The notes under the pieces were generated by a model. The model did no database searches and was not told where the DNA came from. It saw nothing but the letters and a program-made list of their open reading frames with translations. From Neoconidiobolus thromboides FSU 785 (taxonomy: Eukaryota > Fungi > Entomophthoromycota), in NCBI GenBank assembly GCA_025603075.1, contig MU626375.1, forward strand, positions 1 to 64,000: 64,000 nucleotides of DNA. The letters run 5' to 3'. Every line of letters begins with the position of its first letter. Within the stretch, counting starts at the first letter, position 1. Position numbers and translations under genes: made by a program. Shown here in pieces: positions 1-64,000 of the stretch.

Positions 1-180
1 ACATTCCCATTTACCTTTATAATAATTCCAACATGGCGGAGCATTTTTGTAGCTTGGTAAATAGGAAAGACCGCCATGAGTACATCTATCAGTTGATTTT
101 GGGCAATAAGTAGAAGCAGTATTGGCTAATCCGTAACTAATAATTGAAAAAAATAATAAACTGGATAAATAGCTGATCAT
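1..180 (-). CDS. Small secreted Cys-rich protein, 5' part (runs off the window start)
   Basis: Manual translation from ATG at 180: MISYLSSLLFFSIISYGLANTASTYCPKSTDRCTHGGLSYLPSYKNAPPCWNYYKGKWEC. Hydrophobic signal peptide; Cys/Trp pattern shared with the ORF at 37997-38290. Not in the ORF track. Confidence 0.7.
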   Translation of the reverse strand, partial: MISYLSSLLFFSIISYGLANTASTYCPKSTDRCTHGGLSYLPSYKNAPPCWNYYKGKWEC

Positions 181-860
181 TTTTTAATTATATTATTAAT
201 ATGTTAATAATTGTTTTTATTTTAATATAGTTTGACTTTTAAGTTGTTTTTATATTGATTTCCAATCTATTTATTATTAATAGTTTTAACTGTGATATAT
301 TTTTAGATCATTTATTGCATTAATACTGCAATAAAAATAACAATTATCCGTCATTTAGATTTTAAACTTTATTTGCATATGATACTATAGCCATATTTAA
401 TAGCTTTAATTTTAGTTAGTGAAACAGCAAAATGGGTGCAGAAATTTAAAGATAAAAATATGTTCTATACCTTTTATTTGATTGTTAAATTAAAATATAA
501 TCGTTTTATAGAAATTAATTGTAAATAAATTAATGCTTTAAGGTAGTGATTTATTTTTAAGTACTTAATTAAACTTGATTGAAGATAAAATAGGGTTAGG
601 TGATTATTTGAGTTTATAATATAAATTTATTTAGAATCTATTTTTAATTAGTATTATTTATATTATAAACTTGTGTTTAATATATTTATTTTAAGTAATA
701 GTTAAATTCATATTTATTGATTATTAAAAAAATAATTTAAAAAGACTAAATTGATTAATACCTATTTTAATTATGTAGAGTGTAAATTATATATCGAACA
801 ATCTACCAATATCTTTTATTGAGAATAAAAGTTTAATTATTTGATTTATGAACGATAATA

Positions 861-967
861 ATATGGGGGTGTTTTTTTTAGCTTCATTACTTTTTCTATC
901 CCTCAAGCACTATTTGAGTGCAAAAGTTGTTAGTAAAATTCTTAGACACAAAAATACATCCCCATAT
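861..967 (-). mobile_element. ~105-bp MITE-like element, copy 1
   Basis: atatgggggtgtttttttt...aaatacatccccatat; imperfect TIRs flanked by ATAT. Strand is given relative to a consensus starting ATATGGGGATGTATTTTTG. Confidence 0.9.
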
Positions 968-2494
968 CATTATTCAAAAATATACTTATAGATTAAAAAT
1001 ACGAGGAAGCATGTTACTACTAAATTTAATAGTTATTAAAGTTAGAACTAATAAATTAAAATTCAGTATTAATAGTTATTTATAATAAATAAAAATACTT
1101 ATAAATTATTAACTGAATTATATCAACTGTGCAATTTTATACAACTAGTTTTTACTTGACACTTTAAATGCATCAAAATAAAAATTTATAACTTTATTGT
1201 AATAAAGCCATTATTAATTAATAGAATCTTTTTTATCAAACTTTTTATTTTAAATCTATGCTCTATAAGATTTTAATATACAAATATATTAGTCTTAATT
1301 TTCCAACTTTTTTATTTAAACGTTATTAAATGAAAAAAGTGATAATAGAAATCATAAACAACTATTTTTAAACTAAACTCAACAATCTTCAAAACTCTTT
1401 CAACTTGAAAAGTTAAACTCTATCTCTTTTATTATTGACCTCCATTACCTACTATTTTCAATTTTTTTCTACAAATGATTCCAACTGAACAATCTCGGTT
1501 TCAAAGCTTTGAAAAATAACATCGACAAAAAGAAATGTTTATATGTTAATTACAATGTCAAAGTGTTTGAAAATTAAATGTTAAAATTCATAGATAAAAT
1601 CGAAATAAATTAATGTTGATATATCAATATCATAATAAAGGTAGTATTATTACAATTAATATAATATTGAAACTCGATATAAGTAATCTCAAATAAAAGA
1701 CTAGAATATATAAACTATCAAAATATACAAATGTCGATTATTTTTTTATATTAGGCAATCTGAAACAGAGAAATACATAAGTCAAATATTCAAAATATAA
1801 AATACCAATCAATACTCTTATGAAACAATTAAAAAATACACGATAGAATTAGTCATATTATGCTTATAATTCAAGTTCCGATATAACTTTAATAGTTAAT
1901 TTCAACAGGATGTTCTGCTTTAATGGGGAAGAGTTACTTAACTAACTATAATTTACTACTGAAATAGTAATATTATGCCTACAATTCATTTTGGCATAAC
2001 TGATAATTCTAATGGGATGTTTTACTTTGTAAGTCAATTTAAAAAAGTGACTAAAATTCTCAGTAAAAGTATTCTATTTGGATTTGAATTTCAATTTGTA
2101 GAGTTTGTTATTGATTAAAAATTTAGCAAAAAAAACTCCCGATGAGAATACCTACTTTAATTTTGTATACTTATCTTTTTTAAAATAGTATTGAGTGAAA
2201 AACATTAGTCAGCTTCCAAAACAAAAGAAGTTATGTCAAGTTGACATTTCATTTGAATTTGAAATCTTTTCAATTATCTAAGATTAAGTTAAAATTGCTC
2301 CAAGCTTTGATTTAATATTAAACTTTATAAGCTTTGAACATACATTTAAAACAATATTAAAGAAACATTAGTTTCGTACTTAATATAATTAATGTAATAA
2401 ATATTGCTTTTAATATATTGACAAATTGGAATTCCAACTGAATAATTTAATTTGGTATTAAACAAGTATAATGATTTTTTTTAGTATTAAATAG

Positions 2495-2596
2495 TTATGG
2501 GAATGTTTTTTTGATTTCATTATCTTTTTCATTTTTTAAATGCTGTTTAAGTACAAAGATTGTTAGTAGGATTCTTAAACAAATACATCTCCATAT
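2495..2596 (-). mobile_element. MITE copy 2 (diverged)
   Basis: ttatgggaatgtttttttgatttcattatc...aaatacatctccatat. Confidence 0.85.
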
Positions 2597-2816
2597 AGAA
2601 CATTCAATTTAATATCGTCATGCAATTTAACATCAGAAATGGAAATAAATAAAGTTCAACTTTTAATTGGCTGGAAGGGAATTACTAAAAATGGTAGTAT
2701 GCGTTAAAAAAAGGTTCAAGGATGAAAAGTCAAAATGAGCCTATAAAAGAGAAGTTCAGAACTAGATGATAAAGCAACTCACAAGTTTATTTTTTAATTG
2801 TTTTTTGAAGTTTTCA

Positions 2817-3128
2817 ATGGAAGAAGAAAAGGTAGAAAATGTATTGAGAGGGGAGTTTAATTGTGATGAGTGTGCTCGACGCCATAAAAAATGTGATCGA
2901 AAGTTACCCAGTTGTAGTTATTGTATAAGTAAAAAAAAAGCATGTACTAAAAACAGAAAGTTAGTTAATCGAAAAAAATTATATCAATTAGAAGATAAGT
3001 TATATAAATATAAATTGAATAAAAATCAAAAGAAAGAAAGTATACAACCTGATAAAAGAATTGTTTTTAAATATGAGAATCCAAAAGCCAATTTAAACTT
3101 TATTTTAGATGATAAAAAAGAGGTTTAA
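2817..3128 (+). CDS. Short Zn2Cys6 (GAL4-type) binuclear cluster protein, DNA-binding domain only
   Basis: CDECARRHKKCDRKLPSCSYCISKKKAC fits C-x2-C-x6-C-x6-C-x2-C-x6-C. Likely start is MEEEK at 2817. ORF stops after ~103 aa with no middle homology region; a downstream exon cannot be excluded. Confidence 0.7.
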   Translation: MEEEKVENVLRGEFNCDECARRHKKCDRKLPSCSYCISKKKACTKNRKLVNRKKLYQLEDKLYKYKLNKNQKKESIQPDKRIVFKYENPKANLNFILDDKKEV

Positions 3129-4960
3129 GTAATTTACTTTAATATTCATTAGTTGTCTTTTTTCTATCAATCTTGTAAGTCTATCCTTTACCGAATTTCG
3201 TCTTGCCTTATTTTGTTCATCTTTTACTTACTATCTTCTATTACTCCTCCTATTTTCCTTTTGTTAAATCTTAGTCACTATTCTCAAAATTAATATTATT
3301 TTTTATAAATGATGAATCATCTTATCTATTATTGTTGATGGAATATTGAAGCTTTTTAAATAATATAAATGAGATTAATAATAGTATTTTTTTAAACTTT
3401 GATTGACTTTAATTTGTAGTTATTAAACTTATAAAGAATATATTTAACTGTTAAACTAAGGAGTGATATTAAAGTTATTTTGTTTAATTCAAATAATATT
3501 GAATTGAGAATTATTAAGCTCAAATAGTTGACTGTATTTATTTTTTATATTATATACAAGATAAGTTTGATATAAAAATCCTTCAACCAATCAAAACGTA
3601 GTAAGATTTATTATCCCGATATTCACATTCGCGTCTAAAGATAATAGTTCACTATCAAGCATACATAGAACTATCCAAAATTTAGCTATGTGATTTAAAA
3701 TTCATCCTTAATTATTACTTCCTTTTATCAACTTTATAAAAAAACAATGCTTTATTAGAATTTAAGTTCTAAATTTATAAGAGTTACATTATCTAAACTT
3801 TTAATAGTTGAAATTATAGTATTCTATTATACAATATTGAATTAAATAATAAACTATAGGTCAAGAAGATAAAATATCAAAAACAGTAACTTATTTTTTA
3901 ATTTGCGTTGTTCTTTCTTTAAAATAAGGTTAAAATACTAAAAAGGATACTTATCTAGTTGTAAAAATAGATCGCAATTTACTATTTACTACCTTAAATC
4001 AAATAACTTAATTCTAAAGACTGTTATTTGCCATTCACTAAACTTTCTATTTTTGGCTGTTTAAATGATAGCACCATAAAATAATAAAAAACAAACTAAT
4101 TGTTAAATCAAACTGTATAAAAATAACTATAATCATTAAAATTAAAGCTACTTTTCAAATTAAAAGTAAAATTCCCATTAGCATAGAAGTGACTCTGATG
4201 TAACTAAAGGAGGGAGAAAAATAAATTAATATAAATAAAAAAACTCCAAAATCAAAAGATTATTGAAGTATAAGTATTCAAGGTTACTATAAAACTTTTA
4301 AACTTATTAAACTAAATAGTCATAGCAAAAAAAAAGAAACTGTGGAGATGAGATATTAAAAAAGTTACTGATAAAGTAAATCACAGTTTATTAGCTTTAG
4401 TAGCCTATATTAATAACAAATTGTTGGATTTTATTTTAAAATTTTAAAAAGCGATAATAATATTAGAAATAAGTAATTATAACTACTATAATTAGGAATC
4501 TTTTTTACTAATTATAAAAATCGTTAAAAGTTCTGTAAGCTATGTTTTGATTATCAAACACTTATATTTTACACCTTTTTAATAAAAGTTTGTAATGATT
4601 TTTAAATGAATGTAAATTACCTTATAATTTTTTTATGAATTTAAAAATATTTGTTCAATATAAAACTCAGAAAACAAACACAATAGTTTATTAGTTTTCA
4701 TAATGATATTTAAATATTAGCCAATTTCAATAAAAATCTTATACAATTATTATTAATACTAAAAAACTTAATATAACAATTTTATGCTTTTAAAGTCATG
4801 GAATTATTCAAGAAGCTCTCCAGAGCATACAATTGCAACATTTAAGGTATATATTACATTTAAAAAGTAAAATATAGAGGTGCTTTAGTTTCACTCCTTT
4901 TAAGCAAAAAAAAAAAAAGATAATAGATTTTTTAAAAAAGAATATTTTTTGGATAATATA

Positions 4961-5034
4961 CGCTCATAACTGGGATCGAACCAGTAACCTCCCGATTAAC
5001 AGTCGGACGCGCTAGCCAATTGCGCCATACGAGC
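4961..5034 (-). tRNA. tRNA-Asn (GTT), intronless
   Basis: Reverse complement GCTCGTA-TGGCGCAATTGGCTAGCGCG-TCCGACT GTT AATCGGG-AGGTT-ACTGG TTCGATC CCAGT-TATGAGC-G. Paired acceptor stem, A and B boxes, downstream T-run. Confidence 0.95.
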
Positions 5035-5238
5035 TTCTCATACGACTTTCGTTGCTAAAATTTTTATTTAAAATATTAAATAATTCCATAATTTTCAGTT
5101 TTGATTTATATAAAACAATTTAGATTTAAATATATAAAAGACATTAAATTTTCTACCTATATAATTGTCAATTTTTAAACTTAAATTTAAATAATTTATT
5201 GTTGTAAAATAATAAAGTATCATCAATTGTTCCATTAT

Positions 5239-6729
5239 TTAAGCAGGACTAAGGATACTTGGATAAACTGCAAGTATCTTATTATAAACCTTTTGGTTAT
5301 TGTTTTTAAGAACCTCAGGTTCTTCAGCTAAACAAACGAAGAAAGCAGAGCTAGCAGCCTCGATAATTTCACCAAAAACAATAAACACAGATATAGCCAT
5401 AAAAAAAGCAGCGAACATGGTACCTACTACTACAACGTATTCTCCATCATCAACATTTCTAGTTCCAAAATGTATATAAAGATAAGTAAATCCTATTGAT
5501 ATCAAACCAACTATAAAGGAACCTAAACTTAATACATTTGAGATAAGACTGTCGTTAATTATTGCATCAACCCCTCTTGATTTAATCAATGTCATGGTTG
5601 CTTTGCCACCTTCAATAAAAGAGGTACCATAAATGGCACAATAAGTGTAAGCAAATGAATTGAAAAACTCAATTATGCCTTCAATGCAAGATAAGCAACA
5701 ACCAATACAACAACCAATAAAAGATAAGCATCCATTTGTGTTGCTAGTAAATATATGAACAATAGCTTTAATAAATTTAATGATTGAAATTAACATTGAG
5801 CCAAAACAAATGGAACCAAATGAAGTGGTTACAGCTCTACCAAGTGAGGATAAAGTGGCCCAAGAAGATTGTTGACTAAAATAATCAAATCCAAATGTAC
5901 CTGCAACAGTAAGATGAACAATATCTTTTAATACTTGAAGTGTCCAACATACTGAAAAAAGGGCAAATACAAATATTCCCCACATATAACCAGGTGCTTT
6001 GAAGATGCATTTTACCGCTGCTATACCTTTGCTATCATCACAAGTTGAATTATAATTGATTAAACTAAAAGTGAGAATTATGAAAGAGGCAAAGTAGGCT
6101 AATTGAAATACTAAAAATAATAATCCAATAAGCACTGTAGATGGGTATTTACCAGTAAATTTAGCTACTACTTTTAAAATCTGTTTTGTGAGCTCAATTC
6201 GATTACGCCAAAAAAACCAACATAATAAGTCAATTATCAATACAAAGCCGGCTCCAGCACACACATAATATTGACCAAAATAGGCCGCTGCTCCAATGGT
6301 ACCAATAGATGCTAAACATATAAATATGAAGGATAATTGGATTAATAAACCAGGGAGGAAGCGAATCATTGTGATATATAGTATTGAAGCAAAAACGGCA
6401 GTAATTCCGGAAATACTCATCCCAATCAATATATCCTTATGAATTAAAACGGTCTGCCCCGTTTTAAAAGCAGCTAAATTAGTCAATTTTAAGGTGTAGA
6501 TTAATATTCCAATATAACTCCCTAAATGAATCATAAATAAAACCAAAGCCCATAAATCATTCCAACTTCGAGTGGCATTGAACTTCCGTGCTCTTTCTAA
6601 GTCTTGGTAGTTACTCTTTTCGCTATAGTTTGTTAAACCCACAATTTGACTTATCTCTTCATATTGGGGACCATCTAAACTTGGTTTGCGATCAAAATAC
6701 GCTTTTGGGGGGCTCATCTGTTTGCTCAT
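5239..6729 (-). CDS. PNS1: Choline transporter-like (CTL/SLC44) plasma-membrane protein, Pns1 family
   Basis: 496-aa multi-pass protein with WNDLWALVLF, TTSFGSICFGSMLI, FNSFAYTYCAIYGTSFIEGGK and AIINDSL motifs typical of the family. Confidence 0.85.
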   Translation of the reverse strand: MSKQMSPPKAYFDRKPSLDGPQYEEISQIVGLTNYSEKSNYQDLERARKFNATRSWNDLWALVLFMIHLGSYIGILIYTLKLTNLAAFKTGQTVLIHKDILIGMSISGITAVFASILYITMIRFLPGLLIQLSFIFICLASIGTIGAAAYFGQYYVCAGAGFVLIIDLLCWFFWRNRIELTKQILKVVAKFTGKYPSTVLIGLLFLVFQLAYFASFIILTFSLINYNSTCDDSKGIAAVKCIFKAPGYMWGIFVFALFSVCWTLQVLKDIVHLTVAGTFGFDYFSQQSSWATLSSLGRAVTTSFGSICFGSMLISIIKFIKAIVHIFTSNTNGCLSFIGCCIGCCLSCIEGIIEFFNSFAYTYCAIYGTSFIEGGKATMTLIKSRGVDAIINDSLISNVLSLGSFIVGLISIGFTYLYIHFGTRNVDDGEYVVVVGTMFAAFFMAISVFIVFGEIIEAASSAFFVCLAEEPEVLKNNNQKVYNKILAVYPSILSPA

Positions 6730-7449
6730 TTTAAGAATATCAAATTCTTCTATTTTCTCAAAAAAAAGTTAAATATTTATTAAATTTTATAGTGGAGATG
6801 TTTGAGTTTTATATAGTTTTTAATTTATGTCAATTTATTTTAATGGGTTCCAAGTTTGGTAAATTCATTCGTAGCTGATGAATTTTAATTAATTGGTTCT
6901 GTTGCCTTTTAATCCTTATTCTCTTGTTTAGCTATTTTATTGCATATCTTAATACTATCGAAAATTAAATAATTTTATTATCACTGTAAATTTATTAAAA
7001 TAATGTGAATTATAAATAATTGAACAGTGAGTATTTTTATACAAAAGGATGTAAATGTATACTATTGTATTAATATTAATATTATTAGTATAAAATTAAA
7101 AAGTAGCCGCTTTTTAATAGTTCCTTAATAATAGTATATTAATTTATTTTTAATTATTACAAACTATGATTGTTGTTCTAATAGCATGTCATTAAAACAC
7201 AGATTTTAATTCACATATAAAACAAGTCAACCTACTAATTAGAACTAAACATTGTTATTATATAAAATTTCTACTTAACTCATAAACTATATACAATAAT
7301 TCAAATAGGCTTTATAACTTATCTTTTTAATAACTTATGTAAACTATACTATTATTTATTACATTTAAACAAAATCAAGCAAAGCATAAATAGGGAACAT
7401 AAAAACAGATACAACAAACATTGCCATAAACAAACTAAAATCAAACCCT

Positions 7450-9162
7450 TCATTTGATCTTAGCTTTCAAATACTCTAAAATAATTTGAATTAACCTTAG
7501 ATTAATTTGGGCAACAAGCTTAGTACAGGGCAATTGACCTAAAGCTTTGAGAAAATTTAATCCTTTTTGGGTCATCGCTTGATTCTTTCCTTCTTTGTCT
7601 CCGTGTCTTACCATAAAAACTAAGCAGAAAGCGATAAGAGAAGCGTCAAAATCAAGGGTATACCGACGATTTAATAAAATGGCATATTCTATAACAGAAT
7701 AGCATTCAGAGAGGGCAAGAGATAAATAATTTGGGCCTAATAACGGAATATTATTATTGAGTGAGGTCTGATAAAGTGATTGAAATTTAGGGTGACAAAA
7801 TTGGATTGAAAATAGGAGAAAATGATTAAAATGGAAAAAAAGATGAATACTATGCTGGTAATTTATAATTGCCGTAATTAAGCTTTGGTTCTGTAAAAAA
7901 GACAAAATATCATCGTAAAAGGTAATATAGTTATCCTTGATTAAAGTCAACTGTTGTGATAATTTAAAAGCAAAAACTCCAAGGTGAATAGGGTCCATTT
8001 GTTGATCTAAATAATTGTGTTTAAATAAACGAAATGAGAACAATAGCTCACCTAAATCATAGTAAAACCCTATTAGTTTTAAAAGACAGTATTGTTTTAC
8101 TTGTTGATCAACATGATAAAATTTGTAACCTTGTCTTTTTATCTTTGTTTGATAGCATTTGTATAGTCGTATCAACTCGTAGGGTTTATCTATTTTTGCT
8201 ACAAAAGACCCGAAAGTCAATAACATTACATTATAAACCATATGTAAGATAGTATATGCTGTTGCCCTTTCCTTCCTTAAGCTCCTACTTAGCCATTTAG
8301 GTGCCTGATTTAGCTGCAAAATAAAGCTACTTCTATAGCAATGGGCTAATAGAATTTCCTTGATACTAATAACCCAAGGAAAAAAGCTAAGGCTAGTGAT
8401 AGCAATGAGGACTACTTGAATCATAGTTAAACTTGATTTTATTCGATGTACTTTGGATAATAATGCAAACAACTTGACTTCAAAAAAACTCATCAAAGCT
8501 TTGACTTCGGGTGTCTGTTCCATCCAACTTAATCCACAAACCAAAATAGTTATCTGTAAACTTTGACTTTTTGTTGTAAATTGAAATTCAGTTTCGTCAA
8601 ATAAAGGTAATATCTTATTATTGTATATAAAATAATTATCAAAGGCTTGCTTTAACACATTATTGATATTAGTTGGTATTATTGAAGGTAGTTTCGGTTT
8701 GATTAATTCTTTTTTTGGCTTTAATATAAGTAAATCTAGTTTCTGAGTAAGCGTTAAAAATAGTGATATACCCTGGTTAGGAATAAATGGGGATGGGTTT
8801 TGAATCAAATTGGTCAAGTTTTCCAACACACTTTTTCTTGGGAACTTATGAAAAACACCTAATACTGAATATGAATATCCATAATCTTTGGGTGACTTTG
8901 GAATAGTTATTTCAGTTACTAGCGAAAACTGATGATTGTTATCCACATGATTTATTCTTCTTTTATTCATTGCCAATATATTTCTTTTATTTTCTCCTTT
9001 TACCTTTGTATATATTATAGTCCTATTTAATGTGCACGGCAGTTTTTTTTTAATACAATTATTACAGAGGGGTAGCACTCTATCACATTTTAAATGGCTT
9101 TGTGTGCACTGATCACATCGATGCGCCCTTACTTTTATGCTTAAATTAGCTGAATCTTCCAT
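7450..9162 (-). CDS. Zn2Cys6 fungal transcription factor (family member A)
   Basis: N-terminal CDQCTQSHLKCDRVLPLCNNCIKKKLPC; Fungal_trans-like segment AFDNYFIYNNKILPLF; intronless, 570 aa. Confidence 0.85.
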   Translation of the reverse strand: MEDSANLSIKVRAHRCDQCTQSHLKCDRVLPLCNNCIKKKLPCTLNRTIIYTKVKGENKRNILAMNKRRINHVDNNHQFSLVTEITIPKSPKDYGYSYSVLGVFHKFPRKSVLENLTNLIQNPSPFIPNQGISLFLTLTQKLDLLILKPKKELIKPKLPSIIPTNINNVLKQAFDNYFIYNNKILPLFDETEFQFTTKSQSLQITILVCGLSWMEQTPEVKALMSFFEVKLFALLSKVHRIKSSLTMIQVVLIAITSLSFFPWVISIKEILLAHCYRSSFILQLNQAPKWLSRSLRKERATAYTILHMVYNVMLLTFGSFVAKIDKPYELIRLYKCYQTKIKRQGYKFYHVDQQVKQYCLLKLIGFYYDLGELLFSFRLFKHNYLDQQMDPIHLGVFAFKLSQQLTLIKDNYITFYDDILSFLQNQSLITAIINYQHSIHLFFHFNHFLLFSIQFCHPKFQSLYQTSLNNNIPLLGPNYLSLALSECYSVIEYAILLNRRYTLDFDASLIAFCLVFMVRHGDKEGKNQAMTQKGLNFLKALGQLPCTKLVAQINLRLIQIILEYLKAKIK

Positions 9163-9859
9163 TCAAAATTAACTATATGGTTGATTAGTTATAGCCTCTT
9201 TTCAGTTTTACTCTCTTGCTTAAAAAAAAGAAAAAAAAGTTTATATCACTTTAACCTGTTCCAGACTAGATGTGGTCAATTATTAAATATTGGCGAATGA
9301 TCATAGGCTAAATTTAACTAAATTGACAAAAATGTCACTTTTACTGTATCCAAGCATATAAAACTAAATGCTGGATAAAATTATAAACCAATTGTATTAA
9401 AGAAAACTAATAGAACATTTAATTTTTTATTAATAATACAAAAAAATATAATAAATTGGTTCAGTATAATAAGTAGGATGGTATTAAAAGATTATCTTTT
9501 ATTCTCTTTAAGCATTTTATAATAACCTTTGTTATTGCTATTGATTTGTGCTACTCACTTGAAGACTTTTTAAACTTTGAGTTTTGACTTATGGCCAAAC
9601 TCCATATAAAACTTGAAAAAAGCAACTATAAGTTATAAAATATATTTCATAATATTTGCTTTAAGAGTAAATGTTCTTGATTTATGTACTAAATTTGGTA
9701 CGATGAAATAATAGCTGTTTAATTTATTTACTTATTACATGTTCTGAGTTACGATAAACCGAATTTCACTATAATATTGCTTTTAGCTCCTATTAAAGAT
9801 ACACTCAATTTATCTAATTATTTCATTAACAAAGTATTATAACACAAAACTGCTCTCTT

Positions 9860-11584
9860 CTAACTTATTTCTTTTCTATAAAACCCTGCCACAATTTCAA
9901 TTAACCTTAAATTAATTCTGGCTGATTGCTGTTTACATGGGAGAGTAGCCATAAAATTAATAAACTTAATGCCTTCCTTTAGCTTCTCTTGATTTAATGG
10001 ATTGAGATATCCAAATCTCAGGATAAGCATCATGCTTAGCGTGATATTAGGACAATCTAAAGTCAATGAGAATTTATGACACAAATAGTTAGCATGTTGG
10101 ATCATGAGATAACAATGTGATAATAGCTGGTGAATAACAGTAACTTGATTGGACTTTAGTTTTACTTTAGAGTTGGTGTTCCAATCTCGATACTCTGGAC
10201 TGTAACACTGAAATAGGTAAACAAGATTCGCAGTGGAATGAAAGAAGAAATAAACGCAATTACAAGCTTGTTCAATTAATTCTATCAACTCTGAGTTAAC
10301 AACATATTTCAATACATGCTTAAAATGTTTGATATATTTTTCCCGAATTTTGATTAACCTTGTTATCAACTTCAGTGCTATCCTATCTATTTGTGATTGG
10401 TCTATATCCTGTCGAATGTTTGTTTCTTTATAAATCCGTAAATAACAATTAAATTCAGAAAGTTCGATATAAAATGAAGTAATATTAACTATATGATATG
10501 TTTTAACTTGCTCGATTTGGTTATAAAATTTAAATGGGTCTAGCTTAATTTTATTCTCAAATTGCTCTAACTTTCTATTAAGTTGCTTTGGCTTATTTGG
10601 AAATGTAAAATAAGAACCAAATATAACTAAAGACATTGAATAGTAAGCATTTAATAAACAATAAGTATGTGCACGGTTGTATTTAAGCTTTGTATTAAAA
10701 TAAGATGGTGATTGATCTAAAGAGAGTATTGAAGAAATTCTATAACAATGAAAAATAAAAAAATGAACGTAAGGGCCAACCCATTTAAAATTTGTTAATC
10801 CAGTAAGAGTTAAAAGTAAAATTTGCACATTTTCTAAGCTTGCTTTGATATTTGATATTTTGCTTAAATATTTAAATAATTTACCTTCATAACATGATAT
10901 TAATTTATTTACAAGTGGTGTCCTCTTCATCCACAGTAATCCGCAAGAGATGATCGTTAGCTTTAAATAAAAGGATAGCGGCTTAAAGTTAAATCCGGCT
11001 TTAATGAATAATGGGAAATATTCGTTGTTATATCTAAAGTAGTTCTCTATTGCTTGTTTGAAAATGACTCTAATTTCATTAAGTTGGTATCTTTCTTTAT
11101 GTAGTTCATTTTCAATATTATTTTGCTGTATAGTGCCTCCACTCAATTTCCGTATAATAGTAACTAATAGGGAGTTACTTTTGATATGAGAAAACGGGGA
11201 AGGGCATTGTACTAAAGTCATTAAGTTTTCGAATCGAACTTTATCTTTGAAACTAATATAATATTTGAATATCAATGAGTTACTTTTAAACTTAGGGGTT
11301 AAAACTTTTGATGGGCTAGGTAAATAATAAGGTTCAAGTTTTAACTGTAACTTATGGCTCATCTTTTCATTTGGATTGAAATCAAAATCAACCTGGTTGC
11401 TTGGTGTCAACTTGAACTTGTTCATATTTTGATTATCGTTATTTCGTTTTTTGACGTTAATTATTTTCCTATTCAGTGTGCACTCTCTGTTTCTTTTTAC
11501 GCATTCTAAGCACCTTGGCAACACCTTGTTGCATTTTTTATGGTTTTTAGTACATTGATCACAGCTATAAACTCTAATTTCCAT
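9860..11584 (-). CDS. Zn2Cys6 fungal transcription factor (family member B)
   Basis: CDQCTKNHKKCNKVLPRCLECVKRNREC; AIENYFRYNNEYFPLF; tandem paralog of 7450-9162. Confidence 0.85.
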   Translation of the reverse strand: MEIRVYSCDQCTKNHKKCNKVLPRCLECVKRNRECTLNRKIINVKKRNNDNQNMNKFKLTPSNQVDFDFNPNEKMSHKLQLKLEPYYLPSPSKVLTPKFKSNSLIFKYYISFKDKVRFENLMTLVQCPSPFSHIKSNSLLVTIIRKLSGGTIQQNNIENELHKERYQLNEIRVIFKQAIENYFRYNNEYFPLFIKAGFNFKPLSFYLKLTIISCGLLWMKRTPLVNKLISCYEGKLFKYLSKISNIKASLENVQILLLTLTGLTNFKWVGPYVHFFIFHCYRISSILSLDQSPSYFNTKLKYNRAHTYCLLNAYYSMSLVIFGSYFTFPNKPKQLNRKLEQFENKIKLDPFKFYNQIEQVKTYHIVNITSFYIELSEFNCYLRIYKETNIRQDIDQSQIDRIALKLITRLIKIREKYIKHFKHVLKYVVNSELIELIEQACNCVYFFFHSTANLVYLFQCYSPEYRDWNTNSKVKLKSNQVTVIHQLLSHCYLMIQHANYLCHKFSLTLDCPNITLSMMLILRFGYLNPLNQEKLKEGIKFINFMATLPCKQQSARINLRLIEIVAGFYRKEIS

Positions 11585-11753
11585 TCTGATAAATTAAAAA
11601 AATCTCACCTTGAAATTTATCAATTCACTAAATTCCTCATAATCAGTTTAATAGCCTTTTATTAGCATTCTTGATACTGTTTCGATTAAAAAAGGAAAAA
11701 GTAAGCTTCTACTTCTCTATAAATTCGCTTAAATAGCTTTTTTAAAATAACGC

Positions 11754-11866
11754 ATAGGGGTGTTTTTTTGGCTTCATCACTTTTTCCATCTTTTAAGCAC
11801 TATTTGAGCGGAAAAATTGTTAGTAAAATTGTTAGTAAAACTGTTAAACATAAAAATACACCCTCA
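11754..11866 (-). mobile_element. MITE copy 3 (with small internal duplication)
   Basis: ataggggtgtttttttggcttcatcac...tagtaaaattgttagtaaaa...aaatacaccctc. Confidence 0.88.
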
Positions 11867-13313
11867 ACAATGGTTCTTAAATTTTATTTTGGTAACAAAT
11901 CAAAAGTAAGAGACTTTTTATATTTGGTATAAATTGAAGTGCTGATTGTTTATTAGTAATAGGGTTTTCATATAAGTTTATTGGTTAGTAGTTATGATAT
12001 TTATAACTCAAGTATAAATACAATGGTATATTCTAAACAAAACGGATTACATTTTTGGTAGGATATACTCGAGTTAACTTCTTATTTAACAAAGTTAATA
12101 GTCTCTACTTTTTATAGCTTGGCTTTCATTTTAGATGCTCTTATAAAATTTGATAATTTGTTTATTCAAGATCAATAAATTAGTATAAAGAAATAAAAGT
12201 TATTTTTATTTTATTTCATTTTGATAAATAGAATTTTCTTATATGTTCAGTTGTATTAAATTAATATATTTATAAAATATCACTATTGATTATTTCTAGA
12301 TTTAGATACAAGGGGTAACTATATTCAAAATGGAAACGTCCTATTATATCTTAAGTAAAAAATTAAATAAAAAATTATTGTCTATACAATACTACTCTAA
12401 GTTATAAATATGAATACAAACATATAATTTTATATTTGTTTAAACATTTTATAGATATAAATATTTTAATACTGTTACTACTCTGAGGCATTTTAAAATA
12501 TTACAAAAACAACATTTATAAATAAACTGATTGTTCAAACTCCAAAATCGATTTTAAATCAGCGAAAATGCTATGTTAATAATGATATTATATTAGCAAT
12601 AGTATTTATAACCATAATTGACAAATATACTACTACTATTTACCTGTTAATTTATTATAATAAACTACTAAAGCCATCTTTAGCTTTTAGTTAATATTAT
12701 ATAAATCAAATGTTATAAAATCAACCTTTTTATTTTATTATATAAACTAAGTCAAACCGTAATTACTATCATATAATCTGTGAGAATTCTTAACAAAAAT
12801 TATTGTAGGATCGAAAGCCTAGCGTTAATCTTAGAATTTAATTAATACAATCAGTCCATAAAAAGCAACTGGATATTATTAAACCTGAATAATAAATGAA
12901 ACCTGGATCAAATAACTAAAGTGATAGAAATAATTGACTTATCACGTTCACCGAGGTTGGCAGATGTAACATAAATACAAATATATTATGATTTCAGTTT
13001 CATCTTTGATTATTACTTTAAATAGCAGTAACAACAATCACTGTCATTTCTCAATAAAAATAAACCGGTCTATTTTTTTAGTTCTCACTTTAGCTTCCTA
13101 ATTTGGCAAAAATGGCAAGTATCAATAAGTAGAACTTCAATTATGAAGTAGCCACAATGACAAGAGGTATCCTTTACAATGGAATATTAGCAGAATCAAT
13201 AAGCTGCAGGTAAATGAAATCGAGGTCTTAAATTAGTATAAATAGTAGTTGCATTACTGTTTCATTAAAATATTAAATTCGTTTTTATACATCCTGTGTT
13301 AAGTTAAAATAGG

Positions 13314-14744
13314 ATGAGTATTACAACAAATTCTACTACTACAAAGCATAGTGACAATGCCGTAATTACCAATGAAACATTGAGTATAAAAAAATTAGTC
13401 CGAAAAGTAGATTTAAGATTAATCCCCTTCCTTACCATATTATATATATTCTCTTTCCTTGATAGAGTGAACATAGGGCATGCACGCTTGTATCAGCTAG
13501 AAAAAGATTTGAACTTGGGTCCAAATGAATTTAGTTGGACCTTATCGATCTTTTTTATAGGTTATGTAGTATTTGAAGTACCATCGAACCTGATGATGAA
13601 ACGTACTTCACCTGCTATATGGATATCTAGGATTATGATAACCTGGGGCATAATTACAATGTCAATGGCAGCCTCTTATAATTTTGCTGGCTTAATGGCT
13701 TCCCGTTTTTTCTTGGGTTTAGCTGAAGCTGGTTTGTTTCCAGGTATTGTGTTTTATCTATCAAGTTGGTACACCCGTAAAGAACAAGGAGTACGTATTG
13801 CTTCTTTCTTTTCAGCTTCAACTTTCGCTGGCGCATTTGCTGGCTTGATTGCTTATGGGATTGCTTACATGAATGGCGTTGGTGGTCTAAAATCTTGGCA
13901 GTGGATTTTTATTATTGAAGGCTTTCCAACGGTTATTCTTGGTGTAATCACTTTATTTGTTTTACCATCATCACCACAAGATGCCAAATGGCTTAATGAG
14001 GAAGAAAAGATTATATTAAGTGAACGCTTGAAAGAAGATCACGTAGAGTTGGAGTCTAAAAAGTTTGACAAAAAACAATTTATGGAAGCTATCACTGATT
14101 ATAAAACTTATCTCTTCATGTTATGCTTCTTTGGTTTTTATGCTCCAGTTTACTCTTTAGCCTTACTAACCCCAACTATCTTAAGTACTATGGGCTTTTC
14201 TATTTTAAACACTTTCTTACTTACTATCCCTCCAAATCTTGTTTGCTGTGTTGTAGCTACCGTAGCAGGTTGGAATTCTGATAGAACCATGGAGCGCGGG
14301 TATCACGTAATTTTTGGGGCAATCATAGGAGTAGCTGGTTTTTTTGTTTTAATTTTTGCTGAAATATTAGCTGTTAAATATTTCGGGCTTATTTTAGCCT
14401 CTTCTGGTCTTGTTAGTTGTTTACCTCCTTTATTATCTTGGTCAAACAATAATACGATTGGTTCTACAAAGTTAGCTACTGTTTCTGCTATGATTATCTC
14501 ATTCGGAAACATTGGTGGTGCTATCTCTGGTCAATTCTATCGCGCTTATGAAGCTCCATATTATATACCTTCCCATGCTACTAACATTGCTTTTGCTTGT
14601 ATGACTATTATTACAGCAGGGATATTGAAATGGAGATATACGGTTGAAAATCAAAAGTTGGAAGCAAAAGAAATTGTTATGTCAGAAAAAGAGGAGCCTT
14701 TTGATAATAAGATATTGTCTCAAGGATTTAGATATATTCTTTAA
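13314..14744 (+). CDS. MFS transporter, anion:cation symporter / allantoate-permease (DAL5/TNA1-like) family
   Basis: KLVRKVDLRLIP, SFLDRVNIGHA, FEVPSNL, RFFLGLAEAGLFPG, WYTRKEQGVR, WQWIFIIEG motifs. Confidence 0.9.
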   Translation: MSITTNSTTTKHSDNAVITNETLSIKKLVRKVDLRLIPFLTILYIFSFLDRVNIGHARLYQLEKDLNLGPNEFSWTLSIFFIGYVVFEVPSNLMMKRTSPAIWISRIMITWGIITMSMAASYNFAGLMASRFFLGLAEAGLFPGIVFYLSSWYTRKEQGVRIASFFSASTFAGAFAGLIAYGIAYMNGVGGLKSWQWIFIIEGFPTVILGVITLFVLPSSPQDAKWLNEEEKIILSERLKEDHVELESKKFDKKQFMEAITDYKTYLFMLCFFGFYAPVYSLALLTPTILSTMGFSILNTFLLTIPPNLVCCVVATVAGWNSDRTMERGYHVIFGAIIGVAGFFVLIFAEILAVKYFGLILASSGLVSCLPPLLSWSNNNTIGSTKLATVSAMIISFGNIGGAISGQFYRAYEAPYYIPSHATNIAFACMTIITAGILKWRYTVENQKLEAKEIVMSEKEEPFDNKILSQGFRYIL

Positions 14745-15967
14745 TTGTTATTTAGATAAAGTTAATAAATGCTATGATAAATATTTTACTTTGATGATTG
14801 CTTTGAAAAAATACTGTGTATAGTTTATTAAACTCAAGGCAAAACTAACTTAGACTATATTAATAAAAAAAAACTACAATTAAAACAAACAGACACAAGG
14901 TTCGCAATTTTTGAGATTTACAACTCTTTTGTTATAAAAGCAGTAAAATATCAACTATATAGCATTTTTATATTTTTTATATATTAGAATTTTCTACTGT
15001 TTTTATTCTTTTAATGATTATTTAAGCTAATTTATTTAAAACAGAGTATAATGATATTTTATCTTTTTAAAGATTATGAAGGAGCTTCAAAATTTTTAAG
15101 TGTTTTATTGCTAGCGGTAAGCTACGTTGGCCTTAATTTGAATGAAGAAGAGACTAATTAAGGAGTAAAAGGGGCAAGGTAAGGACAGAATTAAGGAAAA
15201 GGAGGAACTTTAAATAGTTCTAATTTATGGCTTTTGATTTTAGTAGCTTTTACTATATTCCTAATAATCCATGCTTTTACAATTCAATCCGAGTGTGAAA
15301 AATTGTAGTGGAAACAAAAGCTTAGGTGTTAGGTTATAGATGGTTTTTTGAAGGTACTACAGATTGTCTAAAAACCTATAGTCATGATGAAAGCTTAAGA
15401 TAATAGAGAAAACAATGGAAAGGTGAGAGGGAATTGATCTAGATCTTTGGAAGGAACTGAAAACTTCACTTTGGATTGGTGCGGATAGAATAAAATTTTG
15501 AATCAAAAGTCCTGTATAGGAATACAAGAAATAAATCAGTAGCCAATTTTCCCCCCCTTAAAAGAAGCGATACTCTTTCTGAGAATCAGGGACAGTGTGA
15601 GTTAAGTAGGCTTAAGTTTTGAAGGTTTTTGACTTCAATCTCCAAAAATAGGAGACTGTTTGGGGTTAAGATATTTAATAATACTAATGAACAAAAGCTC
15701 CAAGTCAGAAAGGTTTTTGAAGGGAGAATATGTGAGCAGAAAATTTCAACAAATATTACTGGGAGCTTTTCAACAAGTTATTTAAATTAGAAATAGTAAA
15801 TGAACCTTTAATAATGAGGCGTTAACTTATGGGGAGGGCACTGAATAAAGGCATATATTTCGTCTAATTTGATATGATAGCATATATATATTTAATTACA
15901 AACGCTTGGGTATAGGTACGATCATATAGTTAATATTGAATCATATAGTAGCAAAAATAAATGTTAT

Positions 15968-16068
15968 ATATGGGGATGTACCTTTCGTTTAAGAATTTAC
16001 TCAGTCTTTTTACTCAAATAGCGTTTAAAAAAATGGAAAAAGTGATGAAATCAAAAAAATTCTCATAT
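15968..16068 (+). mobile_element. MITE copy 4
   Basis: atatggggatgtacc...aatagcgtttaaaaaaatggaaaaagtgatgaaatcaaaaaaattctcatat. Confidence 0.88.
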
Positions 16069-16558
16069 AGACAGGTTTAAAAACTTGATTAAAATTAAAG
16101 CACAATTAAAAAATAATAATGAATAATAAATTTTATAAAAAAAGATATAAAGTGAAAGCAGCAAATAATAAAATTTATGATGTTATTTAATAGTTATGCC
16201 GTAGAAAAGTCTAGGTTAGTGTTGGAGGTAAACAAATGTTTTGTTTTAAAACAAAAAGAGTTTACTTTATATCCTTACATGGACAACGCTAATATTCTAG
16301 ATATAAAGTTTTAGCACATGTTATGTATATTTCAGTTTAATAAACCCATCTTCAAAAGAGTTAGAGTTCATCAGTTACTAGATACCAGAACAATTGTTTC
16401 CCATCATAGTTTATTTTAATAAGAATTTGAATAGTAGTAATTAATTAGACATAACCACAGTAAATTTAAGATGAATAAAGTAATATGATAAAGACGTTTC
16501 ATTTCATAAAGAATGTAAAAAGAGAAATAAAACAATAGTAAAATAGTATTTTTTTAAA

Positions 16559-17080
16559 ATGAAATTATCAAGTATTACTGCTGTCGCCTTAGTTTGTTTG
16601 GTGTAAATCACTGTCAAAGTAATTATTGAAATGAAATCGTAAAGGAATTAAATAGAAAGAGATAAAATTGGCTTATATCCAATTAAAGTTAGTATAAAGT
16701 TAGCCAAATTAGGTGAGGTACATGTTAATGATTTATTAAAATATGAAAAATTCAACCTAGAACTATATGGCTGACCTTCTGTTTTTCCATGCAAGGTAGG
16801 TCAGGGCTTTAAATGTATGTATGATAAACTTCGTCAACTCACTGTGAATCCTAACAATGGGTTCGAGGTTTCTTTCTTAAGAGTAATAAAGCCTAAGAAT
16901 TTGATATGTGGTTGGTTAACTTCAAAGCCACACAATGAAGTGCTTTTGAATCAAGGACCGTGAAAGAATATGAAATGAAAGGGGTTTGGTGCAGATAAGC
17001 AAGTAAATATGTTGTTATGTGGTTTGGTGAAAACCCAGATGATAGCTAAGGAATCTTTTAATTGCTATTTGTTTTATTAG
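16559..17080 (+). pseudogene. Possible degraded secreted-protein gene
   Basis: One frame from MKLSSITAVALVCLV (signal-peptide-like) for 174 codons with 6 internal stops; GC above flanks; no family recognised. Confidence 0.35.
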
Positions 17081-17849
17081 TTTAATAACTGATACTTTTG
17101 AAACAAACTTTTCTCATAGACTTTTTAAATATATCTATTAATTTAATATACTAATATTATGTATTTTATTAAGAAGCTATTATCTCATAATCCTTTTATG
17201 ACAATTAGTTAATGGGTACTAATTTAAGTGTATCGGTTTTGGTATATTTTTTGAATGATTTTTTTGGTTATAAAAATGCGTTTTGTGATTGTAACTGAAT
17301 GACTAGATAAAAAAAGGCAGAAAATCTTTATAGTACTCTTTGCTGCTATAATTCTTTATTTCTTTCAAATTACTAATATAAAAACCGCCAGAATTTGAAA
17401 TGCCACATGCCTCAATCTATCTTACTTCTAACGTCAGAGTCTCAGTTACTCACCATTAAATAAAATATAGTAGTAGTATTTCGAGGTGTCTCTTTATTTG
17501 ATAATAATCATATTCAAATTTGTTGCCTTCTACAGTAGCAATGGCAGGTTAAAAAGTGCACCGAAATCAGTACAGTCAGATTTTTGAAAGCCCACCCAAA
17601 CAAACCACTTTTTCAAGAAGTCAAAACAGCCAATTGCTCTTAAATTGATTAAGGGGGATGGTGAGATGTTGTGTTATACACTGGTTTTGAAAAAATCGAA
17701 CCAATAGTTTATGAGCTATGGTAATATTCTACTGTACCGATTTTAGTATAGTTGGAGCATACAGTATCAATTAAAAATAAAAATAAAAATAGGAGCATTC
17801 TTTAATGATAAATAGTAATAGCAGGTTATATTAAATAATAGCGACACAT

Positions 17850-18545
17850 TATTCAACTACAACATATGATATAGAATATGATAAAAACAGCTATTGGAAA
17901 CAATTGGCCCCCTAAATTAGTGAACAGCTTAAATGATGTTATGGTGTAGCTATAGATGTAAGTTTATTTTTGGATTATTGGGCTATAAATCCAAGAAGTT
18001 AGGTCAAATATCCTATTAATTGACATCGGTGCAGTCTATTATTTCCTTTAAATTCATAGATAATGTATCTGTCTTTGTTTTAGTCTTTTTTACTTATTTG
18101 TCTTTTTCTATCTTTATTCCTACAATTATTTGTAAACTAGATTACTTATCCGATATAATCCTATTTTCTATAGCTAGTTGTTTCTTATTCTCTTCAGGCT
18201 ATATGACCACAGATGTTGTTATCAGTTGCTTATTTAAACTAATAAATAGAAGTGAAAATCTGTTTTCTTATCTCATAGTATTTCTACTATTAATCATTGT
18301 TTCATTTACAACAACTTGCTTAATGTTTATTCAAATTAGTCCTAATCCTATTCAAATCAGAATGTTTACCATTTTGGTTAACCACTATTACAAACTAAGA
18401 TATGGGGATGTATTTATATTTAAGAATTTTCTAACAAATTTTCCGCTCAAATAGCGCTTAAAAGAAAAAGTAATGAGGCCAAAAAAAACAACCCCATATA
18501 TTATATGTTAAAGGTTGACACATGTTAGCTTTTATAATAGACAAT
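17850..18545 (+). pseudogene. Pseudogene paralog of the membrane protein at 19375-20236, with a MITE inserted in its 3' end
   Basis: LAP*ISEQLK*CY, GLLGYKSKKLGQISY* and FIQISPNPIQIRMFT align to LTPLISKQLKWYY, GFLGYKYRRLGRVSYS and FIQIGPNPIQIKMFT; stops, one frameshift, MITE at 18400. Confidence 0.8.
18400..18499 (+). mobile_element. MITE copy 5 (inside a coding relic)
   Basis: atatggggatgtatttat...ttccgctcaaatagcgcttaaaag...aaaaaaaacaaccccatat. Confidence 0.92.
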
Positions 18546-19374
18546 AAAATACTTTTTATTTTTTTAATAAAAATTAATAAAAATTGTGGCTTTAATTTCC
18601 AAAAAAAACTTAAATAGCCTAATATTCTATTTGATTAGATAAACAAATGTTTAAAGTATTTACACATTATCTATTATAATTGGAAGTTGGTAACCTTTGA
18701 TTTCTAGAACACAAAATTGAACTCGCTAAATTGAACAATAAATACTACAAAACTCTTGAATTTTCTAAAAAAAATTTGAGCTGTATAAAATTAGAATTTT
18801 AATTGGAGAGATTCAAATACTTTATTATAATATATAAATAAAAAAAAAAAATCAACTTATCGATGTGATTTATTTCTATATCGGAGCTTTATATTTATTA
18901 CCTTTTCTAAGCTTATTAATTTTTATATATCTTAATAAAATTTTAGAAACATTGTAAATAATTTTAAAATGTATTATCAAATTCCTTCGTATCAAAAGTA
19001 GCATTGAAATCTCTGCGAACAAAAGATGTTGAGAGCTTCTACTTAAATGGCCAGTTGTCTATCTTCTTCTTTTACAATTTTAACTATTTAGTAAACCACA
19101 TGAGGGTTTTGTCCCTTTCAAGAATTTTAAAAAAAGTAGAATTAAATTATTCAAATATTCTATATTTACCCTCTTAATATGATATATTACAATGCTATTT
19201 CGAAAGTGTAGGAGCAATAATTAAAAAACAACACCCAATTTGACTATTAAAAAATTTAAACAAAATTAATAAATTATCCAATAGTAAATGATGACAACAA
19301 AGTAGATTAAATAATAATACTTGGCATGCCAAACACAAAATCTAAGATAAGGTTCCAAAAAATTGTTTTTCATT

Positions 19375-20236
19375 ATGCTTACATTTTATGGATTTTTAAA
19401 CTTGGTATTACAATGTCATTTCAGGTTGTTGAAGGATTTAGCAGGTGATATTATTTAGTATTAATTTATCTATTTTAAACTATTAAATAGAAGAATACGC
19501 TATTGGACTAATATTCATAGGAATAAGTACAACACTAATAGGGCTGGTTTTTTTACTGTTAAATGAAGAAGCCATAAGATATGTCTATTTTTTAAGCGGG
19601 TTCCTATTTATAACGCCATTTTCATTAGTACTTGTAATACTGTCATTTCATTTGACTATAGAATACAGTCCAGAACTCGATAAAGGGGATTCTGTAAAGT
19701 ACCTAACTCCTTTAATTAGCAAACAGCTCAAATGGTATTATAGTATAAATGTAGGTATAAGTTTATTTCTGGGATTCTTGGGTTATAAATACAGGAGATT
19801 AGGCAGAGTATCCTATTCATTAGTATTATTGCAGCTTATTGTTTTTTATACGCTATCAAGGAATACTTCTACTTTAATTCTAGTCCTTATCATTATCTTT
19901 TTTTCCATCTCTATCCCTATTATAATTTATAAACTAAATCGCTTATCGGATATAATCATATCTTCCATTACTGGTGGGCTCTTTTTCTCGTCAGGTTATT
20001 TAGTTACATATGCTGGTATCGTAAATACCTTTAAGCCATTAAATTATGGTTATAACATGATTTCTTATTTCTTAACACTTGTAGTATTGACTATTATTCC
20101 GTTTACAACAGCTCACTTAATATTTATTCAAATTGGTCCTAATCCTATTCAAATCAAAATGTTTACTCTACTACTTACCTTTTATTATAAAATAAGGTAC
20201 AAAGTTCGGCAAAAATTGACTCGTTTTAATTTGTAA
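19375..20236 (+). CDS. Uncharacterised multi-pass membrane protein (predicted intron 19445-19490)
   Basis: ORF extends upstream in frame (EEYAIGLIFIG...). GT...TAG intron joins MLTFYGFLNLVLQCHFRLLKDLA. Several hydrophobic helices; true start uncertain. Confidence 0.65.
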
Positions 20237-21262
20237 TGAGTAATGAATTGAATTTACTAATTTTTTAAATAAAGTAACAGGCTCATTTATTTTTTAGTTT
20301 TATAGTTTGTATAATGATTAAAGGAGAAGGTTTATTCTAAAAAATCATTTGAAAGATGTATGAATCTGTTTGATTGGCTAAAAATGTGCAACATATAATT
20401 GACAATTTAGCCTACACAAAATTTACTGCTTTTAGTTTAGCATAATAAACCGAACTTAACTGTAAAGAATATGACAGTGCATATACAAAATATTGATATC
20501 CTCAAGTCACTCATAATACAATAGGTTAATAAAATAATGTAAAAATATTCTAAGTGGTTTAAAAGATCATCATAGGGCTCAGGTTGTTAAATACTATTAA
20601 AATATCATGAATGGTGAATTTATTATTATTGGAAAACTAATACTGCTAAAATATTTTCAATGAAGTGCGTTAAACACTAGTTTTCTTATTAAATATTGGA
20701 AGAGTTTATGTTCTAAAGTGGTCTAATAGCAAATTTAGAAATTAGAGAAGAGGTTTAACAAGTAAGGTTTTATTGCCCACTATAGTTTTTGGGTAGGAAT
20801 GTCTTAGTGAATTCAAACTCACTGCTCTATGGTATCTTTTATCACATGTAAGAGAGTTTTTGAGCTATAGATATGAAGGAAGCTATATAATAAAGGTGAA
20901 GAGAGACAAAGTTTATGATTTGCATTGATTTGTGTTAATGCACTGTACCAAACTTAAATTATAGTCATTTATCTGTAGAAAACATTTGAACTTTATATTT
21001 TAAATAATAGTCTGGATTTTACAAACAATGATAGCTTAGTTGTTATTTTTAGCGATATCCTGCGTTGAAATAAAAATTAATACAGTATATATAGCATAGT
21101 ATAATATAATATTTGTAGCTAAGCAGTATGTAAATATTAAAAAGTAGTATATAAAACAAAAAAATGTAGAAAGCATAGATAATAGTCAGTTTAAAAGCTG
21201 TTATAGTAAAAAGTTTAGTACAAAACATTAAATCTTTAAAAAAAAGAGGAATCAAACATAAC

Positions 21263-23015
21263 TATCTTTTTATCGTTCCACTATTATCTTTTAAAATTTC
21301 TGCTATTGTTTCAGTCATTTTTATATTAAGCTAACTAATTTTCAAGATAAATGGGGATTTGAGCGAAGACATCAAAAGTTGCTTTTCTTTTTAAAGGTAT
21401 TCCGTTGAGTATTTACTATCTCCTCGGTACCGTATTATGAAAACCAAACAGGTAGAAAAAGGTGGATAATCAAGGCCAAGTGTATATTTATGCGAAGCTA
21501 TAGCAATAATACCAGTTAATAAATAATGTTTTATTATTATAGCATTGATATAATTTTGTACACTTGTATTAATGTTTTTATCAAACATATATTCTTCATA
21601 TTTATAAGCCTTTTTTCATTCGATGCATAAAAGTGAATTGAATAAACATAAAAATTAATGTGGAGATAAAAATAAATAAAGCAATTTTGATGATTTTTGA
21701 TAGTTGCTTTCAAATCACAATTTTTCACTTTTAGTAAAATACTATTCATAATATCAGAATATTTTTCTTTAACTGCAAACGTTTTGGATATGATTTCCTT
21801 TAAAACATTACTAAATTTAGATTGATCTTCGACTCCCATTGTCTTCTCTTCAATTAAACGTAAGCTTAAAGAAATTATACTTAATATGTGATAAAATTTC
21901 TGTACTTTTAAAAAACAATATTGTTGAGCTGCTTTTTCATCTATATTTAAACTAACCCAAGCATAACTAAATTTGCTCATAAAATATCTGTTCAGTCTCT
22001 TCAGTTCTAATGGAAATAGAGGTTCAGCAAGTCATAATCCAAAATTTAATGAGATTCCATTGTAAAAAGTATTTAATTTACAATGAGTGTAAACTTGCTC
22101 AGTGTTAATCTCTTTAGAAAGCTTCTTTAGTGATTGACTTAACCTTACTATAGACGATATTATGTAACAATGAAATAAAAGAAGCCCTTTGTTGCTAGAA
22201 ATCCATGGGAAATGTAGAATTCCAGTTATTAATATAAATATTGTTTGTACATTTCCTAAATTGCGTTAAATTTTAGAAACATTCAAGATAAAATTATAAA
22301 GCTTTTCTTTAAGTTATTTAATCGAATTTTTTACAACTTCTGTTTGTTCCATACGCAAAAAAAACATTTAAAAATACTGCTAATTTAAAAGTAAAGGGTG
22401 CGAAGCAAAGGTAAACTTTGTTCCATAAAATAAAGGAAATTCTATATTAACAAATTTAAATTAATACCTACTTGTTTTAAAATAGGTCCAATATCAAGGG
22501 TGGGCTCATTTAGTGTTTTAAATACAAAGGGCAATTTTTTACGATTAGAAGTTATCAAAGCCAATTTATGTGTAAACATAATGGATAGGTTTAGGCTTTT
22601 ACTAAGAAAACATGGTGATAAGTTTTGAAAAAAGTTAAGAAGTTCTCTAATATTGACTTCCTTTGAACTTTACTAAAAATCACAAGGGCATTATGTGGGA
22701 AATTGGAATCCTTTGGTAATTTTAATAGTTGATATTTGATCATTTTAGATTGTGAGTGTTTTGATCTACTTTTTTATTCTACAAAAACAGAATCAACATT
22801 TAAGCTGACTTTAGATTTAATTGTTACTTTTCCTGATTCGTATTCGCTGTGTCCTTTTTTGTTGCATTTAAACTCTGTTTTTAAAGTATATTCTATATAT
22901 TTCTTTATGCATATCATACTTTTTGATAGTAGTCTACCACATTTAAAATGCTTTAAAAATATTAATTACATCTGTATTCTCTTTTATCCAATTTTGATAT
23001 ACTTTGTCGTTCGAT
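21263..23015 (-). pseudogene. Zn2Cys6 family pseudogene (closest to 50563 and 56917 members)
   Basis: ORF fragments 21391-21588 and 21537-21980 match the family C-terminus (HKYTLGLDY...STCLVFIIRY). Upstream IKYQLLKLPKD is retained; start appears as ATC; Zn-cluster Cys partly lost; stops and frameshifts. Confidence 0.88.
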
Positions 23016-23162
23016 AAATTCAAAAGGATTAAAACATTAATTGCAGCTCATTATATAGCACCATAAAGGATTCAAAAAACCCTTTTTTAAAATTCAACTA
23101 AAAAGTAAAGTAAGAATACAAGATCAAATTGTTATAATTTTCCTAATAAATTTGGTCAAACA

Positions 23163-23266
23163 AGTAGTGATGTTTTTTTGTTTCATTACTTTTTCCATCT
23201 TTTAAGCGCTATTTGAGTGGAAAAATTGTTAGTAAAATTCTTAAATACAAAAATACATCCCCAAAT
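23163..23266 (-). mobile_element. MITE copy 6
   Basis: agtgatgtttttttgtttcattactttttccatcttttaagcgctatttgagtgg...aatacatccccaaat. Confidence 0.9.
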
Positions 23267-25519
23267 GGTGCTTTAATAATCCGATTTGTTAAAATTTACA
23301 CTCCTGACTAAAACTGTTGCTATTCTAGTATTTACAGCAGCTCAAGCGATATCAAACAAATATGTTAACTCATATAATATAACAAACCCAGGCTTTAAGC
23401 TATTTATTAAGATATTATTGAAATTGTATTAAAATCATATTAAGTGAACCTTAAAATGTTGTAGGTAGAGTGATATTTACAATTATTCATATTAAAGCTT
23501 ATAGTTTTTTTTTGAAATGAGCGGTGAAAATAAAAACAACAGTATCACTATTAAATAAGTAGTAGGGTCAATTCATCAAAAAAATTCATTTGAGCCTAAA
23601 ATTGTGACAACTATTAACACTGTAGAAAAAGATAGTTGTTCCCCAAAGTGGCATAATAAACATACATGCTGAAGCGTTTAAACTATTTAAAAGGATTAGC
23701 GGTGTCTTATACTACAGAGTTAATAAAGAGGAGCAACATGGCTGTTTAGGATATTGTAATTTAAATTTGCTGTATAATAATTTAAAGGGGATATCTATCT
23801 TAGTTAAAGTTTATATAGTTGATGTCGTTAATCCTTGGTTTAATGATAGTTAGCGTATTTATGTATGACTGAGGAGAAATCAAGGTGGTAATAAAAATTT
23901 GTTTTTTGGATACTCTTAATTGAAGTGTTAATGATAAATCAAGACAAAGCTTATATCAAAACCTCTAGAAACTTAATGTTACGAGTTAACATGAAGCACA
24001 TATAAATCGAGTTTAAATATGAGTAAAACAAAAACCTAAAAGTGTAGCATTTAAGAGTTTTGAATTCTTGACTTAAACTGTTGTAACATCATATTATTCT
24101 TTTGCAATTTTAGTTCCTTGTGACTTTGGATTTGATTTAATATAGTTTCCCTTATCTATTTCAAATCTTATCATGAACTTTCATATCTATTTGAATTATG
24201 TATCTTACTTACTTGTGATAAAAAAAAGCTAAATAAAAATCTTTTTTGAAATCTATTATATCCTATATTTCTTTACTTGAAGTTCCTGTCTTCCATTACT
24301 TTCATGGCAATTTTTGATTATGTAATAAACTCCCCTGTAATCCCCTAATATAAAATATAAAATCGATATTGATAGTAATTTAATTAAGGCAATAATAACA
24401 TGTTCAAGTAAAAAGCTTTAATTCAGGTCAAAAATTATAAGTATAGGTGAGTTTTTTAATGATAATGTATTTTGATTTAATCTTATATCTAGAGAAAATA
24501 TCACTATTTAGAAAGTCCAAATTACAAGTCGATTGATAACAATGTAGATTATGAATTGTATGATTTGTTGTTGAAGGTTTCTCTTACATCATTTTATATT
24601 AGAAATTTGGAGTCTCGTTTGATTGTTTCATCTTATATTGGTAAATTAGAATCTTTATTAGAGAATATTATTGATTCTATCAGTAGCCTTAAAATAATTT
24701 TACTAGATACCATATCATATATATCAATTAAACGATACGCTTTATAATGAATCTATATTAGTTATATATTCTAGGTTATTTACTTCTCTAAAGTCTGAAT
24801 TTAGTTATGTAGTTACCAAAAGCCTTATATTTGATGTTTTTTAATTCAAAGGCATCACAGGTATTGTGTTATTCAATTCCTAGTAAAAATTAAGTCAGGT
24901 ATCCATAGAAGTAGGTGGGAAACCAAATAATGAGCTGTCCTTAAGAGGATTAAGGAATGAGTTCACAATCTGGGTATCAGCACTGTTGAAAAGTTGAGAT
25001 AAAAGAGGTTTGGATAATCGGCTCCAGGGTAAGATAAAGAGGGTGATAGTTAGCTTTAACTCTAAGAAATTCGAGGTTTTTTATCCTGAATAAAGTGAGG
25101 TCAGAGGCGTAGATTTGGAATATGAAGATTAGTTTCAAGTGATCAGAAGCAGCAGACAAAATAGTTGAAAAGATTGTGGTGAAATAGATTGAAGGAAGGG
25201 TTTGCTTTCAAAAGATAGTTAAAATGCTAGGAAAGTCGACCAGCTTTTCAGAATAAGGAAGAGTCAAATAAAAGGAAGAGACCCAAGCATCATACCATAG
25301 CTTGGAAGGATTGGAGAGAAAAGTCTTCTTTTTCTTATTATTTGATGTTTATTTTAAGTTATTTTCAATCCTTTTAAAATCAACTAATTTGTAAGATATT
25401 ATGATATTATGGAATAGACTTTATTTAAATATGTGGATGCTTTGTGAATAAATCCACTTATTTTACAAAAAAGCAATATTTTAATTAAAATATTGTAGTA
25501 TAATTCTAGAATTTTTATT

Positions 25520-25626
25520 ATATGGGGATGTATTTTTATGTTTAAGAACTTTACTAACAAATTTTCCGCTCAAATAGCACTTAAAAGATAGAAAAAGTAA
25601 TGAGACCAAAAAAAACACCTCCATAT
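25520..25626 (+). mobile_element. MITE copy 7
   Basis: atatggggatgtatttttatg...aaaaaaaacacctccatat. Confidence 0.92.
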
Positions 25627-25705
25627 GAAGAATAGATAAAATAGATTATTTAAGAAAAAGTTAAACAAGGCCATTAATCATTTATTTTAATTATTAGTTA
25701 TAATA

Positions 25706-26606
25706 CTATATTTCATAATTAACACTTTTGATATTATGAAGGTTTTCCAGAAACCAGGTATCTATCGACACATCCATAGTGAATAAAGCCTTTAGTTTAT
25801 AACCAAAGTTTTTTTTGAAGATGACCATATGCCAAGGATTCTTAATAAAGTAACTGAATCTATTACTATTTTGGATTTTAATTTGGTTTTTATTTAATAC
25901 ATACTTGACATCAATATTACTATAGCAACTATTAGCATTTAAAGCTTTTATGATTTTTTGAGTTAATAGATCATAGTCCCACACTACCTCTTTTATTATA
26001 TTTATTCTTTTTAATTTTGCATCGGAATTTATATAACTTTTAATTGTTTGCTCTAATTCTTGTTCTGAATTATTATCTTCATTTGGATTATATATCTTAC
26101 CTTTTTTTGATATGAAAGAAGTTAAATCAAACTCTTTTTTGAAACCTACTACTTCTCGAACTTTTAATGATTGACGTTCTACTATTGTATTATTTTCAAA
26201 ATAAAACTCAGTTACACTATAACTTTCTTTACGATTTCCTAATAAAAAGTCTTGGTTAGCCAATTATGATCTTTTAACTAATATAAAGATATTTACCTCG
26301 TATACAAAGCTTTAATTCAGGCTTAACATTATAAGTGGTAATAAAATCTCTCAATAATGTAGCATCCTGATTTAATCTTTCATCCTGTGAAAATAGCCCA
26401 GTTTCAGAAATTTCAACTCGTAAGTTAGTTGGTAATAGAAGTTCTGTATTATTTAGTTCGTCATCATTGATTTCCCTTCTATTACTATTTAATGAATATT
26501 GAGGGGTATCTCTAACTACTTCATCATAAGTTGGTAATTCTGAGTATCTACTAGAACAAGCTGTCTGTCCTATGTTTAAGTTTAAGATGTTTTCGTTTGC
26601 TATCAT
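25706..26606 (-). CDS. Conserved fungal hypothetical protein with N-terminal PY-like motif; two exons (intron 26239-26296)
   Basis: The two track ORFs join via GT...ctaac...TAG to give ...KPELKLCIRG-NRKESYSV...VVGFKKEFDLTSFI; LPTY motif near the N-terminus. Confidence 0.7.
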
Positions 26607-27237
26607 TTTTTTAGTTAAAAAATAAATTTATACTGTTAGATTTTTATTACTTATATAGCCTAACCTTTTTTCTAAAGCATAGAGTTATTACATAGTTATT
26701 GAGATTTTATCATTTGATATTGATTTTAATTAGGCTTTAATAATTTAAGAGTGAAAGTAATTTTCTAAAATATCATCACGTTATAAACACTATTCAAAGT
26801 AGTTTTAATTTTAGAAATACTGTATTTAACTACTATCCGATTTGATTAGCTTTATTTCTTATTTTAATTTTATAGCATAAAACAACAACCAACACTTTAA
26901 AATAATTTCACGTTTTTAATTGAGAAAGTACTTTTTAAAAATAAAAAAAGTAGAAAAAAGTAAAAAAGAAATCAGATAGTAAAAACAATTTAAAGTATAT
27001 AATAATATATCCTTTATTTAAAAGTTACATTATAGAATAAAAAATTTGTTGGTAGTTAAAAAAAACAATATAAAATTTTCTCAAAGTTTATTAAAGCCTA
27101 TTAGTTAAAAATCAAGTAAAGTTTAAATATTAGTTTAAGTTTTATTTATAATATTTTATTAATTTTATAAAAATCCATTATATTACTTTTATATTTTTTA
27201 TTGTATATTAAATTTATAACTTTTTAAAAACTTAGAA

Positions 27238-27344
27238 ATATAAAGATATTTTTCTTAATTTTATCACTTTCTCTATTTTTAAGTACTATTTGAATAAAAA
27301 AATTATTAAAAAAATTTTCAAATGAAAAAATATACAACTGTATA
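27238..27344 (-). mobile_element. MITE copy 8, heavily G>A/C>T-eroded
   Basis: atataaagatatttttcttaattttatcactttctctatttttaagtactatttgaataaaaaaattattaaaaaaatttt... is collinear with the consensus. Confidence 0.65.
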
Positions 27345-27522
27345 CTTTTTTATTAGCTAATTACAAATTACAATTTAAAACTAATAAATACATAAAATTA
27401 TATAATAGATATAGATAAGTTTAAAGCTTTAATTTTAACTAAAAATAAGATTTATTTATTTGTTTTTTACTTAATATAAGATCTTAAACTTTTTTTAAGT
27501 ACTTGATAAAAAGAACATTACT

Positions 27523-27627
27523 ACATGGGGGTGTTTTTTTTGACCTCATTACTTTTTCCATCTTTTAAACGCCATTTGAGTGGAAAGATTGTAGTAAAAT
27601 CTTAAACAAAAAAACACATCCCCATAT
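27523..27627 (-). mobile_element. MITE copy 9
   Basis: acatgggggtgttttttttgacctcattac...aaacacatccccatat. Confidence 0.92.
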
Positions 27628-27816
27628 TATCAAAAAGGCTTAGTGGTTTTATTAAAAGTATAGCATCAATAAATAATTTAATAAAAAAGCTTTAAGTTGT
27701 CATACTAGTTTTTTTCATATTTTGATTAAATGTAAATATTAAAATAAAGAGATAAGGTCTTTTGCGATTAGATGATAAATATTTTTGTAGAAATCGAAAA
27801 AAATTCTGAATTAACT

Positions 27817-28390
27817 ATATGGGAGTGCTTTCTTTAACTTCTGTGAAATCTGGTACTCAGTGTTTGGAGTCAAGAACAGCTATTGCTGGATTGACTACAC
27901 TATAAGTCGAAAGGTTTTAGTTTATGTGACTAAGATAGACTTGGATTATGAGAAATAACACGTAATAGGTTACAAACTATATAAGACAAATAGAATAGAC
28001 AATACTAATGTAAATCTACGTAAAATATTATTAAGTTTTCTTAATGGCTTTATTAAATGTTCGAGATATCAAGGAACAATTCATTTAAAAAGCCTCGAAC
28101 TACTATACTCTGTAAACTCTTTTATACTCTGAAAAGTATAAATATCAAAATGAGAAGATAATATTCTTTGGGATGGAGCTAGAAATTCTCATAGCAAATC
28201 AAACTAAGAACGTGGGATTGATTTTCTCTGAACTCGAGAACACAACAGCTTAGGCGATTGTTATTCTATAATTAACCATGGGACTGACAAAGCGATATTT
28301 CACACTTCTTTATTTTTTCCATCTTTTAAGCGCTATTTGAGCGGAAGATTTGTTAGTAAAATTCTTAAACACAAAAGCACATCCTCATAT
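27817..28390 (-). mobile_element. MITE copy 10, split by a 463-bp insertion
   Basis: Left part atatgggagtgctttctttaacttc (27817-27841); right part cttctttattttttccatc...cacatcctcatat (28305-28390). Confidence 0.88.
27842..28304. mobile_element. Solo-LTR-like insertion (463 bp) with 4-bp TSD
   Basis: Begins TGTGAAAT and ends ATTTCACA (8-bp inverted termini, TG...CA). Flanked by CTTC at 27838-27841 and 28305-28308. Internal TATAAATA near 28137; no ORF. Confidence 0.8.
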
Positions 28391-28524
28391 TGTGTAAATC
28401 ATAATCAAGTTGCAAAATTGTAACTAATTTTATAAGCAAGTTAGATGATTGTTATATTATGACTAATCATAGAGCTGATAAAGTAGTATTCCATATTTAT
28501 AATAATAAAGGAATTATTAGAAAC

Positions 28525-28630
28525 ATATGGGGATGTATTTTTGTATTTAAGAATTTTACCAACAAATTTTCCACTCGAACAGCGCTTAAAAGATGGAAAA
28601 AATAATGAAGTAAAAAAAACACTCCCATAT
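28525..28630 (+). mobile_element. MITE copy 11
   Basis: atatggggatgtatttttgtatttaag...aaaaaaaacactcccatat. Confidence 0.93.
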
Positions 28631-28968
28631 TAAATATCATACTTATAAATATTTTTACTAAAAGTTTTTATATCTTTATTAAATAAGCTATTAGATAAAA
28701 TAGAAACTATAGTTTCATATACCTCAATATCAACAATTAAATTTTGCATAAAAAAAGTAAATATGTAAATATGTATTTTATCTAATTTAAATGCTATTAT
28801 AATTTCAATTTGGACAAATAAATAACATACACACGTTCATAAAAACCATACAAATTTAATTTTTTTTATAAATGGGCCAATAATAAAATTTAATATCATC
28901 CAATTATTGAACAAAATATCCTGTTTTCACCTAACTGACTACAGTTTAATATTTAATGTATATACTAG

Positions 28969-29014
28969 ACTTTGCTATAGCATGTTATTGGCCAATAACA
29001 TGCTATAGCAAAGT
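28969..29014. repeat. Perfect 46-bp spacerless palindrome
   Basis: ACTTTGCTATAGCATGTTATTGG|CCAATAACATGCTATAGCAAAGT. Confidence 0.95.
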
Positions 29015-29501
29015 TCAATCATTGAATAAAATACTCATCTTTATCTAGATAATTACAACTTAATACTTAGAGTGAATATTAAAGATTATTCCCAAATTAT
29101 TAATAATGTAGTATAATACCATTTTTATATGTAAGAATATCAATTCTAAAAATCAAGAGCTTTATTGTCTCAAAGCTAGTCTCAGTTATTTGGAGAGTAT
29201 CACTAATGGCTACACATCCGTTATGGAAATTCATAGTTTTAAACCTATTGGCTCAAAATCAAGAACATTTGAGTTGTGGCGATGTTGGTATGAAGATTTT
29301 CATCCTTTTTTTGACTGTTATCATAACAAATATTTGCAAATTTTGTAAGCTTTGGGATTCCTTAAAGATTCTACTACTAGCTCTGACTTTTGAATAAAGG
29401 GCTTTACTTTTTTAGGAGATTCTTATAAAACATTACGAGTTTATTTGCTTGCCATTTGCTAAATCCTTGGCCTGGATCTTCCACCTTACTTTTTACCTTC
29501 T

Positions 29502-29598
29502 GTATGGAAATGTATTTTCTGTTTGAGAATTTTACTAATAATCTTTCCACTCAAATAGCGTTTGAGAGATGGAAAAAGTATTGAAACAAAAAAAACAT
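29502..29598 (+). mobile_element. MITE copy 12 (left arm of inverted dimer; right terminus truncated)
   Basis: gtatggaaatgtattttctgtttgagaattttactaat...gaaacaaaaaaaacat. Confidence 0.87.
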
Positions 29599-29704
29599 AT
29601 ATGGAGATGTTTTTTTAACTTCATTACTTTTTTCCTCTTTTAAGCACTGTTTGAGTGGAAAGATTATTAGTAAAATTCTTAAACAAAAAAATACATACCC
29701 ATAT
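29599..29704 (-). mobile_element. MITE copy 13 (right arm of inverted dimer)
   Basis: atatggagatgtttttttaacttcattac...aatacatacccatat. Confidence 0.9.
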
Positions 29705-29981
29705 ATTGATTTAACTGCTTCTACAACGCCGGTTCCAGTTTTCTTTTTTGAATGAGCTTCTTTGGTGAAAAGAAAGGATAAATACGCTTTGAATATAGCA
29801 AACATAATCTCTAAAGATTCGGAAAGGTCAGTTTTTTCATATTTCTTCGTAATGTCCTTAAACATCATTTATCTGTTGATATAAACTAGCACCCTTTTTT
29901 TGAAGTAAAATACTGTTATTCCGATAAAAATTTAATGTCTATAAAAAAAGTCAAATGCTTTGAATAATGACTAAAGTTTAA

Positions 29982-30084
29982 ATAAGGATATGTTTTTTTG
30001 TTTAAGAACCTTATTAATAATCTTTCTGTTCAAATAGCACTTAAAAATAGAAAAATAATGAAGCCAAAAAAAACATCTCCAAAT
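29982..30084 (+). mobile_element. MITE copy 14 (diverged)
   Basis: ataaggatatgtttttttgtttaagaacc...aagccaaaaaaaacatctccaaat. Confidence 0.85.
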
Positions 30085-30745
30085 GCTGAAACATTAATCA
30101 AATCGCCTCTATTTTACAAAGCCTGATACTATAATCGAATAAGATTTAATATAAGTTAAATGCATTTTATATTCATTTTAAATATACAAGTAATTGAATT
30201 TCTTCCTCAAAAGCCTCGTTTCATTAAGGGTTTCCTTATTTTTTTATTTTCTAAAATAAAGTATGGTTTCTAATCCTATTACTCATTTTAATTTAATTAA
30301 CTTAGTTAAAGCATATTGTTTTCCTTATACTTGTTTAGGAAGAATTTAAAACTTATTGTTATTTTTGATGAAGGATTGGGCTTATCTTACCTTAAAATAT
30401 ACCAACTTATCAATTGGTAGGCCACTGTACTTAAAGAACTCGGAGCCGTTATGACTTATATATAGTACCGTCATCTCATCATTAGATTTTGAGAGTGACT
30501 TAAAGGAAATGGGGTTTAGTGGGACGTTAGTTTATTTCAGTCCAAATGTTTTAAATCATCGACCTAATTTAATTAATGAACTCAAAATCGATAATGACAT
30601 TTAAAGAGTAATTATATTTTATATACATTTAATTAAAAGATATTCCTATAATCCATTTTTTAAGTGAATTATTTCACTATCCAATTTGGTAAATTAGGCT
30701 TCAAAATAGTTTAGCTATAGCGAATTAAAATCGATATTGAGCAAA

Positions 30746-30753
30746 ACGCGAAA
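30746..30753 (+). promoter_or_regulatory. Candidate SCB/MCB-like G1/S element upstream of POL3
   Basis: ACGCGAAA lies ~127 bp upstream of the POL3 ATG; CGCG is very rare in this CpG-poor window. Confidence 0.45.
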
Positions 30754-30879
30754 ATAAGCCAATTAAATAGCTAGAATTTCGCATTTTTCTTTATTTAAAA
30801 TGGAATGCTATGATGGGATGAGATTATTAATTTAAATTTTAATAACTTTTTGACCAAATATTCTTTTTGTTCAAAAAAA

Positions 30880-33800
30880 ATGTCCAAAAGAAATAAATCA
30901 CAATCAAAAAGTAGGGTAGAGATACCAGCAAAAAAGAATAGAATTGATTGGGAAGAAAATGTTATTGAAGATTGTTTAGAAGGTAGCTCAAATAATTTAG
31001 CTACTGTTATTTCTTGTTTAGATATTAAAAGTACACTTATAGGTTGGAAACGCAAGCCTGCTAAAAAAATCAATGAAGAAGAAGATTTTAGTAAGTGAAT
31101 TACTATATGATTTATGAGGAATAAGAGTTAATTGATTTTTTTAAAAGCCTTTCAACAATTACAAATTGATGAAGCTAGTGATGATAAAGATTCAAAGAAA
31201 CATTTAATTCGAATGTATGGAATTACTAAGGTAAAGTATTATTACTATTTAAATGAAACACATTAATTAGTTTAAAATTTTATTAGGAAGGAAACTCTGT
31301 ACTTTGTAAAGTTCGAAATTTTTTACCATATCTTTATTTTCCTGCGCCCATTGGTATGAAATCAGAAGATTTACCCGAATGCAAAAAAGCATTAGAAGTA
31401 ATAATTAAAAATAGATCAATTATATTTTAATAATAATAATAATAGACTGGATTAAATGATTTCAATAGTGTATATTCCGTTGAAATAGTATATAAAAAAA
31501 GTATTATGCATTATTATTCAGAAGGCAATCATGGATTTATTAAAGTAACTTTAATGCATCAAAGATTTATTAGTAAAGTTAGAGCATTACTTGGTAATAA
31601 TTCAACTGGTTTACAATTTAACAAATATCAAATCTTTAATACCAATACCTTTGAAAGTGGGATTGAATATTTATTAAGATTTATGATTGATCAAAAAGTA
31701 AGTCATTGTTGAGTCATTATTATATGTTTTTACTTAATTATCACTATAATTGTTAGGTATCTGGTGGTAATTGGATTACCTTACCCAAAGGTAAATATAA
31801 GATTGAGAACGAAAATAGTAAAATATCAACATGTCAATATGAATTAAATGTGAATTATAATAATTTCATCTCCCATTTACCAGAGAATGAATGGAGTGAT
31901 ATAGCACCCTTAAGAGTATTAAGTTTTGATATTGAATGTAAAGGAAGAAAAGGAGTATTTCCAGAAGCTAAAATTGATCCAGTAATTCAAATTGGAAATA
32001 TCATAAAAAGACAAGGAGAATTAGAACCTTTTATCAGTGTTATATTTTGTTTAAAACAATGTGCTCCAATTGCTGGTTCTCAAGTATTATCTTTTGAAGA
32101 TGAAAGAAGTTTATTATTAGCTTGGTCTAAATTTATAAATATTTCTGATCCTGATTTAATTATTGGTTATAATACAAGTAATTTTGATTTTACTTATCTG
32201 TTAGAAAGAGCACAAGCATTAGATATTGAAGATTTTCCTTATTTTGGTCGAATTATTAATAGAAAAAGTGTAGCTGAAAACTCACATTTTAGTTCAAAAG
32301 CCTATGGTAGTAGAGATACTAAAGTAATTAATATTGAAGGTAGATTGCAATTAGATATGTTACAAGTCATGAATCGAGAATATAAATTAAGATCTTATTC
32401 TTTAAATTCAGTATCAGAACATTTTTTGAAAGAAACAAAAGAAGATGTTCATTATTCAATAATATCGGAATTACAAGAAGATTCGGCAGAAACTAGAAGG
32501 AGATTAGCCGTATATTGTTTAAAAGATGCATATTTACCATTAAGGTTGATGGATAAATTAATGGTATTTATTAATTATTTAGAAATGGCAAGAGTAACTG
32601 GTGTACCATTTGGTTATATATTAACACGTGGACAACAAATTAAAGTGGTTTCTCAATTATATCGTAAAGCTAATGAAAAAGGATATTTAATACCATTTAA
32701 AGATAGTAATGGACCAGCCGAAGATTATGAAGGTGCAACTGTTATTGATCCACAAAAGGGATATTATAAAGAACCAATTGCCACTTTAGATTTTGCTTCC
32801 TTATATCCTTCTATTATGATGGCTCATAATTTATGTTATTCTACATTAATAATAGATAAATCAATAGTTGATAAACAAAAACTAATTGTAAATGAAGACT
32901 ACATATTAACTCCTAATAATATGTTATTTATTAAAAATAGTAAAAGAAAAGGGATTTTACCAATCATATTAGAAGAATTAATACAAGCACGTAAAATTGC
33001 TAAAAGAGATTTAAAAAAAGAAACGGATCCATTCAAAAGAGCTGTATTAGATGGTAGACAATTAGCCTTAAAAATAACTGCAAATTCTGTTTATGGGTTT
33101 ACAGGTGCTTCCAATGGTAAATTACCTTGTTTAGATATATCAGCTACTGTTACTGCTTATGGACGATCTATGATTAATGAAACAGCTGCTTTAGTAAAAA
33201 AGAAGTTTCCAGAAAGTAATGTTATTTATGGAGATACTGATTCTGTTATGGTAGATTTTAAAGTAACCAATATAGCCGAAGCTATGGAACTTGGTAAACA
33301 AGCAGCAGAATATGTATCATCTCATTTTATCAAACCAATTTCGCTTGAATTTGAAAAAGTATACTGTCCTTATTTATTAATTAATAAAAAAAGATATGCA
33401 GGTGTTTATTGGTCTAATCCAAATCATTATGATAAATTAGATGCTAAAGGTATTGAAACTGTAAGAAGAGATTCTTGTCAATTAGTATCTACTCTAATTG
33501 GTAATTGTTTAAATAAAGCTATGATTGATAGAGATGTACAAGGAGCAGTAAAGTAAGTTTATTTATTTATTTATAATAATAATAAAGTATTTTTTATTAA
33601 TATATTTCTATTTAGTTATGCTAAACAAGCCATTTCAGATTTATTAAAAAATAAAATTGATATGTCACTATTAGTAATTACCAAAACATTATCAAAAACG
33701 GATTATGTAAATGCTCAACCGCACGAAGAATTAGCTAAAAAAATGAGAATTAGAGATTCAGGTAAATTTAACATAATTAATAATAAAAGTATCAATTAAA

Positions 33801-34441
33801 TTTTATTTAGGATCTGCTCCCACTTTAGGAGATCGAGTAGCCTATGTTATAGTAGAAGGAGAAAAAGGCAGTAATATTAGTGATCGTAGTGAAGATCCAC
33901 TTTATGTCTTAGAACAAGGTTTAACAATCGATTCTAATTTTTATATGGAAAATCAAATTAAAAAACCATTATTAAGAATCTTTGAACCCATTTTGGGAGA
34001 ACAGAAAGCAAATGAAATTTTTTTAGGAGAACATACAAGAGACGTTGTTAAAAGATCCAAAATTGATGGCTTATTTGGAAAGTTTATAACCAAAAAAAAC
34101 ACATGCTTAAGTTGTAAAAAAGAAGTAGGAAAAGACAATAAAGCTACTTGTGAGGGGTGTAAAGAGAAAGTACCAGACATTTATCAAGAAGAAGTACATA
34201 TTATTATTTTAGTTACTTATTTAATATAATTAATTTGTTTTCTTAATAGATACGTAAATCTCATGAATTACAAATAAGACATTCACGACTTTGGACTGAA
34301 TGTCAACGATGTAAAGGTTCTTTATTAACTGAAATTCAATGTGCTTCTTCAGATTGTCCTATATTTTATATGCGTACAAAAGCAACAAAAGATGTTAAAA
34401 AATCCCTTGAAACATTAGATCGATTTGATTATGAGTGGTAA
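30880..34441 (+). CDS. POL3: DNA polymerase delta catalytic subunit (7 predicted introns)
   Basis: ExoI SFDIEC, Exo[10 protein letters not shown], ExoIII YCLKDA; polymerase [34 protein letters not shown]; C-terminal CysA (CLSC...CEGC) and CysB (CQRC...C...CPIFY). Exons joined manually by GT-AG introns. Confidence 0.96.
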
Positions 34442-34863
34442 AAAAAACAAAATGTAAAGGAAGAAGAATATTTTGAAGTAAAATTTAAGTTTATTATGCT
34501 TCTATTTTTTGAATTTTTTGAGTTTTATTTATAATAATTATAATAAATTATGAATTTGTTTAAAGTTTTGTAAAGTAGTAGATAAAAGTGATTTAAAGGG
34601 TTTTATTATAATTCTGAAATATTATTAAATAGACTATAAAGGAATAAAAAGAATAAAGAAATAGAATTGTAAAATAGTTAAATAATTATAATAATATGGT
34701 TTTAATTTTTATTGAGCATAAAAAATTAACACTTTTTTTGGTAATAAAACTTCCACCTAAAAATTTTAAAGTTAGGTTATTTTTATTTTTATTTTTATTT
34801 TTACTTTTATCTTCTTTTATCTTTTATGAAAAAAATCAAATCAATTTTTTAAAACAAACAATA

Positions 34864-36843
34864 ATGAGCTGGCATTTAATCTCTACTAAAATAATTGATA
34901 ATTCAAATATGTCGAGTGATGTATTTTTAAAAATAATGGTAATTTATACTTTCTCATTTAACTTAATTTCATTTAATATACTCTAATATTAACAATTTAG
35001 ACTCAATGGTTAAATGAACCACAACAATTGGCAAAAACTATATTAAGAGGGGAAATTATTTATTCCATAGAAAAAGAAATGGAATCATCATTAAAAGATA
35101 GAATAGATTATCTTAAGGAAAGTATAGTATTACGAAAATTATTACCAAGGTTAACAAAAAAGGATAATTGGATGATACAAAAAGTAGTTACTAAAGAAAT
35201 AAAAGAAGGAAGTAAGACATTATTTTTTAAAAATAAATAAACAATGAAAAAAAGAAGGATTTATTAATATTTATTTTCTTAACTTTTAGTTTGGCAAGTT
35301 GAACACTCACCTATAGATGAAAAAATAGTTCAAGAAGATGGTAATTTGGATAATCAATTTATAGATTTAGATATAACTCAAGAAAAGTTAATTGAATTAC
35401 CTTCTTTTTGTCCAAAAGTAAATAAGTTTTTGTTTAAACAAATAAATTCATGTTAATAAATAATGAGATAATAGGTTAATAGTTATCGAATAATCTATAA
35501 TAATGAATTGAAGAGTGTAACAATGGAATATTTTAATAAATTTAAAGAGATGGAATTAGAGTTATCGGTAATTTATATATCAAGTATTTATTTTGTAAAG
35601 TAAATTTTAATTTTGATATTTATAGCTAAAAATGTTACAAAATTTATTTAATTTATTAATCAAATATATAACAAACCTTTTAAAAGGATATCAAAAGAGA
35701 GTTTATCATGATGTTATTATTGATAAAATAAAATATCAAGATAATTATTTAAAAAATAAAGATAAATTTTTATATTGGGTTAAAAATTGGCCTGAGAGTA
35801 AGTCAAATGTTATTTATAATAAAATAAAACAATATATTAATATATTGTTTATTTCTATTAGATACAGATGCAAGTAAATTTGTATTTGAAGACATTGGTA
35901 TTGCTACTTTTTTAAATTTATTATTTGAAAGGTAATAATAATATATAATATTAATATTAATATTAATATTAATACTATAAATAGACCTTCTACCTTTATT
36001 GATTTGGGATGTGGTAATGGTCTATTAGTTCATTTATTAAATCAATTGGGACATCAAGGTCAAGGAATTGATTTAGTAAAAAGAAAAATTTGGGATTTAT
36101 TTAAAGAAGATAAATTAATTTGTAAGTTAAGTTATTATTATTATTATTATTACATTAATATATATTATTATATTATTATATTATTATATTAATAAATTTA
36201 TTATTTAATTATAGGTCGAACATTAATCCCTAATAAGGAACAATTTATTGAGACTTGGTTGATTGGTAATCATTGTGATGAACTATCCCCTTGGATACCT
36301 ATTATGGCAAATAATTCTAGTTATGAAACAAAGTAATAATTTAATTATATATTAGTTTAATTTAGTTATATTTAATAATAATATATTTAAGGTTTATAAT
36401 AATACCATGTTGTTTTTATAATTTGAATGGTACACGATATCAACATTTAAAAAAAAAAGAAAATATTGGTAAGTTTAAATAGAAGAGAATTAAGAATATA
36501 ATATAATATTAACTATTTTATTTTATTTTATTTTAGGAAATTATGAAAATTATATTAATTATTTAATTGAAATTATAAAACTATGTGGCTATATACCAGA
36601 GAAAGAATATTTAAGAATACCATCTACAAAAAATGTTTGTTTAATTGGGAGAAATCGAAGTTTTAAAAAAGGTAAATTATTATATTTATAATAATAATAA
36701 TAATATTTGTTTATTTATTTTAATATTATTTAGATGATATTATAGAATCTAATAGAATTAATAATAATATAAAAGAATTATTAAAAGATGTAAATTTTCA
36801 ACCTAGAATTAATAAAAATACAACTAATAATCAACGCCATTAA
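34864..36843 (+). CDS. TRM44: tRNA (uracil-O2'-)-methyltransferase, Trm44 family; multi-exon
   Basis: Exonic motifs FIDLGCGNGLLVHLL, GIDLVKRKIW, LIGNHCDELSPWIP, IIPCCFY, LRIPSTKNVCLIGR. Confidence 0.88.
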
Positions 36844-36946
36844 AAATATAAATAAAATATAGAGATTGATATTATATAGTATATTGCCCCACTTTTTATT
36901 ACTTTTCATATTATTATTAACTATACAAATATCATTTAACTTAACT

Positions 36947-37591
36947 TTATTTTCCTTTTTTATGATATTCATTATTATTATTATTACTCAATTTAGAAAC
37001 AATGAACCAACAGGAACACATCATAACAAATACTGAAGTCATTCTACCCCAAACATGAGAAGAAGTCTCAATATTAGGTCGTTCATCTTGATGATATCGA
37101 TTTTGAAATCGAAATGGTGTATTTCCAATTCCACTCCCACTTCCGCTACTATATCCATGCATATCTTCATATTCTCCTTGATTGTACTCTTTTCCCATTT
37201 GATTTCCATCTTTAAATGTATTCTTTTGATGATATGGTTTTGTTTTTCCATACTGAGCTGTAGGTTTTTGTCGATAACGAAATCGGTTACTAAATGCTTG
37301 TTCTTTTGAATAATTATGAGAAATAAAACTTCGATCATAATCTAAACGTTTTGTGTCATCACTAAGTATTGAGTAGGCTTCATTGATTTTTAAAAAATGG
37401 GCATGGGCAGATTCATTATTAGGGTTTTTGTCCGGATGATATTGCATCGATAAACGGTAGAATGAAGTTTTGATTTCTGATTTGGTTGAGGTTTTTTTTA
37501 TTTTTAATAAGTCATAATAATTTTCGGAAGGCTTACTGCTATACAATCGTAGAGATAAATGTTGAATTGGACGATAAAATTTAGTTAACAT
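36947..37591 (-). CDS. DnaJ-domain protein with probable mitochondrial presequence and C-terminal TM segment
   Basis: NYYDLL...IKTSFYRLSMQYHPDKN...INEAYSILSD J-domain with HPD; Arg/Ser-rich N-terminus; hydrophobic tail. Confidence 0.88.
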   Translation of the reverse strand: MLTKFYRPIQHLSLRLYSSKPSENYYDLLKIKKTSTKSEIKTSFYRLSMQYHPDKNPNNESAHAHFLKINEAYSILSDDTKRLDYDRSFISHNYSKEQAFSNRFRYRQKPTAQYGKTKPYHQKNTFKDGNQMGKEYNQGEYEDMHGYSSGSGSGIGNTPFRFQNRYHQDERPNIETSSHVWGRMTSVFVMMCSCWFIVSKLSNNNNNEYHKKGK

Positions 37592-37996
37592 TTTTTTTGA
37601 TTTTTTTGAAACTTTGGAATAAATGTAGAATATTGAATTTTAATAAAATAAGAGTTAGACTTTTAATAAAATTGATTAGTCTAATTAAAGTTTGAGTTTT
37701 GCAATTTTTAAGAAATTATAGTAAGTTTGATTCTTAAATTTATAGTTAATTCTTAACTCATAATTAATTCTATTAAAATTATCAATGACTCATTATTAAA
37801 TTAAACTGATGATAAATTAAAAATAGAAATTCCAATCCAAAAGAATAGTAATATTCAACTACTCAATTGTACTCCAATGAAAACATAAAACTTGTTTTTA
37901 AGTCGATCTCAAAAACTAAATTAATTTAAAAATCATATCAACACAGCAAAACTATTTTTCAATAAATTAACTAACTAACCTCACCATAAATTTATA

Positions 37997-38290
37997 ATGT
38001 TACTACAACTTATAACCTTATATCTATTAATTACCACCACCTTCTCACAATGTCCTTTACCAATTGAAAAATGTCGTTACCTATCCAATTACCGCTGCCT
38101 CCCCACACAGGAACCATGTAGTCCATGTTGGTTACGACCAAAAAGTAAGCATAATCGAAGAGATTATTGGAGATGTGTAAGAATGCGAGACAATGGCGAA
38201 TGTCCAGAGTATCCAGAATTATATGATTTAAAAAAAGATTGTAAGAATATAACGTATCCTAAAGTCCCTCCTTTGGGAAAGTATTGGTGA
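37997..38290 (+). CDS. Small secreted Cys-rich protein (8 Cys), effector-like
   Basis: Signal peptide MLLQLITLYLLITTTFS; 97 aa; CP...EKC...C...CSPCW...WRC...CP...C. Confidence 0.75.
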   Translation: MLLQLITLYLLITTTFSQCPLPIEKCRYLSNYRCLPTQEPCSPCWLRPKSKHNRRDYWRCVRMRDNGECPEYPELYDLKKDCKNITYPKVPPLGKYW

Positions 38291-39035
38291 ATCGAGAGTG
38301 AAAGCGGAAAGGGATGTAAATGGAGGCATAAATGAACGATATCATTTTATAAAGGAATGATGAGGTAATTAATTGTGACTGTTTTTGTTTTAATTTTTAA
38401 GTTACTAGTTTACTGCCTGGATTTCAGATTTTTTTTATGTTGAAGAAAGGGACCAATTAGAAATGAAATAAGTTAATGGGATGAAAACTCAAAAATTATA
38501 TAAAATTCAACTTTTAGTTTTAATTTAATAAAAAATAATAATATACTAATTATAAAAAGGTATAATATTTAACTTTCTTAATTTTTGTTATCTTATTTAT
38601 TGTTTTTCTATCTCTTGTTTTATAATATATTTTAAAATATATTTAATAAATAAAAAGAAGCTTTATAAAATCTATTTCTAATAAGTTCAATTTCAAAGAA
38701 TTTTTCTAATTTATTAGTCAAAAAAATAAAAGGGGTTGAACTAATTAGAAACTTTGATTCTACCTAGTTAAATTCTAGATTTATTCTATCATAATTAAAT
38801 ATTTAAGTAGAAATAATTAGACTAATTTATTAAATTAGTAATAAGATTATAAGTATATTTTAACAATAACTAATTATAAAAATATTAATATTAATAAATG
38901 CTATTTAATTATGAATAACTCTGTGTTTTTAGTTTTAGTATAATAAAATATAAAAACAAGTCTAAAATGATGTATAGTTTTTAATTAACAACCAATTCTT
39001 AAAGTATCACTTTTGCTTCTACATTTAATATAATG

Positions 39036-39142
39036 ATATGGGGATGTTTTTTTTGGTTTTATTACTTTTTCCATTTTTTAAGTGCTATTTGAGCGGAAAA
39101 AGTGTTAGTAAAACTCTCAAATAATAAAATATATCCCCATAT
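39036..39142 (-). mobile_element. MITE copy 15
   Basis: atatggggatgttttttttggttttattac...atatccccatat. Confidence 0.92.
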
Positions 39143-39935
39143 AATAAGTTTATCAATAGTTATACAAAAGTAACTGAAATAATAGAACACGTAATATTAA
39201 AATGACAGCACAAATATACCATATAACGTGTGGACTCTTTAACAAATTATTTTCATTATTTATGCTATTTATAATGGTATTTTATAATAATAAAATATTT
39301 TGTTTTTTAAAATACTAGAATAACTTTAATAAAAATCCTTAAGATTAATTATGTAATGAAAACAGGCTCCAGTTGAATTAATTATATGTGTTATTAGAAA
39401 CTATTATAATCATTAAATTAAGTAAAAAATAATCCATTTCTACCATATTTAGCTTCGATTATTAGGTTTATTGTATGTGCTTTTTAAATGAAAAACTATA
39501 TATAACCAAATATCAAATTATAGTATGATAATATATTGTCACTTAAATAATTAAGCTTGAAAACATAACATCATAAGACTTTAAGGCTCTAAAAAAAGAA
39601 ATAATGGTATTGCTGTTCTTACATAAATAAAAAAAGATTAAAAATTGTAATTGTATAATATTATCATCAACTTTAGAAGATTAGTTTTTAATATTTCTAT
39701 CTAATATATTTTATATTTAATAACAAATAATAAATAAATCCTTCATTTGCTCTGGTTTATAATATAAACTAAAGATAATTATTTCATCATAAAATTACTG
39801 TGACTAATGATCATAGTCAAAGAGCCATCATATTTTAAATATTTTAATAATATTTTTTTTTAATAAAAAGACGATTAACCAGACTTGCAATACAATTAAG
39901 TACTAAATCTAAAATAATAACAATTCAAAGTAATT

Positions 39936-40042
39936 ACATGGGGATGATTTTTTTTGATTTCATTATTTTTTCCATCTTTAAGCACTATTTGGGCGGAAAG
40001 ATTGTTAATAAAATTCTTAAACACAAAAGTACATCTCCATAT
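39936..40042 (-). mobile_element. MITE copy 16
   Basis: acatggggatgatttttttgatttcatt...gtacatctccatat. Confidence 0.92.
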
Positions 40043-40225
40043 GATCTAAAATAACCTAAGTTTTATTTGAACGTATCCTTTTATTTAACAAGGCATCAAG
40101 TAATTTAATGTTGAATATTTATATCATTTTCAAAACACTTGAATTGATATTATTTTATAAGCTAGCTATAAAATCGAATAATATAAATACCCTTGTTCTA
40201 CAAATATTATGATTATAAACTCAGA

Positions 40226-40859
40226 ATGAATAGTTTCATTATTCATTGTTAATACACCTATTGACATTGCTGCTATAGCTTCAGTTAATCCAAAAGGAAT
40301 TAAAGTAAGTAGATGACAATCAGATATTAATTGGAATAGCATCAAATCAAATAAAGTTGAATTTGCTTATACCAAAGCTACTGAAAATACTACATATAAG
40401 AGTCCTAAGTTTGGTTCACAATAGACAAATGCTACTAAAGTAGGCTTGACTCGTGGAAGTTATTACTTTGATCGTCCTGTTGATTCATCAAGTGTTGCAC
40501 AAACCAATTATTTTGTGGCTAATAGAGATGGTTAGAGTGCTGATGGGATAAGTTTACCAGGCACTCTTGGCCTTGAAGCTGGTTGTATTGGTTTATCCCA
40601 TGCTAGTATGGTTAATTGGATTAAATATTTTAGTACTATTTATCATTCCAAAACTAGTAGACGTCCAGTGATTTATATTATTACAGATTGGTGCATTGAA
40701 TGTACTAGTAACCTTTCTACTTTTTCTAGCGACAAACCGTTATGAGTTTCTCATTGGGAAAGTCCGCCGGGTATTTCACCGAATGGTTGGGCTTATCATA
40801 TTTTTTGGGAATATACTGGTATAGGATCAAACACTGGTGATCAAGATAACTTCACTTAA
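40226..40859 (+). pseudogene. Glycoside hydrolase family 25 muramidase (lysozyme) pseudogene, intronless
   Basis: GIKVSR*QSDINWNSIK..VEFAYTKATE..Y..PKF..Q*TNA..GLTRGSYYF.RP...AQTNYFV...G*SADG.SLPGTLGLE...CIGLS...MVNWI..F...YH..T.RRPVIY matches GH25 (cellosyl/Ch-type). Four stops and a frameshift in the signal peptide. Confidence 0.9.
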
Positions 40860-41687
40860 AAGATTTACTATTACATGATAAAGATTATAGTTAAATATCC
40901 ATTTTTTAAAAATTTTGTATTTCATTAAGTTATTTATTCATACTTAAAACGTATATACTATTTATTCGTATTATAATGTTTATATGATCCCTTTCAAGCT
41001 TTACATAAATTTAGTATTTATTAATCAAATGTAATAATCCTAAGGTACTGTTTATTTCAATCCCAAGTCTTATAAATGTATAATAGCGTTATAAAATTTA
41101 AATGGGTAAATGCCTTTACCTTAAATTATGAAGGTTGTTTTTAACCATAAAAAAATCAAAGTTGTTCAGCTCTATAATCACCTAAAATAGTCTCTCTCTC
41201 TTTTCGTACTTATTAATTGTAAATATTTTATAATTATCTTAAAGCGTTAAATAGTGTCTAATAATCTGGATAAAAGAGTTATAAAATAACCAACTCAATA
41301 TTATAGTTCTATATTGTTTATGAATCTTGAAATATTGAGTTGCTAAATCTTTAAAAAATGATTTTCCTCCTATTTTGACATGAATAATGAAAAACTGTAA
41401 CTTACTAAATTTAGCCCTAAAAAATTATGCAAATGTTCTTTTAGTTATACCTCTAATTAATGTTTTTTAAAATTTTATGTTATATAAAAAGTAGACAAAT
41501 GCTGAGATTAAAGTCGCTTCCTTATTAGCAAACTGAGTGCTTTTATCACAAGCTTAGTCATTATTGATTTTTATTATTCTTTTACCTTATATTATAAACA
41601 TTCATTCATTCATTCACAGCTTAAATTTACTGTATTTCAACAAACTAAAAATCAAATTAAACAAACATAAAAATAATTTATTATAAA

Positions 41688-43546
41688 CTAAACAATATTA
41701 GTTTTTTGAAGGAAAGGAACCCATTCATTCTCGTATTGAATCCAATGTCCTGGATCCCTACTAATCATAGCTAAATGATCCCAACAAATCTTTTGTCTTT
41801 TCCCAGGATAAAAGCCAGCAGTTTCTTGGACATCGGATCCATGAATATATTTAATGCAAAGTGGACAGTCATCATTTGGTGCAACATAATCATGACTAAA
41901 TTTCTGTGGTCGAGGTGTCATTAACTTTATAGCTGGATCTTGATATTCCAACCTTAAAGTACCGAGATCAATAAGACCATTAATTCGATCCTTAATATAA
42001 TTAACATCCAATATTGGGCGTCCAATTAAATTTAATTCAACTTGATTTCTTTTCTCCTCTTTTCTTGCCTCTCTTTCTTCATACTCCTCCTCTCTATCTA
42101 CACTTTCATGGAAGGTTACCCTTTTTTTACATATGTTATACCTTTTTTCTTTAACCAAACATGACTTTAATTTTATTTCTATTAAAATATTAATTAATTA
42201 ATGCATGATTTTCATATTATCTTACCTTTTTTAACTGTAATTTTAATTTTTCCGTCAACTCCGTGACCATTTTTTTCTCCATTAATACCACCTTGATCAA
42301 TTTTTCTCTCATTAGAGTTTGGCCTATCTGAGCTCATTCTCTGAGTATTTTTATAGTTGGACTCATTTTGATTAGTTGAAGTAAAGTGGGTTGGAGAAAT
42401 GGATCCATCTTTAAGAGATACATTATCAGCAACAAACTTCTCAAAGATGCCTTTAATTTGAACGTTGAATTGCTTAAACATAGATTTACTGGGGCTTAAA
42501 CTTTGAATAGTATCTGATACAGTTTTTACATCCGAATCTCCTTTTTTATACATTTCTAGTTTAACTTTTTTAGTAATTAATGTGTTCTCTTCTTCATATT
42601 GTGATATTCTTTTTTTATGCTCAAGTTCTCTTTTATGAGGCAAAATATGTTTCTTTATTATTTCAAGTACATTTGGAATTTCCGCATCTTTAAGATAAGC
42701 TGAATAAATCTTTGGTCTTCGAATTACGTGTTGATGTAATGCCCTATTAGTCTTGCAACGAGTATTTCGCTTTTGATTAGTATTGAAGCTCTGGTAAAGT
42801 TCATAGGCCCTATTTACGTTTTTACGACAATAGGAATGATAAACTATACTACCTGCTTGTCGAATCAAGAGCGCTTTGTCATCAAATGATTTTATTATCA
42901 TCTGATCAATTTTCATATGGTTCATTTCAATAAAATCATCATCAGCAAGCTTGATAATATACTCAAGTAAGAACACATACCTCAACCGGAGATTAGGACA
43001 TTTAATAGAGAAACCAGATTCAACGTATCTGAATATTAATTCCTTATTATTCATGAACTCCAATTCCATAAAGTAAATGAGAAACTGATAGCACGTTCCA
43101 ATGCTGGCATTATAGTTTTCCACTTTATAAAAATCCTTATTAAGTGCAAAAAAGAGACATTTAAATAATATATAAATATGAACTTTAATAAGGTCATAAT
43201 AATCTTCATACAAAATGAATATAAACCTTAAAGCATATAAATTAAATACTTCATCTTCACACCTTATCATCTTTCCTATAGCTTTAACTATTAATTCGAT
43301 ATATTTTTCATAATTAGGATACGTCTTAATAACACCATGTTTAAAATAAGCTTCAAGGGTCAAAAATATCATCCTATAGATCCCAGAGTGAATGTCAACA
43401 ATACTTTCATAAAATCTATTAAATGTATCTAAAAGCTTTGTGACATCATCTTTTTCTTTTTGAGTGGTAATAGCACGAAAGCATGTTGGTCTAGTGTTGA
43501 CTTCTACCGCAAGATCAAATTGGTTTTGTATAGACATTTGAAACAA
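41688..43546 (-). CDS. HEAT/TOG-like (CLASP N-terminal-like) protein; two track ORFs joined by a 47-bp intron (42179-42225)
   Basis: Helical HEAT-like region ending LRLRYVFLLEYII...IIKSFDDKALLIRQAG...AYELY resembles CLASP_N; the splice joins ...KITVKK-EIKLKSCLVKEKR in frame; 5' end uncertain. Confidence 0.5.
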
Positions 43547-45190
43547 AACTAAACTGTTTTTTTCTTACACCTGTTCTATAATTTATTCTCATCTTCGGAT
43601 TGCTTTAATTGATTCTATCCAATTACATTAAAAAAGCTGTAATCGTAATAGATTAAACAAATCATTTGTTAAAGTTAAATGGTCAGGGATATAACGTTTT
43701 AACCCATAATAATAGTTAACTAAAAACATTAATATTTCATTTTGTTAGTTTTGAACTTATTTTATAGAATGTAATATAAAACTATTATTTTAATATGATA
43801 TAAAATAGCAGATAAATATATATCTTCATCTACTTTAAATATGTTTATAAATATGAAGTATTATTCAAATGTAGAACCTTAAAATTGTTATTTAAAAGCA
43901 AAGTAACTATTGGTCAAAATGAGATTAATGTAATATTCAAAAAAAACTTTCAATTTAACTAGAATAAATATTGGAGATAATTTGGGTAAAATTCCGGTAT
44001 AAAAAGGTCAATAACCCTTCAAAGTCAACCAATGATACTTATATATTTATATTAAATATGTCAATGACGATATATGATTATATACTACCCAAGTAATTTT
44101 CATCCTATCTAGTTATTCACTCCACATGATTAAAAATAGCTTTTAATTTTTTTTAAAGCCTATTTATAAACAACTTAATAATTCAGTTACTCCTAAAACA
44201 CTTTTCTATCACTAAATTTATAACTCTGTCTTACAGCGTATATTTTATGATATAACTAATTTCCTTTAACCAGAACAAATTGCTATCTAAAGAGTTAATT
44301 GTTTTAAAATTGCGAGAATACTGAAACCAAATATCAAAGACAACAGCTGTGCGCCAAGAAAAGGTTACAAATTCCTAGTTTCTTTGATATCTGTTATTTT
44401 ATTTAGAAAATAAAACAAACTTAATATATTTTTACGTAGAGATAGGGGTATCATGATTGAAACTTGTAGTAAAAAGGACAAATACTTATAAAGGGGGTTT
44501 ATTCTTTTAAAAATATAAGTTTTGAACATATAGCGTGAATCATTAAATAATTTAGATGGCATAATTGATCCATGTTTTTACGTTTTAAACCTATTCTAAG
44601 TCCTGATAAATGCAGTTCTATTACTATGATAAATAATTATTAAGCTATTTAAGTAAAATGAATACGTATTTTATATTTTATTTTTAGCTTTATAAACTGA
44701 AAGAATTTTGAAAAACTATATTGAATATAACTGAGTAATTCAAATACTTTTAAATTATAAACTATAAAGAAAACTACAAGTAAAGCTTTGGACTAAAGTT
44801 TACCTAATCAGCTTTATTAACATCCTCTTAAACCGGGCTATTGAGAGCTCTATTATTTATCCATTCTCAATATAACCACTAGATAATAAAGTTTTCAGCT
44901 TTCAAAATAAAGTGGAAATGAAACTAGCTAAGAGAACTTCCAATTAAAATAATATCAAGGACTAACCATAGCATTTAATATGTATTATAGTAACTATCAT
45001 ATTATTAGTTTTCCAGAAGTTCGAAATATTTAAATTAAAAGATTATATAAACAATGAAGTGTCTTTTTGATTATTTCGAAATATTTATATTGTAAACTAT
45101 TATTGTATTTTTACTTAATGAAATCAGTACAATGTTGATATGAGGTAAAAATGGAGGATATGTAATAATTAGAAAAAGAACATTATTTAG

Positions 45191-45740
45191 GTGGAATCAG
45201 ATATTCACTATCATCCGATTACTTCATGACGTTCAACAAGGAAGTATTTACATTAAGTTTAAAAAAAGATTTCAAATTATTTGCAAATGTAGCACTATCG
45301 AAAAGAAGGAACAGAATCAATACTCTATTGGGATTATCAAATGGGAATATATTGGGAGTGTTTTTTTTGGCTTCATTACTTTTTCCATCTTTTAAGCGCT
45401 ATTTGCGTGGAAAATTTGGTAATAAAATTCTTAAACACAAAAATACATCCTCGTATTTAGTATTGGAAATGAAAAGGAACATAAAACAATATTAGGTTTT
45501 TATTACAACATGGGTAATCTAGGGCCTGTTTTAAATTGTCTTGGCACTAGAGATGATAAATGGTGTGACGGATGTATTATAACAGGGATATATAGCGGAT
45601 TTAATGTATCAATTGTAAATATTGGGTTTCATACACAAGAATGTTCTACATCACAGAATAAAAAAAATTTAACTCGATTTTATATTTCTAGATCCTTTCA
45701 CTACTCTGGGTCAAGCATAGTTATAATACTCTTAAACTAA
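45191..45740 (+). pseudogene. Probable tyrosinase (di-copper) gene relic interrupted by a MITE
   Basis: With two small frameshifts it reads H-YHPYFMTF-(N/H)RKYL (CuA-like H-x8-H), then ILYWDY (cf. LPYWDW) and, after the MITE, GCIITGIYSGFNV (cf. GCVxDGPF). CuB not clearly found. Confidence 0.45.
45349..45456 (-). mobile_element. MITE copy 17
   Basis: atattgggagtgttttttttggcttcattac...aatacatcctcgtat. Confidence 0.92.
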
Positions 45741-46162
45741 TTTGATATTAAAATAAAGTAGCTAAAAGTAATCTATACCCCAATAAGAAATGTTTATTTT
45801 AAATGATAATTTATATTACTTCGAAATACCAATAAGTAGACAATCAAGTACAGCCCATGATTAAAAACTTCACATAAATTAAATTTAAAAGTACATGCTA
45901 CGAAGGCATATATACTGAATTTAAAAGGTTATTTTTAGTGTGGATTTCCAAAACTAGACTGATTAATTTATTTTATCAGATTAGAAGAAATAAAGAAAGT
46001 AATCGAGATTTACACATTAAAATTTGACCTATTTTTGTTTGAAAAAGTTAATACAAATCATATTCAATCATCGGGGATGCTTTGCTAGATATAAAACCTA
46101 TACAATAAAAAAACTAGGTAATCAACTTGGTAATATTAATGCTGGGGTGCTTCAGAAAATAC

Positions 46163-46268
46163 ATATAGGCATGTATTTTTGTATTTAAGAATTTTATTAA
46201 CAGTTTTTTCACTCAAATAGCGTTTAAAAGATGGAAAAAATAATGAAGCCAAAAAAACATCCCCATAC
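46163..46268 (+). mobile_element. MITE copy 18
   Basis: atataggcatgtatttttgtatttaag...gccaaaaaaacatccccatac. Confidence 0.92.
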
Positions 46269-48053
46269 AAAACTTTGGTACCAGGCACAAACAGTCCAAA
46301 AACCCTTTATGATTTGCCTTTATTTAAAGAAAAAGAGATCAGTAATAATGAAGATAATAATAGTCAATAGTAATAAATAAGATGATAATAGTAAGTTATC
46401 AGTGGAATAGGCGATATTAAGAACAATGAGAGAAATCGGGTGACTTGTTTTAATAATAACAAATATAATATTTATAATCTACAAATGTAACCCGGAAAAA
46501 GAAAAATCCCTAACCATTATTACTGAATCTGTCTTTATTTAGCCAATTGATTTATTGCATACTAAGAATAATTACTACTATAATACCGATGCATTTGCTT
46601 ATCGTATATAACCTAAAGTAAACTTCACTTCAGTAGCGTTCAAAAAAGCTCATGTCAAAGGTGTAAGGGGTATGAGTATGATTAGAGAAAAATGTCATTG
46701 ATATCAAAACTGTCAGTTTCGAATAAGATCAATATATATAAAAAGTTTTAAAATTTAAGCTGTTAATGTAAGATGCTTAGATAGTCATTATTGATATAAA
46801 GTTTTAAAGTTTTCTTTTCAAAATAAAGTTTTTTATAATAGTATATACAAATACTTTCGTTTAAGAATTCAATAAAAAAATAACTTTTGAGTTAAAAAAT
46901 GAATAAAATATTGGCACTATAAATATATCCGCAAGAGCTCAAATAAAAATAATAAAAATATTACTATTAAAAGGTGAATGTGATAGGTAATAAATCAAGT
47001 TACTTTATATATTTATTTACTACAATAATATGTTAACTGAATGAATTGGATGAGAATAACTTTATCTTGGATATAAAAATCAAACAAAAGTAGAAAATTA
47101 CAAAAAGTATGGAAATATTTGTCTAAATTTAAATTAATAAGTTTAGCAACAAATTAAAGAATAAAGTATTAATATACATCAAACAAGAAAACAAAATGAA
47201 CCTTCCAAGGAAAAGTATAAATACAGTTTATAAAAAAAAATAAATCCTTTTTTAAATGTAAAATGACAGCCGAAATTTGGTATTTTATCAAACGTATTCC
47301 TAGATTAAGTACCTCGATTATTGAATTTAAGAAAATGACAACTTTACAAGAGTATGGTTATTGCTATTGAAACACACTCTGAGCTTTGCTATTTATAATG
47401 TAAGTTAATTCAAATCAAATAAGAAGATAGCAAAAATAAAGGGCATAAAAGAGTCAAAGAACCAATTTGAAATGAGAATTTAATTAATGGCGAGTACCAC
47501 CTTGAACGAAAGCAGTTTAAGGGAAATTAGAAACATCAACGTCAGATCAAGAACCAAAAGTCACTTAATAGCAGTTACGTTTTAGCTTAATGTAAGTTTA
47601 TACAGGAAACTGGAGCACATTCCTTAACATCGTTATCTCAGGGTTTTTAGTATGTTATTTATTTTTAAATACCTGTAAACTCTGAATAGTCCTTCTAACA
47701 TAGCCAAGATATCATGCAAAAATCAGCTATAAACTTAGCTAGATTATCATCCTTTTATTTATTTCACATGACAAAAAAGAGTCAAACTCAATATGTATTC
47801 GGTTAAATCAAATATATTTTAGACTAAAGCAAGCTGGAATTTAAACAGTCAATCAAGTATCTTAGCGGCTTTGAAGATTTGATGAAAATAATACAGATAT
47901 TCTTATTATTATATTTGTAGGGTTGCCTTTGAGTAAGTGTGTTTTAAAATATTATAATCCTACTCCAAGCTTTATTGTCTATGAAAATGTCTTTTTGCCA
48001 GCAGATCAATTTTTGCTCATTTTTGAACATGCATTTACTAAAAGTAGAAGATA

Positions 48054-48157
48054 GAATGGGGATGTATTTTTATGTTTAAGAATTTTAATAACAATTTTTC
48101 CGCTTAAATAGCGCTTAAAAATGAAAAAGATAATGAAGTCAAAAAACACTCCTAAAT
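48054..48157 (+). mobile_element. MITE copy 19
   Basis: gaatggggatgtatttttatgtttaag...gtcaaaaaacactcctaaat. Confidence 0.92.
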
Positions 48158-48236
48158 ATTATTGACATATAGTAAGCAAATTCAAAAATAAATTTTTCTT
48201 TTTTGCAAATTAAGCACTTACCTAATTAGATGCAAC

Positions 48237-49964
48237 ATGGAAAAAAGAGCTTATCGGTGCGATCAATGTACAAAAAGACATGTAAAATGTGACAAGCTAA
48301 CTCCCAAATGTACGACTTGTACTAGGCGTAAAGAGGATTGTACATTAAATCGAGTAATAATTTATAATAGGAAGAAAGATTTTACAACAGAAAAGTTTTC
48401 AAGATCAAAAGGGAATAACAAAATTGAAAGTATAGTATATTCTATCAAATACAATAGCGACTTGATTCAAACTACATCTCAAAAGTTTATTACCAATAAA
48501 GTAATAAAAATTTTAAAGCATCCAAAAGATCACACGTCTCTATACCCAGTTTTAGCGATATTTCATAGGTTTACTAGGAAAAGTTCTTTGGAAAATTTAA
48601 TGACTTTGACCCAGAACCCTTCTCCATTTACGCGTAGCATAGACATTTCAATATTTGTTAACCTTGCAGAAAAATTACAAGCTCATGTTCGAAGGCCAAA
48701 GCTTAAAAAGATACCTTTGGAAGTGCCAAGAGAAGCTAAAGTAGATATAGCTCCAATCCTAAAGGAAGCAATAGCAAATTATTTTAAGTACAACAATACC
48801 TTTTTTCCATTGTTTATTGAGGAAGAATTTAATTTTTCACAATGTCCTTTTTATTTGAAATTAGCTATTTTATCATGTGGACTTGTGTGGATGGAACAAA
48901 CAAAAACTGTACAAAATTTATCAAAGTATTTCGAGGGAAAGTTATTTGAGTATTTACATATAGTTTATCGAATCAACCCAACTTTAGAGAATATACAAGT
49001 GTTACTAATTACAGTTACAAGCTTAACATCATTTTCATGGGTATGTAGCCTTTATGTTTCATTTATTGATCATTGCTACAGGATTTCATCTATACTGTCA
49101 TTACATTCAAATCCAAAATTTTTAAAGCAAAAATGTAAAATTGAGCGCAGTTTTGCATACTGTTTATTAAGTGTTTTTTATTGTGGAGCATTAATGGTTT
49201 TTGGATCTTTTGTTACACTACCTAATATTGCTATAGAACTACTAAATTTGGAAAAAGAATACAAACTAAAAGTATTTAGTGGACACACTAAGTATCCATT
49301 TGATGATTTAGAAATTAAAAGATATTACTCTCTAAAATTAATCCAATTTTATAATGAACTATGTTTTATTTTATTCCCACTTCGCTTATTAAAAGAAAGA
49401 TGTATGAAGCAGGCAATAACTGAGGTTGAGCTTGCATCAAGTTCATTTAAGATAATAAGCTCAATAACGAAAGTAAGAGTCAAGTATATAGATTTTTTTG
49501 GCAACATCTTCTTATTTACAAAGAAATCGAGTTTATATGAAATGGCTAAAGACCTTCAAAATTGTGTTAATTTCTTCTATCACTATATACGCTTTTTCGT
49601 TTATTCATTTCAATTTTATTTTCCAAAATATAGGAATCATATTGAAAAGAAGGATAAAAATATAGTGATAATGGAACCTTGGAATGGAAAAGATTATGCT
49701 AAGCTTACTCTTTCAGAATGTTATTCAATAATTGATTTTGCATATTTACTTTCACATAAATACGTACTTACTTTAGACTGTTCTCAAATCTCTATTTGCT
49801 TGGTTTTTATGCTAAGATATGGTGGAAGCAATGAGCAATGTAAAATAAAACTCCAGAAAGGATTAAAGTTACTCCAATATTTATCCACATTTCCTTGTAG
49901 TGCAACTATAAGCAAGCTTAATTTAAACTTATATGGAACTATATCTAATGATTTAAAGAAATAA
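48237..49964 (+). CDS. Zn2Cys6 fungal transcription factor (family member C)
   Basis: CDQCTKRHVKCDKLTPKCTTCTRRKEDC; AIANYFKYNNTFFPLF; intronless, 575 aa. Confidence 0.87.
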   Translation: MEKRAYRCDQCTKRHVKCDKLTPKCTTCTRRKEDCTLNRVIIYNRKKDFTTEKFSRSKGNNKIESIVYSIKYNSDLIQTTSQKFITNKVIKILKHPKDHTSLYPVLAIFHRFTRKSSLENLMTLTQNPSPFTRSIDISIFVNLAEKLQAHVRRPKLKKIPLEVPREAKVDIAPILKEAIANYFKYNNTFFPLFIEEEFNFSQCPFYLKLAILSCGLVWMEQTKTVQNLSKYFEGKLFEYLHIVYRINPTLENIQVLLITVTSLTSFSWVCSLYVSFIDHCYRISSILSLHSNPKFLKQKCKIERSFAYCLLSVFYCGALMVFGSFVTLPNIAIELLNLEKEYKLKVFSGHTKYPFDDLEIKRYYSLKLIQFYNELCFILFPLRLLKERCMKQAITEVELASSSFKIISSITKVRVKYIDFFGNIFLFTKKSSLYEMAKDLQNCVNFFYHYIRFFVYSFQFYFPKYRNHIEKKDKNIVIMEPWNGKDYAKLTLSECYSIIDFAYLLSHKYVLTLDCSQISICLVFMLRYGGSNEQCKIKLQKGLKLLQYLSTFPCSATISKLNLNLYGTISNDLKK

Positions 49965-50306
49965 CTTTCCATAATAAATAGATGTCAAATATTGTTACTT
50001 TATAATTAACTTTCTGAAATGTAGTTTATTTTTTAAGAGTTAAATTTAAGTATTTAATTAAATAACACTTCCTATGAATTATGTCAATCAATACAAAAAC
50101 TCATGTAGATGTATGATGATCATTTTTTATAGGTGTAGCTTTTATAACATATTCAAACGAAGTTTTAATGCTTTTTGTATAATGCAATGCTCTAAATAAA
50201 ATATAAACTATCCTGTTAAATAATAGATTTTACTTACAAAAACGAAACATTTATGAAATATTTGTACATGTTCCATATAGATTTTAAATAATAATCGCTT
50301 TAATAA

Positions 50307-50406
50307 ATATGGGGATGTACTTTTTTGTTTAGAATTTTACTAGCAATTTTTCCACTCAAATAGCGCTTAAAAAACAAAAAGTAATAAAACCAAAACATCC
50401 CCGTAT
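50307..50406 (+). mobile_element. MITE copy 20
   Basis: atatggggatgtacttttttgtttagaattttac...caaaacatccccgtat. Confidence 0.9.
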
Positions 50407-50562
50407 ATTTATTTAATTGGCTAAATTTTATAGTGACTAATTATAATTTAACTTTTTTTGTAACCAAAGTTTCATTTTTATAATTGCGTAGCAAATAGGA
50501 TTTATTCAAGTTATATACATGCTATATAGTATATTATTTTGGTCTTGCATGTTTTTAGGCTT

Positions 50563-52314
50563 ATGAAACAACAAAATAGTTTAGATTCAAGTAAAAGAGG
50601 GCATAGATGTGATCAATGTGTTAAAAGACATCTCAAGTGTGATAGGTTGCTACCAAAATGCACAATGTGTATAAAGAAAGATATAGAATGTACTTTAAAT
50701 AGGGAAATTATATACAATAAAAAAGCAAATATTGAATATGCATCAGGAAGGAAAATTGTTAAAACAATATCTAAAGCCACTTCAATAGTTGATTGTATTC
50801 ATGCAAAAGGAAAACGTAATTTAAAACAGCCTCAATCTAAAGAAATCAAATATCAACTACTAAAATTGCCAAAAGATTACAATTTTTCACACAGTATTCT
50901 TGGAATTTTTAACAAGTTTGAAAGAAAATCGTTATTAGAGAATCTGTTAATTTTTATTCAAAATCCTTCTCCATTTTTTCCTAGTAAAGGTTTAAATCTT
51001 TTCATGATATTAACAAATAAGTTAGGCTTGTTAGCATCCAAAACTAGGAGATTGGCTTTTATACCTGAAGTACCAAACAAAAGCACTTTTGATATTGGAC
51101 CAATTTTAAAACAAGCTGTAACTAATTACTTTAAATTTGTTAATGTGGAATGTCCCTTATTCGATGAGACAAGATTTGATTTTACTTCACGTTCTTTCCA
51201 TTTAAAATCGACAATATTTGTGGGTGGTCTTTTTTATATGGATCAAACGGAAACTGTAAAGAATTTGGTTAAGTATTTTGAAGAAAAGCTTTATAATTTT
51301 GTTTCGAATGTCCCTAGAATTAAACCTAATTTAGAGAATATACAAATAATACTAATATTAGTGACTAGCTTTACTAAATTTGAATGGATTGCCAATATTA
51401 GAGAATTCCTTTTGTTTCATTGCTATAGAATGTCGTTTGTGATAGGATTAAGCCAATCGTCAAAGAAATTTTTTAAAGAGACCAATGCTGAACGAATTTA
51501 CACTTACTGTCTATTAAGTGTATATTATAATGGATTCATATTAAATCTTGGATCTTATATCGCTGAACCTGTATTTCCACTGCAGATGAATAGGTTGGAT
51601 AACCATTTTAAGAGTAAATTTTCTCATTATGCTTTTGATTTTGACAAAGATGACAAGAATATACAACAATGTTGTTTCTTTAAATTGCATGAATTTTATT
51701 ATATTATAAGCACGCTTTTTTTCGACTTACATTTAATTAAAGGGGCAAACATAAAGGAAATTGAAGACTATGTGAAATTTAATAGTGTTCTAAAAAAGCT
51801 CTTATTTAAAATACTTGTGGTTAAAGAAACGTATACCAGGGTTATGAATAATATTTTGGTAAAAATCAAAAATGAAAAATCTAAGTCAACTATTAAGGAT
51901 TATCAAAATTGCATTAACTATTTTTATCATCATACTAACTTTTATATACATTCAATCCGATTCAATGCATCTAAAGAAAAAAAAGTTTATGAATACGAGG
52001 AATATATGTTTGATAATAATATTAATACAAACGTACTAAATCATATTAAGATTATAACTAAAGAATATTATCTTGTAATTGATAGTATCGCTAAAACCTC
52101 ACATAAATATACTCTTGGCCTTGATTATGCAATTTTATCTACTTGTCTAGTTCTGTTGATACGATATGGAGGAAAGGAAGTTGAAACTATAATGTATATT
52201 CAAAAAGGGAAGGACTTATTAGAATTTTTACAAAAATCACCACTTTCTGCAAGGATATGTAAGTTTAACTTAGCACTAATTGGCATTATTACAGAATCGT
52301 TAAAAATCCTCTAA
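50563..52314 (+). CDS. Zn2Cys6 fungal transcription factor (family member D)
   Basis: ATG at 50563 (MKQQNSLDSSKRGHRC); CDQCVKRHLKCDRLLPKCTMCIKKDIEC. Confidence 0.87.
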   Translation: MKQQNSLDSSKRGHRCDQCVKRHLKCDRLLPKCTMCIKKDIECTLNREIIYNKKANIEYASGRKIVKTISKATSIVDCIHAKGKRNLKQPQSKEIKYQLLKLPKDYNFSHSILGIFNKFERKSLLENLLIFIQNPSPFFPSKGLNLFMILTNKLGLLASKTRRLAFIPEVPNKSTFDIGPILKQAVTNYFKFVNVECPLFDETRFDFTSRSFHLKSTIFVGGLFYMDQTETVKNLVKYFEEKLYNFVSNVPRIKPNLENIQIILILVTSFTKFEWIANIREFLLFHCYRMSFVIGLSQSSKKFFKETNAERIYTYCLLSVYYNGFILNLGSYIAEPVFPLQMNRLDNHFKSKFSHYAFDFDKDDKNIQQCCFFKLHEFYYIISTLFFDLHLIKGANIKEIEDYVKFNSVLKKLLFKILVVKETYTRVMNNILVKIKNEKSKSTIKDYQNCINYFYHHTNFYIHSIRFNASKEKKVYEYEEYMFDNNINTNVLNHIKIITKEYYLVIDSIAKTSHKYTLGLDYAILSTCLVLLIRYGGKEVETIMYIQKGKDLLEFLQKSPLSARICKFNLALIGIITESLKIL

Positions 52315-52757
52315 ATATACTAAAAGCATAACAATTTATGAATTTAATAAAGTTTAACTTAATATTTTTTTATCTTGTTTTATTTTTGATCTTCAGGCTT
52401 ATAGTATTTTCTACCTTTATTAAAATTAATCTTAAAATTGAATCTTACATTAATATTGTACTAATTCACTTAGTTTTATTTCAATTAAGATAAGATTATT
52501 AGAAAATATTATTACTTGAATCCTTCTGATTTACTTTATAAAAGCCTAGTTTCAAATCTTTAATCTGTATTTACTAAATGATCATAACGTTTATTCAAGA
52601 ATTAATTTTTTGTAGTCAAGGTCGATTTAATATATAACATTTATTAGCTGTAAATCAATGATCATACATGTGTTATGGTTTTCAATGATATAATCAATTA
52701 TATTGTATATCCTAGTTTTAATGGTAGATATATAATTTCTAATAATCTTTCAATCAT

Positions 52758-52864
52758 ATATAGAGATGTTTTTCTTGGCTTCATTACTTTTTCTATCTTT
52801 TAAGTGCTATTTGAGTGAAAAAATTATCAGCAAAATTCTTAAATACAAAAATACATCACCATAT
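52758..52864 (-). mobile_element. MITE copy 21 (first unit of tandem dimer)
   Basis: atatagagatgtttttcttggcttcattac...aatacatcaccatat. Confidence 0.92.
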
Positions 52865-52954
52865 GGGAATGTTTTTTTGGCTTATTTTTTCCATCTTTTA
52901 AGCACTACTTGAGTGGAAAAATTGTTAGTAAAATTCTTAAATATATCCCTATAT
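52861..52954 (-). mobile_element. MITE copy 22 (second unit; shares ATAT with copy 21)
   Basis: atatgggaatgtttttttggctt...cttaaatatatccctatat. Confidence 0.9.
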
Positions 52955-53406
52955 TGAATATTTTTTTGTAATAAATTTTTATTTTTAATCCCAAGAATTT
53001 GGACAAGTTAATAACTACTCAATCTATTTCATATTAATCATCATACCTTTTCACAAGTTTAGCTAATGAATATGATGGTTGTTGTGAAACAAACTAAATA
53101 CTTAACAGTATGAATAAATTATCCTTAAATACATACAAAATTTTTCAAGAACCAAACAGTTGTATTTAACTGTCAATAGTTGATGCTAAGTGAATCATTA
53201 AGCTCATGAATTTAAAATACCAATTTATTTGAGAAGCAATAATTATATCTTAGTTAGCTTTACACAAAATTCTTAGTGAAAAATTTTTAATAGCACAAAC
53301 CCAAGTTGAAAAATAGACACTAAAATAATAAAATTATAAACTTTTTTGTTTAAACAATTCAATCAGCCCAGAAACATAAGAACACAAAAGCGATAACTAA
53401 AAAAGG

Positions 53407-53577
53407 ATGGTAGTATTAAATTTGAGGAGCATTTATTCAAGGTTTCGTACCCCAGAAGAAGAGAGTGAAATTTCAAAATCAGCATTTTTAAAATTAGTTG
53501 GGTTTTTAGCTACTTGTGCAGTACTCACTTTAGTTACTAAGAAAAATTGGGCTCTACAACTCATTGGTAAAGTATAG
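53407..53577 (+). CDS. 56-aa single-pass membrane micropeptide (possibly a small TOM subunit-like protein)
   Basis: MVVLNLRSIYSRFRTPEEESEISKSAFLKLVGFLATCAVLTLVTKKNWALQLIGKV; GC higher than flanks; below the ORF-track cutoff. Confidence 0.5.
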   Translation: MVVLNLRSIYSRFRTPEEESEISKSAFLKLVGFLATCAVLTLVTKKNWALQLIGKV

Positions 53578-54384
53578 TTTTTTTCATTAATAGAAGCAAA
53601 TAATAAATTTCACAAATTGGGAATCAAGTATAAGATGTAATTTGTTTTATTTCTGAACATTTTATAAGTTACCATTTTCTTTTTAACTAAAAATGAAATT
53701 AAGAGATTATTTAGAAGATAACCTATATTATTTACTTGATTCTGAACACAAAGTTTAAACTGCTCAAACTCTTTACTACATATCCCTTTGCTTACTTCAT
53801 AAAAATTTCTGTTTACGCAATTTCCATAGATTAGAGCCTAAAAATGAATGCTTATTGATAAAACTATTTAGACTTCTAAAATAGTACTTACTGCTTCTGA
53901 GCATTGTACTGATGCTTGGGCTAGCTTACTTATATTTTTACGGGATGTACTTGTAAGCGGTATACTAGACTTCATAACTTTTTTAAACAAAAGAATATTA
54001 ATTGTAAAAAGAAGGCTTTTTTATTTTGCAAAAAATAATTGCGTTGATCAATAGTAGCTTGGAATAACTAATAAACGTTTTTTAATAACTTTTTTTGTAA
54101 AGGATATAAAACAATTTAAAATAAAATAAAATAAGTTACAAACTCAAATGGTAGCTTATGAATTTTATTTAGTCCATAATATCTGTATTAAATTACTAAT
54201 ATAAAAAAATCAAGAATGATGGAGAAAGAAAAATTAATTTAAGGAACGCCGCATTATTGGCTGATATTTAAGTTTATTATTCATTACCCCATTCATTTCA
54301 TAATAAATACCAAAAGTTTATAAAAGTGTCTCTTGTTTTTTAATTTATTAAGTTTAGAAAAAGTAGTAAGTAGAGAATAATATA

Positions 54385-56461
54385 ATGACCCTAATTCAAC
54401 TTAGCAATCGGCAATTGAGTATAATATTTACTGTAATAATACTTATAAGTGTTGTGTTAATTATAACTGGCATACCAATAGAAGCGAATAAAAATAAACT
54501 AGAGAGCAGTGTTACTACTAGTAATAAAGAGAAAATAATCTCTCCTTTAAATATTGAAACCATTATCAAAGAACAAGACATTTTTGGTGATGAGAAAGAG
54601 TTCTCCAAATCAGATGATGTAAACCATGATAAGCAAATAAGTCAAGAAAATAACAGTAACACTTCAACTACAGCTGATACAGCAGCCACAACAACAGAAT
54701 CAAACGATAATAAAAAAGAAAAAGAAACCAAAAAAGAAACTAAAGAAGAGAATGAGAATAAAATAAATTCAGAGCATTTTGTATTGAGTGAAGATAAAAT
54801 TGAAGATTACTCTTACTGTGAAGCGAATACTTTGAACGAAAACAGTTACTCTTCAATTGTAAGTTATTATTATTGTTATTTTAGTTCATTTTTTTATGCT
54901 TTTTCATTAGAACGATCATGAATTAATTGCATTACATATTGTTACACGTCACGGGGATAGAACACCGACAAAATTTTTACCATTGGGGTTAGAAAAAGAT
55001 CCATGGAATTGTTTAGGAGAAAACAATAAAATAATAAATCCTAATAATGATGTGAAATTTATTGAAAGGGAAATGAAATTTGTACCAGAAGGATGCTCAA
55101 CTAACAATTATTGTTTCAATAACCCATTTCAATCTTTTTATTGGCCAGGTAATTGTACAGATGGACAGTTGACAGAGAAAGGAATGATGCAATTAAATAA
55201 CGTTGGAAAAAGGATCAATGATATTTATGTTAAAAAATTGAAGTTTTTAAGTGGCGACTTTAAGTCAGATGAATCTAAATTAGTATTAAGATCAACTAAT
55301 ATTTGGCGTACTCATCAATCGGCAAATGCGCTATTAAGTGGAATGTATGAACAAGCAAATAAATTTGAAATAAATGTAATGCCAATGGAATTAGAAACTT
55401 TATTACCATTACAAAAGATGTGTCCATTATTGAAAAAATTAGAACTTGAGCTAAAGCATAGTAAACTGTATAAGCAATTTTTAGCAAGTCTTGAAATTGA
55501 ACGTAAAAAGATCGAAGACATCATTGGAGGGCCTAGACTTGGAGATCACAGCGATGCTATTGACTATTACGTTGATATTTTTCAAGCAAGACAATGTCAT
55601 CAATTTCCACCTGTATGTAAAAAAAATAAACTTAAGAATCAAACAGAATGTGTTACTAAAGAAATGATTGACAAAATGATGATCCATGGTAATAGTGAAG
55701 TACGATTATTTTATCGTGATCACCCATTAGTTTATCCCCAATTAGCAAGATTAAGAATTGGAGGCTTTTTGATGGAACTAAAGAGAAATTTACTGATTAA
55801 AATCAGCAATTATTTTAATTTGAAATTTATTGAAGCGGAACATTTGACTTTATTCAACTCAGATTTGAAGTTTTTTTATTATTCCGCTCATGACACCTCA
55901 ATCGCTGCTATCTTGGGTGCTTTACACTCGGATGATATGAAGTAAGCTTGTATGTTTTATTTATATATAAATTAATAATTTGATAAAATTAGCTGGCCAC
56001 CTTATGCCTCAAATTTAATATTTGAATTATGGGTAGCGAAAAATAAGACTATAAAAGATAAAGAAGACATATTAAACCAAATTAAATTAAGAATGATTTA
56101 TAATGGAAAGAAATTAGCGACTTCATGGTGTAAATTAGAAGAGTGCAACTTGACAACGTTCTTAAATTATTTAGATAATTCACTTAATTTAGTTGGCGGC
56201 TTTGAGTTTTATAATCATTTTAATTTCTCAAATACTACCGTCACTTCTGTTGCAAGTGACGTTTCCTCAGCTTCCTCTTTTCCTTCTTTATCTATCCATT
56301 TACCTAGCCAGGATAGATCTGTACTTTCCCCTTCTTCAACTAAAAGTATTAGCGTTAATGGGTCTTTAGCTTCAACCACTAAACCTTCCACATCAACTCC
56401 ATTATCACATCCTTTAACCACTTGGGACTTTTTACAAGAGTGTTGGATTGATTCAGAATAA
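54385..56461 (+). CDS. Histidine acid phosphatase (clade 2) with N-terminal membrane anchor; introns 54859-54910 and 55942-55992
   Basis: Splicing restores IVTRHGDRTP (RHGxRxP), then DGQLTEKG, LRSTNIWRTHQSA, YYSAHDTS (HD motif) and WPPYASNLIFELW. Confidence 0.9.
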
Positions 56462-56750
56462 ATAAAGTTGTGGTTGTTTTTTTAGAGTAGTAAGAATTAT
56501 AATATTATTTTAATACCTTGTTAAATTTTAAATTGAGATTATCTATTTAAAAAGTAAATCACTTTAGAATAATGCAAGTGTAGCTTAAAAATTAAAACTT
56601 AATGGTGCTGTAAATGGATTTGTTTTATAGACTACTATGGTTTTCCTTTTAGTCTATTTTTATGAATATTTATTTATCACCTTTAAGATAATAATATACA
56701 TCAATAATAACTTCCAGTTTATCATTATAAAAATAATTTAACAGCTCTTT

Positions 56751-56855
56751 ATATGAGAATATCTTTTTGGTTTCACCATTTTTTCTGTTTTTAAGCGCTA
56801 CTTAAGTAGAAAGATTGCTAGTAAAATTCTTAAACAGAAAAATAAATCCCCATAT
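56751..56855 (-). mobile_element. MITE copy 23
   Basis: atatgagaatatctttttggtttcacc...aataaatccccatat. Confidence 0.9.
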
Positions 56856-56916
56856 GTTACTTTAAATTGCTTTTCAAACATCAAGCTTATATTAAATTAG
56901 TATGAAAGTAAATAAG

Positions 56917-58782
56917 TTATGGTTTTATTGATTTTATGTTATTACTCAAAGACTCAGTTATAAGTTCAATTAATTTTAAATTTAACCCACATACCTTTAA
57001 AGCAAAAGGTAATGTCAATGAGGATTCTAATAGTCCCTTTCCTTTTTTAATGTATTTTAAAATTTCATCATTATTTCTTCCATATCGTATTATAAAAACC
57101 AAACATGTTGAAATAAGAGGATAATCAAGAGTAAGAGTATATTTGTGATAACTTACAGCAGCACTATCAATTACTAAATAGCACTGTTTGAGCGTATCTT
57201 TAATACGATTTAATATACTTATATTAATATTCTTATCAAGCTTATGTTCTTTATATTCATACGCTTTCTTTTCTTCAGAAACATCAAAATTAACAAAACT
57301 AATATAAAAGTTAATATGATGAAAAAAATAAACTATACAATTTTGATAATCCTCGATCGTTAATTTTAAATCATAGCTATTGATAAAAGGTAAAAATTCA
57401 GTCATAACAGTAATGTATTCTTCTTTAACTGCGAATGTTTTAAACGTAAGTCTTGATAGAAAGCTATTTAATTTCATCTGATCATCACTTCCTTTTATCT
57501 TTTTCTCTTTGATTAGTCGTAAATCAAAATATAGCGTACTTGTTATATAATAAAATTCTTGAAGCTTTAAAAAACAGTATCTTTGGATATGTTTATCTTC
57601 TTTGTTGAAATCAATATTAGAGAGAGAAAGTTTACTTCTAAAATGCCTATTTAATTTCTTTAATCCCAATGGAAATACAGGCTCAGCAATATATGATCCA
57701 AAACTTAATAAGATTCCATTGTAAAAAGAATTTAATACGCAGTAAGTATAAGTTCGTTCAATGTTGGCCACTTTAGATAACTTCTTTGGTGGTTGACTCA
57801 ATCCTATTATAAATGACATTCTATAGGAATGAAACAAAAGGTAATCTCTAATACCACCAATCCATGAAAAACATGGAATTCCAATTATTAGTATAAGTAT
57901 TATTTGTATATTTTCTAAACTGGGCTTAATTCTAGGGACATTTGAAACAAAATGATAAAGCTTTCCCTCAAAATAACTAATTAGTTTTTTTACGATTTCC
58001 GTTTGCTTCATATAAAAGAGACCACCTGTAAATATTGCCGATTTTAAATTAAAAGAACGTGAAGTAAAATCAAACCTTGTTTCATCAAACAAAGGAATTG
58101 TTTTATTAATTGACGTAAAATAATTGGTTACTGCTTGCTTTAAAATTGGTCTAATATTAAAGGTGTTTTCATTTGGTACTTCTGGTACAAATATTAGCCT
58201 CTTAGGTTTGGATGCCAACAAACCTAACTTATCCGTTAGTATAATAAAAAGATTTAAGCCTTTACTAGGAAAATATGGCGACGGATTTTGAATAAAATTT
58301 AACAAATTTTCTAATAATGATTTCCTCTTAAATTTACTAAATATACCAATAATATTATATGAGAAATCATAATCCTTTGGTAACTTTAGTAATTGATGTT
58401 TAGTTTCTTTTGACAATTTTAATAACTGGTTTTCATTTTTATCTTTTAATTTAACTGCCTGAGTTTTGTTTTCTTCTGGTTGAAACATTTTAGGAGCAAT
58501 TACAGCCTCTTTTTTTGAAGTGAAGCTAACATTGACAACCTTAAATCTAAATTTATCTTTTCCAAAGGCTCTGTAATTACGTCTAATTCCCAAGTGCCCA
58601 GCTCCATACTCGGTGTCTTCGCTTTTATTATATATGACTTCTCTATTTAAGGTACATTCTATCTTTCTTTTTATACAATTTAAGCATTTAGGTAATACTC
58701 TATCACATTTAAGGTGCTTTTTAACACATGAATCACATCTATGTCCTCTTCTACTAAGCTTTAAACTATTTCTCTGCTCCAT
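56917..58782 (-). CDS. Zn2Cys6 fungal transcription factor (family member E)
   Basis: CDSCVKKHLKCDRVLPKCLNCIKRKIEC; long stretches nearly identical to member D (PSKGLNLF, PILKQAVTNYF, FDETRFDFTSRSF). Confidence 0.88.
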   Translation of the reverse strand: MEQRNSLKLSRRGHRCDSCVKKHLKCDRVLPKCLNCIKRKIECTLNREVIYNKSEDTEYGAGHLGIRRNYRAFGKDKFRFKVVNVSFTSKKEAVIAPKMFQPEENKTQAVKLKDKNENQLLKLSKETKHQLLKLPKDYDFSYNIIGIFSKFKRKSLLENLLNFIQNPSPYFPSKGLNLFIILTDKLGLLASKPKRLIFVPEVPNENTFNIRPILKQAVTNYFTSINKTIPLFDETRFDFTSRSFNLKSAIFTGGLFYMKQTEIVKKLISYFEGKLYHFVSNVPRIKPSLENIQIILILIIGIPCFSWIGGIRDYLLFHSYRMSFIIGLSQPPKKLSKVANIERTYTYCVLNSFYNGILLSFGSYIAEPVFPLGLKKLNRHFRSKLSLSNIDFNKEDKHIQRYCFLKLQEFYYITSTLYFDLRLIKEKKIKGSDDQMKLNSFLSRLTFKTFAVKEEYITVMTEFLPFINSYDLKLTIEDYQNCIVYFFHHINFYISFVNFDVSEEKKAYEYKEHKLDKNINISILNRIKDTLKQCYLVIDSAAVSYHKYTLTLDYPLISTCLVFIIRYGRNNDEILKYIKKGKGLLESSLTLPFALKVCGLNLKLIELITESLSNNIKSIKP

Positions 58783-59020
58783 AGACTGAAAAATATATAA
58801 ATCATTATGTAATAAGTTGTTTAAACAATTTTAGCAAATACCCAATTAAAAAGTTAATCTTTACTTAAAGTATAAATTCAAATTATTCACTAATTTTGTT
58901 AAAGGCTAGCAAATTAAATAGAGTAATTTCCCAAAATTATGTCATACTTTATGCAAAATTATACTTTAACTAGCATTAAACTAATTTTTTATTCTATATT
59001 TGTTAAAAAGCCCCATTAAA

Positions 59021-59125
59021 ATATGGGAGTGTTTTTTTTAACTTCATTATTTTTTCCATTTTTGAACGCTATTTAGCGGAAAAATTGTTAGTAAAATTCT
59101 TAAACACAAAAATACATCCACATAT
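59021..59125 (-). mobile_element. MITE copy 24
   Basis: atatgggagtgttttttttaacttcatt...aatacatccacatat. Confidence 0.93.
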
Positions 59126-59585
59126 CTTATTTTCAACTCTTATCTACAAGAGTACCATGATTTTAGAAGTATATTATAAACATTATAAATACCTTTCATT
59201 ATATCAGTAATTGGATAAAATCTAAAATATAATACGAATGTGTTAAAATTTAAAAACTATCGTAAGTTATAGTTCAATAAAATTAATATCATTACATTAT
59301 ATGATTTAATGAAGTAATTCAGTTTTTATTGTTTTTAATATTTATAGCTAAAATCATAATTCTTAATATTTAATGAAATGTACAAGTTTTTTTAATAGCA
59401 AAAACTAACATATTGGGACCATTGTTATGGTATTTCATTAAGCTTGTGCTTTTAACAATTATACCTTTTATACTAAATAAGATATCACATTTATATAAGA
59501 AGCTTAATCTAATAGAATGTATGTATTTAAAATTAAAATAAAAAATAGCACAATTATTACTAATTTGCACTTTATTTATTAGCTA

Positions 59586-60926
59586 TCAAATTAACTGCAA
59601 ATTAATATCCGGGAATTCAACTTTAAAAAATTTAATATCAATTGGGTACCTTAGACCATTAGCTATTTGAAAAGTAATTGGGTTATTATAGTAGTAATAG
59701 TAACCTATAGTTGAAAAATAACGAAGATATCCTTTTCTAAATAAGACATATTCTATATTAGGAAATAAATACAGAATGTAAAATAAATTTTGAAGTGAAA
59801 GTTCATATTTTATAAAGCTTAATTTTTTAATTGATTTACACTGAATTAATTTCTTTTGGTTTTTTAAACAAAAATAGTCGGGATTCTCTAATACATCATC
59901 ATCACTATTCCAATCAAACTGACATAATTTAAAGGAGTCCTTTTCAAGGTAGTTCGAATTATATAATTTTATGCTCTGGACGTTATTTGGTTCGGAAAGT
60001 CCATGGACTATTTCTTCGAATAACTCACTTTTGTTAATACTAATTTCATTTAAATTGAGCATTTTGTCTAAACTATTGAGATTTAAAAATAATTTTTGAA
60101 TAAATCCCATAAATCTAATTTTAACATTCCTACTATCTTTAAATACTAACTCATCATATTTAAAATTTTGTAACTTTATAATTAACTTATGAAGCTGCGT
60201 TAAATCTCCAAAATAGTCTAAGTTGTAATTATCATCCATCTTCCCTTTGATTTTAAGTTCCTTAAGCTTAATAAAGTTGTTAGCTTTATTGTAGATACGT
60301 GGTATCTTCATATTATATGATGTGAGATGTAATGTGGTTAAATTTTTGAATTGTTTCAACGCTTCAATCCCATTTAAATCTAAGAACATTATGGATTTAA
60401 TCTTTAATACCTTCAACCCGGTTTTATTTAAGTACTCTAGGACATCACTTAGTGTCAGCGCCTTACTTATTAATTTAAGTTCACTTAATTGATGTAAACA
60501 GCTCTTAAACAAGTCAAAATAAATTCGAAAGTCCTCATAATTAACATCAACTGATAACTTTTTCAAACTCAAAAATTCATTATGTATTAGATGACCATTC
60601 TTAGATAGCTTAAACTTGGAATTAAGGCTAAAATGCAAACATTTAATATATTGACATGAATTTAATGATTCAAATTGGCTGACACTGGACACTGATAACT
60701 TCTTCATTTCATTCGGATTCTCTTTTATGAAGTTATGCTGTATTCTTTTATTAGCTTCTTTAAATTTTTGGTACTCTGAGTAAGTTAAATTGATAAATAT
60801 TTGATTTCTAATTATTTGTTGGAACCTTTTACTAATTGATTGTAGCTTAAACAATTCTATAATATCAATATACTCAAATACTCCTTTCAGTATAGCCCCA
60901 GGTAATAAATTTAGTTCGATATACAT
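59586..60926 (-). CDS. F-box protein with degenerate LRR-like repeats
   Basis: N-terminal LLPGAILKGVFEYIDIIELFKLQSISKRFQQII (F-box), followed by repeated LKxLxL motifs. Confidence 0.75.
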   Translation of the reverse strand: MYIELNLLPGAILKGVFEYIDIIELFKLQSISKRFQQIIRNQIFINLTYSEYQKFKEANKRIQHNFIKENPNEMKKLSVSSVSQFESLNSCQYIKCLHFSLNSKFKLSKNGHLIHNEFLSLKKLSVDVNYEDFRIYFDLFKSCLHQLSELKLISKALTLSDVLEYLNKTGLKVLKIKSIMFLDLNGIEALKQFKNLTTLHLTSYNMKIPRIYNKANNFIKLKELKIKGKMDDNYNLDYFGDLTQLHKLIIKLQNFKYDELVFKDSRNVKIRFMGFIQKLFLNLNSLDKMLNLNEISINKSELFEEIVHGLSEPNNVQSIKLYNSNYLEKDSFKLCQFDWNSDDDVLENPDYFCLKNQKKLIQCKSIKKLSFIKYELSLQNLFYILYLFPNIEYVLFRKGYLRYFSTIGYYYYYNNPITFQIANGLRYPIDIKFFKVEFPDINLQLI

Positions 60927-61536
60927 AGTTCAAAAGGGGTTTGAAAGGAACGTTTTTGCTGTATTTATAAGCTCTTTATTCATATACTTGTTAAAATTAT
61001 GTTTGATTGGGTAATAATCACGCTAGCAGTAATTTTGTAAGATTTGTATTTTTACTATTCAAATAGTATCAAGGATACCAATATAAACATCCTTTGGTAG
61101 TTTAAATAAATCACTCTTTTTTCTTTTTATGTGATTATCTTAATTGTTTAAATCTTTCTTTTGAGCAAAACAAATGTACTATATGGGTGACAGTTTTTGT
61201 TTTTTTTATAAAGCACATGTTTAAAGCTACGCTTTTAACTTAGTAAAAAGGTGCTTGCTTCTTTTTCATTATAATTTGATTTTTTTCCAAATATGTTCTT
61301 CAAAAACATGATTGGTTAGTTTAAAATTTATAAAGATAATATTACAGCTTCAATCATACAATAATTTTATAAATATTAATCAAAATATTAAAGCTTTATT
61401 GTAGCTAAAAGCTACATATCTCCATATCCTTTGTGCTTCTTACTGTTGTTTTGGATTAAAAGGGTAAAGTTAGCAAGTACACGGCTATGTGTCTCAGAAG
61501 TTTATGGCAAGCTTCATAGATGGCTAGAAAATTACT

Positions 61537-61642
61537 ATATGGGGATGTATTTTTGTGTTTAAGAATTTTATTAATAATTTTTCCGCTTAAATAGCGCTTA
61601 AAAATGGAAAAAATAATGAAGTCAAAAAAAACACTCCCATAT
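61537..61642 (+). mobile_element. MITE copy 25 (near consensus)
   Basis: atatggggatgtatttttgtgtttaagaattttattaat...gtcaaaaaaaacactcccatat. Confidence 0.95.
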
Positions 61643-61966
61643 TGATTTTATAGACTATATTTTTAGTAGTTTACAAGTTCCATAAAAATTCTGAATTTTG
61701 TAAAATTTAAAATAGATGTTCTTCTTTTTGTATAATTTGCCAAAGCTAAAAATGGCTATTAACTTTAGAAAAATATTCTTATCAAACGTTATTCGTAAAC
61801 TAAGTAACAGTGTGAAGCACTAATTCCCTTAACATTTTAATATATACTACAACTATTATCAAAAGTTATAAATTTAATAGAAAAAAATGAATAATAACAT
61901 AACTTAAAGAATTAGGCAAACAACAATTTTAGTTCTCATTCATTCTAAAAATAAATAATGGACTTT

Positions 61967-62698
61967 TCATGATAAATCCTCTATAAGTAACTCTAACTCG
62001 CTATCAAAATGTGCCAAATAATCATCATAATAGATTAAAAAATGATTCTTAATATCATTCAACTGCTGCTTTTGACCCGCATATGTTGTAAGCCAATACC
62101 TTGTGCTAAATTGAATAAATAAAGTTTTAAAATTTACACTCAAGCGCAAAATTTTCATAAAATAAAATTACCTTTTTTCGATATAGCCAACTCGAATCAT
62201 ATTAGAATATTCTTCAGCTGAGGAAGGTAAAGAGCCTGGGTAATCCAAAATCTTAGCAAGTATATTTTCTTGAATTGTTTCTGTTTTATTTTCTTCAAAA
62301 TATTCTTTAACTAAGTGATATAACTCATGTCTTGTGTTTACAATTAAATAGCATCCTGATAAATTGATTTCCACGGATTTTATGTTATCTTTTATTTTTA
62401 TTATCTTTACATTAGAATCATCACCTATTTCTTCTAACCAGCTAAGGCATACATCTTTAATATAACTGTTTAAAATATCCAACTCCTTCGGTAAATGCTC
62501 AATTAAAACACAACATTTTGATCCTAGTAATAAAAACCCTAACTCACCGTATAAGTGTAACTCAGAGATATCGACACGGTTGTTATCAGTTAAAAGGCGG
62601 TTTTGGTTACTTTTCAAATTTTGAAACCATTTCTTCTCTAGCGCCTTATAAAAGTTATACATTTTAAATATATGTTTGTTGTTAGTAATTTTACTCAT
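61967..62698 (-). CDS. Conserved hypothetical protein; two exons (intron 62106-62171)
   Basis: The two track ORFs join in frame (...VGYIEKS-TRYWLTTYAG...); LAKILDYPGSLP motif. Confidence 0.7.
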
Positions 62699-63010
62699 TT
62701 TATATTCTATAATTCTATTAAACCAGATTATCTTATAACAAGGTCTCTAGGATTCTTATTTTAATGTTTTGCTTTTTATTGAGTAATGATTATTCATTCA
62801 TATTAAGCCAATAAGATCAATTCAAAATACTATGCAAAAAAAATCCCTGGATAACTAAACCCAGGCATAACTCTGGTGTACCAATTAAATTCAACCTGTA
62901 TTGCATTGCTTAACATAATTGATTAGCCTCAAGTTACCAAGCCAAAGTAACCACTATAAACAATAATTATAAAAGCAAAACAATTTGCTTAATAATTTAT
63001 AGTACAAAAG

Positions 63011-63359
63011 ATGAGTTCCTTTTATGATGAAGTAGAAATCGAAGATATGGACTTTGATGAGGAGTCAAATATTTATCACTACCCTTGCCCATGCGGTGAT
63101 AGATTCGAAATTTCATTGGTAGTTATATTCATTTGTAAGATTAGCATAACTGACTTTTTTTTAGGAAGAATTAAGGGACGGTGAAGACGTTGGTAGATGT
63201 CCATCTTGTTCTTTAATTATAAGAGTTATCTTTGACCCAGTAAGTTGTTTTTATATATCAAGAATGTCACTAATATCATTTAAGGACGAATTTATGGATA
63301 ATAATGAAGAAGATAAAGAAAATTTAGCTGTATCTTTAGACACTCCTATCCAAGTTTAA
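63011..63359 (+). CDS. DPH3: Diphthamide biosynthesis protein 3 (CSL zinc finger), 3 exons
   Basis: Manual splice: [36 protein letters not shown] / [25 protein letters not shown] / DEFMD...; introns 63119-63164 and 63240-63284; absent from the ORF track. Confidence 0.93.
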
Positions 63360-63551
63360 AAATATATTTAAAGTAAGAAATGAAAGCAAATTAAGCTTAT
63401 ATTTTCTTATTACATTGTTGATGGCTTTATTAAATAGAATTGCTTTATTCTCCTAATATTTTTAAATAAATAGAGTAAATTTAAATTTATGGCGATATAT
63501 TTAATTAAATAGCAGACTTTATTTTAAAAAGCAGTATTATGTAAATATCGT

Positions 63552-64000
63552 TTACTTCGCAGCTGGTGGGTGAGTAGGTTGATTTGAGTCAACATTAGTA
63601 TTATCTGCATTTAGTAACCAGGATAACTGTAAGTTTAAGTAAGAGCGAAAGCTAGTCCATAAGAAATATGGAATAAAATACAATAAAGCAGTTGTATCAA
63701 TAGTACCGAAAAAAAACAAAGCAATCAGGTTAGCTATCCAAAGCCCAGCCATGCTGATCAACGGGATAGGAGAAGCATTTGCCCCAATATATGTCAAAGA
63801 CCAAATCGAATCCAACAATAGTTGAATGTTGAATAAATAACCTAATAGCTCATAGAAGTAACTATCTTTGTCATAATTCATCTTTACTATATAGTATGCG
63901 TAACCATACAGCGAACTGCTTATTATTGAAAGCAAAGTAAAATACCTCTCATTCAAGTGCCTTTTAGGGTTTCTTAATCGCTTGTACCAACTTTTACTGC
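63552..64000 (-). CDS. TspO/MBR-family membrane protein, 5' end outside the window
   Basis: WYKRLRNP at the window edge, NIQLLLDSIWS (cf. QLxLNxxWS) and LLYFIPYFLWTSFRSYLN (cf. PYLAWxxFAxxLN). Confidence 0.72.
   Translation of the reverse strand, partial: SKSWYKRLRNPKRHLNERYFTLLSIISSSLYGYAYYIVKMNYDKDSYFYELLGYLFNIQLLLDSIWSLTYIGANASPIPLISMAGLWIANLIALFFFGTIDTTALLYFIPYFLWTSFRSYLNLQLSWLLNADNTNVDSNQPTHPPAAK

Follow-up and report, generated by a model that had tools for sequence, protein, structure and literature searches.

Why should a short mobile element lie just upstream of one transcription factor (TF) gene after another? The question is raised by the first 64 kb – hereafter the window – of MU626375.1, a 66-kb contig of Neoconidiobolus thromboides FSU 785. 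Six ORFs of the window carry the Pfam Zn_clus domain and a seventh member of the same Zn2Cys6 family, a pseudogene, was found with the family profile (Table 1; genes outside positions 38237-59964 were annotated from ORFs and Pfam only, the 476-aa MFS ORF having no exact counterpart among recorded gene products). More widely, PF00172 scores above cut-off in 21 of 24 family members, and the N-terminal six-cysteine cluster matches PDB chains of Lac9, Gal4, Hap1 and Cep3. The fungal-specific TF middle homology region (PF04082, Fungal_trans) is matched in just one of the 24 (E=7.7e-9), and in most members the body of the protein has no match to any Pfam family. At E<=1e-10 the family numbers at least 46 representatives, and all ten of those looked up belong to N. 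thromboides. From what has been seen so far, the family is an intronless, fast-diverging, lineage-specific expansion found in this species alone.

The element itself is a generic, very abundant, non-coding relic of a DNA transposon (a MITE). Some 107 bp in length, it occurs in both orientations and has terminal inverted repeats ATATGGGGRTGTWTTTTT / AAAAAWACAYCCCCATAT; 4-bp sites of ATAT type stand on either side of these GGGGRTGT... ends. With an nhmmer model, 25 copies were detected in the window and another 59 in the 207 kb sampled from ten further contigs – 84 dispersed copies, with unrelated flanks, over ~271 kb on 11 contigs – corresponding to 0.69 copies per intergenic kb in the window versus 0.57 on the other contigs. 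ATAT stands on both sides of most copies, with a few concordant variants (AAAT..AAAT or ACAT..ACA), and no common insertion-site motif was seen in the flanks. Sola2-type DNA transposons generate 4-bp AT-rich AWWT target duplications, with ATAT, AAAT and ATTT reported (PMC3627910), and the short inverted ends of the MITE, with their ATAT and AAAT-type flanks, match that pattern. The resemblance to Sola2 is nonetheless tentative, because ATAT, one of which neighbouring copies have in common, may belong to the inverted repeat instead of being a duplication.

Table 1. Zn2Cys6 family members of the window, the MITE copies close upstream of genes, and the leader intron of gene C.
Feature	Position	Strand	Evidence
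Truncated family member, DBD-only ORF (120 aa, Zn_clus only)	2766..3128	+	Pfam Zn_clus E=3e-6; family profile E=3e-15
Zn2Cys6 gene A; 697-bp upstream spacer MITE-free	7450..9162	-	Pfam; no nhmmer match even at E<=10
Zn2Cys6 gene B	9860..11584	-	Pfam Zn_clus
Zn2Cys6 pseudogene, similar to E; frame in pieces and start codon lost	21284..23016	-	Profile matches on five ORF pieces; alignment
Zn2Cys6 gene C (575 aa), transcribed	48237..49964	+	Pfam; NCBI gene call; RNA contigs
Zn2Cys6 gene D (583 aa from ATG at 50563), transcribed	50563..52314	+	Pfam; alignment; RNA contigs
Zn2Cys6 gene E (621 aa)	56917..58782	-	Pfam; NCBI gene call
58-nt GT..AG intron in 5' leader of C	48172..48229	+	Joint 48171 to 48230; RNA runs X2, X3, X4
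MITE, 170 bp upstream of DBD-only ORF, tail end toward ORF	2495..2596	+	nhmmer E=1.6e-20
MITE, 168 bp upstream of B, head end toward gene	11752..11866	+	nhmmer E=2.6e-25
MITE, 147 bp upstream of pseudogene, head end toward pseudogene	23163..23266	+	nhmmer E=4.8e-29
MITE, 188 bp upstream of GH25 pseudogene, reversed	39935..40042	+	nhmmer E=1.6e-26
MITE, 82 bp upstream of C, head end toward gene	48056..48155	-	nhmmer E=5.7e-26; RNA contigs
MITE, 156 bp upstream of D ATG, head end toward gene	50307..50407	-	nhmmer E=4e-24; RNA contigs
MITE, 238 bp upstream of E, head end toward gene	59020..59125	+	nhmmer E=5.2e-27

The original prediction, that a MITE sits close upstream of B, C, D, E, the pseudogene and the DBD-only ORF and is missing at A, was correct as to coordinates, and correct too in that the GH25 pseudogene is the sole case outside the family. 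Within 250 bp upstream a copy is present at six of the seven family members, gene A being the exception, but at only 1 of 17 other ORFs or genes of the window. Random placement of MITEs in the non-genic DNA of the window reproduces this with P=2e-4 (permutation), and Fisher's test of family versus non-family genes gives P=3.5e-4. With the copies per spacer held fixed the chance is ~1.4e-4 (a hand product of per-spacer chances), and under the empirical upstream rate reported below it falls to about 3e-8. On MU626375.1 the clustering of MITEs at five to six TF starts is real and statistically strong. The claim of a shared orientation stands in part: the head end does face all of B-E and the pseudogene, but five of five yields P=0.06, and five of six, with the truncated ORF, P=0.22. 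Three of the seven promoter-proximal copies adjoin dead genes: the TF pseudogene (DNA repeats of 73-76% with gene E), the truncated ORF and the GH25 pseudogene.

A critical issue is whether the pattern extends to the rest of the family. Our replication sample comprised 15 further paralogues on ten other contigs, at least 25 more family members lying outside the sample. None of the 15 has a MITE within 250 bp upstream, as against six of seven on MU626375.1 (P=9e-5); the assertion that nearly every member of the family is so marked does not survive. Farther upstream, seven of these paralogues do have a copy within the spacer, four with the head and three with the tail facing the gene. A permissive nhmmer search (E<=10) for degenerate relics found none in the 500 bp upstream of the 15 other members or of gene A, and masking of the main copy uncovered no further relic beside the TF copies of the window. 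The idea that other members have a different repeat family upstream was also discarded: BLAST of their upstream 500 bp against all the DNA analysed returned only this MITE plus one single match. Among genes outside the window in general, fewer than expected have a MITE in the last 250 bp ahead of the start codon (3/76 genes versus 11.0 expected, P=0.002), while downstream flanks are neutral (8/80 versus 9.7 expected). The MITE does not mark the Zn2Cys6 family as a whole: this is a local oddity of one contig and not a family-wide control circuit.

Did the copies descend together with the genes? Identity between MITE pairs is 84-92%, whereas the fourfold sites of gene pairs have fallen to the random level of 0.34 (saturated), the exception being D-E at 0.61; the earlier argument that passive co-duplication is insufficient therefore holds. 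The MITE tree, far from being fully congruent with the gene tree, is incongruent with it: the MITE pair of the sister genes D and E is among the least similar (86%), while that of the distant C and E reaches 91%. The copy most similar to each TF-proximal one is not at a TF gene and in many cases is on another contig, and TF-proximal copies have no private variants in common. Moreover, D and E share a 100/100 clade with five paralogues that have no MITE, their closest relatives being on other contigs, so that MITE state follows the contig and not the gene tree. The original statement that DNA between MITE and ATG is not alignable is true of most pairs, but the proximal promoters of D and E are homologous (z=9.2, 0/300 shuffles), with homology ending exactly at the MITE edge in D and 98 bp short of the MITE in E. 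No other flank homology was found around TF-proximal MITEs, and the distal flanks are unrelated. These copies are among the better kept (0.90-0.93 identical to the consensus) and have a mean pairwise identity of 0.862, compared with 0.812 (P=0.02 when set against all copies and 0.07 against those of the window); local amplification is marginal, with a within-locus identity of 0.821 versus 0.812 (P=0.04). A common downstream insertion in two loci (L004 and L005) was considered and rejected: their 3' flanks are not homologous, and the downstream insertions are therefore independent. The TF-adjacent copies are separate, fairly recent insertions from a common pool and were not inherited with the genes.

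These data bear directly on two explanations that rely on gene movement. Passive co-duplication of a single ancestral unit of MITE plus TF gene is very improbable, and largely refuted, by the saturation of synonymous sites outside D-E, the far greater divergence of D and E than of their MITEs, the incongruent trees, the unrelated distal flanks and the MITE-less state of the closest paralogues. Given the homologous proximal promoter and common MITE orientation of D and E, a single shared insertion in that pair alone is still arguable. Alternatively, the TF genes may have been moved or copied in as MITE-flanked segments, by composite transposition or inter-MITE recombination, so that the MITE would be the edge of each moved segment. 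In accord with this the TF genes of the contig do not form one tandem clade, D and E being closest to genes of other contigs; C, D and E each have a MITE on both sides; and the D-E promoter homology stops precisely at the element in D. Yet it stops well before the element in E, no downstream copy lies near B or the pseudogene, and a fixed orientation is not predicted by the model, so we regard relocation as quite unlikely. The ATAT flanks, being constant, are uninformative on composite transposition.

The regulatory question can be approached through the binding site and through transcripts. The MITE has just one CGG/TGG site, whereas solved complexes of the Gal4/Ppr1/Hap1 type use paired triplets. 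CGG is intact in 25/76 copies; it is retained no better next to TF genes (3/6) than elsewhere (22/70, P=0.39). RNA contigs of gene C (48058-48171 joined to 48230-49944, and 48094-50009) place the whole MITE within the transcribed leader, and in two runs the contig ends at the distal edge of the MITE. Splicing of the leader intron was seen in three RNA runs, all from a second strain, and the RNA hairpin of the MITE in this leader is unremarkable (z=-0.57). Gene D differs, in that its RNA contigs begin at 50500 (two runs), 50532 and 50537, leaving the MITE ~93 bp upstream of the 5' end of the mRNA. In the RNA contigs of these two genes, then, the MITE does not stand at a constant distance from the mRNA start, and it is not a uniform promoter part. 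A regulatory wiring confined to the window cluster is possible, but nothing supports it. Family-wide oriented targeting, a conserved cis-module and a TE-wired auto-regulatory loop are likewise unsupported: no proximal copy is present at the 15 paralogues, among them the genes closest to D and E; TF-proximal copies show no private variants and an indifferent retention of CGG; the MITE has a single half-site; and its position differs between C and D.

A narrower form of the idea is that the MITE was exapted in this cluster only, being kept in one orientation at B-E because it supplies them with a common cis-regulatory sequence (leader, binding site or start site), which would wire B-E into one regulon or an auto- or cross-regulatory loop. 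Local enrichment, whether or not copies per spacer are fixed, is as this would predict, as are the uniform orientation among the full-length members, the good state of the TF-proximal copies and the transcription of the entire element in the leader of C. But the same evidence that tells against the family-wide module applies here as well, the copies at dead genes look alike, and a mimp MITE of Fusarium is dispensable for expression; we consider such exaptation unlikely. A more elaborate scenario, which we hold to be distinctly unlikely, is that a burst of this Sola2-like MITE was channelled to, or selectively kept at, clustered Zn2Cys6 promoters in one orientation, giving the genes a common leader or upstream module and with it a TE-built, cluster-specific regulon; a possible route would be that the cluster TFs, sitting on their own promoters, guide or retain the MITE. 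The opposite extreme is plain coincidence, picked out after the fact, given that the 250-bp cut-off and the membership list were set after seeing the data. The flat independent replication, with no proximal copy and a 4:3 split of orientation, agrees with coincidence, as do the weakness of the orientation statistic and the many windows and kinds of pattern screened – 485 windows in this genome alone. Even so, the probabilities obtained under uniform placement, and still more at the empirical rate, are hard to reach by chance despite thousands of implicit tests, which leaves coincidence improbable.

The explanation we favour, with a confidence about evenly balanced between right and wrong, is insertion of the MITE into tolerated promoters of a redundant TF cluster. 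The MITE would readily enter open, AT-rich promoter DNA, and selection would normally purge such insertions, which may be why so few copies lie within 250 bp upstream of start codons on the ten other contigs. Insertions would survive where they do little harm: at dead genes, such as the two pseudogenes and the truncated ORF, and at members of a TF cluster that is large, redundant and under only moderate constraint. The common orientation is most likely chance or a mild post-insertion filter. What counts in favour of tolerance is the share of proximal window copies at dead genes, the size of the family and the synonymous to non-synonymous differences between strains (5:4 in gene C, 7:7 in gene D). 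Tolerance alone would give a uniform rate of ~16% per gene, not six of seven, and so one must assume that these promoters are preferred for insertion. Several observations sit uneasily with tolerated insertion: 15 equally redundant paralogues have no copy in spite of a similar MITE density, so that the choice of this contig is not accounted for; all five full-length cases have one orientation; TF-proximal copies resemble one another slightly more than random sets do; and the sign of local amplification is weak.

Had the family-wide claim been true, it would have provided a rare, clean example of a transposon-wired loop of a TF family in an early-diverging fungus; it fails. What remains is a statistically real pile-up, local in extent, of insertions in the promoters of a redundant TF cluster, together with a useful piece of background – on ten other contigs the MITE is depleted before start codons and not after stop codons. 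Pile-up and depletion constitute a small natural experiment on insertion-tolerant promoters, and parallel the unexplained association between mimps and effectors in Fusarium.

Comparison with known systems places the locus. The family shares its N-terminal six-cysteine cluster with Gal4-type Zn2Cys6 TFs, and differs in being a lineage-specific, intronless expansion, with a body mostly devoid of Pfam matches. Promoter-proximal MITE insertions reportedly alter expression, as with the PdMLE1 element in the CYP51B promoter of Penicillium digitatum. The likeness to such cases is a MITE a few hundred bp from a fungal gene start; each of those, however, is one insertion whose effect on expression was measured, whereas the copies described here are known by position, which relative to the mRNA start differs between C and D. 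The closest precedent is the mimp MITEs in the SIX effector promoters of Fusarium oxysporum, deletion of which leaves expression unimpaired (PMC3599309, Schmidt et al. 2013). There the genes encode secreted effectors, here transcription factors; element and fungal phylum are unrelated; and the mimp association is broad enough to predict new effector genes, whereas ours is restricted to a single 66-kb contig, being absent from 15 paralogues elsewhere. In both, nonetheless, a short non-autonomous element lies upstream of one class of gene in repeat-rich fungal DNA, and in both the cause of the association is unexplained.

The excess of MITE copies just upstream of Zn2Cys6 genes is real, and it is local, a property of this family on this contig. 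The contig is MU626375.1 (65,867 bp) of assembly GCA_025603075.1, where a window gene is recorded at identical coordinates. The element is about 107 bp long with imperfect inverted ends, of which the ATATGGGRGTGTTTTTTT end is termed the head, and 25 copies were located in the window with an oriented nhmmer model; the 18-mer of the original prediction occurs there 21 times at up to three mismatches, against 0.25 expected. A copy stands just upstream of six of the window's seven family members (see table); among 17 other ORFs or genes of the window, the GH25 pseudogene is the sole one with a copy at 250 bp or less. When 25 elements were placed at random into 36.4 kb of non-genic DNA, six or more family matches arose in only four of 20,000 trials; with the number of copies per spacer held fixed, the chance that all six would fall within 250 bp of a TF start is about 1.4e-4, a product of per-spacer chances calculated by hand. 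The evidence from orientation, taken alone, is weak (P=0.06 for five of five, P=0.22 for five of six).

Coordinates of Zn2Cys6 family members, with the MITE end facing each start, and of other features
Feature	Contig	Position	Strand	Pfam match	MITE end facing start	Distance to start (bp)
Zn2Cys6 gene A	window	7450-9162	-	Zn(2)-Cys(6)	no copy upstream	
Zn2Cys6 gene B	window	9860-11584	-	Zn(2)-Cys(6)	head	168
Zn2Cys6 gene C	window	48237-49964	+	Zn(2)-Cys(6)	head	82
Zn2Cys6 gene D	window	50563-52314	+	Zn(2)-Cys(6)	head	156
Zn2Cys6 gene E	window	56917-58782	-	Zn(2)-Cys(6)	head	238
DBD-only ORF, 120 aa, DNA-binding domain alone	window	2766-3128	+	Zn(2)-Cys(6)	tail	170
Zn2Cys6 pseudogene	window	about 21284-23016	-		head	147
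Seven MITE copies in 2.9 kb	window	27245-30084				
Paired MITE copies	window	29502/29598; 52758/52860				
MITE sequence with high RNA word depth	window	48056-48155; 50307-50407; 52758-52954				
Non-coding stretch upstream of C's MITE	window	about 47295-48056				
Leader intron of C	window	48172-48229				
P450-adjacent locus	L004	5721-7665				
P450-adjacent loci	L005	6858-8807; 12679-14621; 16832-18768				
P450-adjacent locus	L008	16461-17872				
P450-adjacent locus	L011	16710-18823				
Tandem cluster of four members	L006	599-18756				
Two adjacent members	L010	10001-14535				
Called gene, 132 aa	L002	120-2463				

Beyond the window the pattern is lost. On ten other contigs fetched around paralogues (L002-L011; 207 kb, 59 MITE copies, 15 family members with known starts) not one of the 15 has a MITE within 250 bp upstream, as against six of seven in the window (P=9e-5): the stronger claim, that the element sits by nearly every family member, fails, and a family-wide association is absent. 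Seven of the 15 do have a copy farther out in the upstream spacer, 385-1088 bp away, with the head towards the gene in four and the tail in three; a permissive search upstream of these outside members found no decayed relics of the MITE, nor was another repeat family found there. Neither a tandem cluster of four members in 18 kb (L006) nor a pair of adjacent members (L010) shows the promoter-proximal pattern. Across these ten contigs, fewer start codons than expected are preceded by a MITE within 250 bp (3/76 versus 11.0 expected, P=0.002), whereas stop codons show no such depletion over the 250 bp that follow them (8/80 versus 9.7 expected).

Six ORFs of the window (G+C about 25%) score above the Pfam cut-off for the Zn(2)-Cys(6) cluster, and the pseudogene, near E in sequence, is the seventh member; protein identity among A-E is 29-40%, the exception being D-E at 61%. 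At E<=1e-10 an exhaustive profile search returned at least 46 representatives; the ten whose species was looked up are all from N. thromboides, and paralogues are listed as proteins of N. thromboides FSU 785. The family profile matches Lac9, Gal4, Hap1 and Cep3 chains, and 21 of the 24 aligned members contain Zn_clus (one of the 24 contains Fungal_trans). The window genes are therefore part of a genuine, lineage-specific Zn2Cys6 expansion. The NCBI model of D starts at 50665 and, at 549 aa, lacks the zinc cluster; translation from the ATG at 50563 yields a 583-aa protein that includes it, a longer form supported by RNA contigs that start at about 50500. Cytochrome P450 genes often adjoin family members, as do flavodoxin-like reductase genes on L003 and L008; family members may control small clusters of oxidative genes as pathway-specific regulators.

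The TF-proximal copies (84-92% pairwise identity) show similarities incongruent with the gene tree, D-E at 86% and C-E at 91%. In a maximum-likelihood tree D and E fall, with 100/100 support, into one clade with five paralogues of other contigs, none of which has a nearby MITE copy; B groups with C as its sister, and A stands apart. The MITE pattern thus tracks the contig rather than the gene tree. Gene pairs match at chance level at fourfold-degenerate sites (0.26-0.49; 0.34 expected from composition), D-E alone exceeding it at 0.61. Each TF-proximal copy is most closely related to non-TF copies, in many cases from another contig – E's copy is 96% identical to one on L003 – and no private variant common to the five TF-proximal copies was found. 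That the DNA between MITE and ATG cannot be aligned stands for most pairs, whose flanks are unrelated, and falls for D/E, whose proximal promoters are homologous across about 140 bp (z=9.2); in D this homology runs up to the MITE edge, in E it stops 98 bp short of the MITE, and the D/E distal flanks are again unrelated. Judged from these comparisons, the TF-proximal insertions are independent and young: separate, recent and ordinary copies of the element.

RNA data from four runs, three of them from a second strain, were examined as contigs. C and D are covered and the spacers between genes are not, so the signal is transcript rather than contaminating DNA. Contigs of C traverse the entire MITE and break inside the repeat, leaving the start of C provisional; its leader carries a 58-nt GT..AG intron, spliced out in the three second-strain runs, and in three runs RNA also covers a non-coding stretch upstream of C for a minimum of about 750 bp. 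ORFs of at least 50 aa are absent from that stretch, and three of the four runs cover it at a depth between half and nearly that of C; it represents an extended C leader or else an independent non-coding transcript that terminates in the MITE. D's contigs start at 50500 (two runs), 50532 and 50537, which places the 5' end some 93 bp past the MITE and also downstream of a TATA-like run. Lying inside C's contigs and upstream of D's, the MITE takes no constant position with respect to the mRNA. Inter-strain differences (synonymous:non-synonymous 5:4 in C, 7:7 in D; no stops) point to moderate constraint on both genes. RNA word depth over MITE sequence is 10-20x that of neighbouring genes, hence many copies genome-wide are transcribed, probably within leaders and trailers.

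What, then, might account for so local an excess? Promoter insertions would usually be purged, and those seen here may persist beside dead genes and members of a redundant cluster. Since the window contig is affected and other clusters are not, the four-member cluster on L006 being one unaffected example, three rivals are live: cluster-specific exaptation of the MITE, coincidence, and MITE-assisted relocation. Bearing on exaptation is the CGG site, of which each MITE carries a single half-site: it reads CGG in 25 of 76 aligned copies (the others mainly TGG, TAG or TGA), and is intact in three of six TF-proximal copies versus 22 of the remaining 70 (P=0.39). Decay at the element's second CpG follows the same course. 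Both sites have become TpG/CpA in about half of the 76 copies (one site CG 36, CA 23, TG 14; the other TG 33, CG 27), a decay that fits methylation-driven or RIP-like C-to-T change.

ATAT flanks most copies on both sides; a few have AAAT or ACAT concordantly instead, and neighbouring copies have one ATAT in common. Such 4-bp AT-rich sites fit the duplications reported for Sola2 elements (PMC3627910), to which we tentatively assign the MITE. It often inserts at or next to its own copies; dense arrays occur, as do head-to-head and overlapping pairs with one common ATAT. A gene called on L002, spread over 2.3 kb with four MITE copies in its 'introns', is probably spurious. The nearest published parallel to the window pattern is the mimp MITE in the SIX promoters of Fusarium oxysporum, where the association is strong and deletion of the element leaves expression unchanged (PMC3599309).
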